A stretch of DNA of 64,000 nt from Eledone cirrhosa. Lineage: Eukaryota. The notes under the pieces are model-generated. The model was not told the origin of the DNA, made no database searches, and was given only the letters and a program-made list of their open reading frames with translations. The stretch covers positions 19,406,001-19,470,000 of the forward strand of contig OZ024746.1 of assembly GCA_964016885.1 (NCBI GenBank). Reading direction: 5' to 3'. A program made the translations under genes and the position numbers. Below are positions 1 through 64,000 of the stretch, one piece after another. How positions within the stretch are numbered: position 1 is the stretch's first letter; every line of letters begins with the position of its first letter.

Positions 1-225
1 TGCTCAATCTTCTCTTGTTATTTCGATTCCATATGTGTACAACAAATAAAAGGGAATTTTTGTTATAATGGATTATGTCGTTTTTGTCATTGCCTTCTAA
101 ATCGATAACTATATTAATATCTCCAGCGACACGTAATCCACGTTATACATATATAAAATTATTATGGAAAATATTTAGATAAATATAGTTTTAAATAGAC
201 AATGTTGCATCATATAACCAAAGAC

Positions 226-414
226 AGTTTCTGATTTAGGCACAAGGCCAAACATTTTGGGGGAGAGGGAAAGTCGATTAAATCGATCCCAGTGCATTAC
301 TGGTACTTTATTTTATCAACCCTGTAACTTTGGCTGAATTTGAACACAACGTAAAGGGACGAAACTATATGTCACAAAGTATGTTGACCGACGTCTACCG
401 ATACTGCCAAACCA
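226..414 (-). mobile_element. SINE family A
   Basis: Reverse-complement match to the family A consensus. Confidence 0.8.
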
Positions 415-847
415 CAATCTAAACTATAATAAAGGGAGGAGTGCGGGACAGCGTCCAGAATATATTTTTTTAATCTCGTTTGTAGTATAAGTTAGATTAC
501 TTTGAATAAATAATGAATAAATAATGAATGAATATTACATAATTTATCTAAATTTCGTTATTCTTGATTAAATATAAATAATTTTGTCGCTTATTTTAAG
601 ATTTACTTCTTTAACATTTTCAAATGTCAACACTTCCGGTTAGCGATCGCTTAAATAAACAGTCACAGATTATGTTACTGATTACATAAGACAGTGTAAC
701 GCAGTCTTCGTTCAATTTCTGTGTATATTGTCAATTACGATTTTATTTGATGTATACATGTATATATACTTGTGTATAATATCAATATGCACGCTACACA
801 TGCTAGAAGAAAACAACCCGAAGGCTGGTTTTTCTGCTTGTCTAAAT

Positions 848-1055
848 AATGATTTCTGATTTAGGCACAAGCCGAACAATTTTTGGGGAAGGGGGAAGTA
901 AATTAAATCGACCCCAGTGCGCTATTGGTACTTGATTTTATCGACCTCGTAAGAATGAAAGGCAAAGCTAACCTCGCCGAGATTTGAACTCGGAACGTAA
1001 AGGGACGTAACTTAATGCTACAAAGCATGTTATCCAACGTTCTACCAATTCACCG
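848..1055 (-). mobile_element. SINE family A
   Basis: Reverse-complement match to family A, with CpGs retained. Confidence 0.8.
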
Positions 1056-2221
1056 TATAAAATTGTTAACAAGAAATGTTTTACAGCAATGCATATTTAG
1101 ATATTCGAAAAAATTACCTTGGGATAAAATACATGTTTTAGAATTATAATACAAAGGAATTATAATATGGAAAGCAATATAAATTAAAAAACAAAACAAA
1201 AATGAACCAAGGGAAATAACTCAAATAGCCAATAGCATAAATTTAGATAAATAAGTTAATTACCCTTTATTTATAAGATTCTAAAGTTTAAGTCATTGGG
1301 TCGGGAAGTAACCTAGATGTTCTGCTTTAGTTAAAATATAATAGTGCCAAAACTCTAATAATTGGTTACATCAATTGATTATATAATATTTATATAATTT
1401 GACAAGTTGTGTGTCATGTTTTCAATTGAGGTTAACTGACATGAACTTATCTTTGAAGTTATATTTTTTAAAGATTTTTTCTTCTTTTTTTAAAGGATAA
1501 AAAAAAAACCTTATCAGCGATTTATTGTGTTAACAAGCAACATCGTTTTCATAATTATTCTAAACAGTTTTGAAAATCATCTTTTGTCTTTCACACGAGA
1601 TCACTGCTGGTGAAAAGGGTTAGAAGATTCAAAGAGGGAAATTATCCTAGCTTTGATAATTGTTTAGCCCAGCCTGTGATTAAATGCTTTGATGAAATAC
1701 CACATGCATGCACTGTTTTTGTGAACCAACTGTTCATCACTTCCTAAACAATAATCTGCTTTTCAATTGTTTTTTTTTTGTTTTTTTCAAAGGCATGGGA
1801 AACATTTTACAAGGGTGTAAATTAACCTTATTCTATGTCTGGCCAACTGGGAAAATAGCAATATCTGAACATTACAATCACAATTATCTGATTCTCACAA
1901 AATTCCCTTCTTTATTGAATTGCCCCTTCCAACAAGAATCTCTAACACATGTTATTATTAATAGATGGACTTACTAAAAACAAAACTACCAATTTGATTA
2001 CATAATCATTAGTCATTCGTGCAACATATCGACTCCATCGAATAATTGTGTTAACATTTGATGATGGTTGTTGTTGTTGTAATGATCACATAGTAGCTTG
2101 ACACTGGTGTCACTGAAATACGTATTATCCAATAAATACGATTATGTAACACTATCTGTCTTAACATTCATTTCATACAGCTGATTCTCTTTGACTAGTT
2201 TTATAAATACAAACACGTGTG

Positions 2222-2535
2222 TGAAGGTCGCATGGCTTAGTGGTTAGAACGTTGAGCTCACAATTCTAAGGTTGTGCGTTCAAATCCAAGTGGTGTGTTG
2301 TGCAAAACACTTTATTTCACATTGCTCCAGTTCCCCCAACTGCAGTAATGAGTTATGATGTCAGTAGTGCCAAGCTGTATTCGTCATTGCCTTTCCCTTG
2401 GACAATATCGGTGGAATGGTGAGGGGAGACTGGCAAGTATGGGAGACTGCTGGTCTTCCACAAACAACTTTGCCCGGACTTGTGCCTCAGAGGGGATCTT
2501 TCCAGGTGCAAAACCATAATCATTCGTGACTACAA
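2222..2535 (+). mobile_element. SINE family B, long-tail subfamily
   Basis: Family B head. The tail (TTGCCTTTCCCTTGGACAATATCGG..TCTTCCACAAACAACTTTGCCC) is shared with 24668-24990. Confidence 0.8.
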
Positions 2536-3334
2536 TATGTGTGTGTGTGTTGAGAAAGAGGGCATTAAACATATGAATGTTAAATATAACATATTCTAGT
2601 TAGTCTAATCTGAGACACAAGATCACAAAAGTGCTCAACAAATAGTCAGAAACAAGGATCTATGACAAAGGTCTACATGAATAGATTTAAAATAACCTTT
2701 GGAAAATATAAGAATATAAGAATGTGTGAAAAGTGGTTTGTTTGGACAGGCACCTGACTTTAGGAAGGAACTTGTAACAACATGTCACCAAGTAGCAAAA
2801 GTTGATTACTACAACCTTTAGAAGTACAGCATGAATTCGGATTAGACAGCAGCCCCCCCCCCCCCCCCCCCCCTCCCCAGAAAAAAAAAACTGGAGTAAT
2901 TTATTGAATGGTATGTTTTGGAGCAAATAAATTCTTTGTTGAAGTGAAAGAAACTCTCTCTCCATGTCATCATCATCATTATCATTGTTTAACGTCTATC
3001 TTCCACGCTAGCATGGGTTTAGATGGAAATTGTCCCACGTGAGGCAAGATTGGTTCTCTTGCTCATATAGGACTGTCTGGCGGGTTTTCTAAGGCTAGAT
3101 GCCCTTCCTCACACCAACCACGTTTACAGTGTGGACTGGGAGGTTTTTACCGTGTTACCTACACGGCCACATTACAGCGTGGACTGTGTTTTTTTGTCGT
3201 GACACCTACACAACCTCATTTATTTAGGACTGGATGTTGTGGTACCAACATAACTTTACAGAAAAAGGAGTGGTGTAGATGGGGATGTATTTTTGGTTAA
3301 GAGGTGCCTACTGACTGTAGGTTTTGCTTTGTAC

Positions 3335-3649
3335 TTAGGCAAGGCGAGTCTTCTGTATTACTCTGTAGCGCCAAAGATCTCGGTCTAGTGACATTGTCTT
3401 GGAGAGGTGTAAGTGTGTAAGGTCGGAATTTATCAAATCGTCCCAGGTTTTTCTGGGTCTGCCTACTCCGTAGCTTCCATCTATTTTGATCGCCGTGCAC
3501 TTTTTTATACAGCTGTTGTCTTTCATGCGCATCACGTTATCATACCAATGTAGTCTTCTCTCGAGTAAACAGCATCTGATCCCCCTTATTCCTAATTTTT
3601 CACTTAGTTCATTTATGCTTTGCCATTCACGTATATTACTATTACACAT
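3335..3649 (-). mobile_element. RTE-clade LINE 3' fragment
   Basis: ERRLHWYDNVMRM..GRPRKTWDD..DRDLWR, the typical RTE ORF C-terminus. Confidence 0.8.
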
Positions 3650-3863
3650 CCATATATATAAGCAATATTAACTATAACCTCGTCAATATATATTTCAAAA
3701 CCCTAATTAATAGCATAAACAATATTCACTTTACAATGGCATATAGTAAAATGTCAACTACCATTTCTAGACATTCCAATAAAGAAAGACACAAACATTG
3801 AAACTCCCAATAAAAATGAGACAATATTTTGCCAAGTTTCCCCAACTTCAAAATTCTATGAAT

Positions 3864-4098
3864 CACTTTGGAGATGAATATTACACCGGTTTTACTTAGG
3901 TGACTATTACATCAGTTTCACTTCGGAGGTGAATATTACACCAGTTTCACTTTGGAGGTGAATATTACACCAGTTTTATTTTGGAGGTGAATATTACACC
4001 AGTTTTATTTTGGAGGTGAATATTACATCAGTTTTATTTTGGAGATGAATATTACATCAGTTTTATTTTGGAGATGAATATTACACCAGTTTCACTTT
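3864..4098. repeat. 29-bp minisatellite, ~8 copies
   Basis: Unit TGGAGGTGAATATTACACCAGTTTYAYTT, contiguous with no spacers. Confidence 0.9.
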
Positions 4099-4426
4099 CA
4101 TTGAAAATTTTGTTTTGAACGAATATGGCCTTCTAAATGGTCAAAATTTGGTAAAAAAAATCATTCCATAATGGAGTTGTGGAACAAAAACTATATTCTA
4201 AATGACACTTAAAACATTAAAAACTTCTTCATGAGAATTTCTAAATAGTCCAGCTGATGCGAGTGTGGAAAAACGAATGTAAAAATGATGATGATTTCGA
4301 TGATGATGATGACTTCCAGCAGAAAGAGTTGGAGATTATTGAAACCATCGTGGTTATAAGTTACGATTAGTATGACTAAACTGAACAAAAAACTTTAAAT
4401 TTAGTATCATAAAACATGAATGCGCA

Positions 4427-4519
4427 TCATATAAAAGTATATATATATATATATATACCATATAAAAGTATATATACCATATAAAAGTATATATATATAT
4501 ATATATATACCATATAAAA

Positions 4520-4554
<35 letters not shown>

Positions 4555-4782
4555 ATATAAAAGTATATATATATATCATCATCATCATCATCGTTTAACG
4601 TCCGTGTTCCATGCTTGCATGGGTTTGGACGGGAGTTTTCCCACTTGAGGCAAGAGTGGTTGTCTTGCTCGCATAGGACTGTCTGGCGGGTTTTCTACAG
4701 TTGGATGCCCTTCCTAACACCAACCACATTTACATACCATATAAAAGTATATATATATATATATATATATACCATATAAAAG

Positions 4783-4813
<31 letters not shown>

Positions 4814-4910
4814 TATATATATATATATATACCATATAAAAGTATATATATATATATATACCATATAAAAGCATATATATATATATACCATATAAAAGCA
4901 TATATATATA

Positions 4911-4943
<33 letters not shown>

Positions 4944-4964
4944 ATATAAAAGTATATATATATA

Positions 4965-4995
<31 letters not shown>
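4427..4995. repeat. Compound satellite CCATATAAAAG-(TA)n, ~11 units, interrupted by a family C fragment (4577-4733)
   Basis: A fixed 11-mer separated by TA runs of variable length. Confidence 0.88.
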
Positions 4996-5000
<5 letters not shown>

Positions 5001-6882
5001 TCAGCACATGCCAAATGATGATATATGGTCACATGCAACACATTTTCAATAGTTTTATAACAACAAATGTTGTGAAAGCTATTCATAAACATTTTTGAAA
5101 AGAGGAATTGATTCAATACAGAGATTAAATAAAATGAAATCTGTTCCTCAAACTCTACTGATGGCAAAGTATCTGCTTAGAATACATCATAATATAATTT
5201 TATAATAGTTGAGAAAATATAGCCCCAGCTATTGAAAATATACACAAGTCAAACATTTTTGCTGTTTAAATAAATAAATATATATATGTGTGTCAAGGTC
5301 ACATCTAGTGAACAATTCATTTCACTATCAACAATCAATAAAAAAAAAACCAAAAGAAAAACCACTTCAATTAGTTTCAAAATAATTTCCAGGTGCACAA
5401 CAATTAGTGGAGGTGTGAGGCCTAGTGGTAAAGGTGTTGGACTTATGATCATAATATCATGGGTTTGATTCCTGGACTGGGTTGTGTGTTGTGTTTTGAG
5501 CAAACCATTTCATTTCATGTTGCTCCAGTATACTCAGCTGAAAATTAGTACCGGCAGCAATAGGTGGGTTTAAGTCTGAAATGGGAGATCAGTAGCCCCG
5601 CTTCAGTACTGACTTGGTCTATGTAGACCTGTCTAACCCTTGTTAGCAGGGAACGTGGATGGTAAAACAACAATGATGATGGCCAACATATGCCTACATT
5701 GAAAAGCGGTTTTAAAGATGTTAGTGATGATGTATTTACCATTCTCAACTAGAATTGGTGAATCAGAAATAAGAGAAAGTGAAAAATAAAATTTTAAAAT
5801 AATTTTTCAAAGTGTTTCCAAAAAGTAAATGTAATTAAAAAATTATACAAATATGTAACAAATATCTCTGAAAAATTAGGTTTAACTTTCAAAGTTCAAT
5901 TATTCTATTTTACATAACAAAAGCTATGTACTCTAATTACATAAATAGATATAAATTATGCTGGATGAGGTATACTATTTTCACACAAGCCCCATAACCC
6001 CAACCCATTGATAAGCATTACTCTAAATGTTTCTATTTTATTTAGTCCTTGGGCATTTTTTAGAGTTAGTCTAAGTTTTGAGAAAAAGATTATTGTAAGA
6101 TGAGTTCTTGCAATATTTCAACCAATCTGCTTTGCTATTGTTTCCTTATGTAACAAGTGCAGAGGAAAACTGAACCAACTTTATGAGGTCACTAACATAA
6201 TCCATATATTTAGAATTTACAATTCAAAAGTTATTGGCTAATTGTTAGTTAAGCTAAGATTACTCGCCACACACACACACACACATATATATATTATGAG
6301 CGAGTCATGGTCACCCAACCCAACTTGCTTCTAAATTGGACAAACCTGTCTAACCCATGCTAGTGTGGAAGATAGATGTTAATCGATGATGATGATATAT
6401 AAAAATGTATTTGTGAGTTTTATATTGAATAATAATAATAAAATAATAATATTAATATTTGATTCGTTTGCAAGCAAACAGCCTCATAACGCAATACATA
6501 TATATATACACACACACAAAATATTGTTAAGAGAGAGTTACTTTTAAATAATCACCCCCTTACACACACGCAATGTTGGTAACATGAGAAAAAGAACCTA
6601 TCCCATCCTGTAAGGTGGAAGTGCTGGTGCTACAACAAAAAGCACCCAGTCCCACTCTGTAAGGTGACTGGCCTTAGGAAGTTCACCCAGCTGTAGAAAA
6701 CCAGGTCAAACAGATTGTATGAGTAAGACATGGTCACCTGACCTCCCTGGTCATATGACAGCCTGTGTAACCCATGCAAGCATGGGAAAATAGACATTAA
6801 ATGGTGATGATTATATATACATATATAACTTTATCATACACTTTGGCTGCTAGTGCAATTCTTACTTCTTACTATATATATT

Positions 6883-7150
6883 TATTTAATTAGAAAGTGA
6901 ACAACACAATATATAATTACTCCATAACCAAAGGTTTCAGGACACCTAGACAATAATAACATATGTCTAGGTCGTTCATCAGAAAGAGGGATTAGGGAGC
7001 AACCTAGACATATGTTATTATTGTCTAGGGTCCTGAAACCTTTGGTTATGGAGTAATTATATATTGTGTTGTTCACTTTCTAATTAAATAGCTCTGTTTT
7101 ATACATAGAGCACTCTTTTTCCCTTTGCTTTTTCTTTGGAAATACTTAAC
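6883..7150 (+). mobile_element. Penelope-like pseudo-LTR relic with a ~90-bp inverted duplication
   Basis: Arms 6883-6972 and 7002-7090 are reverse complements with 1 indel. Contains a hammerhead core and a 3' hairpin at 7091-7111. TA/CA-repeat flanks. Confidence 0.6.
6920..6988 (-). ncRNA. Degenerate type I hammerhead motif in a foldback insert
   Basis: Minus strand: CTCTTT-CTGATGA-acga CCTAGACA..TGTCTAGG tgtcct-GAAA-CC ttt GG-TT-ATGGAG. Same family as 16798-16871. GUU site and imperfect stem I. Confidence 0.6.
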
Positions 7151-7558
7151 ACACACACATATATATATTGGAAAATGTGTGAAATCCTTGGTACAGTTAG
7201 GTATATTTAAAAAAAAGGAAAAGAATGACTTTACTTGTAGTTCTAAACAATTTAATTTAATTTTATAATATTATGATTTTACAATTTGGTTTTGTAGATC
7301 TAGTAAGTTCTTTGTTAACTTTGGTAGAGAGATTTTTAAAGATTCCTGGTTAACTTTCCTGGAGAACTTTCTTGCATTCGTCGGTGGCGATTGTCAAACT
7401 GATCTCAGGTTGTGTTGTGATGTGTGACTCTATATATAAGAGTGTGGGAGTGAAGGAATGTTGAAGATTTAAAGGAATTAAAGCATATACATATATACAC
7501 ACACACAACATAATCTGCATGTGTTGGCTGTTCATGTAATTTGATAGGTACTGCAATT

Positions 7559-7981
7559 CTAATGATCAACAATATCAATCCCTACCAACTCAATTCTGCT
7601 TTTGCCTTTTTTCATTTCATTCAATAATTTATACCTTGATTTAATTGTCCTCCAATCAAGAGTTTTCTCTTCATATAGATTTAAATCTAAACCCAGACCT
7701 TTTACATATTCCTTAATACAAGCTTTATACCTTTTATTAGGCTTATGTTGTGGTCTTTTTCCTTGCACAAGACCACCATAAAAGATTTCCTTTGAAATAC
7801 TTGCATCATTCATGTGAACAAGATGGCTTACCCAGAGCACCTGACTCTTAATAACAAGAGAACTGATTGTGGAGTACTCTGATCTTTGTAAAACTTCAGT
7901 GTCAGAGGTCATGCCAAAGGTACTTTTGGTGGAATTATTCAAGTATTTTGAAATGCCATTAGTGAATAGTCCATGTTTCAC
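7559..7981 (-). mobile_element. RTE/BovB-like LINE 3' fragment
   Basis: QVLWVSHLVHMNDASISKEIFYGGLVQGKRPQHKPNKRYKACIK matches the RTE motif LRW.GHV.RM...R.PK..LYGEL..G.R. Confidence 0.75.
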
Positions 7982-9302
7982 ATCTATATAACAAAACTAA
8001 GCACACACGTCTCATACAGTTATTTTTGTCCTTAATGTTATGCCTCTGTCTAACCACACACCCGTTTCACAATTTTCTAAATGCAGTGTTTTGCTGTTTG
8101 TACTTGAAGATGTTATTCTGCATTTAAACTCCCATCCCTTGACAGAGTACAACCCAGATATACAAAAATTATCCACTACTGCCAACCTACACACACCCAC
8201 ACACACATTCATATATATTTAAGCTAACTTTCATGTTTTCTTATTCAATGAATTTGGTGAAATATAACACAAAGTAAATAACATTATAAAAGTTAGAAGA
8301 GAGTTATTTTTTCTTTATGAGTTTATCTACAGCTAGTGCGGTGTGGGGGTGAAGGTGATTATAAAACATCTCTCCCCTTTTCTTTCTTCCATTGCCTAAT
8401 CTTTCTCTCCTTTTCCTCTCATTTATGACATTTACAGTCCTTTCCTTTACAGCCAGATTTACCCTTCTTTATCCCTTCCTTTTTTTTTCATTACTTAATT
8501 TTATTAATATCCTTTTTTTAAAAATATGATCCTTAATTGATTTTCCCCAGAGCTTGGACAGCTATATTTGCAATTTATTTCCCTCACCGATGGAATTCAT
8601 ATCGATATATGATCAAATACAATTATTCATTTATGTATGTTTCCATGATTATAAGAGAAGTTTTATATTATTTTCTCCTAAAAACATAAAGGCCTATTTT
8701 GGGCTTATTTTCGGGGTGATGTCTGTTCAATAAAGACAGAGTATTAAATTTAAAAAAAAAAAAAAAAATTTAGAGCAAGAAATGAAGTTGCTAATAATTG
8801 TTTTGCTTAAACAATAACCTTTTCTTTCAACAGAAATGTTTAATATATATTTTATAATTTATTTTTGAATTAAGATAACATAGCAGTAAGATTTCTGCTA
8901 AAATGTCTACCACTTTTCTCCACAGAATGTAAAGCACTGTCTTTGATTTGATATTTTATTCATTGTTCACTGTCATGTAAAGATAAAAGTCAATCTAAAG
9001 ACGGCTCCACAAAACTCTGTCAAGTAATTGACTAGTCATTAATATCAACAGTGTAAGAAAATAACAAGTTCTTTTAAATTACAAGAAACAGGTCAAAGAT
9101 GGCTTCAACTTTGTTGGTCTGCAGAATGACTATCTACAAGTTTTACAACAACTTCACTTTAATTTTATTGTCATATTAATTTTTACATTTTTTAAATTTT
9201 ATTTTGAATAATAATAATAAAAAAAAGTAGCTTAACATCTCACTGAAATATGATTAGTAGTTGATGGAGAAAACATTGATTCTAGTTGTTGAAACAATAA
9301 TA

Positions 9303-10062
9303 TATTTGTAAGTCACATGTTATTAATAGCTGTCAACTCCTAGTGACAACATGGTGTGTTTGGCTACCAACTCAGGCTTCGCTACTCGCCAGTCTGAAGA
9401 GGGAAAACTGTCCGAGTATCGGCCGCTCTCTGATAGGTTTCTGGTAGAGCTTATGGTAGTGGAAACTTCCGATGTTCTTGACCCCCATCCCTCCCAGACG
9501 ACATTCCTGTTCACTGCTATTAGAGCGGAGATAGTTACCTGCATGTACAAGCCCTGCGAGCTGGAGTGACTGTTCTAACATGTCTCCCTCGTGGTCTTCT
9601 GGGGCAATATCTTCTTTATCCTGTCAGCTGGGACCACAAAGTGGACTAACCCTTAGTTTGTGGTGGTGACATGTGGAATAAATTTACTTTTAGAAGCATG
9701 AGTAGGGAACATATCACTTCCTTATTGTTTAGTTCAACAATGGCGGCAGATTGGCAGAATTGGTAGAGTATCGGGTAACATGCTTTGCAGCATACAGTTA
9801 TGTTCCTGGATGTTCTGAGTTAAAATCTTACCATGGTTACCTTTGCTTTTCATCCTTATGGAGTTGATAAAATAAAATACCAGTAATGCACTGTTGTGGA
9901 TTTAATTGACTTTCACCTCCCCGAAAATTGTTGGCCTTGTGCCTAAATCAGAAACCATTATCGTTTAATTCAATTTGTTAATGCTTTCATGACTGAACAC
10001 TTGCCTTGCCAGTGGTTGAAACTAACAGTTGACAGCTGCTAATAACATGTGACTTACAAATA
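9303..10062. mobile_element. Putative element bounded by 36-bp inverted repeats, with a nested SINE
   Basis: TATTTGTAAGTCACATGTTATTAATAGCTGTCAACT recurs inverted at 10027-10062 with 2 mismatches. The interior 9340-9670 is GC-richer. Confidence 0.5.
9740..9960 (+). mobile_element. SINE family A
   Basis: Family A match with degenerate TSD TTAT(T/C)GTTTA(G/A)TTCAA. Confidence 0.8.
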
Positions 10063-10311
10063 AAGCCAGTTGGACTTAAAGCAACTTTTCTAACACCTGA
10101 GAAAATAATAAAACTAAAATTAAAATATGACCTCTTCAGAAGAATTAATTTTTAGTCTAGAAATATCAAGATAAGAGAAAGAAATATAGCACCTGCAATT
10201 GAGATAAACAAAGTTGATATACTTATTTTATAACTTGATATTCTATATTTCTTTCTCTTATGCTATCATATTAACCTCTTTGATACCAAACTGCATGAAA
10301 CCACTAACTAC

Positions 10312-10342
<31 letters not shown>

Positions 10343-11510
10343 ACATATCAGTTCTACTATACCAAGTTGTTTATTTTAAGTGTTTACATTTGTTTATAAT
10401 CCTTTCATCACAATTTTATATAATAATTTTTATTATGTTCCAAACACCTGCTGAATAAAGAGAAAGTTATATTACTACATCTTTGCAAATTCTTGATTAT
10501 TCTCAAAATTACAGACAGTGCCTTTCATTAGAAATATTGTAAAAATGAGTTAAGTACTATAAAGGTGTTTATGCAGGTGTGGTGAGCTGCATATATTCTA
10601 GCCGTTAGAAAAAGCAAAATGAATGCTTTGCCTTCAAAAGAGGGATGACTCAAAAAAAAGAAGAATATAAAGTATATAATTATATTCTACCATAGTGACT
10701 GCGAAGGTCATAAGATCAAACCTTGTCATAGTTACTGGCTTTGTTTTTAATCTTAACCATTCTCACCTCACTGTTGAGTGATTAACATCCAAAAGTTAAA
10801 AACAAATACTTCAGCAATTGATCTGTAAAATATCCAAATACATAGAAGCCTTCCACTTTTACTGTCATAAGAAAATAATTTGATGTAAAATTTCAGACAT
10901 ACTAATTAAGAATATCATTACAAATGCAACATCAATATTTTAACAGATTGCTGAACTTGTGCTGGATTAGAAATAAATATTTTAACAGATCAAATAGGCC
11001 TGATTGAGACTAACCCTTTAATTACCATTTTTTCTAATGATAGACACTGCCTATGGTTTTCAAAGAATTTTCAAAATCAAGAATTTGAAGGGAATTAGTT
11101 AAACATTGTTTCCTTGGTTCGATTTGACAAGTTCCATCCCACTTAATAAACAAATGAGGGCTGAAATCTTGTTGATCGATTGATAAAAGTGATATAACTA
11201 ACTTTTTCATAATGTATCTGGTGTCTGGAACATAACTTAACAAAGGTTCTCACACAAAAGTATGATGTTAGGTTTTCAGATGTGTGTATCCAGTTTAGAA
11301 TAGGTACATCATATCTGTGTGTGTTATAAAATGTGAAGAAAAGGGTTAGTGTCAGGGGAAGCATCCGTCTGTAAAAAATTACCTTAAAAAAGTCCCCTCC
11401 AACCTATGCCAACATGGAAATAACGACAGCAATGATCATGACGACAACAATAACATTTTAAAATAAACATTTTTATAAACAAAGAAGCCGATCTTTCTAA
11501 CTTTGCTAAG

Positions 11511-11690
11511 AATATAAAGAATGGTGTGCTCGTGTGCAGAGGTGCTATAAAATAGGGTGAAGACCCTTAAAAGACGGAAGTTACCATTGGCTGCTGGCAA
11601 CTCATTTTTCCATCTTTTAAGGGTGTTAACCCTATTTTATAAGCTATTTTATCACATCTCTGCACATGAGCACATCATTCATTATATTAA
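11511..11690. mobile_element. Foldback MITE (family of 3 copies)
   Basis: AATATAAAGAATGGTGTGCTC..TATAAAATAGGGT..CCCTTAAAAGA is mirrored at the right end. Copies at ~17561-17715 and a partial copy at ~35790-35890. Confidence 0.7.
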
Positions 11691-12549
11691 ACAATTTTGA
11701 ATTGTAAAACCAGGGATGATTTCAAGTGGTTTGGTATCAAATAGGTAAAAACATCACAAGATAAAACAATACATGACAATTAACTGATGATCATGCTTCC
11801 TGCAAAGATGAACTGTATCATATTACATGATTTATTTACAGTTAAGTGCATGGGAGCATTGGGGTTAACAATCACAAGCCTTTGCCATTGATACAGTGTT
11901 TGATAGACTTGGCAAGGTTAACTCCACAAGTAAACCACTCTATTCTTTAAACTTTTAACTATGCTTGTCGATGTGTTTTAATATCCCACAGGAGTGAAAT
12001 TAATGTATTAATGTAGATATTTTCTAATTCAATGTTCAATGGTCAGTAACTTAAAAGACATTAATGGTTTAGTGTTTCTATGGTAAATAATTAACGAGAG
12101 GTGACAAAATAATTACATAGCAAAGTGTTTTTTTTTTATCTTTTATTGACTTCATATTTCTTTAACAGACATCCTACCGTCCTAGCTGACCTCCATCCTA
12201 GCTGACCACCATCCTAGCTGACCACCATCCCACCCCACCCACCATCCCAGCCACCCACCTAACCATTACTTGTTTACATCATTATTTAAGTTTGTTACAT
12301 TTCATTCTCACAGCATGACATATACAAATAAATCAATAAGTGACACTAATACCTATAAATGATTGATACTAATATATTATTAATATGTTGATTAATTACT
12401 TATCACTTTATCAATAAATAACATCATATTACATCAACTCCGCCACCCTAATATCTAATACATTCTCAATAAAAACAACAACAATCTAGGAATGGTTCGG
12501 AAATTTATTAGTAAAGCAATAAAAAGAAAGGCATTGAACTGATATTGAT

Positions 12550-12786
12550 AATGGTTTCTGGTTTAGACACAAAGCCAACAATTTTTGGGGACGGGGAAAA
12601 TTGATTAAATTGATCCAGTGCATTACAGGTTATTTATTTATTTATTTTATCCCCCCACCTCCTCCCATAAGAATAAAAGGCAAAGCTAACCTCAGCAGGA
12701 TTTGAACTCAGACTGTAAAGAGACGTAACTATATGCCACAAAGCATGTTGTCCGACGCTCTACCGATACTGCCAATTCACTGCCCT
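12550..12786 (-). mobile_element. SINE family A
   Basis: Family A match with degenerate TSD TTGAACT(G/A)ATATT(G/A)ATAAT. Confidence 0.8.
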
Positions 12787-15159
12787 TGAACTAATATTAA
12801 TAATAGTTGTTGTGAAAATATCAATATGTTACATTAAAAACTATTATCTGAAAGTAGAATGTTAGTTAATGGCAGAAGCGGCAATGATACATATCAAAGA
12901 GCCACTTACTGATTTACTTACTCTCACTAATTTAGTACATTCATTTCAAAATAGATACCATGGAAATAAGATTTACAGCTATAAACAGAAGAAACACACT
13001 ATGATATACAAATAATGTAATAGTTGGTAGTAGTGCTGAACTTAAGTCTTCTTATGAGCAAAATCTGCAACTGACTAGTGTCCTATCCAAGAGGATAAAT
13101 AACTAACTAATAACACCTCATGTATGGTATGGTCCCATAACTTATGACAGAAGTGCTGTAGTGACATACAGCATTTCTTGGGGCATGCTTTTAAAGCCTA
13201 GCAGAGCCCATCCATCTCTCAGTCTGAACGCAGTAGATTTCTCCCATAGAAGGATAAAGAGTGAGAAAGAAGAAATGAGAAAGAGATATAGAAGAAGAAT
13301 TGTCCCTAGTACTAGGCTGGTACTTTTTTTTTATTGACCTCAAAAGGATGAAAGGCAAAGTTGACCTGAGCAGGATTTAAATCCAGAGAGCAGAGAGCCA
13401 GAACAAATACCATAAAGCATTCTATCTGATGTTCTAACAAGTCTGTCAATTCACCGCTTCACACATCTACAATATTTCCAGTTAAATTGCAGTGAATAAA
13501 AGGAAATAAATTAGGGTTATACTGGAGTAGCATAAAATGAAGTGTTTTGCTCAAGAACACAACACACAACCGAGTCCAGGAATCAAACCCACATTATAAT
13601 CATAAATCCAACACCCTTACTAATAAGCCACATCAATAACTTCATAACTCAACAACAGCCCCCTGCTATTTTAAAACTATTTCATCAACATAAAATAATA
13701 TCTGTTATGCTTTATTAAACTAAAGGGTGATTTTTTTCTTTTCTTTTTTTTCTTTTCTTTTGAATGCTAGAGATATACACCTGTAAGTATATTGAGCGTC
13801 ACATCAAAGCAGACCGGAAAGAAAAAGATTTCATTTGGCAAATAATGCAAATTATAGAATTATAGAATGCTTCCATATTTTTTCACTGAACCAAGAAATC
13901 TTTTCAACTAAGTATTTTTTCATGTGTTATTAGTTATGGTTGTAGATATTTATTGGAAAGGCTATAATTGATAAACCATTAAAACAGTCTTAAGAACAAT
14001 ATAAGCCACTTCTCACCTAACACAGACGATGTGTAGAGCTATTGTGCTATTACGGTAACAATTATAAGCCTATAAAAGCAATAAAACCAACGTGGCAACT
14101 TTTTTGAGAATGACAACAGACTATAAAAATAATTATAGATATAAAAGCATGCATTGTAGGGTGGCAGGAGGACGTCATGTATTTAATATAGTGAGTTGAA
14201 AATCTTTGATTAACTGAGATTATTCATGAAATTAGTAGTCAGAAACTCACTAAAAACAACAGGAAAAGGACACAACTCAAATAAATATTCTTAGCCTTGC
14301 ATTGAAATAATTTTGTGTTTATAGCATTTAAAGAGAGCATATTGTTAGTAATTACAATTATTTAGCTGTTAGCCCTATATATTCCCTCTAGATGTTATAG
14401 CTAAAAAACTATTTTACAGCATGACTAGAAATCATTTCATTTTAAACTAGTGATGCATGCATGCATGGTCCTGCAACTCCTGGGGGGAATCGTAAGGGTG
14501 CTGTATTGATATGCAGCATTTCTAGGACATTTTAAAACCCTATCTCCTCTCCAAGTCTGAATACAGCAGATTTTTTTCCAGAGAAGGATAGAGAGTGAGA
14601 GAATGGATGAAAAACAAATTTGAACTCAGTGGGATTTGAGCTCAAAGGGCAGAGAGCTGGAAGGAATACCACAAAGCATTCTATACAATGTTTTAAACTC
14701 TGCCAATTTGCTGCCCTAGACTAGAGATGTAGTTTACATAATGATTCAAATTTCATATCTATATCCTTAGTTTCTATTGTAAGAACAATTTAATTTAACC
14801 AGTTAAGTTTTCAACAATAAATCCAGCTTTAAAACAGAATCTTAAACTCATTATCTGCTTGTAACTCTAATAAATTAAACAGCCAGCCATTGTCAGGGCA
14901 AATCAGGTTTTTACATGACTATAAAAGAACCTGCAACTAACTCAGTCATGATAATTGAATATCGGCCAGCTCTATCATTGACTAACAGTATTACTTTGAA
15001 AGGGATGGGCTTTGCCCAGTCATGTATGCTCTAGTTACATTCAAACCATGATGAACAACAAGCAATATTTTCTATCAACTAGAAAAGACATGGGCTGGCT
15101 TAGCCATAACCACACCTGTTATTGTATGTCAAGATGAAAGTATAAAACATTGACAAGAT

Positions 15160-15162
<3 letters not shown>

Positions 15163-15236
<74 letters not shown>
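15163..15236. repeat. (GT)n microsatellite
   Basis: Uninterrupted GT run. Many (TA)n, (GA)n and (CA)n tracts occur elsewhere in the window. Confidence 0.95.
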
Positions 15237-15239
<3 letters not shown>

Positions 15240-16390
15240 CGCGTGTGCGTATGTGTCTGTAGAAGAGCATAAATTGAACATTTAGTGGTGTCTCACTACC
15301 CTCAGGTTATGTCACTACAGTTCATTGTTCTCAGAATTTTAGAAACTGAATAAATATCTTACAGTGATAGGGATATTACTTTACACTGAGTTGAAATCCT
15401 ACAGAGGTTTGACTTTGGATTGGCAGTATCAGTAGAGCATCAGACATGCTTTGTGGCATACAGTTACATCCCTTTACGTTCTCAGTTCAAATCCTGCCAA
15501 AATTAGCTTTACCTTTCATGCTTACAGGGTTGATAAAATAAAGTACTAGTAATGCACAAAATTGTTGGCCTAATATCTAAATAAGAAACCATTATTTAGA
15601 CCTTGGGAATCATTAAAATAAGTAATATATTGAATTTGATTGAAGTCTATCCTCCTCTCTTACAAATAATTATCATTCTTAATAATAATTATCATTCTTA
15701 ATTCTTATAAGAGCAAGGAAGTATTTAGTCTGTGTCTCTATTTACTCTGTTCAAATATGGCAGGTACAAATTTGCCTCTCATAACTAGGGTCAAGTCAAT
15801 CAAATATAATCCTCACCACAGCAGCAATGTTGTCCAAGTGAAAGACAAAGTCCAATAACTCTTTTCTTCCCTTGATATATATATATATATATATATATAT
15901 AATGGGTAGACCAAGAAAAACCTGGGACGAGGTGATAAAAACCTGACCTTGCTCACTTACATCTCTCTAAGACAATGACACTGGATCGAAACCTTTGGCG
16001 CCATGCAGTTGTACAGAAGACACGACTGCCATTGCATACAAACCTACAGTCAGTAGGGACCTCTTAACCCAATGTATACCCCACCCCACACCCTACGCCA
16101 TCCTCCCTTTTCCGTTCCGTCCACTGTGTCGATGACACAACAGTCCATACTGTAAGGTGGCCATGTAGGAGACACGGCGAAAAGGCTCCCAGTCCACACT
16201 GTAAATGTGGTTGGTGTTAGGAAGGGCATCCAGCTGTAAATAAACCTGCCAGAGACACTTCTGTGCAAGCGACACACAGTCTCCCGACCAATCCCGCATC
16301 AAATGGAACAAAACCGTCTAACCCATGCTACCGTGGGATGGACGTTTCACGATGATGATGATGATTACATATATGTATATATATATATAT

Positions 16391-16558
16391 AGGAACAAGT
16401 AAGACCCCGACGACTGAGCTCAAGCCGTTTAGCCGTCGAAACGGCTTGAGCTCAGCCGTCGGGTCTTACTTGTTCCTATTACCCACTCTACTACCCTAAG
16501 TATTGAGTACTTTGGTGCGTTATGGTCCACCTGGTTCCTTACCACATTTCCTTCGTTA
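16391..16558 (+). mobile_element. Penelope-like foldback relic between (TA)n tracts
   Basis: ~40-bp inverted arms (16391-16430 and 16439-16478) containing a hammerhead 3' half (GAAACGGCT..AGCCGTC). The tail is shared with 53002-53075. Confidence 0.55.
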
Positions 16559-16594
16559 TATATATATATATATATATATACATACACACACACA

Positions 16595-16667
16595 GTGTCT
16601 CAAAAGTCACTATCTATTTTGAATAGTAATAAGTACACCAAAATAGATAGTAACTTTTGAGACACCC
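16595..16667. mobile_element. Tiny Tc1/mariner-type MITE
   Basis: GTGTCTCAAAAGTCACTATCTATTTTG / CAAAATAGATAGTAACTTTTGAGACAC form inverted arms of 27 bp with 1 mismatch. Confidence 0.65.
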
Positions 16668-16797
16668 TTTATTTCTCTCTCTCTTTATATATATATATAA
16701 GTGTTGAAGTTTCCGTTGAAAAAGTCAGAGGAATGAAGAGTGCTCTATGTAAGTTACAGAGCTAAATATTTAATGTATAATAAATAATACAATATAA

Positions 16798-16868
16798 TTA
16801 CCTCATTACCAGAGGTTTCCTGAATAAGACGGATACAAGAAACGTCCTCATTCGTTCATCAGGCAAGG

Positions 16869-16871
<3 letters not shown>
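16798..16871 (-). ncRNA. Type I hammerhead motif
   Basis: Minus strand: TTGCCTTGC-CTGATGA-ac GAATGAGGACG..CGTCTTATTC ag-GAAA-CC tct GG-TA-ATGAGGTAA. Stem I has wobbles and a C.A mismatch at the core-proximal pair. Confidence 0.7.
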
Positions 16872-16900
<29 letters not shown>

Positions 16901-16922
16901 TGCCTTGTCTGATGAACGAATG

Positions 16923-17065
16923 ATCATTTCTGAAGATGGCATATATAAGTGAAGGTATGTATATCCCCTCTGATAATTTGTAATATTTTTTTACATAGAT
17001 CTATCTTTAATATGATATACATACCAACACACACATATATATCCCAGAAACGATCGTAAAATGAT
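16923..17065 (+). ncRNA. Type I hammerhead motif with a ~110-nt stem II and palindromic stem III
   Basis: ATCATTT-CTGAAGA (16930-36)...GAAA (17047-50)-CGATCG-TA-AAATGAT. 7-bp stem I. Stem II includes TGG/CCA and the perfect 12-bp pair GGTATGTATATC (16954-65)/GATATACATACC (17014-25). Confidence 0.7.
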
Positions 17066-18587
17066 GATTTTTTCAATATAAGCAACCTGTTCTTTGTTTT
17101 TATTTCATTGTTTTTATTAATTTATCTTGACTCTGTTTTCCTATGATTTTTATCGTTAAATTTTGAATGCATCTTCTCTTTTCATGATATCTTCTATATT
17201 TGGATTACATTGAGTTCTTCATACGGATTGGACACTTCCGTTTATTTTGGTAGATTTATCTACATATATATATATATTATGATAACCTGAACTACAATAA
17301 ATGATGTGTGCACACTAAGAATATACTCATTTCCAGCAATGAGTATAAACATATAAAGTATTAATCCTAATGTCTGCTGTGATTTTATCTTGATATTTAA
17401 TACCAACTAGTGTAGATTGTGTTGCTCCCCAGTGTACATAAATGTATAACTGCACACATAAAGTCTTAAACAACCTTCTCCATCTAATTTAACAAAGAAT
17501 CTAAAGTCTGTAAATTGTCCATTAAATAAATCATGTCTTTTGAAATTGATAGTTTAATTTTAATATAAAGAATGATGTGCTCGTGCACTGAAATGCTATT
17601 AATTAGCTTATAAAATAGGGTGAAAACCCTTAAATGCAGCTGATATCAAATTCCTTTAACATCTTTTAAGGGTCTTCCCCTTTGTTATAAGCTATGAGCG
17701 CATCATTCTTTATCTTCTCAGCCCTTTGTAAGTGTCTGAGATATCAGACAATGTTTCTTTGATACTTTAATGCTGAAAAGCATTTACAACTGAAAATTCA
17801 GAATCCAAAAATCATATTGAATTAACTACTAATACATTTAAAGGACAATTTCACCAGCATCTACATTCTTTCAGAAATTTGTAAAGATCTTTAGATAATA
17901 ATACATTAAAATACATGTGGCCTTTGAAAATTAATGTTAGGTACAATAACATTGTTTAAAAATATATTACATGCCAAACCTGATAATCAGGGTAATGATT
18001 GTTGTGATCTTTGGCTTTTGGAGAAAATGAATATATTGTTTATAAAGGTTCTAACTTCAGAACTGATATCTTTTTGTCATTACAAATCAAAATATTTGTT
18101 AAAATATTTTGAATTACCTAACAGCTGAAATCCATACAACCACCTAACATAATTCATCCACGTAAAAACAAAAAAAAAACAAAAAACAAAAAAAAGTAAA
18201 AAACAAAAAAAAAATCCAAATATTTCTTCAAATATTTTGTCATCATATATCAAAAAGGCAAGCAAGTGATGACAGACAGACAGCCTTATGCAATAACATT
18301 CTGGCTTCATGAAATAGCTTTGTATATTTAATGCATAAATTCAATAGTTCCGCCTGTATAGTTTATAATGCAGAGCAATACAAAGTTGTTTCATTTAGAA
18401 AATTGGTAAAAAATGAAGCTAATAGATGCAATTAGATGTAATTTCAGCTGAAAACAAAATTTATAGTCTATTCTACATACTTGTAAAGTCCTCTTTCTCT
18501 ACACATCTTAATTATTTACACTACTGTGTATCTCCATACACACACATTGCTAAAGATGTTAAATAATGATGATGATGATACATTTAT

Positions 18588-18620
<33 letters not shown>

Positions 18621-18699
18621 CATACACACACATACACATGTTAAATATTTATGTATAGTCTACTATACATACTTATAAAGCAGGGAATACAGACACTAA

Positions 18700-18890
18700 A
18701 TAATTGTTTCTACTTTTTGGCACAAGGCCAGCAATTATCCCAGTGTATTACTGGTACTTTATTTTATCGATCCCGTAAGGATGAAAGGCAAAGTTAACCT
18801 CGGCGGAATTTGAACTCAGACCATAAAGGGCCGTAATTCTTTGCTGCAAAGCATGGCGTCCGACCCTCTACCGATACTGCCAATCCACCA
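18700..18890 (-). mobile_element. SINE family A
   Basis: Young subfamily with the AAAAGTAGAAACAATTA tail. Confidence 0.82.
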
Positions 18891-18959
18891 ATGACGGCGT
18901 CATATACAAATGTGCCTGAACATACACACTCCTTGCTCGATGAGACTGGGGTCATCTTA

Positions 18960-19265
18960 GGTCAGTGATCCCAGAGGCATTATCATGCATAGAGCCAACC
19001 AGTTCCTCCAGTGCCCTCTATTGCTGGTGGTCCCGTGCCAGCCCCTCTGTATCTTCTAAGATCACGTCGCGCCTATGGAGATTTTCATTGATGACATCCA
19101 ACCAACTGGTGTGGGGCCTGCTGCAGGGCCTCTTCCAGCCTGTAGCTGCTGTATCGAATGAGAGTAAGGACCTGGTAGGATGATCTGGTGGCAGGTGGAG
19201 CACATGTCTGTACCAGCGCATGCAACAGATGGCTATGAGGTGGGAGACTGCGGGCTGATGCATAC
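18960..19265 (-). mobile_element. RTE-like LINE 3' fragment
   Basis: MRWYRHVLHLPPDHPTRSLL..WKRPCSRPHTSWLDVI. Confidence 0.7.
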
Positions 19266-19270
19266 ACGCA

Positions 19271-19457
19271 TAGTGGAGTTCTGAAAAGTTCCTGGTTTAA
19301 GGGTATCACAAAAGGGTAGAGTTGTTACCTTTACAAGGGTGGTGGGACCACTGCAATAAGTGTGTGAATCTAAGAAGGGAATATGTTGAATAAAATCATA
19401 ATTAACTGAACCTCCTGTATTTTCTTTTACCCAAAGCCAGGAACTTTTCAGCATCCC

Positions 19458-19461
<4 letters not shown>
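19271..19461. mobile_element. Mariner-derived MITE
   Basis: TIRs CTGAAAAGTTCCTGGTTT / AAGCCAGGAACTTTTCAG with TA ends. Similar single ends at ~43448 and ~47300. Confidence 0.65.
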
Positions 19462-19503
<42 letters not shown>

Positions 19504-19887
19504 TATGTTAAAAGTAAACAGAAATAACAAAGCAAACGGCACAGTACATTGAAGAAATATATTAGTTTAACGCTTGAAATGGCAGTCTTGGACAATAATA
19601 GTGTTTCATCAGAAGATATGCATATTCATTCAGTCGGCCATTTTGGAGTATGTATATGTGAGTGTGTACCTACTAACATAGTATGTGTATATATATAAAT
19701 ATATGTCGACTGTGTGTATCCATTTTAGAATAGGTACACTGTATCCCTGTATGTTGTTAAACGCAACTAAAAGTGTTGGTGTCAGGAAAAGCATCCGGCT
19801 GTAAAAGTCTCATCAAATTCATGCCAGCATGGAAAAGTAGATATAAAATCAATTATGATGATGATGATGATGATTATATATATATCT

Positions 19888-20262
19888 ATCATCATCATCA
19901 TCATTTTACGTCCGCTTTTCCCTGCTTTTTCAAGGGTGGGACGGGAACTGATATATATATATATATATATACAATACCATCATCATCATTTTACGTCCGC
20001 TTTTCCCTGCTTTTTCAAGGGTGGGACGGGAACTGATATATATATATATATATATACAATACCATCATCATCATTTTTATGTCTGCTTTTCCCTGCTTTT
20101 TCAAGGGTGGGACGGGAACTGATATATATATATATATATATACAATACCATCATCATCATTTTACGTCCGCTTTTCCCTGCTTTTTCAAGGGTGGGACGG
20201 GAACTGATATATATATATATATATATACAATACCATCATCATCATTTTTATGTCTGCTTTCT
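19888..20262. repeat. Tandem array of a ~87-bp family C tail plus (TA)n unit, 4 full and 1 partial
   Basis: Unit CATCATCATTTTACGTCCGCTTTTCCCTGCTTTTTCAAGGGTGGGACGGGAACTGA-(TA)n-CAATAC, similar to the reverse complement of 57935-57985. Confidence 0.9.
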
Positions 20263-22604
20263 TTGGGTTAGATATACACACACCCATGTGTTTAGAAATA
20301 TATGCATTGACTTCAAGGTCAAATCAACCATGAGATTTTCGCACAGAAATTTGAGGCATTGAAATTATGTCATAATACATCTACCCCAGACCACCCTCCA
20401 CCCCCACCCTTTAACATATGCACCACCCTGTAGTCAGTCATATATCACTTTCAGTGTTGTAAAGGCTTTAAGCTTTCCCAATACTTTTTGACATTTTAAC
20501 AATGATAATGTTTACTAAGTTGATTATGTATGTGTCAAAAACAACAGCCACAGCACTGTATCTAATGCAATCTGTCTGTAGCCACGTCCAACGTTAGTAT
20601 TTTTTCTTTTATAAAATTTATATAGAAGTATAAGAGATAATAAACATGAAGAAAGAAAAAAGTAATAAAAAAAAAAAATGGCAAATTTTAAAAAAAAGGA
20701 AGGGCGAATTCTACACCTGTATGTGGAGGCATGTGGCCAGGTGGTAAGGCTGTTGGACTTACAATCATAATGTTGTGGGTTTGATTCCTGGATTGGGTTA
20801 TGTGTTGTGTTCTTGAACAAAACACTTCATTCCACATTGTTCAAGTACACTCAGCTGAAAATGAGTACCAGCAGCAATAGCTGGGGGCTTAACTCTCCAA
20901 TGGACATGTGTCATGTCCAGGGGTAGGGTATGTGTGTGGGGCGGGGGATCTTGAAATCTCAATTTGCTAATGCCATGGAAACTAGGATAAGAATTGACTT
21001 GAGCTTCCGAGCTTGAGACAGACTTTAGACTATTTTTTAAAAGAACCTCTACACCCTTAATTTAGTAGTACATCTCAGCTGCATTGCAACGGAGAACAGC
21101 AAGTGACACACTGCACACACCCGACCCTCCCAAGGGCTCCTTCTTCCCAATCTTGCAAAAGAAAACAGTAAAGGTCTTGATGGTCACTGGCACAAAAGGG
21201 AAGCAGTCGGTCAAATTCCGATATTTCATTAACTTTTACTCCTCTACATTACAGACGGTAGTGCGTGGTTTTTCACCGAGGTGATGAAATTGGACCAGAA
21301 GAACATGTCACAACACATGCCATCCCATATTAATAACCTTCCCCTTTAACAGAAACAAAGGTCATCTTATCTGGATGCCTACCATGACTACGATTAAGGC
21401 CTACGGCCGACAAGTCACCATCACAACAGGAAATCAGGTGTGTCAAGGCTCCTTCTTATGACATTATTCAAGGCAGCATGCCAAGGAAACCGTCCTGCTC
21501 TCTAATTAATATCTGTACTTAAGTTTCTTCAAAAGCTGTAAAGCTCTATTTAGAAAAGAAATAAGAAAATATTGGAAAATCAAACACACAAATAAATTAT
21601 TGATACTGAATTAGCAAAAAACTAATCCATATATAAATACTAACCTTCAGTTCTTTTTATTCAGAGATGTGCTGGCATAGACATTGCTTAGTAATTGCTT
21701 AGTTACAAGTTAAGATTACATTGTTACATTCAAATTTATCTTTTGAAGTGACTACACACATAGAAACCAGTCCTAACAATTGAATTAGAGACATATGTGT
21801 GTGAGTGTGTGTGAACCTGGCTAGATAAATAAATACTTAACATAGATATATAGTGATAGAAATGGAAGTTAAACGTTTGACTCTTTTACCCTTTCTCTGT
21901 AACTTTTCAGCAATATGTGCATTCACTAAACTTCATCAGAAAGAAGATATTGAGATGTTGTGTATTTGGTTTAAATAAAGAGAGAGGGTGCAGCAAAGAG
22001 GAGCTGAGTTTCTATTCAATCCCCAAACAGTAAACAACAATAATTTAGGCACAAGAAATGAATTAAAAAAATTGAGTTTACAGCTGACACCTACGTAGGT
22101 CTAGCTGGCTTTGAATAAGGTTGCATCTCATAAGAGATTTCTCAAATGTTATAATGATAGAGGTTCGAGTCCTATCACGAAGTTTGTTGCCAAGAGTACA
22201 ACACACTGCCCAGTCTGGGAATCGGACATACGACCAGAAATTTGGGAGGAGTTAGTTAATTACACCGACTCTAGTATTTGGCTGGTATTTTACATCCTGC
22301 ACTGTATGAGACCACATTACGACGACTATCTTGGAGAGTACAAAGCAGTAGTATGACTGCATCACATTATAATTTGAAGTCTTTACTTTAGTTTACTGCA
22401 AATTTTCACAAAGATCTGTCCACTAGTAAATATACTATAAACATTGCCCTTCCTAATGCTACTGTAACATGATTGGCATGAGGAAGAACATCCAGTTGTA
22501 GAAACCAGGCAAAAATATAGATGAGTATAAGTAAGACATGGTCTCCTCACTTGTCTCATAATGTGACAACCTATTTAACCAATGTGTGGAAAATGGACAT
22601 TAAA

Positions 22605-22992
22605 TGATGATGATGATGTTTACAACAATGGCAACAACAAAATGAATTAATACATAGAAAAAAAAACAACAACCATACTGATGACGATGAGGATAAGGAT
22701 GATGAACATGATGACAACAATAACAAAGATGATGGGGATGATGATGATGACAACAACAAACTGAATTATTACATAGAAAGAACAACAAGAACAAATATAA
22801 TGTTGACGACAATGGCAAGAAGATGAATTACTACATAGAAAGAACAACCATGATGATGATGAGGAAGATGATGACGACAACAATAACAACAAACTGAATT
22901 AATACATTGAAAGAACAACCATCACGATGATGATGACAACAAAAATTTAACTCTAGGAAATTCATAATAATAATAATAATGATAATAATAAT
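22605..22992. repeat. Degenerate (GAT)/(CAA)/(AAT) repeat with a recurring TGAATTA.TACATAGAAAG spacer
   Basis: Low-complexity trinucleotide tracts with 4-5 recurrences of the spacer. Confidence 0.8.
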
Positions 22993-23520
22993 TTCTTTAA
23001 GAAAATAAAAACAGTATGCACCAGGTGGCTGATTAATAACAATGTACATATTTCAGTGAATGAAATACGATAACAAAACTACTTGTTTAAGGAGAGTATT
23101 ACAATGAAATTTTAATTGTCTGGCCAGCCAAACAAGTCCTAAATAATTGAGCTAGGTGGCAAGACTTGACCATTAAGAGGGCATTAGGCACAAGAGCACA
23201 CTTTGAAAACAATTTTTTTTTTCATTTAAAGAGGTTTGAAAGTGTGCTATCAATCTAGAAAATGCCAGAGAAAGTAGTTGAGAAGACATTTGTAATAAGT
23301 TTATCACTTAAGTATGAATGCAGATCTGAGACATCAGAAATCAAATAAAGGAAACAAAAAGAAGCTTAAATATAAGCTAGCAAGATAAATACTAAACAAC
23401 ACTGCTAAGGAATTTAATCCAGTGTACCATTTTTGCTACTACACTGCCATTATTAATACACGCATAAAACTGCCATCTAGGCTATCTAACTCATGATATT
23501 ATACTGCTATCTAACTCATG

Positions 23521-23571
<51 letters not shown>

Positions 23572-26500
23572 TAGCATGGTACCTGTAAAAAATGATGGAG
23601 TTTATATAGAATGACAACTGCATAAAGAAGTGCAGGGCACTCAAGGTCAAGGGAACTTGTGGAAGGAAGAGAACTAAGAAAACATGGGACTACAGGGTGA
23701 AGTCTGACCTGACAGAAGAGATGACATGGGATTTAGTTGACTGGCGATTTGCCATATTACAAAAGACCCAGACTCCCAAATTAGGACAGTATCAGAAGTG
23801 TATTGGACACCTTGTTCCTTTATGTTCTGATTTCAAATCCTGCTGCAATTAGCTTTGCCTTTCATCCATATGGGGATCAATAAAATAAAGTACCAGTAAT
23901 GCACTGGTGCCAATTTAATCGACTTTCTCCTCCCCAAAAATTGTTGGCCTTCTGCCTAAATCAGAAACCATTATTACTATTATTATTATTGTAGATTCTA
24001 AATTCTATCTTTAAACATAAGTATCTGAAGTAATTAAAAATGTGTTCATAATAAAAAGTTAGATGATAGTTTTTAAAAGAATCCCCCCTAAAACGAATAA
24101 GTACCAAAATTATGTTGATTTGCTGTAAGTGAGAGTGGTGGCCACATGCCATTTATTTAAAATTATTAAAGATAAAACATTCTTTTTTTATTTAGAAACT
24201 ATTATTTCATGTTAGAAACAATTATTATTATAAAAACACTCAAAACAATTGTGATTATTATTGGTATTATTATATGGATAGAATATCTATTATTTACTTC
24301 ACAATAGAATCTTAATGTAGTTTCTATCTGCTAAAAATCATAGCCAAATCTCCCTGTAAACATACTCTCTTGTTATAAACCACAAGTTTCAAACGATCTG
24401 ATATGATCACACACACAAGTCAAACAATCCAATTTGATCACACACATACACCACAAATCTTAAATGTTCTGATCCAATCACTCACACATATCTTAACAAC
24501 AATAACAAACAATATTTCCTCATTATTGGTATATTAATTTAGTTCCAGATTTAGTACATTAGTTTTAGATTCAGTACACATTTATACAAATTATGAGACA
24601 CATTTTGTATAAATTAATTAACTCCATACAAAACACATTTTAATTTTAGTAACATAATATTAACAATATGAAGGTGGATGGCTTATTAGTTAGAGCATTG
24701 GTTTACAATCATCAAGTTGTAAGTTTGATTCCTGGACCGAGCAGTGTGTTGTGTTCCTGAGCAAGACACTTTATTTTATGTTACTCTAGTTTACTCAACT
24801 GTAGAAATAAATTGCAATGTCACTGGTGCCAAGTTGTATCAGACATTGCCTTTGCCTTGGATAACATCGGATACATGGGGAGGGGAGACTTGACTATGGG
24901 TCTTCCACAAACAATTTTGCCCTGGCTTACACCTTGGAGGGGGACTTTCTAAGTGCAAAGCCCATGATCATTTGTGACTGCAGAGGATTTCTAATTTTAA
25001 CAATGTAAATTATAAAATACACAATACAAAACATATTTTAAATCTTTATACTATGTATGCTGTTATGATAATGTCTTATTGGGGAAATGAGAATGGAGAA
25101 AGGATACTTGTTAGCCTTATCCCTAAATTAGAAACTATTATGTGGGTGGCAGGGTGCGTGAGAGTGGATGGTGGGCATCAGGGAGAAGGATTGAACAGAT
25201 CCAATGCCATCCCCAGTTACATGGTTCAGTGGATATAGCAACAGAGGAGAGAGAATTATAAGGGGGGGGGGGGGCACTGGGTGGCAGACATATTGTAGAT
25301 ATACTTCCCAGTCTCTAACTTTATTACCCTTTTCATTTTACCCTGCTTGCATAGGAGGGTGGATCTTTTCCAGCATTACATTTCACCAATAATTGTAGTC
25401 TCTTGTCATCTCCTGTGTGAGGTTTAGTTTTCAGTGTGTAGTTTAGCATTCCCTGGATTAATAGAATTCAGTGAATGGTTCTTTAGTACAATATAAAAAT
25501 GTTGGGTCTCATTTTAAACAGTCCTAATCCATGCGAATCATAATGATGTAGTAAGCACATGGAAAAAAGTGACTGAGTCTGAACTACAGATTGGCTAATA
25601 TAGCGACTTCATGCATGCATATTTCAGACACTTAAACAAGTTAAGGAAGAACACATTGATTGTTCATTTTTGTTTTGAACCGTTTCTGTTTCACATTTGA
25701 AAAGTGGGTTATAGCCCTGAAATATTATGTTGAAATATACTGGGTAAAACATTACTTTGTTTTGTTTTATGTCATCCTTTACCCTTTATATATTTCTACC
25801 ACATTGTACAGGCTTTCTGAAACTTATCAGTCATGTATTACAAATACTTTTATTTTCTGCTAATGTATCAACTATGATGAATCAATAGAGAAAGATTTAT
25901 TACAATGTAAAGAACTCATTAACACAATAAACAATCTGACCATACATACATACATACATACATACATACATACATACACACACATATATTAGTTATACAG
26001 TGCAGAAAATATTTGTTTATTATACATGAATGAATATTTGACAGCATGTGTCTGTGTAAGAGTGAAAGAAACTGAAAGGCAGATGGCGTCATCGCCACAA
26101 TTACCAGCCTAAGTTATTAGAGTGAGAGCTCCCTCTGGTTAACTTTAATTATCATCCCTTTTATATATCAGCAGGCAACTGGATTAAAAGCAGGAAGACA
26201 AGATTTCAACAATGTTATGGGTGTGTATGGTGGTAATGATAGGAAGGGTATCAAGCCATAGCAAACTTATCAAAGTAATGATAAGAGAGAATTTTTCAGT
26301 TGTTCTAAAGACATGACAACCACCCATGTGCTGGTGTCATGTTAAAATACATAGTACACTATGTAATATGTGGCACTAATTGAGTACTGATTTGGTCTGT
26401 GACGACCCAACCAACCTTTGCTAGCAGATAAAATGGATGTTAAATGATGATGGTGATGATGATGTGTGTGTGTACAATGGTTGGGCAGATAGTTATGGGA

Positions 26501-27599
26501 AAAGATACCAGAATTAAATTATGAAAAAAGTAAAATGATGGTTTCTGATTTAGGCACCAGGCCAACAATTCTGGGGGAGGGGAAAGATGATTAAATCAAC
26601 TCCAGTATGTTACTGGTACTTTATCCCATAGGATGAAAGGCAAAGCTAACCTCGGTAGGAAGACTTACCTATTTCTTGTATTATAGTGTATATAAGAGTG
26701 GTGGATTGGCAGTACTGGTAGAGCATCAGACAACATGCTTTGTGGCATACAGTTACGTTCCTTTACGTTCTGAATTTCCCCTCCCCGAAAATTGTTGGCC
26801 TTGTGCCTAAATCAGAAACCATTGCAGTGTATATAGCAGGGTATACCATAAACATTTGTCCCTTCAAGCAGACACATTTGAAATAAGTAGGGATCATCTA
26901 GTTAGCTTCCACACAATTTCCCACTACATAATAATTTCTCTCACAAGGCTGAAGTTGACCCATGAGTCCAGCAAGCATACCCAAAGTGGTATTAAACTAA
27001 AAAAAAAAAAAAGTCTAGAGACTGTCTCAAGCCCAGAAGCTCATCAGGCTAGTGCTTATACAGGTTTTCGTGGTGTTAAGCAATTGAGAGTAGAAGACTT
27101 CCCCTGGACAGGACACCAGTCCATCACAAGGTTAAACCTTTAGCTATTGCTGGTAGTCATTTTTCAGATGAGTATACTGGAGCAATGTGAAATGAAGTGT
27201 TTTGCTCAAGAACACAACACACAACCGAGTCCAGGAATTGAAACTATGACATTATGATCATAAGTCCAATACACTTACCACAAGGCCACACACCTCCACT
27301 GGATTAAACCAGGGCCTCACAATTGCAAACTGGACTTCTTAACCAAGCAGCCATGCATAAATGTGTAAATATCCAGTTACACAAGAGATATCACTAAACA
27401 ATCTACACAATAAACAGTTTAAGTCAAATCAACTTGTAAAGCTCTTAACCAATCAGCAAATAAAAAACTACACAATGTAAACAGGAACTTGAAGGAATGC
27501 CAAGTATTGATTGATTGTATAGTTTGCTTGCATCAGGAACTTGTGAACCTTGTGTATATCAATGACAGAATTAGAGGAAAACAGTAGACCAACTGCAGG

Positions 27600-27822
27600 T
27601 CAGTATATTGGCAGTATTAGTAGAGTGATGGACAACATGCTTTGCAGCATTGAGTTACATACAGCCCTTTACATTCTGAGTTCAAATCCCGTTGAGGTTA
27701 ACTTTGCCTCTTATCCTTGCAGGGTTGATAAAATACAGTACCAGTAACGCACTGGAGTCAATATAATCGACTTCCCCCTCCCCAAAATTGTTGATGTTGT
27801 GCCTAAATCAGAAACCATTATT
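27600..27822 (+). mobile_element. SINE family A
   Basis: Family A match. Further plus-strand copies at ~15415-15595, ~23780-23975 and ~50872-51010. Confidence 0.8.
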
Positions 27823-30800
27823 ACCTGAACACTGAAGCAATTTCAGATAAGATTGAGTTAGAAAAAGATAAAAAGTTAGCTAAATTATAGTTGCGTTTGT
27901 ATGTATTTTAGTTTAAAATATATGAAGCAGTTCTGATAGTCTCAATATTTCTCAAGTTCAAAATGACTCTTTAGACTGAAAAGGAGGTTGTTGACTCCTG
28001 ATCTAACAAGTGAATAAAGTTATTTTAGAATTTTATCTAGAATAGACAGATGCCATTTCCAGGGAAAGATTGATCTTTCATTTACTTCATACTATGAAAC
28101 AAGCCCTTACAAAGTACATCTATATTTAGGAGGTAATTACAGATTACTGAGGTCAACTTTGCTTTCCATCCATTCAAAGTCAATAAAAAAATTACCAGTC
28201 AAGTACTGGATTCTTTCGCTATATCTCATTCTCACTTCCTTTCTCTCACTGTCTCTATCCTTCTCTGGAATAAATCGGCTGTATTCAGACCTGGAAAGGA
28301 TTGGGTTCCACTGTATATCAATACAGTGCTTCTATGACTTCCTCAGAAGTTATGGGATCATGTACACACTGATGTTGATCACAGCAAATTCAAACTTCAA
28401 ATTCCATACAAATTCAGCCATTTATTTAAAATTATTGAAAGCCTTACTATTATTTTATGCTTGACAAAAGGCAGAGTACATAGCTTAATGGGGGGGGGGG
28501 GGGGGGGGGGGCTAGTATTTGAACAAATTAATGATTTTTGCCTTTTCACAAGAAAAGACAATTGGAATATTTTCAACAATAATATTTGTAGAAATGAAAG
28601 TAGAAAACTGTTTAAGAAAATGTCAACAGAAAGATTACAGTGGTCATAATTTCTTTATTGGCCATTAACAGAGATAATAACAATAATAATGTAGTCATTA
28701 AAATATAAAAAATAATGAATTTTCTGGTTGTAAAAATATATATATTAAGTTTGTCTAATATCTAACACCTTTAATTATTTTGTAAACAGCTCAGAGAACA
28801 ATGAGAGATTTAGGTATGGATAAGTATGTCATAAGAGCTAGTTTCATAGATGAAGACACTAGATCACAGAGTAACAACTTATAACTAAATCAGTAAATAT
28901 AATGGTACAGATCAATGAACATTTAATGAGGAACAAAATCCAATTAATGGCAACGAAAATATTTAAGAAGAGAAACAGTTAATTTAAGGAAGATAGCAAA
29001 TAAGTTGTTTGTTCTGTCATTTATGTGTGATTTATTCCATACCTCATTTACAATCATTCTTTTTTTCTCTTTTAACCCATAACTCCTGATGGAGTCATAG
29101 GAATGCCGTATTGACATAAAGCATTTCTTGGGCACTTTTAAACCTAACGGAGCCCATCTCTTTTCGAGGTCTGAATACAGTAGATTTCTTCCAGAGAAGT
29201 ATAGAGAGAGAGAATGGAAGTGAAAATGAGATATAGAGGAAGAAACGACCCCACTACAATGTCGATATTAGGGGGCTCTTTAAACAGGTTGTGTTATATG
29301 AATGAAACCATCAGATTTACATTGTCTTTGGAGAAAACATTTACAATGAGAAAACTCTTTAAACTATCGCCTCAACAGTGTAAATAGAATATTAGTATCA
29401 CAACTGACGGTGGAGAAGAGGGAAAGCAACAGCATTTGTTAAATACTTCTATAAATTCCATTTACAAATACACATACTGACACACACACATGCACATATG
29501 AAAGCATACACACACACATACACATGAAAGCATACATATACATATGAAAGCATACACATACATATGAAAACACACGCACATACACACAACAGTCTTTGTT
29601 TTAACAAATAGGAACTTTCATTCCAAGAAGTTTCTGGCACCAGAGAGCAAACACAAGTCTGTCAGTGTTAGTTAATATTTGAATAAACATAGCCAGAACT
29701 GTATGTCAATAACAACTGAACAACAAAGGTATTTTCCAGCCTGAAGAAGTGTTCCCACACATACATACACTTATTAGGGACAGAAACACATCAGTCACAC
29801 AGCCAATGTGATGTTTTATAAGAAGATGGAAGATATTGTACAGTTTGATATGGTATTTAATCAATATACAACCACAATCACTAACGCATTGATAAAAAGT
29901 GATTCCAACACATACAACACTTTATGGTAGACAATAACACTCTTCACTAGACATTAACATATGAATTCTATCTACTACAGCTATATAAGTGAGATGCAGA
30001 TCCCAGGCCTTTCTATGAGATCATTAGCCCTGCTTCAGTACTAACTAGATCTATGTACCTATGTAGACCCGTCCAACCCTTGCTAGTAGGGAAAGCAGAC
30101 GTTACAACAATGATGATGACAGCTATATAGAAAACTTTTCTCTAATATTACTCACACATCAATATCAAAATATCAAAACAGTCTTCACTCACTAGAAAAG
30201 CGTTCAGTAAACCCTTTTAACAAGACTGAATTTAATTTTGCAGACTTCAACAACTTCAAAAATTCAAACCACAATACATATGCAGAATAATACAGTTACA
30301 TCCAAGCAAAATATTCTAAATGGCTGCGTGTAAAATACAATGTGAAATAACTAAGTGAATAAAGACAAGAAAGATCCTCAGATCCTTAAATGCAACACAT
30401 AACAGCCACACAACAACAACAGCAACACACAGCATACAACATACAACTAAATATCAAGAAATTCAACCAGAAAATAAAATGTAGAGAGAAACAAAACAGT
30501 AGTACACGTTACATGTAAATTATGAAACAGCAGGGAACAAGAGAAAGTGTAACAATGGTAACAGTAAGTCACATGTCACAATAACAATATCAGACAATAT
30601 ACCCAAATATCAATAACAAACAATACTTTCAGAAAACAGTTCTCACAAATCAGTCATTAAAAACTTCACATGAAAGTAAAAGTGCAAACTGCACCATAAG
30701 CATGTTCTTCTCAGCCCCACATCCTTTATTGCAAAACATCACTAAGGAAGCAATTACAAGGTCCAAAATATCACAAGTTCAACACTATATTACACATATA

Positions 30801-30902
30801 TCTTATATATATCTTAAGCTCAACAATATACCATATGTATATCTTATGTGTATCTTATACATATCACATGCTCAACAATATACCATATGTATATCTTATA
30901 TA

Positions 30903-32188
30903 CAGGGTGTGGACGATATTTATTCGCAATTTTCAACTGCTAATTTTATGCAAATTTTTTTTACTTCCGTTGTCACTCTTGTCTTCATAAAAACAGTGAC
31001 TATATTTCCATTATTTATTTTCAGAATAATTGATTATGAATAATTTTGAACCTCCAAATTTGTGGAAGAGACACGGAGTTCTTCTTGGAATCTGAGGAAA
31101 TTTCAGACTTTCTCAGCGTCAGCAGGAGAATGGTGGAAAGGGTCAGAAAGGAATTGGAAGATTCAGGATTCTACTACGAAGCAACATCAGCGAGGAAAAC
31201 ACATGATCGACGATCTGACACCCTCAGAATGCCCGAGTTCGTCGCTGAAGTTCAGGATCATCAACAATGAACCTAGCAAGTCGATGCGTGCCATTGCAAG
31301 GGAGAAAGGCATGGATGAAAAGCTCATTAGGCTGGTGGTACATGAAGACATTCGCTACGTTTCATACAAGATGAGGAAAGGACAATTTCTGTCAAAGGCG
31401 ATGCAAGAAAAGCGACTGAAACACGCAAAGAAGCTGATCAACAAGTTGAAACACCCACTGGAGCCAGACATGCTGTGGTTTTTCTCCGACAGGAAAAACT
31501 TCTGCCAAGACCAGATGATAAACTCCCAGAACAACAGGTGGCTCGCTGTCTCATCAAAGACGTGCCCAGACTCATGCAGACAAAGTTTCCAGCGACAACA
31601 TTGGTCTTAGGTGTCGTCAGCAGTCAAGGTGACATCATGCCACCTCACTTCTTCCCTGAGGGCCTCAAGCTGAACACCGATGGCTACATCCGCGTTCTGA
31701 GCTAGGTAGTAAAGCCCTGGATCGACCAGGTAGCTGCAGGTAGGCTGTACGTGTGGCAGCAAGACTCAGCGCCCTGCCATACCAGCCGAAAGACCCAAGC
31801 CTGGCTGTCAGAGAACTTCTTCGACCATACTTCACCTGACATCTGGCCTTCCAGCTCGCCTGACTGCAACCTCCTCGACTTCTTTTGTGGGGCGCAGTGG
31901 AATGAGACACCAACAGATCTAGCTGCAATACGAAAGATGATCTGAAGGCCAGGATCACAAGTGCCTTTAGGGGCCTAAGTCGGGGGACAGTGACGAAGGC
32001 CTGTAGCCGGTTCCGAGGCCGCCTTGAGGCCGTCATCAAAGCCAATGGCGGGTTTATCGAATGAGATCGAAAGAACAAGTCATGAAGACAAACTGACCCA
32101 AGTTTGATAAATATATCTTAAAAAATAAAACTACTGTGTTATTTTTTCCTAGACAGTAATCTTGCGAACAAATATCGTCCGCACCCTG
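30903..32188 (+). mobile_element. Full-length Tc1/mariner-superfamily transposon, DD37D (maT) type
   Basis: 27-bp TIRs with 2 mismatches (CAGGGTGTGGACGATATTTATTCGCAA and its complement ending at 32188). TA on both sides (30901-02, 32189-90). Internal transposase remnants. Confidence 0.95.
31046..32063 (+). pseudogene. Disrupted DD37D transposase
   Basis: Consecutive ORF pieces give an HTH-like segment (SMRAIAREKG), WFFSDRKNF, LGVVSSQGDIMPPHFF and WQQDSAPCH...WPSSSPDCNLLDF, with 37 residues between the second and third Asp. About 3 frameshifts and an in-frame TAG at 31703. Confidence 0.92.
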
Positions 32189-33496
32189 TATATCACAAGC
32201 CCAACAGTATACAATATACATATCTTATATATATCACAAGCCTAACAATATATCATAGGTACATCTTATATATACTTGGAATTCAGAGGAATCTTAACAT
32301 TCAGAAACATCTTTGACTTATTTTGCCAACATAAATGAAAACAGAATAGAGCCAAGGGCAGCTTTGTTCATGGTCAATTTTATGTAGGCTGCTCAAGAAT
32401 TGGAAACCCTGCAAATCTATTTATTTATGACACCCTAATAAAACCTGAAATATTGTTCATTCTGTGGTGCTGCCATGGCAAAGGAACTGCATATCTCTAA
32501 ACTTAACAATCTAGAACTGGATATATCTAAACTCAATATAATCTAGATAAAAATTGGAGAACATATTCTGTTTTTCATATTTGCCACCATTAAGGCAAAC
32601 GTGTCAATTCTGGTCTAAATATCTCACAAGGACAAAATTTACATCAGAAAATAATTCAACATTTTTCATTAACCCTTTTGTATTTACATTACTCTATATC
32701 TATTATTGCATTATCTCATATAATCTCAAATCTACCAAGATTTTTATGATGTTATTGTTTATTTTGAGAATCATATTTTAACACTGGTATGACTGGCTAG
32801 TTACAACCAATTTGAATAGAAAAGGAGGAGAGAATTTTGGCCAGATATGGTCAGTTTAAATGCTAATGGGTTAATACTTGTGACATGCAATAATGATGCC
32901 TATAACTATTTGAAAACTGGTACAGTGATCCCCACGACCCTCTCAGGAAAAAGTGGAAAAATTGAAAAATGGACAATCTTTTAGAATAAATGCAGAAATG
33001 AACTGCAAAACAGAAAATCTAATATATTGTTTGTCTTGGCAGCAAAGAGAATTATATTGGTCAGACTAGCAACTCTTTGAGTCAATGAGTCAGAGTACAT
33101 AAACAACAGATACAGAAACTGGAATTATGGAAAATCCCACTCAGCGAACCCTTAGAAATTTGTGGGGACAGCAAATTCAAAATATTCCCTTTTTATAAAT
33201 AAATATTCAAAAGGTACTGACTAGAAATGGAGAAATATTTTATAAAGTAATTCACTCCAAAACTAAAGCTAAACTTAAAGAGATGTGAAATACATATAAG
33301 GTACTTCTGGTTTGACTACCATTTTAATAACTAAACTTATATCTTCATAAGTCTCATGAAAGATGAAAGTGCTAGATTCAAATTATAAACAATGTTTTAT
33401 TATTATATATTTTTTTATCCAAGTGATAAACATTGTGTTATTACTTTTGACAATATACATTCATATATGCATACATATATATAATAACCCATAACT

Positions 33497-33552
<56 letters not shown>

Positions 33553-34029
33553 CACATACATATATACATACATACACACACACACACACATTTATATATA
33601 TATAAATACACATGTGGGTATGTGTATGTCAGTAACTGCAAACGTCATATCAACACTGTTTATAAAAAAAAATAACAGCAGTGACAGTTGTTCATACACT
33701 CCATAAACAATACAACTTGCGAAGTAGCATTTCAAGGAATGTTAGAGAAGTATGTATGACATACTTAGAATATGGTTATGGGCTTGTATCAGTAAATTAA
33801 AACGATGATGATGATCATATCATATTTCCACCCCATCCTCACCCACCCCACAAAAATCTTTCATTTCATTTATGTTACATTTACAGAATGTGAAGACATT
33901 TCAAGTAAGATGAGTCAACTGTCTCAAAGACAGTAAAAGAAACTAAAAGGTTTATCTTCTTTTTTATAATGTATTCCTTCTCAGACCCTATAAACTTGCC
34001 AAATCTAGTTGCCATTAACAATAATTTGT

Positions 34030-34460
34030 TCAAACTAACCTCACTTAGCTATATTACCAAAGTCTGGGCTGCAATGAACAAAATGGAAAGGATATGGAAG
34101 TCAGATCTACTCAGAAAAATCAAAATATCATTCTTCAGAACATTTGTTGAGTCAGTGTTGTATGGATCAGATACATGGAACCTGACACAAGCACTTGAGT
34201 CAGTGTTGTTGTATGGATCAAGTACATGGAACCTGACACAAGCACTTGAGAAGAAACTAGATGGTACATATACTAAAATGCTGAAGGTTGTACAAAACAT
34301 AAACTGGTATCAAATGTATTACAAATGAAAGTTTATATGGAAACTTGCCCAAGATAACAACTACAATTGCTGAAAGATGGTTAGGATTTGGAGAACATTG
34401 CTGGAGAAGTATGCAGGAAGTTATAAATAAGTTATTATTGTGGGAATCAACTCACAGAGA
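34030..34460 (+). mobile_element. RTE-like LINE fragment with an internal ~50-bp tandem duplication
   Basis: KIKISFFRTFVESVLYGSDTWNLT occurs twice, followed by KLDGTYTKMLK. Confidence 0.75.
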
Positions 34461-34838
34461 CATAGCAGATTTAAACCCGCTCTGAGGAGAGTGACCACCA
34501 ATATGACTGTCTGAGTCAGAAGTCATTTACTGTAGACAAAAAGTGTATTAATAGCATAACCATAATTATGTTGTGCGTGTGAGGGGGGGGGGGGGGCAGT
34601 CACGTGGCTGTTGTTCTTTTGTTTTTTTTGTCAGACATGCAGGTGTTTTAAGGGGCCTGGTTGTTCCATTATGTAGTGAGAATGGATGTAGGAGGAGGGT
34701 GAAACTCTGTGGATATATGATAAATACTACAATTGAATGAGAGGTATTACATGTTCAATCCTGAGCAAAATATGTGTTGAGAGAAAATGTTTTGAATTCA
34801 GCATATCACATAATAGTTATTTATATTTTAGTACTCAC

Positions 34839-35049
34839 CATACATTTTCCCTTCATCTGACAAAATTATTTTTCTTCGTCCACAAGGAGGGTAAATAGCC
34901 AAAGCTTCCTGAAAACTTTGTTCGATGTCAGGACTCCACACACCTTCTGCATCATTTGATAAATCTTCCGATGCATTGTCGGAGTTATTGTTGTTTGTGG
35001 CTGGATTACTTGCATTGCTCTCCCCGCTGTGGTTCCAGCTGGTTGACAT
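34839..35049 (-). CDS. TEAD: Coding exon of a TEAD/TEF-1/Scalloped transcription factor (N-terminus and start of the TEA DNA-binding domain)
   Basis: The translation contains [39 protein letters not shown], the hallmark start of the TEA domain. Acceptor tatttttcAG is at 35054-35053 (exon starts 35052, AAT ATG). Donor G|GTGAGT is at 34838-34833, phase 1 in the Gly codon, where TEAD genes have an intron. The ORF-track ending EY* is intron read-through. Other exons were not located. Confidence 0.96.
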
Positions 35050-36639
35050 ATTCTGAAAAATACATTTTCAGCAAAATTTGTAATTTAATATATTTCAGAT
35101 TAAAAGTATTAATTAATAATCTTATTAGAGAATGTTATTCAGTGCTTCTTGCACATTAGAAAAAAGAAAAAACAACAACTTTATATAATATTTGTCAATA
35201 TAAGTCAAGAGTCAAAGATGTTGTGTAGAAGATTAAACACTGAAATAAATAGGTTCTAGTCATGAAATATCCAAAATTAAGTGAATATTAATATATCAAA
35301 CATAGATTTTGGAGGACCCTTCAGTTGATCAACGCACCAAGTACATGCTGTAAAGTGGTTGGTGATAAGAAGGGCATCCAATCATAGAAAGCTTGGCAAA
35401 CAAAGGTTTGGGAGGACCATTCAGTTTGTCTCAAAAGTCTCAATAAATTCTCCTCTGCCCTCAATATAACCATATGTAAGTGAGATAACAGACCCCTAGC
35501 CTGTCTGTGAGACCAGCAGCCCTGCTTCAGTACTGACTTTGTCTATGAAGACCTGTCCAACCCTTGCTAGTAGGAGAAGACATTTAAACAATGATGATGA
35601 AGCTGTAAATGACACATAATTAATGCTTTTAATAGCAACCCTCCTGTACTAAATTACAATCTCATACCATGAATAATATTGTTAGGTTTCAGTTTCTCAA
35701 CACCAACTTAACATGTAGTTAGATGTCAACAAACATTGTGTATACCTAGCTGATCTCTTGGACCTTTACGAAGCGCTGAAGGGATAATGTTAATATAAAG
35801 AGTGGTGTGCTCATACATGGATATTCTAAAAATAGCTTATAAAATACAATGAAGAACCTTAAAGATTGGAAAAAGTTGCCATCAGCCGCTATGAGGAATC
35901 AAACTCCATATTTCCCAGATACTGACTAGGTGCTTTAAACCATTAATCCAAAGGTCGGTGACAACTCTTACCACCTTAAATTAGATAGTTTAATCACAGC
36001 TTTTAAATATCAACAAATATTGTGTATATGTAGCCAATCTCTTGGATTTTTACCTAAATGATGAGAGGAGAAAATTTTTATAAAAACAAAGCTAACCTCT
36101 GCGAGATTTGAACTCTGTACATAACTACATACCACAAAGCATGGTTTTGATGCTCGGCCGATACTGCCAATCCACTGGCTAAGATCAAAGTGACAAATGT
36201 CAATATAATATAATGCTTTTTACGCGCGCACACACACACAGACAGACATGGAGTGAAGAATATATTCCTTCCTTTTTGGAGTTACAACAAAGTGAGAATT
36301 CTTGTTTTTTTTTTTTTACCAAGCCGATCAAAGCCGGCTCTGATTCTATGAAATAAAGTCACCCATTTTAAAGGTTTCCAATTTAAATAAAATCTTCCAA
36401 CATAATTTTATATAAGAACCTTACATTAAGTTACTATCTGAGTAATGAAATAATTAATAATTTTAGTAAATCCTTCAAAATTCTTCATTAATTAATTGAA
36501 ACAGTATATTTCATTATAAATATGGTCATGAAAGGGTTAAAGTGTGACAAACCAGATTACTGAGTTGTAGTAAAATGACTTAAAAACGACTTTTGCTTTT
36601 TCACTCTCAACAAAGTGCTTATATTTATTTCAATATATA

Positions 36640-36861
36640 CCGTATATATATTAAAATATATCCACTCCCCACAAAAAATATGGCAAAATGAGGTGTGTGT
36701 GTGTGGGGGGGGGGGGGGGGGGGCTTAAATACACCATCTAAACACTGTGTTGATTAGCTACTTCAGTTTATAAATGGGATTTTGATTTTTACCCATTTCT
36801 CAGGCATAAAATAGAGGTGGTCGGCTTATATTTAGATCAGATTATATTCCAGTATATACGG
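36640..36861. mobile_element. Tc1/pogo-type MITE with CCGTATATA..TATATACGG ends
   Basis: Degenerate TIRs. A related copy is at 40759-40924 (GGCTTATATTCGAGTATATA). Confidence 0.5.
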
Positions 36862-38571
36862 TTATTTCTTCATACAAGTATTTAACAAGAATAATTTTTT
36901 TCTGTTTATTAATTTAAATAGACATTGGATTTAATCCCGATCAATTTTTAATAACTGATAAGTTTCAGAAAGCCGGTACAATGTCGTAGAAATATACGAA
37001 GGACAAAGGATGCCCAAAGTGTATGACATAATTTATATCTAATCTATATGATAAAATTAACTTTAGATGTCAGTACATACTAATTTACTTTCTTATGCAT
37101 GTATAGGAATGAAGAGAATAGATTTTTTTTTAAATATGAAAATATCGTCTCTATTTTGTGTTTCTGGTTCACAGATAGGGTTACATGCTTCTTCTTGAGA
37201 TTATTACATCTCTCTTGAAGCCATGATGTAAAATATAAGGCTGATGCTTAGTCATTGAAATATCAAAGAGGCAAGACAACACATGCCATGTAGTGTTGTG
37301 TGTGGTGCTTATCACAGTGTGCATTCTACTATCATGCTGAACCTACTAGTCTGCCATAAATATTATTAAAAAAAAAACTGACAAATTTTAGGTTAATTTT
37401 AGGTTGAAAAAACCAATTATGACCAGATTATATAATGATTCTGTGAGAAGAGACTTATAAAGATAATCAGTTGATAAACTTTCAACAAATTCTCACCTCA
37501 AAAAATATGTGGCTTAGTGGTTAGAGAATTGTATTCACAGTTGTGAGTTTGATTCCCAGACCAAGTGATGTGTTGTCTTTGTGCAAGATACTTTATTTCA
37601 AATTGATCTTTCGGCCAGGAGATATGACCTATAGATAGTATCAGCAATGAAAAGACCAATAGAAACATTGTTTCCTTGGTCTGATCTGATGAATTCCAAC
37701 CCACTCGATAAGCGAATGAGGTCTAGGATCTTGTTGATTGACCTCCGTCCCACTCCCCCATATTTAAGAGAAGTGTAAAAGTGAATAAAAAAGACTAAGT
37801 CAGAGATACATTATATAGATTGAGTGGAAATAAACTCCTTATTTAAAATTTTTGGTTGATTTTCATAAAACATATTTATTTTGAACAGTATAATGGTAGA
37901 AGTACAGTGTTAAAATTCTACCTAGGTACCAGTGTTTGTAATCATCTGGATATATCCTCAACTGACTTCATCAGGAACTCAGGTGGTATATTGGTCAGTA
38001 AATGATAAATGTGTTCCTCCAAATGAGTTAGAACTATAAACTTTTTTCTTTCACCCATATCCACAGGAAAAAAGAAATGGCATAAAGTAAGGGTTTCTTG
38101 CTGGCCATTCATGTGGACCTCGACAACCCAGCCAACATCCTAAAAATTGGACATTAAGTCATACAGAGTGAGGAGGGACCCCATCTTGTATGAATATGAG
38201 GTCATTGATGTTGTCCTAAGTGGTCACAGTAGGCCAAAAGCTATGAGTAATTACAAGGATTTTCTTTCCACCCAGCCTATAAATAGAAGCAAACAGGAAG
38301 AGGAGTGGTAAAGTAATAAGCTTGGTAACTAGCAGGGAGGTGTGGAGTGTTAGAAAGGAAGAGAGTATAATAGAATGTTTACTGATGAAATATTGGTCAC
38401 CTTTGATCTTTATTCCTATTATCCCACCATCCATTAAGTACATATCATTGCATAAGTGCATGTGATGTGTATGGTGCCATCTCAGAGTCACTGTCACAAT
38501 ATTTTATAACAGGGGACAGAAAAAAATTAGTTTTACATTGTGATTTTTGATTATATTATTGAATAAGCTAA

Positions 38572-38620
<49 letters not shown>

Positions 38621-39044
38621 CATCACAGTTTTACGTCCGTTCTTCCACGTTAGCATGGGTTAGATGGGTTGTCCTGTTATGGGTAGTGTCCGGTCGGCTG
38701 ACCTTGTCTTGTCCATACGGGAACTGATTCTGGCTCGATTTCTACAGCTGGATGCCCTTCCTAACACCAACCTCATTTTACAGTGAGTACTGAGTGCTTT
38801 TTTTTCCATGGCCCCTACACGTCCACTTTATAGTGTGGGCTGGGTGCTTTTTTTGCCGTGGAATGATAGGGACTCCAGTCCTATCATCTCATTTCTACAA
38901 CAATGCGAAATAAAGTGTCTTGCTCAAGGAAACAACACATCACCGGTCCAAGAATTGAACTCACAACCTTTCGATTGCAAGCCCAATGCTCTAACCACTA
39001 AGCCATGCGCCTTCACCATATATATATATATATATATATATATA

Positions 39045-39291
39045 TCTGTGTCACAGAGGAGACTGAGGTTAGCTGGACATGCTCACCGACATCCAGAGTT
39101 GACATTGCACTCAGTGCTCCTGTGGGAGCCCCTACATGGACACACTGGAAGAGGAAGACCAAGGTTAACGTATGTTGATGCCCTAAGGACAGACACTGGT
39201 CTGTTGGAGACACAAGACATGGCAGCGATAATGAGGGACAGAGACCGCTGGAGAGAACTCATCCATGGATCTCGGGAATTTTACCCGCCCT

Positions 39292-39293
<2 letters not shown>
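39045..39293 (+). mobile_element. RTE-like LINE 3' end between (TA)n tracts
   Basis: RRLRLAGHAHRHPE..LLWEP..GRGRPRLTYVD. A near-identical inverted copy is at 48387-48652. Confidence 0.8.
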
Positions 39294-39325
<32 letters not shown>

Positions 39326-39719
39326 CTCTGATCTAGTGATCTTAGTGGTTCACATACGAGGAAGAACTCTCTATTTTATAATAGAGTATGAGCATGTTCG
39401 TCTCCGAGCCTGACTTGTCTCGTAATGTGACAACCTGTTTAACCCATGCAAGCGTGGAAAAAAACCAACGTTTGATGATGATGGTGGTAATGAATAAATA
39501 AATTGATTTATTCATTTTCTCACAACATAACCATGATACTTTTAGAAAAGCAAGAGTTTTCAGTGTAGTTAATGGAGTATTCAATCAGTAAATGTTAAAT
39601 ATATATATGTAGGCTAACAGAGAAAGCAGACTTCATATATGAGGTACACAGGAGTAGTCAACAGTAGGGATATTCAGGAAATAAATGCTCTCAAATGCTC
39701 ACTAGAAGTAATAGATAAC

Positions 39720-40280
39720 TTTTGTTATTGAGGTGACCTCATTACCAGTGGAGGTGGATGTACCGAGAGTGTTGTAACAGGAGTGAGAATAGGATGGAAG
39801 AAGTTGAGAGAGCTGTTAACAAAGCAACAAAGGATTTCTCTTTCAGAATGAAGGACAGATTATATGAAGCATGTGTTCAAACTGCTATGCTAGCCAGTGA
39901 GACATGGGTCTTAAGTGCAGAAGATCTGAGGAGGCTAAAAAGAAATGAAGCACGTATACTTTGCTGGATGTGTAATGTTAGTGTATATGAATGACAGAGC
40001 ATGAGTGAACTGAGATAAAGGTTGAATATAAGAGAAATCAAATGTAGGTTGTAAGAGAGACAATTGCACTGATGTGGGCATGTGATGTGTAAAGAGAGTG
40101 AGAGTTGTACTAAAAAAAAATGCAGGTTGCTTGAAGTAGATAGAACCTGTGCTAGAGGGAGGCCAAGGAAGATATGGGATGAAGTCGTGGTGAATCACAC
40201 CTAAGAAACTGAATCTCATGAAGAAGATAACATTGGATTGATCATGTGGTGATATGCCATAATACAAAAAATCCGCTCCT
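39720..40280 (+). mobile_element. RTE-clade LINE fragment
   Basis: RLYEACVQTAMLASETW..LRRLKRNEARILCWMC, followed by a GRPRK-like remnant. Confidence 0.75.
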
Positions 40281-41599
40281 TAATACAAGTATTGATGACA
40301 CTAAAAGTAAAAGTAATGGAAGGTCCCTTTAGCCTGCAGTGGACAAGAAAACGTTGGGGGGCCTCATATTCTAAAAATTGTGATGGTAACTTATTTAAGA
40401 AGTTACAATGGGGATTTTGTAATATTTTTGTAATATATTGTAATATCAAAAAAAAATATATATATTTTTTACATCCACTTTTATTTTTGTAATTTAATTT
40501 TGCTTGTTCTACAATTTAGGATCTAAGTGCATGAATTGCCAGAAAGTGCACTTTTAGAGCAAACAGCATTAACACTAAAACATTAAACTATGATTTGACT
40601 AGATATTCAACTTAAATACAATAATTGCATAAAGGAGGTTAACAAAACAAAGCTTGAACTCATGACTTTTAGATCAATATATCAACTTGCCAGCCACTAT
40701 TAATGAAAACAGAGACTCAAAATTCAATACAGACTAAAAGGTGTTTGTGACTCAAGTACCAAATATACACAAATATAAGCCGACCCCCTTATTTTATGTC
40801 TAATAAATGAGCGAAAATCTCAGCCCCATTTAGAAACCTATGCAGCTTATCAACACATTTCACCATCAATTTTTTTTGGAGGGGGAGTCACATATTCCTT
40901 GGCTTATATTCGAGTATATATTGGTAAATTAGTTTAAAAATGAAACTCACAAAAACCAACTTACATATTATAATCATATTTAAGAAAAAACAAAACTTTC
41001 GAAGTACATCATCACATAGTTGTGTCATTAATAGTTACAAAAGATAAAAGAGAAATTAATTATATTATAAAGATTTCTATAGGTCGTCTACCTTCTGACT
41101 AGGTTAGGCTGATTATTCACTGATTAAATTACCGTTATGACAAGTGCAAAGGTAAGTTACAGTATAATTAAGAATGTTCGTTTTGCTTCTAACCAGCATG
41201 TTGAAAATGTTGCCACTTTGCATGTTGCTTCCTGTGATTTAGTCAAAAATAAAATACAATAAAAACAGTTCATGGATAAAGTCTATTTATTGCAACCACC
41301 ACTTATACACCGACTATTCAATGAGAATCTATAGCAAAGAGGAAAGAGAGAAAACAATTTGTTTATTTGTTCTTTTTCAGATATATTTAGTTGTGTATTG
41401 CAGTTAAGTACATGAAAGGATATTAATGAACGCACACATCTATCCAAACACACACACACACATCTATCCAAACACACACACACACACACATATATATATA
41501 GTCTCTTGAATGGCATGATTAAAGCTGATCGGTGGAGGAAAAATATTATTTTTTGTTTGTTGTTGTTTCTGAAATCGTCTTTTGTTCCATGCTTGCATG

Positions 41600-41875
41600 G
41601 GTCAGACGGGTCCTTCTCAGTATAACATCTCTTCACTTGTCGTGCTCCTTTGTCATCTCCTCTGTGAGCTTTTAGTGATCTGAGACCAGCACTCACCACT
41701 TCTATCCAGGTCTTCCTCTACTGTGGTTTCCTTCCATTGGGATTATTGGCGATCATCATCCATGCACATAACATGTCCATACCAACACAGTCTCTTCGCC
41801 AACACACGACTTCTGATTCCTCTTATACCCAGTCTCTCCCTCAGTTCATCCATGCTGTCATTCTCACACATTAAC
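41600..41875 (-). mobile_element. Degraded RTE LINE 3' fragment
   Basis: Minus strand encodes RRLCWYGHVM and GRPG*KW-like remnants. Confidence 0.55.
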
Positions 41876-42184
41876 ATTATTTATAAATATATTTGAGAAG
41901 GAAAAATATGGACGACTTAACATGTATATTGAAAGGTTACAATATTTCTTTGGCTATCTTTACCAATGAGAACACAGACTAAGATGAGATAAAATACATG
42001 AGACTTATATTTTATAGAAAATTTGATATAATATAGCAAGTGTACATGAAATGTGATAGTACTTCAAGACAACTAATTAGGAACCGATACACTTTATTGC
42101 TGCACTGATAAAATAATACAAGGTAGCCATTCCATAGGCAGTTTAATTGCCAATGATTGAAGATTTGGGGAGTTTCTTTCAGCT

Positions 42185-42648
42185 TTCTGAAAAATCACCC
42201 CGTCCACCCTGTAAGGTGGTTGTGTTGGTGACATGACAAAAAGCACCTGGTTCACTCTGTAAGGTGATCATGTTGATGAAACAGTAAAAAGCACCTGGCC
42301 CACCTTGTTCAGTGGTCATGTTGGTGACACAATAAACTGCACCCAGCCCACCCTGTAAAGTAGTCATGCTGGTGACATGACAAAAAACACAGAGCCCACT
42401 CTACAGGGTGGTCATGTTGGTAACATGACAAAAAGCACCCAGCCCACCCTGTAAGGTAGTCATGTTGGTACCGTGATAAAAAGTATCCAGTACACACTGT
42501 AAATGTGGCTGGTATTAGGAACGGCATCCAGCCGTAGAAACCAAGCCAAAATTAGCTCTGTTTGAGTAAGACACTTATCTGATCTGACTTGTCTCACAAC
42601 GGGACAACTCAGCATGTAAAATGGACATTAAACGATGATGATGATGAT
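42185..42648 (+). mobile_element. Repeat family C ((GAT)n-tailed, RTE-associated) with a head array of 48-bp units
   Basis: 6 full and 1 partial 48-bp units (AAAAAGCACCCAGCCCACCCTGTAAGGTRGTCATGTTGGT..), then AGGAACGGCATCCAGCCGTAGAAA and GGACATTAAACGATGATGAT. Relatives at ~2965(-), ~6560, ~16120, ~38620(-), ~57335 and ~60285. Confidence 0.78.
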
Positions 42649-44104
42649 CTGTACATATCGCATAAATGTTGATAACAATCTACCCAAGATAAGACAGGCA
42701 TACTAGTTATTCTCTGAATTGGGTTAAAATTGATCAACATAATCTAATTGCATGTGTTCACTATAGAAACAACACTGCCTTATTGCAGGAAAGATAATTT
42801 GAAAATGCCATGTAAAAGTTATTATTACTTTTATGTGAAGATATTACAGAATAGTTAATAGGTAAGAAAATGTGAGACATCCACTCAGCAAAGTGTCTAT
42901 AAAGACTGAAGGAGTTTATGTGAGCCAAGAAAATAACTGAAAATTTAGAGTCATAAAATCTTGCTGCACTTCACTGTACTTACTGCCAACTCTTTTTACC
43001 TTCCTGGTTGCATCTATATACATGGCATTCATATATATGTTATATGTTAGTTTATTAACAAAGAGAAAGGAATGATTGTATTTCGCTAGTTTTAAGAGGT
43101 GTAAGCAGGTTTAGTTTACAGAAGGATATGTGAGTTAATTTAATTTAATGGAGAGAGAGAGAGAGAGGGGGGGAGAGAGAGAGGGAGGGAGAGAGAGAGA
43201 GAGAGGGAGGGAGAGAGAGAGAGACTATCTTACTAAGTTCTAAGTTGATCTTCCTTTTGGTAGATAAACCCACAAACGAAGGAGGGAAATAAATATCCAT
43301 GCAGTTGAAATTATTCAAATAGTTATAGAGTGCAACACAAGATGTTGTACAGGCAGTGGCCAGATATTAAATGTGTTACAGAATTTCTAAATCTGCACAT
43401 GGCAGACTGGTAGTTTGGACTTCAACTTCAGTATAATGGTATGATTTATGAGGGTGGGCTGAAAAGTTCATAACCTGATTATGAGCTGTGAAATCTTGCA
43501 TGCATTCATTTCAACTCTACTTATCAATAACTGCATTGTTTCTCTCCAGTGACTATGTTGAAAAATGAACCTCAATTTGTCATTCCATGACCCTTGTGTG
43601 TGTGAATATTTAATTGGCTGCGCTGTGTCCAGGGTAAAGTCCACACTGTATGTCAACTTGACAATATCCTTACATCTCTTTGCCAGACACTTAGCATAGA
43701 CTCTACCAGGGAGGCTTAACAAAGAGATACCATATAATTAGTACAATTTCTCATGTCTCCCTTTTTGAAAATTGCAGGAGCTGGTGCAGTAATGTGCCAG
43801 CTTCAGCATTTAGTCATCAGAAGAAAAGTAAGTGTAAAAACTAAACTTGCTTTCTTCTTCAATTCGTTGTTTGTGCCTACCCTTACCTATGGTCTTGATG
43901 AAAAGAATATAATCGCAAATAGTTTCCAAAATGGGGTTCCTCCGAAGGATCTGGAATAACAGTACCTAGCTTGGAGAACAGAGATTTCCTACAGGTAGAG
44001 CTGCTAATTTTCCTCATCAAGAAATCACAGCTCTGGTACTACTGACATGTGGTCAGAATATATAAGGAAAGATCTTACAGGATCTTACAGTAAAGTGTAA
44101 ACAA

Positions 44105-44292
44105 ATTGGCATATAGGTGGTGCCAGATGCACAATAACATATGTGGAGGAGGAGGTGAGACGGAAGTTTTTGACAGTAATGTGTACCAAAGTTGGCTTGG
44201 TGTAGGTGGTGCCAAATGCACAATAACGTGTGGAGGAGGAGGTGCGACAGGAATTTCCGACTGTAATAATGTATCAAAGTTGCCTTGGTGTA
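44105..44292. repeat. ~90-bp tandem duplication
   Basis: GGTGGTGCCARATGCACAATAAC..TGTGGAGGAGGAGGTG..CAAAGTTG.CTTGGTGTA occurs twice. Confidence 0.75.
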
Positions 44293-44913
44293 AAAGTAAT
44301 AAGGTGAAACCTGAAGTTTATTCTCATTAACATAATTTTCAACCCCACCCCTTAAATATTCAATTTTTTCCCCTGTGGGGCATGCAACCCACGTTGGGAA
44401 TCTTCACCCATTTATTCCTGAGAGGGTTGTGAGGGGCAGAGTCCTCAAACACTCCTTCCAGCAGGTACTGTCAGATGCAACCATCTCCAATTGATCTGGC
44501 GAAACCAGCCAAGCTCATTGATGTTATCCAACCATCTTACCCAGAGTCTACCCCTGGCTCTCCTTGCTGGTTGGTTTTGCCTGTTGGGAATCACTGATTT
44601 AAATAACTACACCTCCTAACATCAATTGGCCTTATGTTCAATCAAATACATTCATTGTTTTTATTACTATTGTATACTTTACTTTTGAATAGTTATTTAA
44701 TGAATTTGGAATTTTTTCTTAAATCTGAAAGTGAATTTAAGTGCAACAATCAAATAGTTTGACAGTATGTTGTCATAGCAATTCAACAAAAAATAAAAAT
44801 ATGTCAAATGTGGATTTTCATAACAAAATGTTTAATGTGTATAATATGTGGAAAAGAATGTAGTAGAGTATCAAAAGATAATGAAAATAATGACAAAAGA
44901 GAATCCTTTAGAG

Positions 44914-45250
44914 CCATGATTCTCAACTTGGGCACTTAGGACCACAAGTGGGACTGAGAAATCTTTTTAATGGGCCAAGTTGAACCAAGGAAAATTTATT
45001 GCAGATTGAAAAGAGAGGAGACTTACACCTGAAGCTGAACCAAGACTTAGAAGTTCAACTTGACAAGCTGATAGATAAATACCAAAAGCAGTGTAGTCAT
45101 TAGTTAGGATTTATATTTTCTAATACATTTTTGCTTTGGTAAATAAAATGTATTTTCTGATATATGCAATTTCTATTTGTGCTGATGAGAGCTTGAAAAT
45201 TTTTTTACACCAAAAATGAGCCACAAGGAAGAAAAGGTAGAGAAACAATG
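44914..45250 (+). mobile_element. Non-autonomous hAT (Charlie/Buster-type) element
   Basis: 8-bp TSD CTTTAGAG (44906-13 and 45251-58). Degenerate TIRs CCATGATTCTCAAC / GTAGAGAAACAATG. Internal RGDLHLKLNQDLEVQLDKLIDKYQKQCSH* resembles a Charlie transposase C-terminus. Confidence 0.8.
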
Positions 45251-46444
45251 CTTTAGAGCTTCTTCAAAACATTTGAGCAACAATGGAGGGCTAAGAGCAA
45301 ATTTGAGTGGATGAGTGAAATTATATAGAAGCAGCTGGAACATCACATATTATCAAATCTACTTCTATTTTACTTTCTTTACAATGAACATCTGTCAATT
45401 AAAAGTGCTTTTTTTACATAGCAATTACTGTTTGACATGTCTACGGTGGCTTTGTCTTTCTTTTTTTCTTGTAAATCATAAGAGCTTCTTGCAATGAAAA
45501 CAATGAGAAGTTTCAGCTATCATAAAAAGAGATTGATAGAAAATTAAAACCCATCAAATCTTTTAAATAAAATAAAACTTGTTGAAGAAAGAGGGGGGAG
45601 GGACTGAACGGATGCTATTATAAAATAGATAAAACTTTTAAATATAAATAATAATAGAAACAACTAGACATATTATACTTACTAATCTGAGATTTTATTA
45701 TATATATATATTTTTTTTACAAATTGCGGATTAATTCTATTTTTATGAAACAACAACAACAAATACAATGGTAGTAGTAGTGAGTGGAGTTATAGCGGTA
45801 ATGACTAGAGATAGGCTGGCTACGTCATTACACTCATACAAAGGGAAACAGTAGTGGGTGGATCTACAGGGTATTTTCTCTGTAAATAATGCCTGGAGGA
45901 CAGTAAACGAGTGCATAACAAAAGCATTAAGGATATTATGTATGAATTAAATCCTCTACACATAAAATAAAATAAAAAGCCAGCTACCACTCACTACAGG
46001 TGTCGAGAATGAAACAATAATACAAATATTACTGTCATACAATTGCATTACTACTTTTCTAATTTAGAAACCACGATGATGAATTCAGACTATAAGGATA
46101 CTGCAGCTAGTGTTTGTACGCTAACTGATAAGTTATGAGTCATAGACCCAGGGTCGAACTTTCACCTGCTGAGTGAGGCCCTAAGCTATATGAAATTTGA
46201 GGCCTTCTCTAAACAAATGCGGACAAAAATATTTTAAATAATTATACATGATTATTATTTTTTATATTAATGTCAATGATAAAGAATAAACAATATGTGT
46301 GAGAGAGAGAGTGTGAGAGAGAGAGACTGACTAAGTTATAGCTTATTTCATTCAGAGGTAAATCCAGCACTGCATATTCCTAGTTGGATATGTAGAATGG
46401 GAATGAGGTGACGATTTTAAAGCAATATTAATATATGAAACATG

Positions 46445-46632
46445 GCCAGTGGATTGGCAGTATCGGTAGAGGGTCGGACGCCATGCTTTGACGCATAGAG
46501 TTACGGCCCTTGCCATTCTGAGTTCAAATCCCGCCGAGGTTAACTTTGCCTTTCATCCTTATGGGGTCGATAAAATAAAGTACCAGTAATACACTGGGTA
46601 TTTGCTGGCCTTGTGCCAAAAGTAGAAACAAT
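46445..46632 (+). mobile_element. SINE family A (tRNA-derived head, Deu/Nin-like central domain), young copy
   Basis: A box TGGCAGTATCGGT, B box GAGTTCAAATCCC, core GCCTTTCATCCTT..GGGTCGATAAAATAAAGTACCAG. 18-bp TSD ATTAATATATGAAACATG (46427-44 and 46631-48). About 18 copies in the window. Confidence 0.88.
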
Positions 46633-47962
46633 TAATATATGAAACATGTGGATATTTGAAAAAACAAATAAGCTGAAATTCTTCAGCTTACAATGAACTT
46701 ATTGAATACCTCTCAACCTGTCAAGCAATTTCCTACAAATATTTTACAATAAACGTTTCATAGTAAAAATACACCAGTAGCTGTTCAAATGCACGTCTTA
46801 AAAGTTTACCGAAGTTTTCTTTTGAAATAGATTGTAATCTCGATATACAATTTAACATTAATACGTATGGCATATATACGAAATTAACAAATTTTATTAA
46901 ATAAATCGAACTTTTGATTATGTTAGATTATTTCAAAAGAATGTAACCTAGATTTAACGTAATTTTTAGTATGAAATTCCAGATATCAATAACTGAACCA
47001 GATGATTTTGTTGTTAAGCAGGTATAAACAAATATAGATCCTGTTTATTGTGATTGGAAATAAGGGAAATAAAGGGAGGCTACTCTTCTTTACTTTCCAA
47101 ACCAAAGTTACACCAGTAACGTTAAGTCCTTTCCTTAGCCGTTCATTGCAAATTCTTCCCTGCAAGTTCAAATACCGCCGGGGTCGATAAAAAAAAAAAT
47201 ACCAGTCTAGTACTGAGGTCGAGTAATTTAATTTGAGATCACAAACGAAATTGTTGACATTGTGCCTAAATTAGAAACCATATACGAGAGGAGTGGAGAG
47301 GGGGGCTGCTGAAAACTTCTCGCCTTTACCTATTTCCCAAATCTATATCTATAATAATAATAATGAAATTATGGATTAATTTATTTCACTGTCTCACATT
47401 ATACACACATATATGCACATATATATGTGTGCGTGTGTGTGGTACATACACATATACTTTTGTTTAAACTCCCTTTTTCCGCTTGGATACTATAACATAA
47501 CATAAGCTAAAATAGGGGATTACGTGAGCAAGTTGATTAAGGAGACTGCTTTATTTATGTGTCCCAGCCTTTGCCTGAAGGCAAAAAGGACACAAAGGTG
47601 TTTCCTCTCAAGTTATTAGCTATGACTGTACTGTGTTGGCAACTAACGAGAATTGCGTTTTAAATACTTCCCAATTGTTGTTGTTGTTTTTTCATTAAAA
47701 TATAATAAATGATGAAAATGACGAAAATGAAAGAGAGAATGATGATGTGATCTCCCGTTCTTCATGTGAAATCGTGTGTTGAAACCGATATTGTTATATT
47801 TGGGGATGGTCACGTTGTCAATATTGCCATTTGAAAGAAACACACGCACCAATAATTTTTCACTTTACTTTTATCTTCATTCTTCGTTATTCATTTGTTT
47901 GTCAAAGTTCTTTCGTCAACATTCGGTGCGTGTGTTTCTTACTATTCTCAACATGACCATCT

Positions 47963-47998
<36 letters not shown>

Positions 47999-48077
47999 TT
48001 CGATTTTACTAAGCTTCCTCGTGTGTCACTTCTCTACATTATATATATATATATATATAATGTAGAGAAGTGACACA

Positions 48078-48142
<65 letters not shown>

Positions 48143-48346
48143 GAAGTATTTCCGTAGGAAGCTTAGTAAAATCGAAGCTTTGGCTGTGGCCAAGCTAACG
48201 ACCTACAATTAGGAATGTACAACAAAGCACTCAATAAGGTTGTAGGTCTTAGAGTAATAACATACGCTTAGACAGCTTGACAAATTGGAAATTGCAGCAG
48301 GTAAACCTAGCCACACAATACCAAAACAACGAAAAAACTAATCAGG

Positions 48347-48386
<40 letters not shown>

Positions 48387-48650
48387 AATGCGGGTAAAAT
48401 TCCCGAGATCCATGGACGAGTTCTCTCCAGCGGTCTCTGTCCCTCATTATCGCTGCCATGTCCTGCGTCTCCAACAGACCAGTGTCTGTCCTTAGGGCAT
48501 CAACATACGTTAACCTTGGTCTTCCTCTTCTAGTGTGTCCATGTAGGTAGGGGCTCCCAAAGGAGCACTGAGTACAATGTCAACTCTGGATGTCGGTGAG
48601 CATGTCCAGCTAACCTCAGTCTCCTCTGTGTCACTTTTGAGCTGACTTTT

Positions 48651-48652
<2 letters not shown>
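48387..48652 (-). mobile_element. RTE-like LINE 3' end between (TA)n tracts (sister of 39045-39293)
   Basis: Reverse-complement similarity to 39045-39293. Confidence 0.8.
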
Positions 48653-48707
<55 letters not shown>

Positions 48708-48767
48708 TGGAAAATACATACATTACGCACACACATTCTCTTTGTTAAGGTCAAGTTTGTACTCATA

Positions 48768-48823
48768 GGATCATCTGATGAACCTAAAAATACAAAGTAG
48801 TGGAAACTCCAGAGTAACGAGAC
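48768..48823 (+). ncRNA. Degenerate hammerhead motif, same family as 56557-56611
   Basis: CTGATGA at 48775-81 and an identical GAAACTCCAGAGTA core half. Stems I and II are eroded. Confidence 0.5.
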
Positions 48824-49159
48824 TCAAATTTGGCCTCAAGAAAGAAAATATGAATCCCTACTCTGGTATTGAGCACTAAGCATATATACACACGCACACA
48901 TACACATTTACTTTATTGAACTATTATGAATACAAAGGTTATCCCAAATAATACTATAATTCTAATTCCCGGGAATCTTTCTATCTTTATGTTAAAACAT
49001 GAAATATGAAAATCAAAATCTCTCTGATTCATCCAGGACGTTGCGTAAACACGCGTTAGAAATAGTGTTCTCACCGTGGCTTGTATTTATCGGGGGTAAC
49101 CACAATAAGTGAAGAACTCAATACATTAGTAGAGCACATGCAAAATTTAATATAGAAAT

Positions 49160-49211
49160 GGCTTCTACAGGAGTGGAACTGTTTCATTCGAAATAAATCA
49201 TCAGGAAAGCT
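49160..49211 (-). ncRNA. Type I hammerhead motif, same family as 62520-62574
   Basis: Minus strand: GCTTTC-CTGATGA-tttatttcgaat-GAAA-CAG ttccactc CTG-TA-GAAGCC. Confidence 0.62.
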
Positions 49212-49255
49212 TGATAATTTCTTTCGAATTAAACAGTTCTAGTCCTGTAGAAGCC

Positions 49256-49312
<57 letters not shown>

Positions 49313-49387
49313 CAACATGAATGGACCTGTTATTTTTATCTAAAGACATACTTTTTCAATTCCGCCACACCCGTCCCTTCAATCTAT

Positions 49388-49428
49388 CTAATTTCTGATG
49401 AACGACTAGCGTCCGAAACGTTAAGACC
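49388..49428 (+). ncRNA. Minimal hammerhead motif (GAAACGTT type)
   Basis: TTT-CTGATGA-ac GAC tagc GTC c-GAAACGTT-AAG. Palindromic AACGTT replaces stem III and stem I is weak. The downstream tail (49440-49510) recurs inverted at ~19510-19580. Confidence 0.55.
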
Positions 49429-49511
49429 CTCTTCCTGCTATTTCAAGCGTTAACCTAATATATTCCTTCCATATACTGTACCGATTGTGTTGTTATTTCT
49501 GTTTACCTTTT

Positions 49512-49588
<77 letters not shown>

Positions 49589-50710
49589 CATATATATACA
49601 TACACACATACATATAACAATATGAGATGACAGAATTCTTTAAACCATTTAATAGCTTTATATTATATATATAGCTTTCAATACATCTTATTTAATTAAA
49701 GCTTGTTATTTCAATTTAGTTAAGGAGGAAACATTTTAAGCATAACAAAGCATTATTAAATATTGTATATCTTTAGAAACACTATGATTATACAATTATC
49801 TGGGATTCAGCAAGCAACACACACAATATACACATACAAGTTGTTGAAATTTTAGAGAATCAACAATCTACGCGTCCTTCGATCTATATATGACCAACTT
49901 TATAAAATTTGATAAGATATTGAATTTAATAAGTTATTAAATTTAATAAGTTATTAAATTTAATAAGATATTGAAATAAGATATTAATAAGTTATTAAAT
50001 TTTCAACAAATGTTGAGGGGATTTAATAACTTATTAAACATTACAGGTGCCAGCTCTAAAACAATGTCTTCTTTAAATCTATATATCCATAAAAAATATC
50101 TCATATAACATAACTTGCATTTTATATACTTGAAAAGTGTGTTGGGAGATCATATTTCATACTTTTGAAACAACCCTGACAGTTTCTGTCAGGTTTTAAC
50201 GTATGTAAAAATGATGAATGAGATTAAAAATATCGTAATTACAATAGCGAAATCGCTACATGTACCTAAAATAAAATAGAGCTGTAACAAAGCAATCACG
50301 TGCGTATTTGAAAGTATGAATGCAAACAAAGATCTGTAGGTCAAGTAGAATATATTAGTTTTCTTTCAAACATATTAGGGCCTGGTTTTTTAAGTCTGAC
50401 GTTTTGCTGAGAGCTAGGATTAAGCGTCCGATAAAAACTTTACATACATCACGACTTAAGTATGAATGAAAACTGATGCTTAGGTTTCTTCTCTACATTA
50501 TGAAATAAAACGCACGCACACACATTCATATACTTTAACATCGAACCCATGCCAGCTAAATGACGATGAGACATACACACATTCATATATGTTAACGTTT
50601 AACCCATACCAACAGGTAAAACACGGATGTTAAATGACTATCACACACTCATATACACACCCACACACACACCCAAAAGCAAGCTTATCTTCGTTTTAAA
50701 TTCTTTTCTT

Positions 50711-50800
50711 TATTTTCCCCCAGTTCCCACAAAATATTAATGATTTTCCCCCAGTTCCCACAAAATATTAATTATTTTCCCCCAGTTCCCACAAAATATT
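50711..50800. repeat. 31-bp tandem repeat, 3 copies
   Basis: TTTTCCCCCAGTTCCCACAAAATATTAAT repeated. Confidence 0.9.
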
Positions 50801-52151
50801 CAATGTCAATTATTTTCATTCACGTTTTGCAATAATCCAGGGCTACAATATTTTGTATTATGCACCAAGTTTAGGGCGATGGGTTGGTAGAACAACGGAC
50901 AACATGTATTGTGACATATAGTTACGTCCCTTTACGCTCTGAGTTAAAGTCCTGCTCAAGTTAGCTTTGACTTTCATCCTTACGAGATCCTTGTGCCTAA
51001 ATCAGAACCACGACATAGCAAGATTTACATAACTATTAAAGATAGGTAATATTAAGGAAAGTAGGCTTGCGCCCATATATATGCGAACACATATGTATGT
51101 GGTTAACCACGGAGTTCCAAGTTCGATCTACTGAGCGACATTTTTTTTTTGGGGGGGGGGGGTATTTTCACTGATAGCCTCAGTGAAATTTGGGAAAAGC
51201 CTATCTTCTACGTGTATGTTCAATTGGTTCCAGTAATCTGACTGTGGCCATGCCGGGGGGGGGGGGGGGGGGGGGGCGGTCGTCTTAAAAAGAATTTGTC
51301 GAGCATAACGACCTCAGTACTTATTTTATCGACTTCCTTTTGTCGAACCCACAAGTTGCAGGACACACACATATATAACCATTTTGACGGGCTTCCGTCC
51401 AGTTTTCGCTAACCAAATTTCACTCACAAGGCCCTGCCCAACTCGAGGATATAGTAAAAAAAACAAAAACACACTTGTCTAAAGTGTAACGTAGTCCCAG
51501 ACCAGTTCTTCAAACTGCCTGGGGAACCGGTAGCATGCCGCTCACCGGGGAAACTCCAGAGTATCAACAAGAAGTCTCTATATTGACTTTAATAAAACTA
51601 CGTGTGTTAGTTTTATATCAACCTGCAGGTGGACAAAAATTAAAATATTTTGCAGCAGAAATTGGGTCCTTCCGAGTGATCTCCCTTTATTTTAATGTCC
51701 ACTTCATATTTTGTCCCTTAAGAAATGGGGGTGGGTGGGGTGGGACATCCGAGGTAAAGCAGTTATAATTGTTTAAAACCCCTGAAGGCGTTGCCCTATC
51801 ATGACCGCAGTCCAATGACTGAAACCAGTGAAATAAATGAATACACGAAGAAAAAAAATGAATGGGAAAAGAGGAAAAGTAAAAATTAGATGGATGGATA
51901 AAATACGAAGAAATTTTTTTTTAAAAAGCGGGATGGGGGGGGGGGGGGTGATCGACAATATCCGACCTCACTCGCTTACCGAGTGGAGATGGAACTCGTC
52001 AAATCAGACCAAGGAAACAATGTTTCCAGTGGTATTTCCATTGCTGACACTATCTACCTATCACAACTACTTAAGCGATATAAAAAAAAAACAGCAGCAC
52101 AAGAAAGGGCCGAGATGGTGAATCATGGTATTTGAGAGCAGACGATACTTA

Positions 52152-52338
52152 ATAATTGTTTCTACTTTTAGCACAAGGCTAGCAATTAGCCAGTGCATTA
52201 CTGATACTTTATTTTATTGACCCCGTAAGGATGAAAGGCAAAGTTAACCTCGACGGGATTTGAACTCAGACCGTAAAGGGACGTAACTATGCTGGAAAGC
52301 ATGGCGTCCAACCCTCTACCGATACTGCCAATTCACCC
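52152..52338 (-). mobile_element. SINE family A
   Basis: Family A match. Another minus-strand copy is at 59518-59704. Confidence 0.82.
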
Positions 52339-53001
52339 GATATTCAGATGATACTTAAAAATGATGATGAGCGTGTGTGTGTCTGTGTCGTTTTACAAAC
52401 AGTTCTGCATACTATAGGTAAAAAAATTTACCAAAACAAAAGTTTTGTTACACACATACTTTGTTTGGTATGTAATTTTTCGTCAGACACACGTATAAAC
52501 ATATGGAAGAAACTTCCGGAAATAAATGCGAGTATGGAAACACATCTTTCCCTCGACTTCAAAAGTCAATGGATTAGTAAGTAATAGGTTCGTTGTTGTA
52601 GCCTTTTCTTAGTCCACACGCCCATCAAATCACTCTAGATTATATGAATATAAATAAAGAGTCGTTCGAAAAATTATCAAGATATGCAAGCCCATATCTC
52701 AACACAACTTGTTCAATAAAGTCTTCAACAGTCAACAAATACACGATAATGATAAAACGCAAGCAATTGTAATATGTTTAACATGGGACACCAGAACATA
52801 TTGAAGTGTGTGTGTATGTATATATATATATATATAATATATATATATATTACTGTTCCTAACGACATTTAAAAAAAATTATATTGGTGGAGCTGACTTT
52901 AGGTTCTATAAGTGACTACCTGTAGCACTTTGATTAACCTATACTTTTGACAAGACAATAAGATTAAAAAATCATATATATATATATATATATATATACA
53001 T

Positions 53002-53127
53002 AACGAAGGAAGTGTGGTAAGGAATCAGCTGGACCATAACGCACCAGAGTACTCGATACTATGGGTAGTAGGAGTTCAGAACTAGCTGTCGAAATGGCCG
53101 GAGCTCAGTCGTCGTCGGGGTCCTGAC
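53002..53127 (-). mobile_element. Second copy of the 16391-16558 family, with an internal inversion
   Basis: 53002-53075 is the reverse complement of the 16485-16558 tail. It is followed by GTCGAAATGGCCGGAGCTCAGTCGTC in the opposite orientation. Microsatellite flanks. Confidence 0.6.
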
Positions 53128-55052
53128 TCTCTCTCTCTCTCTATATATATATATAGATATATATTTATTTATTATGCAACATGCAAAGAGGTGAACAACT
53201 ATGAAATGGAGTCATTAAAGCAGATGGTGTGACTGCTGATATCTTTCTTTCTTTCCATCACCGTCTCTTCCTCTAATGATGTTACGACCATCAAACATCA
53301 CTTGATATTAATGATACCATTTTCAACTTCTACTACATAGTCAACAAGGAGGCCTCTTACACAGTACCTCCTAAAACCTGCTAGATATAACAGCCAAATC
53401 CCCGTCGAATCACGTCCCACCTTTTAAATCTAGAATAGATTGGATTATGTAGTCCCCTGGCGCTAATCAACAAATTATGCTTTTTCCTCTGTCACGGCTG
53501 TTAAAGTTTACTGTCAGTCACACCGCCCCACCATCACATATACACAAAAGCTATTACATACGTAACATACTGATAGTTTGGCTATCCCCCACCCTATATC
53601 TATTGATAGGTATTCTAACGCATGTCTCATCCTGCTCTCCTCACTTCTTTGTGTATCATTTAGAATTGGATGATACACATGTCTGTCATTACCAGCTTTG
53701 TAATATCAATTCTGCGTGAGACTCAGGAGTTGGGGAACCCCTCACCCATATTCAAATTTGAAACCACTCATGAGTAAAACTTCTTTTTTCTTCTTTCTTG
53801 CCGATTTGGTCTGCAAGAAAGAGGTTGTGTTCATGGCCTTGACAAAGTCTCAGAGTCTAGTGAGATCAAAGCACATGCTACTTTTAATCAGTAGCAAGTT
53901 GACGGTTGCTATCCCCCATACACATGCACACAGAAAGAAACTTGGGCATGGAGAGAATTCCAGGGATATGAACTAATTGAATTGGTTAGTGTAGGGCCTG
54001 GAATGATGGACACAATATGGGTGACAAAGGGAGGAAAGACAAATGAATCAAGATGCCTAAAGGAAGGTGGTACAAGCAAAGGTGTAACTCAGGTATGGTG
54101 AGCATGGCACGTGCCATGGGCCCCACATGAACTAGGAGCAATTTCTATTAAAGTCAGATAAGCTACCATCGAAGAGTGAAAAAAAGAAACTTCTTCAGAT
54201 GTATGATCTGTCTTTATCATGGGTGAGAAGCACAATGGTGGCTGGATCATTAAACCATTTATATAATTTTTTAGGCTCATAGGTAAAAATACAGTACTGG
54301 GAACTACATGACCACATAGAATGACTTGTCAAATATTTTACTAGGGTCTATATTTGTCAAAGATCAGTACTACACAGATCAATCCCTTAAAAGCAAGGAA
54401 AATACAGTTGTAATTTTCATGTATTGTTTTCAATTAAAAAAATTAATGAACGTGATTGGTATTTTTTAGGTGATTTTATAGTTATCTGAAAAATGGGAGT
54501 CAGATGTTTGGGCAGGGTGTAATTTCACTGTTTGCTATAGGCACTATTTTCCATAGTTACACCTCGGGTAAGGAGACACATGTCTGCAAACGAGTGGTAG
54601 AAATGTGTTGGTGAATGACTTTGTACCAACCAGTCAAGTGGATTTTTTTGAGGAATGCACAGAATTACATGAGCTTTGCAAAATCTTAGCAATTGTTTCG
54701 AACCAAAGTGTTTTGTGGCTCTGAAAAGGAAAACCTATGTTTGTAATGTTGAAGATATGAAATTGCCATTAAATAATAAAGCCTCGATTCTGTCAAGATA
54801 AGGTGGGGAAATCTAACATAACCACAAAAAACAAAAGTTAGATTATTCAAAGCTACGGCGGAAATCTATCTTATTGTATTCCTGTGAATCATGGTCAATG
54901 ACAATAACTATCACCAAACCTTTAGATGAATGCTACACCTGAATGCTAAGAAAGATAAAAAGCATCAAACCTCTTGACCTGTTACAAACAAAATTCTCTA
55001 CAGCAACCTCTGGCCCATTAATTAGCCATACTTGGGCATGGAGAGAATTCCA

Positions 55053-55232
55053 GGGCGGTGGATTGGCAGTATCAGTAGAGGGTCGGATGCCATGCTTTGA
55101 CGCATAGAGTTATGGCCCTTGCCATTCTGAGTTCAAATCCCGCCGAGGTTAACTTTGCCTTTCATCCTTACAGGGTCGATAAAATAAAGTACACTGGGCA
55201 ATTGCTGGCCTTGTGCCAAAAGTAGAAACAAT
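55053..55232 (+). mobile_element. SINE family A copy inserted in an RTE relic
   Basis: Near-identical to 46445-46632. 16-bp TSD ATTAATTAGCCATACT. Confidence 0.88.
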
Positions 55233-56556
55233 TAATTAGCCATACTATCCATGTCAGGCTTCTTCAACTTGCAGGTCATGTCATGAGTAGCAACGAATCT
55301 ACTACAAAACTTTTACTATGGGAGATCACTAACGTGAAATGCAAACACTGAAGACCTCTCAGGACATTAAAGAGAACCATTGAGGAAGATACAGAATTAT
55401 CTGGTGAAGAACTGAGGCAATTAATGATGGATTGTGTGAGATGGAAAGGTTTTATCATGTCACTGCAAAGAAATGGATGGTGGTGGTAGTAGATGAAGCC
55501 GAGAATCTGTTGTGAACTTGAGGGTTCTAGTTTTGTGTTGTTCATGTTCAGGAGGAATTGTGTCATTGTGTTGAATACTTGGTTGTAGAATATTAATAAG
55601 GAATGGAGAGCAATATCATCTGCATAGCAGAACGCATTGTTGCATGTGAGGCAGAGTATGAGGTGGGGCAAAACTAAACCTTGAACATACTAGAGATGAT
55701 CAAGTGTTGGTGAAAGAGAATTCTAGTGGCATATACCTTGAATTCCAAAGACTAGAGGCAGGTAGAAGGCATAAGTAAGTAACTTTGCCAAGAAATTCAT
55801 AGTAATGGTTGATTGATTTGACGATGTAAGTGCCACAACACTGTTTTCACCAATTTTCTCAAGGGTGAGAACCCATAGGTGAGTACCAGCAGTAGCTGGG
55901 GAGTTAATCCTGTGACAGACTGGCTTCCTGTCCAGGGATAGTCTTGTACACTCAGTCACTTAATGCCAAGGAAACCAGAGATACGCACCAGCCCGATGGG
56001 CCTTCAGCTTAGAACAGACATGGTCAGACCGTCAGTGACTAAACCAGCAACCCTACCAACCTTGCTTGGTGAGGAAAGTGATTTCTGGACACCCTGTGGG
56101 ATGAAAAACAAAACCCATCAAAGGGTGGAAGAACTCAGATGAGTCAACCAATAGTGTGTAAAAAACAAAACAAAAAAAGAATGGGTAGACCAAGTTCATT
56201 AGCCTTGGTTGGCAGTCTGTCTAGAAGGATGACTGATTTCAAAACTGGAGTAGATGGGACTACATAATCACCTTGGTGACAACCTTTCAAGTGGCTAATG
56301 GCTTCATTCTTGTGATGAAAGTAGATGAGCTGTGGCTTAGTAGCCAGCTTCCAAGTAATGGTCAGACAAGGATTTGGGACCCACTGGCATCACTTTCTCC
56401 CCAATGAAAATTATAACCAGGATGGGAAGAGAGAAATATATGTAATGTAGTGACAGTGGTTATTATATCAACAATATAGATGATGCAAAATACCTCAGGA
56501 GAGCATTCTATAGTAGTCCAATCCAGGACCTTCTCACTCCTGTTGGAGGAACCCCA

Positions 56557-56611
56557 GGTCTTGTCTGATGATCCTGTGAGTGCACAGGTGAAACTCCAGA
56601 GTAAGAAGACT
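56557..56611 (+). ncRNA. Type I hammerhead motif with minimal stem III
   Basis: GGTCTTGT-CTGATGA-t CCTGTG agtg CACAGG t-GAAA-CTC ca GAG-TA-AGAAGACT. Stem I 7/8 paired, 6-bp stem II. Confidence 0.75.
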
Positions 56612-56702
56612 TACCACTTAGCTATAATAAAGAATATTTAAACTCTACTTTGGTACTGAGTGTCCATTCTTACGTCCGTCAACAATATATGAACATATAT
56701 AT

Positions 56703-57090
56703 ATAATTGTTTCTACTTTTGGCACAAGGCCAGCAATTATCCCAGTGCATTACTGGTACTTTATTTGATCGACCCTGTAAGGATGAAAGGCAAAGTTAAC
56801 CTCGGCGGGATTTGAACTCAGACCATAAAGGGCCGTAACTCTATGCTGCAAAGCATAGCATCTGACTCTCTACTGATACTGCCAATATAATTGTTTCTAC
56901 TTTTGGCACAAGGCCAGCAATTATCCCAGTGTATTACTGGTACTTTATTTTATCGACCCCTTAAGGATGAAAGGCAAAGTTAACCTCGGCGGGTTTTGAA
57001 CTCAGTCCGTAAAGGGACGTAACTGTGCTGCAAAGCATGGCGTCCGACCCTCTACTGATACTGCCAATCCACCTCTACTGATACTGCCAA
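56703..57090 (-). mobile_element. Head-to-tail SINE family A dimer plus a partial third head
   Basis: Two consecutive ~184-bp copies, each beginning ATAATTGTTTCTACTTTTGGCAC on the plus strand. Confidence 0.85.
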
Positions 57091-57656
57091 TATAATAGCA
57101 TATATATATATATACACATACATGGATTTCCCTAAAATCTTTAGTTTGTGTCTCAGCATGTTAATCTATTGAACCTCAAGAATCAGATGACATAAGACTT
57201 AGTTGACAGGTAATATGGCATATTGAAATAAAACTCATCCATCAGGACAAATACTGTGGTACTAAAAGTAAATGTGGTGAGAGTGTTTGGCAATCAGAGA
57301 ACTCTTCAATTTGGCTGAACATACGACAACCATTCTAGCGCTGGTGCCATGATATGATATGTGCACCCAGTCCACTCAGTAAGGTGGTAGAATTGGTGTC
57401 ACGATAAAATGCACCCAGTCCACACAGTAAGGTGATAGTGCTGGTGTCCCAATAAACACATCCAGTATACTCTGTAAGGGAGTCAGCATTAAAAAGGGTA
57501 TCCACCTGTAGAAACCATAGCAAATATGAAATACAACAAGCAAGATTGGTTACTCTGACCTAACTGATCTCAAACCATGACAACTTATCCAACCCATGCT
57601 AGTGTGGAAAGCAGGTGAAAAATGATGGCTTTATATATATATACATATATATATAA

Positions 57657-57830
57657 ATGGAGGCACATGGCTTAGTGGTTAGAGCATTGGCCTTGCAATC
57701 GAAAGGTTGTGAGTTCAATTCTCAGACCGGGTGATGTGTTGTTTCCTTAAGCAAGGCACTTTATTTCACATTGCTCCAGTTTACTCAGCTGTAGAAATGA
57801 GATGATAGGGACTGGGGTCCATATCATTCC
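57657..57830 (+). mobile_element. SINE family B (tRNA head, CORE/Meta-like domain)
   Basis: TGGCTTAGTGGTTAGAGC A box, GAGTTCAATTC B box, then TGTGTTGTTTCCTTAAGCAAGGCACTTTATTTCACATTGCTCCAG. Relatives at ~5408, ~13510(-), ~20722, ~27170(-), ~37505 and ~38880(-). Confidence 0.8.
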
Positions 57831-58169
57831 ACTGCAAAGTGGTCGTGGAGGTGCCACAGGAAAAAAGCACCCAGCACTCACTGAAAATGAGGTTGGTGTT
57901 AGGAAGGGCATCCAGCTGTAGAAATCAAGCCAAAATCAGTTCCCGTCCCACCCTTGCAAGCAGGGAAAAAGCGGACGTAAAATGAAATGATGATAAAATG
58001 ATGATATTGCACAGTGTAACGTAGTTGGTGTGAGGAAGGGCATCCAGCTGAGGAAACCAAGCCAAAATACAGAACCTGACTTGAATTGTCTCATGTGACA
58101 ACCCATCTAAGCCATCAAACATGGAAAATGGATCTATGATGATGATGATGATCATGATAGATATGTATA

Positions 58170-58650
58170 TATGGAAAAAGTTCAGGGAGCTACTACCTCT
58201 GCTGTCTACAAAAGATTTTTCCCTAAAAAATGAAAGGCATTGTATGAATGTATGAATAGCAATATTGCATGGGAATGAGACCTAGGCAGTATGTACAGTT
58301 GACCTATGAAGATTGGAAAGAAATGAAGCTTGCATGCTTCAATATATGTGTAATAGTGTGCATGAACAGCGAAGCATTAATGATCTGAGAGAGAAACTAA
58401 GCATAAGAGGGGTCAGATGTAGTGTATATGAGAGGAGATTGCAGTGGTTTGGACATGTGATGTACATGAAGGGTGAGAGCTGCATAAAATGGTGCAGGGC
58501 ACTCAAAGTTGAAGGAAACTATGGATGAGGAAGACCTAGAAAAGCTGACCTTGCACAATTAAACCTCACAAAGGAGATGACACAGAGTCGAGATCTCTGG
58601 CATCATGCTGTACTACAGAAGATCCACTTTCCCATGGGCACAAAATGAAA
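58170..58650 (+). mobile_element. RTE-clade LINE fragment
   Basis: ERRLQWFGHVMYM..ALKVEG. Same family as 3335-3649. Confidence 0.78.
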
Positions 58651-60594
58651 TGAAATGAATCAAACACACCAATCTTCTCATCACACCTCACCTTACCCAA
58701 ATTATAAAATCAAGGTAGAATTATATTTTGACTGAGCTTCATTAAGTGGAGCAGGACAAAACAACAAAGATGGACAGTCCCCTTTCCTCAGTCAACCTCT
58801 GGAAATCACTACAGTTTTGGTGCATTAGGGTTGATAGCATTCATTCCAGTGTACATTAAGTCACAACAAAACAGATAGAGAATGGTGTGTGAGGACTTAG
58901 CCAAAGGGAGAAAAAATATAGTGAGAGAAAGAGAGAGGGGGAGAGTTATAAAATCCAACAATCATTTAAAAAGTTCTATACTTTTAAATATCTTGAGAGA
59001 AACTATGTTTAAAAAGTTGTATCAATTAATGATCAGAAAAGGTTCTAAAGTGGTTGGTGATAGGAAGGGCATCCAGCCATAGGAAGTTTGCCATACAAAG
59101 GGTAGAGAGAATCCTTCAGTTTGTGTCAAGGACATGACAACCTCCCTAGTGCTTATGATCTATACAATAAACACACCCAGTACATGCTGTAAACTGGTTG
59201 GTCAAAAACATGACAACTTCTGTACACTCAACAGAATGTATGACCATACATAAGCGAGGAGCAGACCCCTCGGCTTATCTGGGAGGCCAGTAGCCCCGCT
59301 TCAGTACTGACTTGGTCTATGTAGACTCGCCCAACCCTTTCTAGCAGGGAAAGCAGATGACGATGTTGATGAAATATACTCACGCATTACAGTTTGTAAA
59401 GTTGAACTGTTCATATCAACAACACACTTTCACCTGCTGAGACCCTAAGGTATATGAAATTTGAAGCCCATCTCTAAAAAATTTTTTTTATCATTATACA
59501 TAATTATTATGCTTTATAATAATTGTTTCTACTTTTTGGCACAAGGCCAGCAATTACCCAGTGCATTACTGGTACTTTATTTTATTGACCCTGTAAGGAT
59601 GAAAGGCAAAGTTAACCTCGGCGGAATTTGAACTCAGATCATAAAGGGACGTAACTATACTTCAAAGCATGGTGTCCAACTCTCTACCGATACTGCCAAT
59701 CCACAAAGAATAAATAATATATATATCATCATTGTTTAACATCCATCTTCCACACTAACATAGGTTAGACTATATATAATTTTTGATGATTTAGTGTTAA
59801 AGAATAAAAGCTAATGATAAAATAAAATAACATTTTTAAAAATGAGGCGCCCCTGGGCATGTGTACCCTAAGCTATAGTTAATAGGTAAGTCCAGCACTG
59901 TTAGAAGTCAGTTTTTTAAGAACTCATAAACACTGTGTTTATGCATGCATTTTTCTTCTTCTTAATTTAGAGTTTATTTTGATTAGCCACTTGCTCAGTG
60001 GGAAGGTTGTAAAAAAAAAGGGGGGGGGGGCCTTGGTCTTTCTATCTTCCGTTAATTTTTAAGGTCTTGCAGATTTTTGTAGTTCCAAATATTGTGACCA
60101 TCAGTAGCTTATGAATTAAAATACTACATTCTTTCTCCAAGAATCCAAATTCAGCAAAACTTTGAATTAGGCAGGTTGGTAGGTATATATTCTCTAGGTC
60201 CAATAATAATTGATATAAAGTTGAAGGTATATTTTAGGTAATGGATTTGTAAATTCTTCAATTGTCCATAGATATTTTTCTTCTGCACACTGTAAGGTAG
60301 TCCATGTTGGTGACAATAAAAAGCGCCCAGTCCAAACTGTAAGGTGGTTGTGATGGTGACAACAAAAAGTGCTCAGTCTACCCTGTAAGGAGGTTGTGCT
60401 GATGACACACTAAAAAACACCCAGACCACACTGCAACGTGGTTGGTGTTAGGAAGGGCTGTAGAAAATACCAAAATACAGATCTGTATGAGCAAGACATG
60501 GTCTCTGGACCTGACTTGGCTCATAACACGACAACCTATCTAAATCACGCAAGCATGAAAAATGGATGTTAAATGATGATGATGATTGATGTCA

Positions 60595-61535
60595 TGTGGG
60601 CAGCTGATTTTCACAACAAAGCATGCTTTTATTCTGGTAACCCAAACTACAATATCAAGTTGCTTATGTTTTTATTCTCAGGTTACAGCCATTGGTTACA
60701 ATATATTCATCCCTATCTGTTATTTCTGTCTACCTTAGTGTATTTCAGTTTGTTCTGGCTACCACACCATATCTCAAGTGAAGGCAATAATGTGGCCTAC
60801 ATTTGTTGTCAACTGATGGCTTCTTTCTTTTGTGTAGTAGCGGGTGGAGATTTCTTGCTCCTGAGTTGCATGGAGGTATCATTTAAGTGTAATTCTAAAG
60901 TCTGTCTCAAGTCTAAGTGTTGAATAGAATGTTCCAGTGTCTTTGAAGAGTGATCTATTTTTGCTTATATTTCATGTTTCTCCTCAAGTTCATTGGCTTT
61001 CTCACTAACGTTATTTTTGTATTTGCAAACTTGGGTGAAACGGCTGCTGACTCATTTTCTGTGCTGAAGATGTTGTTTCAGTGATACAATCTAGGTCGTG
61101 TATGATATGATACAGATTTAAGGTCACAGCCACCCTCTTTGTGTGGGAAATATAGTCTGTACACATCTTCATTGATAATGAAATTTCTAGTAACACTGAG
61201 TAGCTTACAAGTTCTTATATTCCTTTAGTTGAGTTCTTGTAGTGACCAGTTCAGAATGCCCAAATATAGGCATTAGAATAGGTACTGCAAAGGTGTTGTA
61301 AGTGATATACTTGTTGTTGGCTGAGAGCTCTGATGATAATATTGTTTTTGACTCTCTTAAAATAAGTCCACCATACTCGACCTTTTCATCCTGTCTAAGA
61401 TACCTGTAGCTGTCACCTGTCTCTAGAGGTTGCATTATCAATTGGCCTAGTTTTCATAGTGGGGGAGACATAATTTTTCTACATTTTACCACCCAACATG
61501 TACTTTTCATTCGACAAATTTCATTCCAATATCTG
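60595..61535 (-). mobile_element. Decayed non-LTR retrotransposon with restriction-like endonuclease (R4/Dong-like)
   Basis: Minus-strand peptides YRYL..SELSANNKYITYNTFAVPILMP (post-RT region) and LDIVVWVTRIKACFVVKISCPHD (remnant of the REL PD..E motif). Confidence 0.65.
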
Positions 61536-61968
61536 TGGAAAAGCGAGTCGGTATGCATGTACGTACACCTGCACCTATGTATGCATGGTCCCGTAATTCC
61601 CGAGGGGATCGTAGGGGCGTCATATTTTTAACCTGGCGGAGCCTACCCTCACCAGGTCTGAATTCAGCACATTTCTTCCAGAGAAGGATAAAGAAAGTTA
61701 GAATTAAAAATACAATCCAGTACTTGACTGCTACTTTTTTTTATCAACCTCAAATGGATGAAAGGCAATCCTATGGTGTAAATGCTAGGTTATTTAAAAA
61801 AAAAAAAAGTTATGTATTTTGTAATAATTTAAATCAAAACACATCGAGCCTTTTTATTTAAAGAACCATGTAAAAAATATATATATAATAGTAACAATGG
61901 TATAGATAGAGGGTAACACAGACTAGCTACGCCTCTGACTATCGAATATATATGTGGTCATGTGTGTG

Positions 61969-62013
<45 letters not shown>

Positions 62014-62459
62014 CATATTTTCGAAAGATAACATACGCTAAAAAAAAAAACACAACACTACTGCTATTCGCGATGTTTAAATATAAATTAAACAGTATCA
62101 ATGAAAATTGTTTTAAAACAAACTTAATTTAATTTGCAACGGACCACAATTTAGTGGATTAACAATAGAGGAGATATTAAATGTGCTGTCATGCTGAAGC
62201 AGTTGGGTCTTAACAATAACAAAAGTTGGTCGACGATCAATGACATCTAATTAAAAGACACTCATGGGATGAGTGTTGTAGTTCAGATAAGCTAGCAGCT
62301 TGCTAGAAAAAGGGGGAATCCCTACTGATGACAATTTCGAAACCAATTCATATAGAGAGAGCAATATACACACTCATACCTACACACACCATTTAAGTTA
62401 TCTTTTGCAGTCACACACACACACACGTACATATATATATATATATATATATTTATTTA

Positions 62460-62659
62460 TTTATTTTATAGAAGGAGCTTCTACAGGACTAGTACTGTTT
62501 CATTCAGATGAAATCTTCAGGAGCTTCCTGAAGATTTCATCTGAATGAAACAGTACTAGTCCTGTAGAAGCTCCTTCTATAAAATAAAAAAATGTTTACT
62601 CTGCCATGTATTGAGTACCTTACTTACTGTGGTTATCCCCGACTCAACCCGGGACCAAC

Positions 62660-62660
<1 letters not shown>
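62460..62660 (+). mobile_element. Penelope-like relic with a perfect 63-bp foldback
   Basis: 62460-62522 pairs with 62526-62588 around a 3-nt loop. Hammerhead in the right arm, tail related to 49075-49160, (TA)n on both sides. Confidence 0.65.
62520..62574 (+). ncRNA. Type I hammerhead ribozyme motif (best-formed copy)
   Basis: GGAGCTTC-CTGAAGA-t TTC atct GAA t-GAAA-CAG tactagtc CTG-TA-GAAGCTCC. Perfect 8-bp stem I, 4-bp stem III, GUA site after 62566. Confidence 0.8.
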
Positions 62661-62694
<34 letters not shown>

Positions 62695-63126
62695 GGAATA
62701 CTGTTGGCTTCTTGCTACAATACTTTCTATACCTTTCATTCATTTATATATATGTAAATGGTAGCACAGTGGTCCGGATAACCAAAGATGTGGGTTCGAC
62801 TCCCATGTACGTCAATACTCATCTTTTTCCATTTCTCCGAGGGTTCTTAACCCCACTATCAGGCTAAATAATTTCTTTAATTTCTTTAGTCAAAATACGG
62901 CGATAGCTTACATTTCTAATAATTTCAAACCAACTCGCTGTTTCGAAAATATTCTTACTATATATATATATTTATAACTCTATTACACGCACCCTCTCTA
63001 TTGTTTATATTATGTTATCTCCTGTTCTCAATATTAGGGTATAAATATTGAGTTTTGCCATAAGTTAATCACTACCTTGACTGAATCTTAACCATCTACT
63101 ATGTAAGGGTATGTCATGTATCCTTT

Positions 63127-63193
63127 TATTTTATCTGATGAGGACGTACTGTTGAACTTAACTCAGTACCTCTGAAATATGTATAATAAAATA
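63127..63193 (+). ncRNA. Type I hammerhead motif (AT-rich family)
   Basis: TATTTTAT-CTGATGA-ggac GTACTG..CAGTAC ctct-GAAA-TA tg TA-TA-ATAAAATA. Perfect 8-bp stem I, AUA site. Confidence 0.68.
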
Positions 63194-63310
63194 TAATTGA
63201 TCACAAGAATATCTATTTTGTTAATATTTTGAATTTAAAAAAAATATATATATATATATATATATATACGATATATTAACAAATGGAAACTATATTTATA
63301 AAACCATATT

Positions 63311-63377
63311 TATTTCATGATACATATATTTCAAGGACACTAAGTCAAATTATGGTGCGCTTTCATCAGATAAAATA
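63311..63377 (-). ncRNA. Type I hammerhead motif (AT-rich family)
   Basis: Minus strand: TATTTTAT-CTGATGA-AAG c GCAC..GTGT c CTT-GAAA-TA tatg TA-TC-ATGAAATA. 8-bp stem I, AUC site. Confidence 0.68.
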
Positions 63378-64000
63378 TAATATAGATCAGTTTTATAAAT
63401 AAATATTGACATATCCTTGAAATATGTATAATGAAATAAATATGGTTTTATAAATATAGTTTCCATTTGTTAATATATCTTATTTTTACTCCAATAATTT
63501 GTTGAGTGCTTTATATCAGTTATAAAAATATTTGCTTGTTGTATCCCAACAATTTAAATAGAACTTCTACATATATATATATATATATATATCCCAAGTA
63601 CCGAGTCCCCTGCTGAATAATGGTCTTACTAGTTTAAAACTGGTAATCCTGAACGTAGAATATATATATACATATATATATTCTACGTTCACCAACTTCA
63701 TCTTCGTGTGTCTGAGACATTCATAATCAAAAAGCCAGGCAAAATATAATTATGGAGAGAATCAGCAGTCCACAGACAGGGGGCAAACACGCTGTTGTCG
63801 CCGGTATAAACACGATTCTCAAAGGAGTTAACACACAACTGCCAAGTGACAAACTTCCCTCATTTCTTCCAAACGTAATTGCTAAGGCAGACACCTTGCC
63901 TCAGCTAGACAGATAAACCAACAGAATTCAACGTTTCTATACGAGGGATAAAGAGAATATAGCGAAACAAGAATACATCTTAACTGTTGTTTATTTGTTA

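Follow-up and report, generated by a model that had tools for sequence, protein, structure and literature searches.

A bulged stem-loop, usually paired, between the hammerhead and the start codon of Hydra-clade Penelope-like elements is a probable start signal for reverse transcription

Penelope-like elements are the closest relatives of telomerase reverse transcriptases, and the motif analyzed in this study bears on the choice of their internal start, on their tail and on their mirror-image ends. The Hydra-clade Penelope-like elements, described by Craig et al. 2021 (PMC8557442), share with the elements considered here the RWK/RWR, DKT and CxCX5C motifs, a C-terminal GIY-YIG domain and a canonical hammerhead, as well as (TA)n targets, partial tandems, inverted truncated copies and a one-sided tail; the words "hairpin" and "stem-loop" are absent from the main text of that paper. 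The sole in vitro study, that of Poseidon_Ac from Anolis, found two starts, not the signal: the reverse transcriptase (RT) initiates internally at two sites bounding the tail, in a single AC-rich stem-loop that is part of the ORF (Frangieh et al. 2024, PMC11167929). The elements described below resemble Poseidon_Ac in that two predicted internal starts bound the tail and initiation appears to be linked to a stem-loop that follows the hammerhead, but differ in carrying two non-coding copies of a fixed motif, each located 3' of an end. By reading, the sequence in Fig. S1 of PMC11167929 contains no RCTC...GAGY. Finally, the non-LTR retrozymes derive from Penelope-like elements and lack autonomy according to a preprint (bioRxiv 10.64898/2026.07.22.740005), and hammerheads are treated in PMC4209133.

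The window analyzed is a stretch of 64,000 nucleotides from Eledone cirrhosa (GCA_964016885.1, contig OZ024746.1, 19,406,001-19,470,000). Its initial annotation reported ten hairpins of the form RCTC-(7-19 nt)-GAGY shared by dissimilar ribozyme inserts, and 10/10 are in place. The inserts are ends of Penelope-like retrotransposons, and the ten sites appear to be first hairpins (hairpin 1, followed in full copies by hairpin 2) carried along in long ends, family F being uncertain. The features, in positions of the window, are the following.

6934..6982, minus strand: type I hammerhead core, family C1, on the short (tail-less) arm of the fold-back insertion ~6883-7150
7091..7116, plus strand: hairpin 1 and ACTCT, family C1, on the long arm of the same insertion
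16485..16513, plus strand: hairpin 1, family D, inside the fold-back ~16392-16556
16737..16762, minus strand: hairpin 1, family C; the tail reaches ~16700; same family as the coding element in loci L076/L119
16815..16862, minus strand: type I hammerhead core, family C
48224..48255, minus strand: bulged hairpin, family F, in a TA-bounded piece ~48140-48348; exception to the end rule
48775..48807, plus strand: hammerhead core, family A
48860..48874, plus strand: worn hairpin 1, family A, with a shortened inner stem
49116..49135, minus strand: hairpin 1, family E, on the long arm of a fold-back
49181-49204, minus strand: hammerhead core, family E, accompanying the preceding hairpin
53046..53075, minus strand: worn hairpin 1, family D; the tail reaches ~52998; inverted pair with 16488-16584
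56565..56608, plus strand: type I hammerhead, family A, from the core to the predicted cleavage triplet
56642..56661, plus strand: hairpin 1, family A
62497-62520 (minus strand) and 62528-62551 (plus strand): mirror hammerhead cores, family E, in the fold-back ~62460-62660
62598..62621, plus strand: hairpin 1, family E, on the long arm of the same fold-back
63328-63369, minus strand: hammerhead core, family B, on the short arm of the fold-back ~63268-63570
63488..63512, plus strand: hairpin 1, family B, on the long arm of the same fold-back

Families B, C and D trace to Hydra-clade ORFs. Family C has a single ORF with RT and, at its C-terminus, a GIY-YIG endonuclease, where RWK is found and DKG is changed to DKT; by eye, L076 (1414-2037) and L119 contain the CxCX5C linker, no endonuclease CCHH, and CxxC and CxH near the C-terminus. 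The N-terminus and RT are seen in families B (RWR) and D (RWR, DKT). Family C or D offers intact frames, of about 720 aa or within 3.5-kb tandems. A Pfam search with six ORF fragments gave no match. Canonical hammerhead cores CTGANGA...GAAA occur in families A, B, C, C1 and E, and a U3-A8 variant core in family D. Further Hydra-clade traits, namely (TA)n insertion, an inverted truncated copy and a one-sided tail, are all present, and read-through relatives of family B with hairpin 2 and a Hydra-type ORF were identified in L241-L269. For families A, C1, E and F, genome-wide hairpin 2 patterns gave scattered or nested matches only, so that neither a second hairpin nor a read-through copy linking to a Hydra-type ORF was found; their putative Hydra-clade origin is based on the motif, the ends and the hammerhead form. 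L002 (family A) and L124 (family E), considered as read-throughs with a second hairpin, were dropped as single-copy.

The RCTC/GAGY pattern as first written is loose and is its own reverse complement. It yields 64 matches on both window strands versus 35.9 +/- 8.5 (maximum 58) in 60 local dinucleotide shuffles, thus about half of its matches are due to chance. The real motif is a bulged stem-loop, formed by RCTC, a covarying inner stem, a two-nucleotide 3' bulge (UH) and GAGY-RCUNU. The "ATT-like bases" noted initially are the last inner-stem base and the bulge; the inner stem, the bulge as such, the 3' RCUNU, hairpin 2 and the identity of the elements had been missed. A stricter bulged descriptor, tuned on these same sites, has 9 matches in the window versus 0.5 expected, 7 at the ten sites and 2 in an unrelated repeat (39099, 48583). 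The other three sites escape it as worn copies, with a shortened inner stem (48860), TCT 3' of the stem (49116) and a one-nucleotide insertion (53051). In 664 kb not selected for the motif, this descriptor has 104 matches versus 9.9 +/- 3.6 in 12 shuffles; 42 come from a single minisatellite, and the 62 others comprise 42 assigned by their inner sequence to eight repeat families, 5 belonging to an unrelated repeat and 15 without assignment. The shared 3' hairpin is real and is not equally common in random background, although its loose form is a weak descriptor. Isolated hairpins fold weakly (z < -2 in only 2/10).

The hairpin is usually paired. A metagenome set of 78 loci was reduced to 62 families, 45 of which have at least 100 nt before the ORF; in the 150 nt upstream of the ORF, these 45 unrelated families contain two copies in 26 cases, one in 14 and none in 5, compared with 2/438 ORF-interior windows and 3/45 reverse strands of the same UTRs. 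Both copies precede the start codon in the metagenome families as well as in families C and D. When a two-nucleotide bulge is assumed, the first inner pair forms in 65/66 hairpins (C-G 45, U-A 19), versus 2, 0 and 13 hairpins for bulges of 0, 1 and 3 nt, and in hairpin 1 alone it forms in 31/31 (U-A 18, C-G 13) versus a shuffle mean of 23.5 and maximum of 28. The U-A/C-G state changes 6 times on a 34-row quick tree without outside reference or root, at least 3 changes being forced by well-supported branches. Two columns absent from the search pattern are 98% and 97% U, whereas flanking columns reach 27-62%; this excess over neighboring bases argues against plain common descent. The outer stem is near-invariant (GCTC/GAGC in 65/66), so that covariation is absent from it; its first pair is an A-C mismatch in part of the family A copies. 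Across the hairpins, G-U outnumbers A-C (13 vs 6) and UUCG/GNRA loops number 4 in sense vs 1 in antisense among the 66, differences that do not decide the strand.

By eye, the motif is readable in 4/6 published Hydra-clade consensus sequences (coral, sea cucumber, sea louse; File S7, PMC8557442), with no clear copy in Hydra-1_Obim or Hydra-1_Amil. A scan with the Rfam covariance models yielded 66 matches (E up to 1), none of which reached its gathering score or lay at one of the ten sites; they were rejected as microsatellite-driven noise. No description of the motif was found in the literature searched.

Copies of the elements fall into two end classes, a short end 5' of hairpin 1 and a tail end 5' of hairpin 2. 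Among 17 metagenome terminal copies, found through the ORF, 14 end 0-12 nt 5' of a hairpin and the other three at -27, -65 and -86. Of the family C ends in the octopus genome (n=39, anchors ~40 nt upstream), 16 lie at hairpin 1 or 5' of it and 18 two bases short of hairpin 2, 3 fall between and 2 are read-throughs. Among 296 anchored copies of 8 families, 118 continue past hairpin 1, 117 give way to simple repeats between -12 and +1 and 61 are unclassified; these were mapped by exact matching, since dynamic programming extended across AT-rich bases into (TA)n and overlooked the family D short ends. These own-genome counts under-sample far-upstream ends, as queries and anchors sat 5-40 nt before the hairpin, and (TA)n microhomology blurs end positions by a few bases. 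The ends scatter over ~12 nt and track AT-rich patches like the (TA)n target. The distance from a hairpin to the downstream end, which the initial annotation proposed to test, is not fixed; it is each end that keeps its distance to the hairpin following it.

Hairpin 2 of family D was predicted beforehand and found 3 nt past the tail end in 298 read-through places (control 0), followed by a Hydra-type ORF (L409-L412); it comes after 4 nt in family B and 2 nt in family C. In the window, the tail of the family D insert at 16485..16513 stops 3 nt short of the hairpin 2 position of full copies, and the mirror arm of the family C1 fold-back terminates at the base of the hairpin. The 61 head-to-head pairs comprise 55 long+short, 6 short+short and 0 long+long, the long arm being the one with the hairpin. 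Tails here are longer than the 30-40 bp stated for the Hydra clade (PMC8557442), because the two hairpins are spaced by 54-82 nt in the metagenome families, by 76 nt in family C and by 93 nt in family B. Tails do not require the motif, since one non-Hydra control family (Neptune/Nematis-type, clade assigned by eye from motifs) has two ends 58 nt apart with no motif in the 58-nt tail: 24 distinct ends at 30 loci include 19 short, 3 long and 2 read-through.

Because the pair is conserved and most copies end a few letters before either hairpin, the hairpin likely sets the start of copying. We consider it probable that, in Hydra-clade elements, this stem-loop is bound by the RT-endonuclease that the element encodes, which places the start of reverse transcription a few bases 5' of each copy. 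The initial proposal of a cis signal, such as an RT recognition or priming site, is supported to this extent, as it fits the end mapping and the clade-wide conservation. The element protein would bind the hairpin on the sense RNA, the endonuclease would nick the (TA)n target, and the nick would prime on the AU-rich patch just 5' of the bound hairpin, itself left uncopied. Tail-less ends would result when copying begins at hairpin 1; when it begins at hairpin 2, the end would include hairpin 1 and the spacer, which is the known optional "tail". The short+long fold-backs would arise if the two opposite target strands were primed by different starts, one at each hairpin.

LINE RTs recognize 3' stem-loops (eel UnaL2/UnaSINE1, the R2 3' UTR) that lie upstream of the start and are copied, and telomerase has template-positioning helices. 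By analogy, a small structured RNA bound by the RT may fix the start of copying here as well; unlike the LINE stem-loops, the hairpins are paired, lie downstream of the predicted start and would not be copied by it. A tentative extension, which we regard as possible at best, is that two hairpins ~65 nt apart hold both active sites of a dimeric telomerase-related RT on one RNA, both nicked strands being primed, one before each hairpin. If so, a single rule would account for internal initiation as well as for the tail and the head-to-head pLTRs of Penelope, with the ~25-nt hairpin serving as a portable "start here" label. As the motif is short, occurs in pairs, covaries, is linked to both ends and is conserved in different animal phyla, it offers exact mutants for testing.

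An unlikely alternative is that the hairpins act in single-stranded DNA, where the GIY-YIG endonuclease would recognize them in the cDNA or insertion intermediate, cut the adjoining TA-rich patch and trim the ends. Craig et al. attribute the tail to endonuclease resolution (PMC8557442), recognition by the D. virilis endonuclease depended on the tail, according to a citation in PMC11167929, the ends sit in AT-rich patches resembling the (TA)n target, and covariation cannot distinguish RNA from DNA. On the other hand, the Anolis tail borders are RT start sites in vitro (PMC11167929). A double-stranded palindrome is a weak version of this explanation, as position 8 of GAGCACTC is C in only 52%, the 5' GCTC lies at a variable distance and the inner stem is paired.

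It is also rather improbable that the hairpins work in the 5' leader, as signals in translation, feedback control or RNA processing, and that ends lie next to them because the RNA is cut there to yield the template 3' end. Hairpin 2 is indeed close to the ORF start, at a rather uniform spacing (19-38 nt upstream in 32/40), and hammerhead cleavage would presumably leave an uncapped RNA with both hairpins, but such signals do not account for the absence of long+long head-to-head pairs, and the ~12-nt spread of ends along AT patches is unlike a fixed nuclease cut. A leader function is compatible with RT starts at the hairpins.

A tertiary partnership between hairpin and ribozyme, as suggested initially, is unsupported, and a role as such a partner or as a switch, e.g., by strand swap with an ACUC/GAGU stem III, seems very doubtful. 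Stem III is indeed ACTC/GAGT in family A and some published Hydra hammerheads, and the hairpin trails the ribozyme at 42-67 nt; yet stem III takes nine forms across 36 families (ACTC in only 7) while the hairpin is constant, there are two hairpins per ribozyme, and family F has no canonical hammerhead nearby. Chance, plain descent or protein-coding constraint (ATT-GAG-YAC as I-E-H/Y) can be dismissed almost entirely, for even though the loose pattern is common and the tail overlaps the ORF start in other Penelope clades, both copies lie 5' of the start codon, the inner part, 8-26 nt long, does not preserve a reading frame and the columns on either side lack conservation; a splice-site reading was rejected along with the coding one.

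Family F breaks the end rule: at 210 places it continues past the hairpin and at only 2 does it stop short, and its end lies ~70 nt further on, where no hairpin 2 was found. Together with the short family D tandems, it may be of a retrozyme-like non-autonomous kind. Like the retrozymes in the preprint sections consulted (10.64898/2026.07.22.740005), hammerhead-bearing pLTR pieces here spread without protein; the retrozymes form tandem arrays, whereas most window inserts are truncated or fold-back ends, and those sections describe no downstream hairpin. With the motif, the ends of Hydra-clade elements can be marked in a simple way; these elements are abundant in this genome (42 family matches in 664 kb) and lack an Rfam model.

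The hairpin is a real, clade-wide paired cis-element within a known retrotransposon clade, the Hydra clade of Penelope-like elements. All ten hairpins reported by the initial annotation are present in the window at their coordinates; the pattern it proposed as the shared motif, RCTC-(7-19 nt)-GAGY, proved self-complementary and loose, with 64 matches in the window versus 35.9 +/- 8.5 in 60 shuffles. The sites themselves show a tighter form: RCTC, both arms of an inner stem around a loop, a 2-nt 3'-side bulge, GAGY, and RCUNU. This descriptor, tuned on these same sites, finds 9 sites in the window versus 0.5 expected, and the three cited sites that it rejects are worn copies. In a 664-kb sample unselected for the motif (the window, 200 kb of flank, and 40 scattered 10-kb pieces), it gives 104 matches versus 9.9 +/- 3.6. 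Of these, 42 come from a single 18-nt minisatellite (L049:8900-10000 and L050:1-240, genomic loci, minus strand), whose unit fits the descriptor with a 1-nt bulge; the 62 others comprise 42 in eight repeat families, assigned by inner sequence, 5 in an unrelated repeat, and 15 remaining. An inverted pair of another repeat (window 39081-39324 and 48354-48601, 97% identical) is a source of false matches to the hairpin pattern. No Rfam match was found at the ten sites, which belong to seven repeat families.

Hairpin sites in the window, by repeat family
7091: family C1
16485: family D
16742: family C
48229: family F
48860: family A
49116: family E
53051: family D
56642: family A
62598: family E
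63488: family B

Most of the hairpins lie downstream of a type I hammerhead, in inserts within (TA)n. Family C has a single ORF with the marks that PMC8557442 gives for the Hydra clade, and families B and D also continue into such ORFs. In a further family, G, recovered ORF-first, the hairpin lies 6 nt past the short end, where copies stop before the first hairpin. A search for ORF-linked copies of families A, C1, E, and F found none.

The motif usually occurs twice between the hammerhead and the ORF start. In read-through copies of families C and B, hairpin 2 begins 2 and 4 nt, respectively, past the point where tail-bearing copies, which carry hairpin 1, stop. Hairpin 2 of family D, predicted beforehand, was found genome-wide at 298 places, 3 nt after the tail end (reversed control, 0); no insert at the ten window sites extends as far as hairpin 2. 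Seven of the family D read-through matches, at 299-nt spacing (G000:C2:356030060-356031899), form a short retrozyme-like tandem array with the tail end and hairpin 2, and others, about 3.54 kb apart, are full-length tandems.

A metagenome set of 78 Hydra-type loci, taken from the best 80 among 495 confirmed, collapsed into 62 families at an 80% identity threshold. Of these, 45 have 100 nt or more upstream of the ORF, and the last 150 nt contain two hairpins in 26, one in 14, and none in 5, versus 2/438 ORF windows and 3/45 reverse strands; by eye, several single-copy cases have a one-base variant or are clipped, either at the end of a contig or by an insertion. The two hairpins are spaced by 54-82 nt. 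The motif was also recognized by eye in four of six published Hydra consensus sequences: it is present in Hydra-2_Amil and Hydra-2_Ajap, twice in Hydra-1_Ajap, and in Hydra-1_Crog as one copy with a mismatch and another with GCCC/GGGC; no clear copy was seen in Hydra-1_Amil or Hydra-1_Obim. The paired element is apparently undescribed so far. Our literature search found no description, including in the accessible portions of PMC11167929, PMC4209133, PMC8557442, PMC3846280, PMC6765202, PMC2377424, and bioRxiv 10.64898/2026.07.22.740005; Arkhipova 2006 and 21 Repbase Hydra entries, outside the search, could mention it.

Pairing was examined in 66 metagenome hairpins picked by sequence, with pairing not used as a criterion. 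Inner pairs 1, 2, and 3 are formed in 65/66, 49/66, and 41/60 cases, versus shuffle means of 51.8, 27.8, and 22.8, and the first is lost at other bulge sizes. In hairpin 1 this pair is U-A in 18 cases and C-G in 13, with six switches on a quick 34-protein tree, at least three of them by well-supported branches. The outer stem is GCTC/GAGC in 65/66 and yields no covariation in this set; the Eledone cirrhosa genome often has ACTC/GAGT there. The bulge is TT in 41 hairpins, TC in 13, TA in 11, and AG in one. Conservation above the neighbouring bases, set as a test by the initial annotation, is borne out outside the search pattern: base 1 of the bulge is U in 98% and position 5 beyond the stem in 97%, versus 27-62% in flanking columns. 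Isolated hairpins fold weakly.

Most element ends lie just 5' of a hairpin. Among the metagenome terminal copies, 17 have an end that can be mapped (leaving out 7 contig ends and 6 read-throughs); in 14 of them it falls 0-12 nt 5' of one of the two hairpins, and in 3 elsewhere. End positions in the E. cirrhosa genome are bimodal: of 296 anchored copies, 118 continue past hairpin 1, 117 stop into simple repeats at -12 to +1, and 61 are unclassified, and of 54 anchored at the B/C tail end, 27 read through, 22 stop at -9 to 0, and 5 are unclassified, far-upstream ends being under-sampled in these counts because the anchors lie near the hairpin (only 6 nt for family D). Head-to-head pairs of ends (fold-backs) are long with short in 55 cases, short with short in 6, and long with long in none. 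Family F is an exception, with 210 places running into the hairpin and 2 stopping before it. In L284, copies of this non-coding family (window 48140-48348; L278, L284) are arranged head-to-tail with a repeat unit of about 650 nt, and some 250 nt upstream of the hairpin lies a degenerate fold resembling a hammerhead; related subfamilies with other inner stems occur in L049, L054, and L086. Two ends, separated by 58 nt, occur also in one non-Hydra Penelope-like family, which lacks the hairpin motif. This family (L370-L399) is very young, with at least 150 near-identical endonuclease matches and a core beginning TTGACGA.

In target-primed copying, cDNA synthesis of a retroelement begins at what becomes the 3' end of the inserted copy. 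The simplest reading is that the hairpin is a binding signal for the Hydra-clade protein that positions priming. The protein would bind the bulged hairpin and use a nick in (TA)n to prime on the AU-rich stretch immediately 5' of it; a start at hairpin 1 would give a short end, a start at hairpin 2 a tail end, and one at each a fold-back. For an Anolis element, PMC11167929 describes internal reverse transcriptase initiation at two sites bounding the tail. The main rival to positioned priming is trimming of the ends by the endonuclease, which would be directed by this hairpin in its single-stranded DNA form. A tertiary partner of the ribozyme, one of the roles suggested by the initial annotation, is unlikely from comparison across families. 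Coding constraint is excluded by the position of the hairpin.

In the family D hammerhead (L409, about 1330-1430, element strand; window 16392-16475), the core is U3-A8, stem II is very long, and stem III is also long; many family D fold-backs turn within this ribozyme. Further hammerhead cores without a hairpin behind (window 49395-49419, 62325-62343, and 63135-63178) may be short-end copies or belong to other clades. Nesting of different Penelope-like families in each other's (TA)n tracts is frequent, at many loci (for example L133, L182, L239, L389; window 63100-63570). Finally, the window contains a 186-aa frame (31050-31607, plus strand), which we take to resemble a Tc1/mariner transposase fragment.
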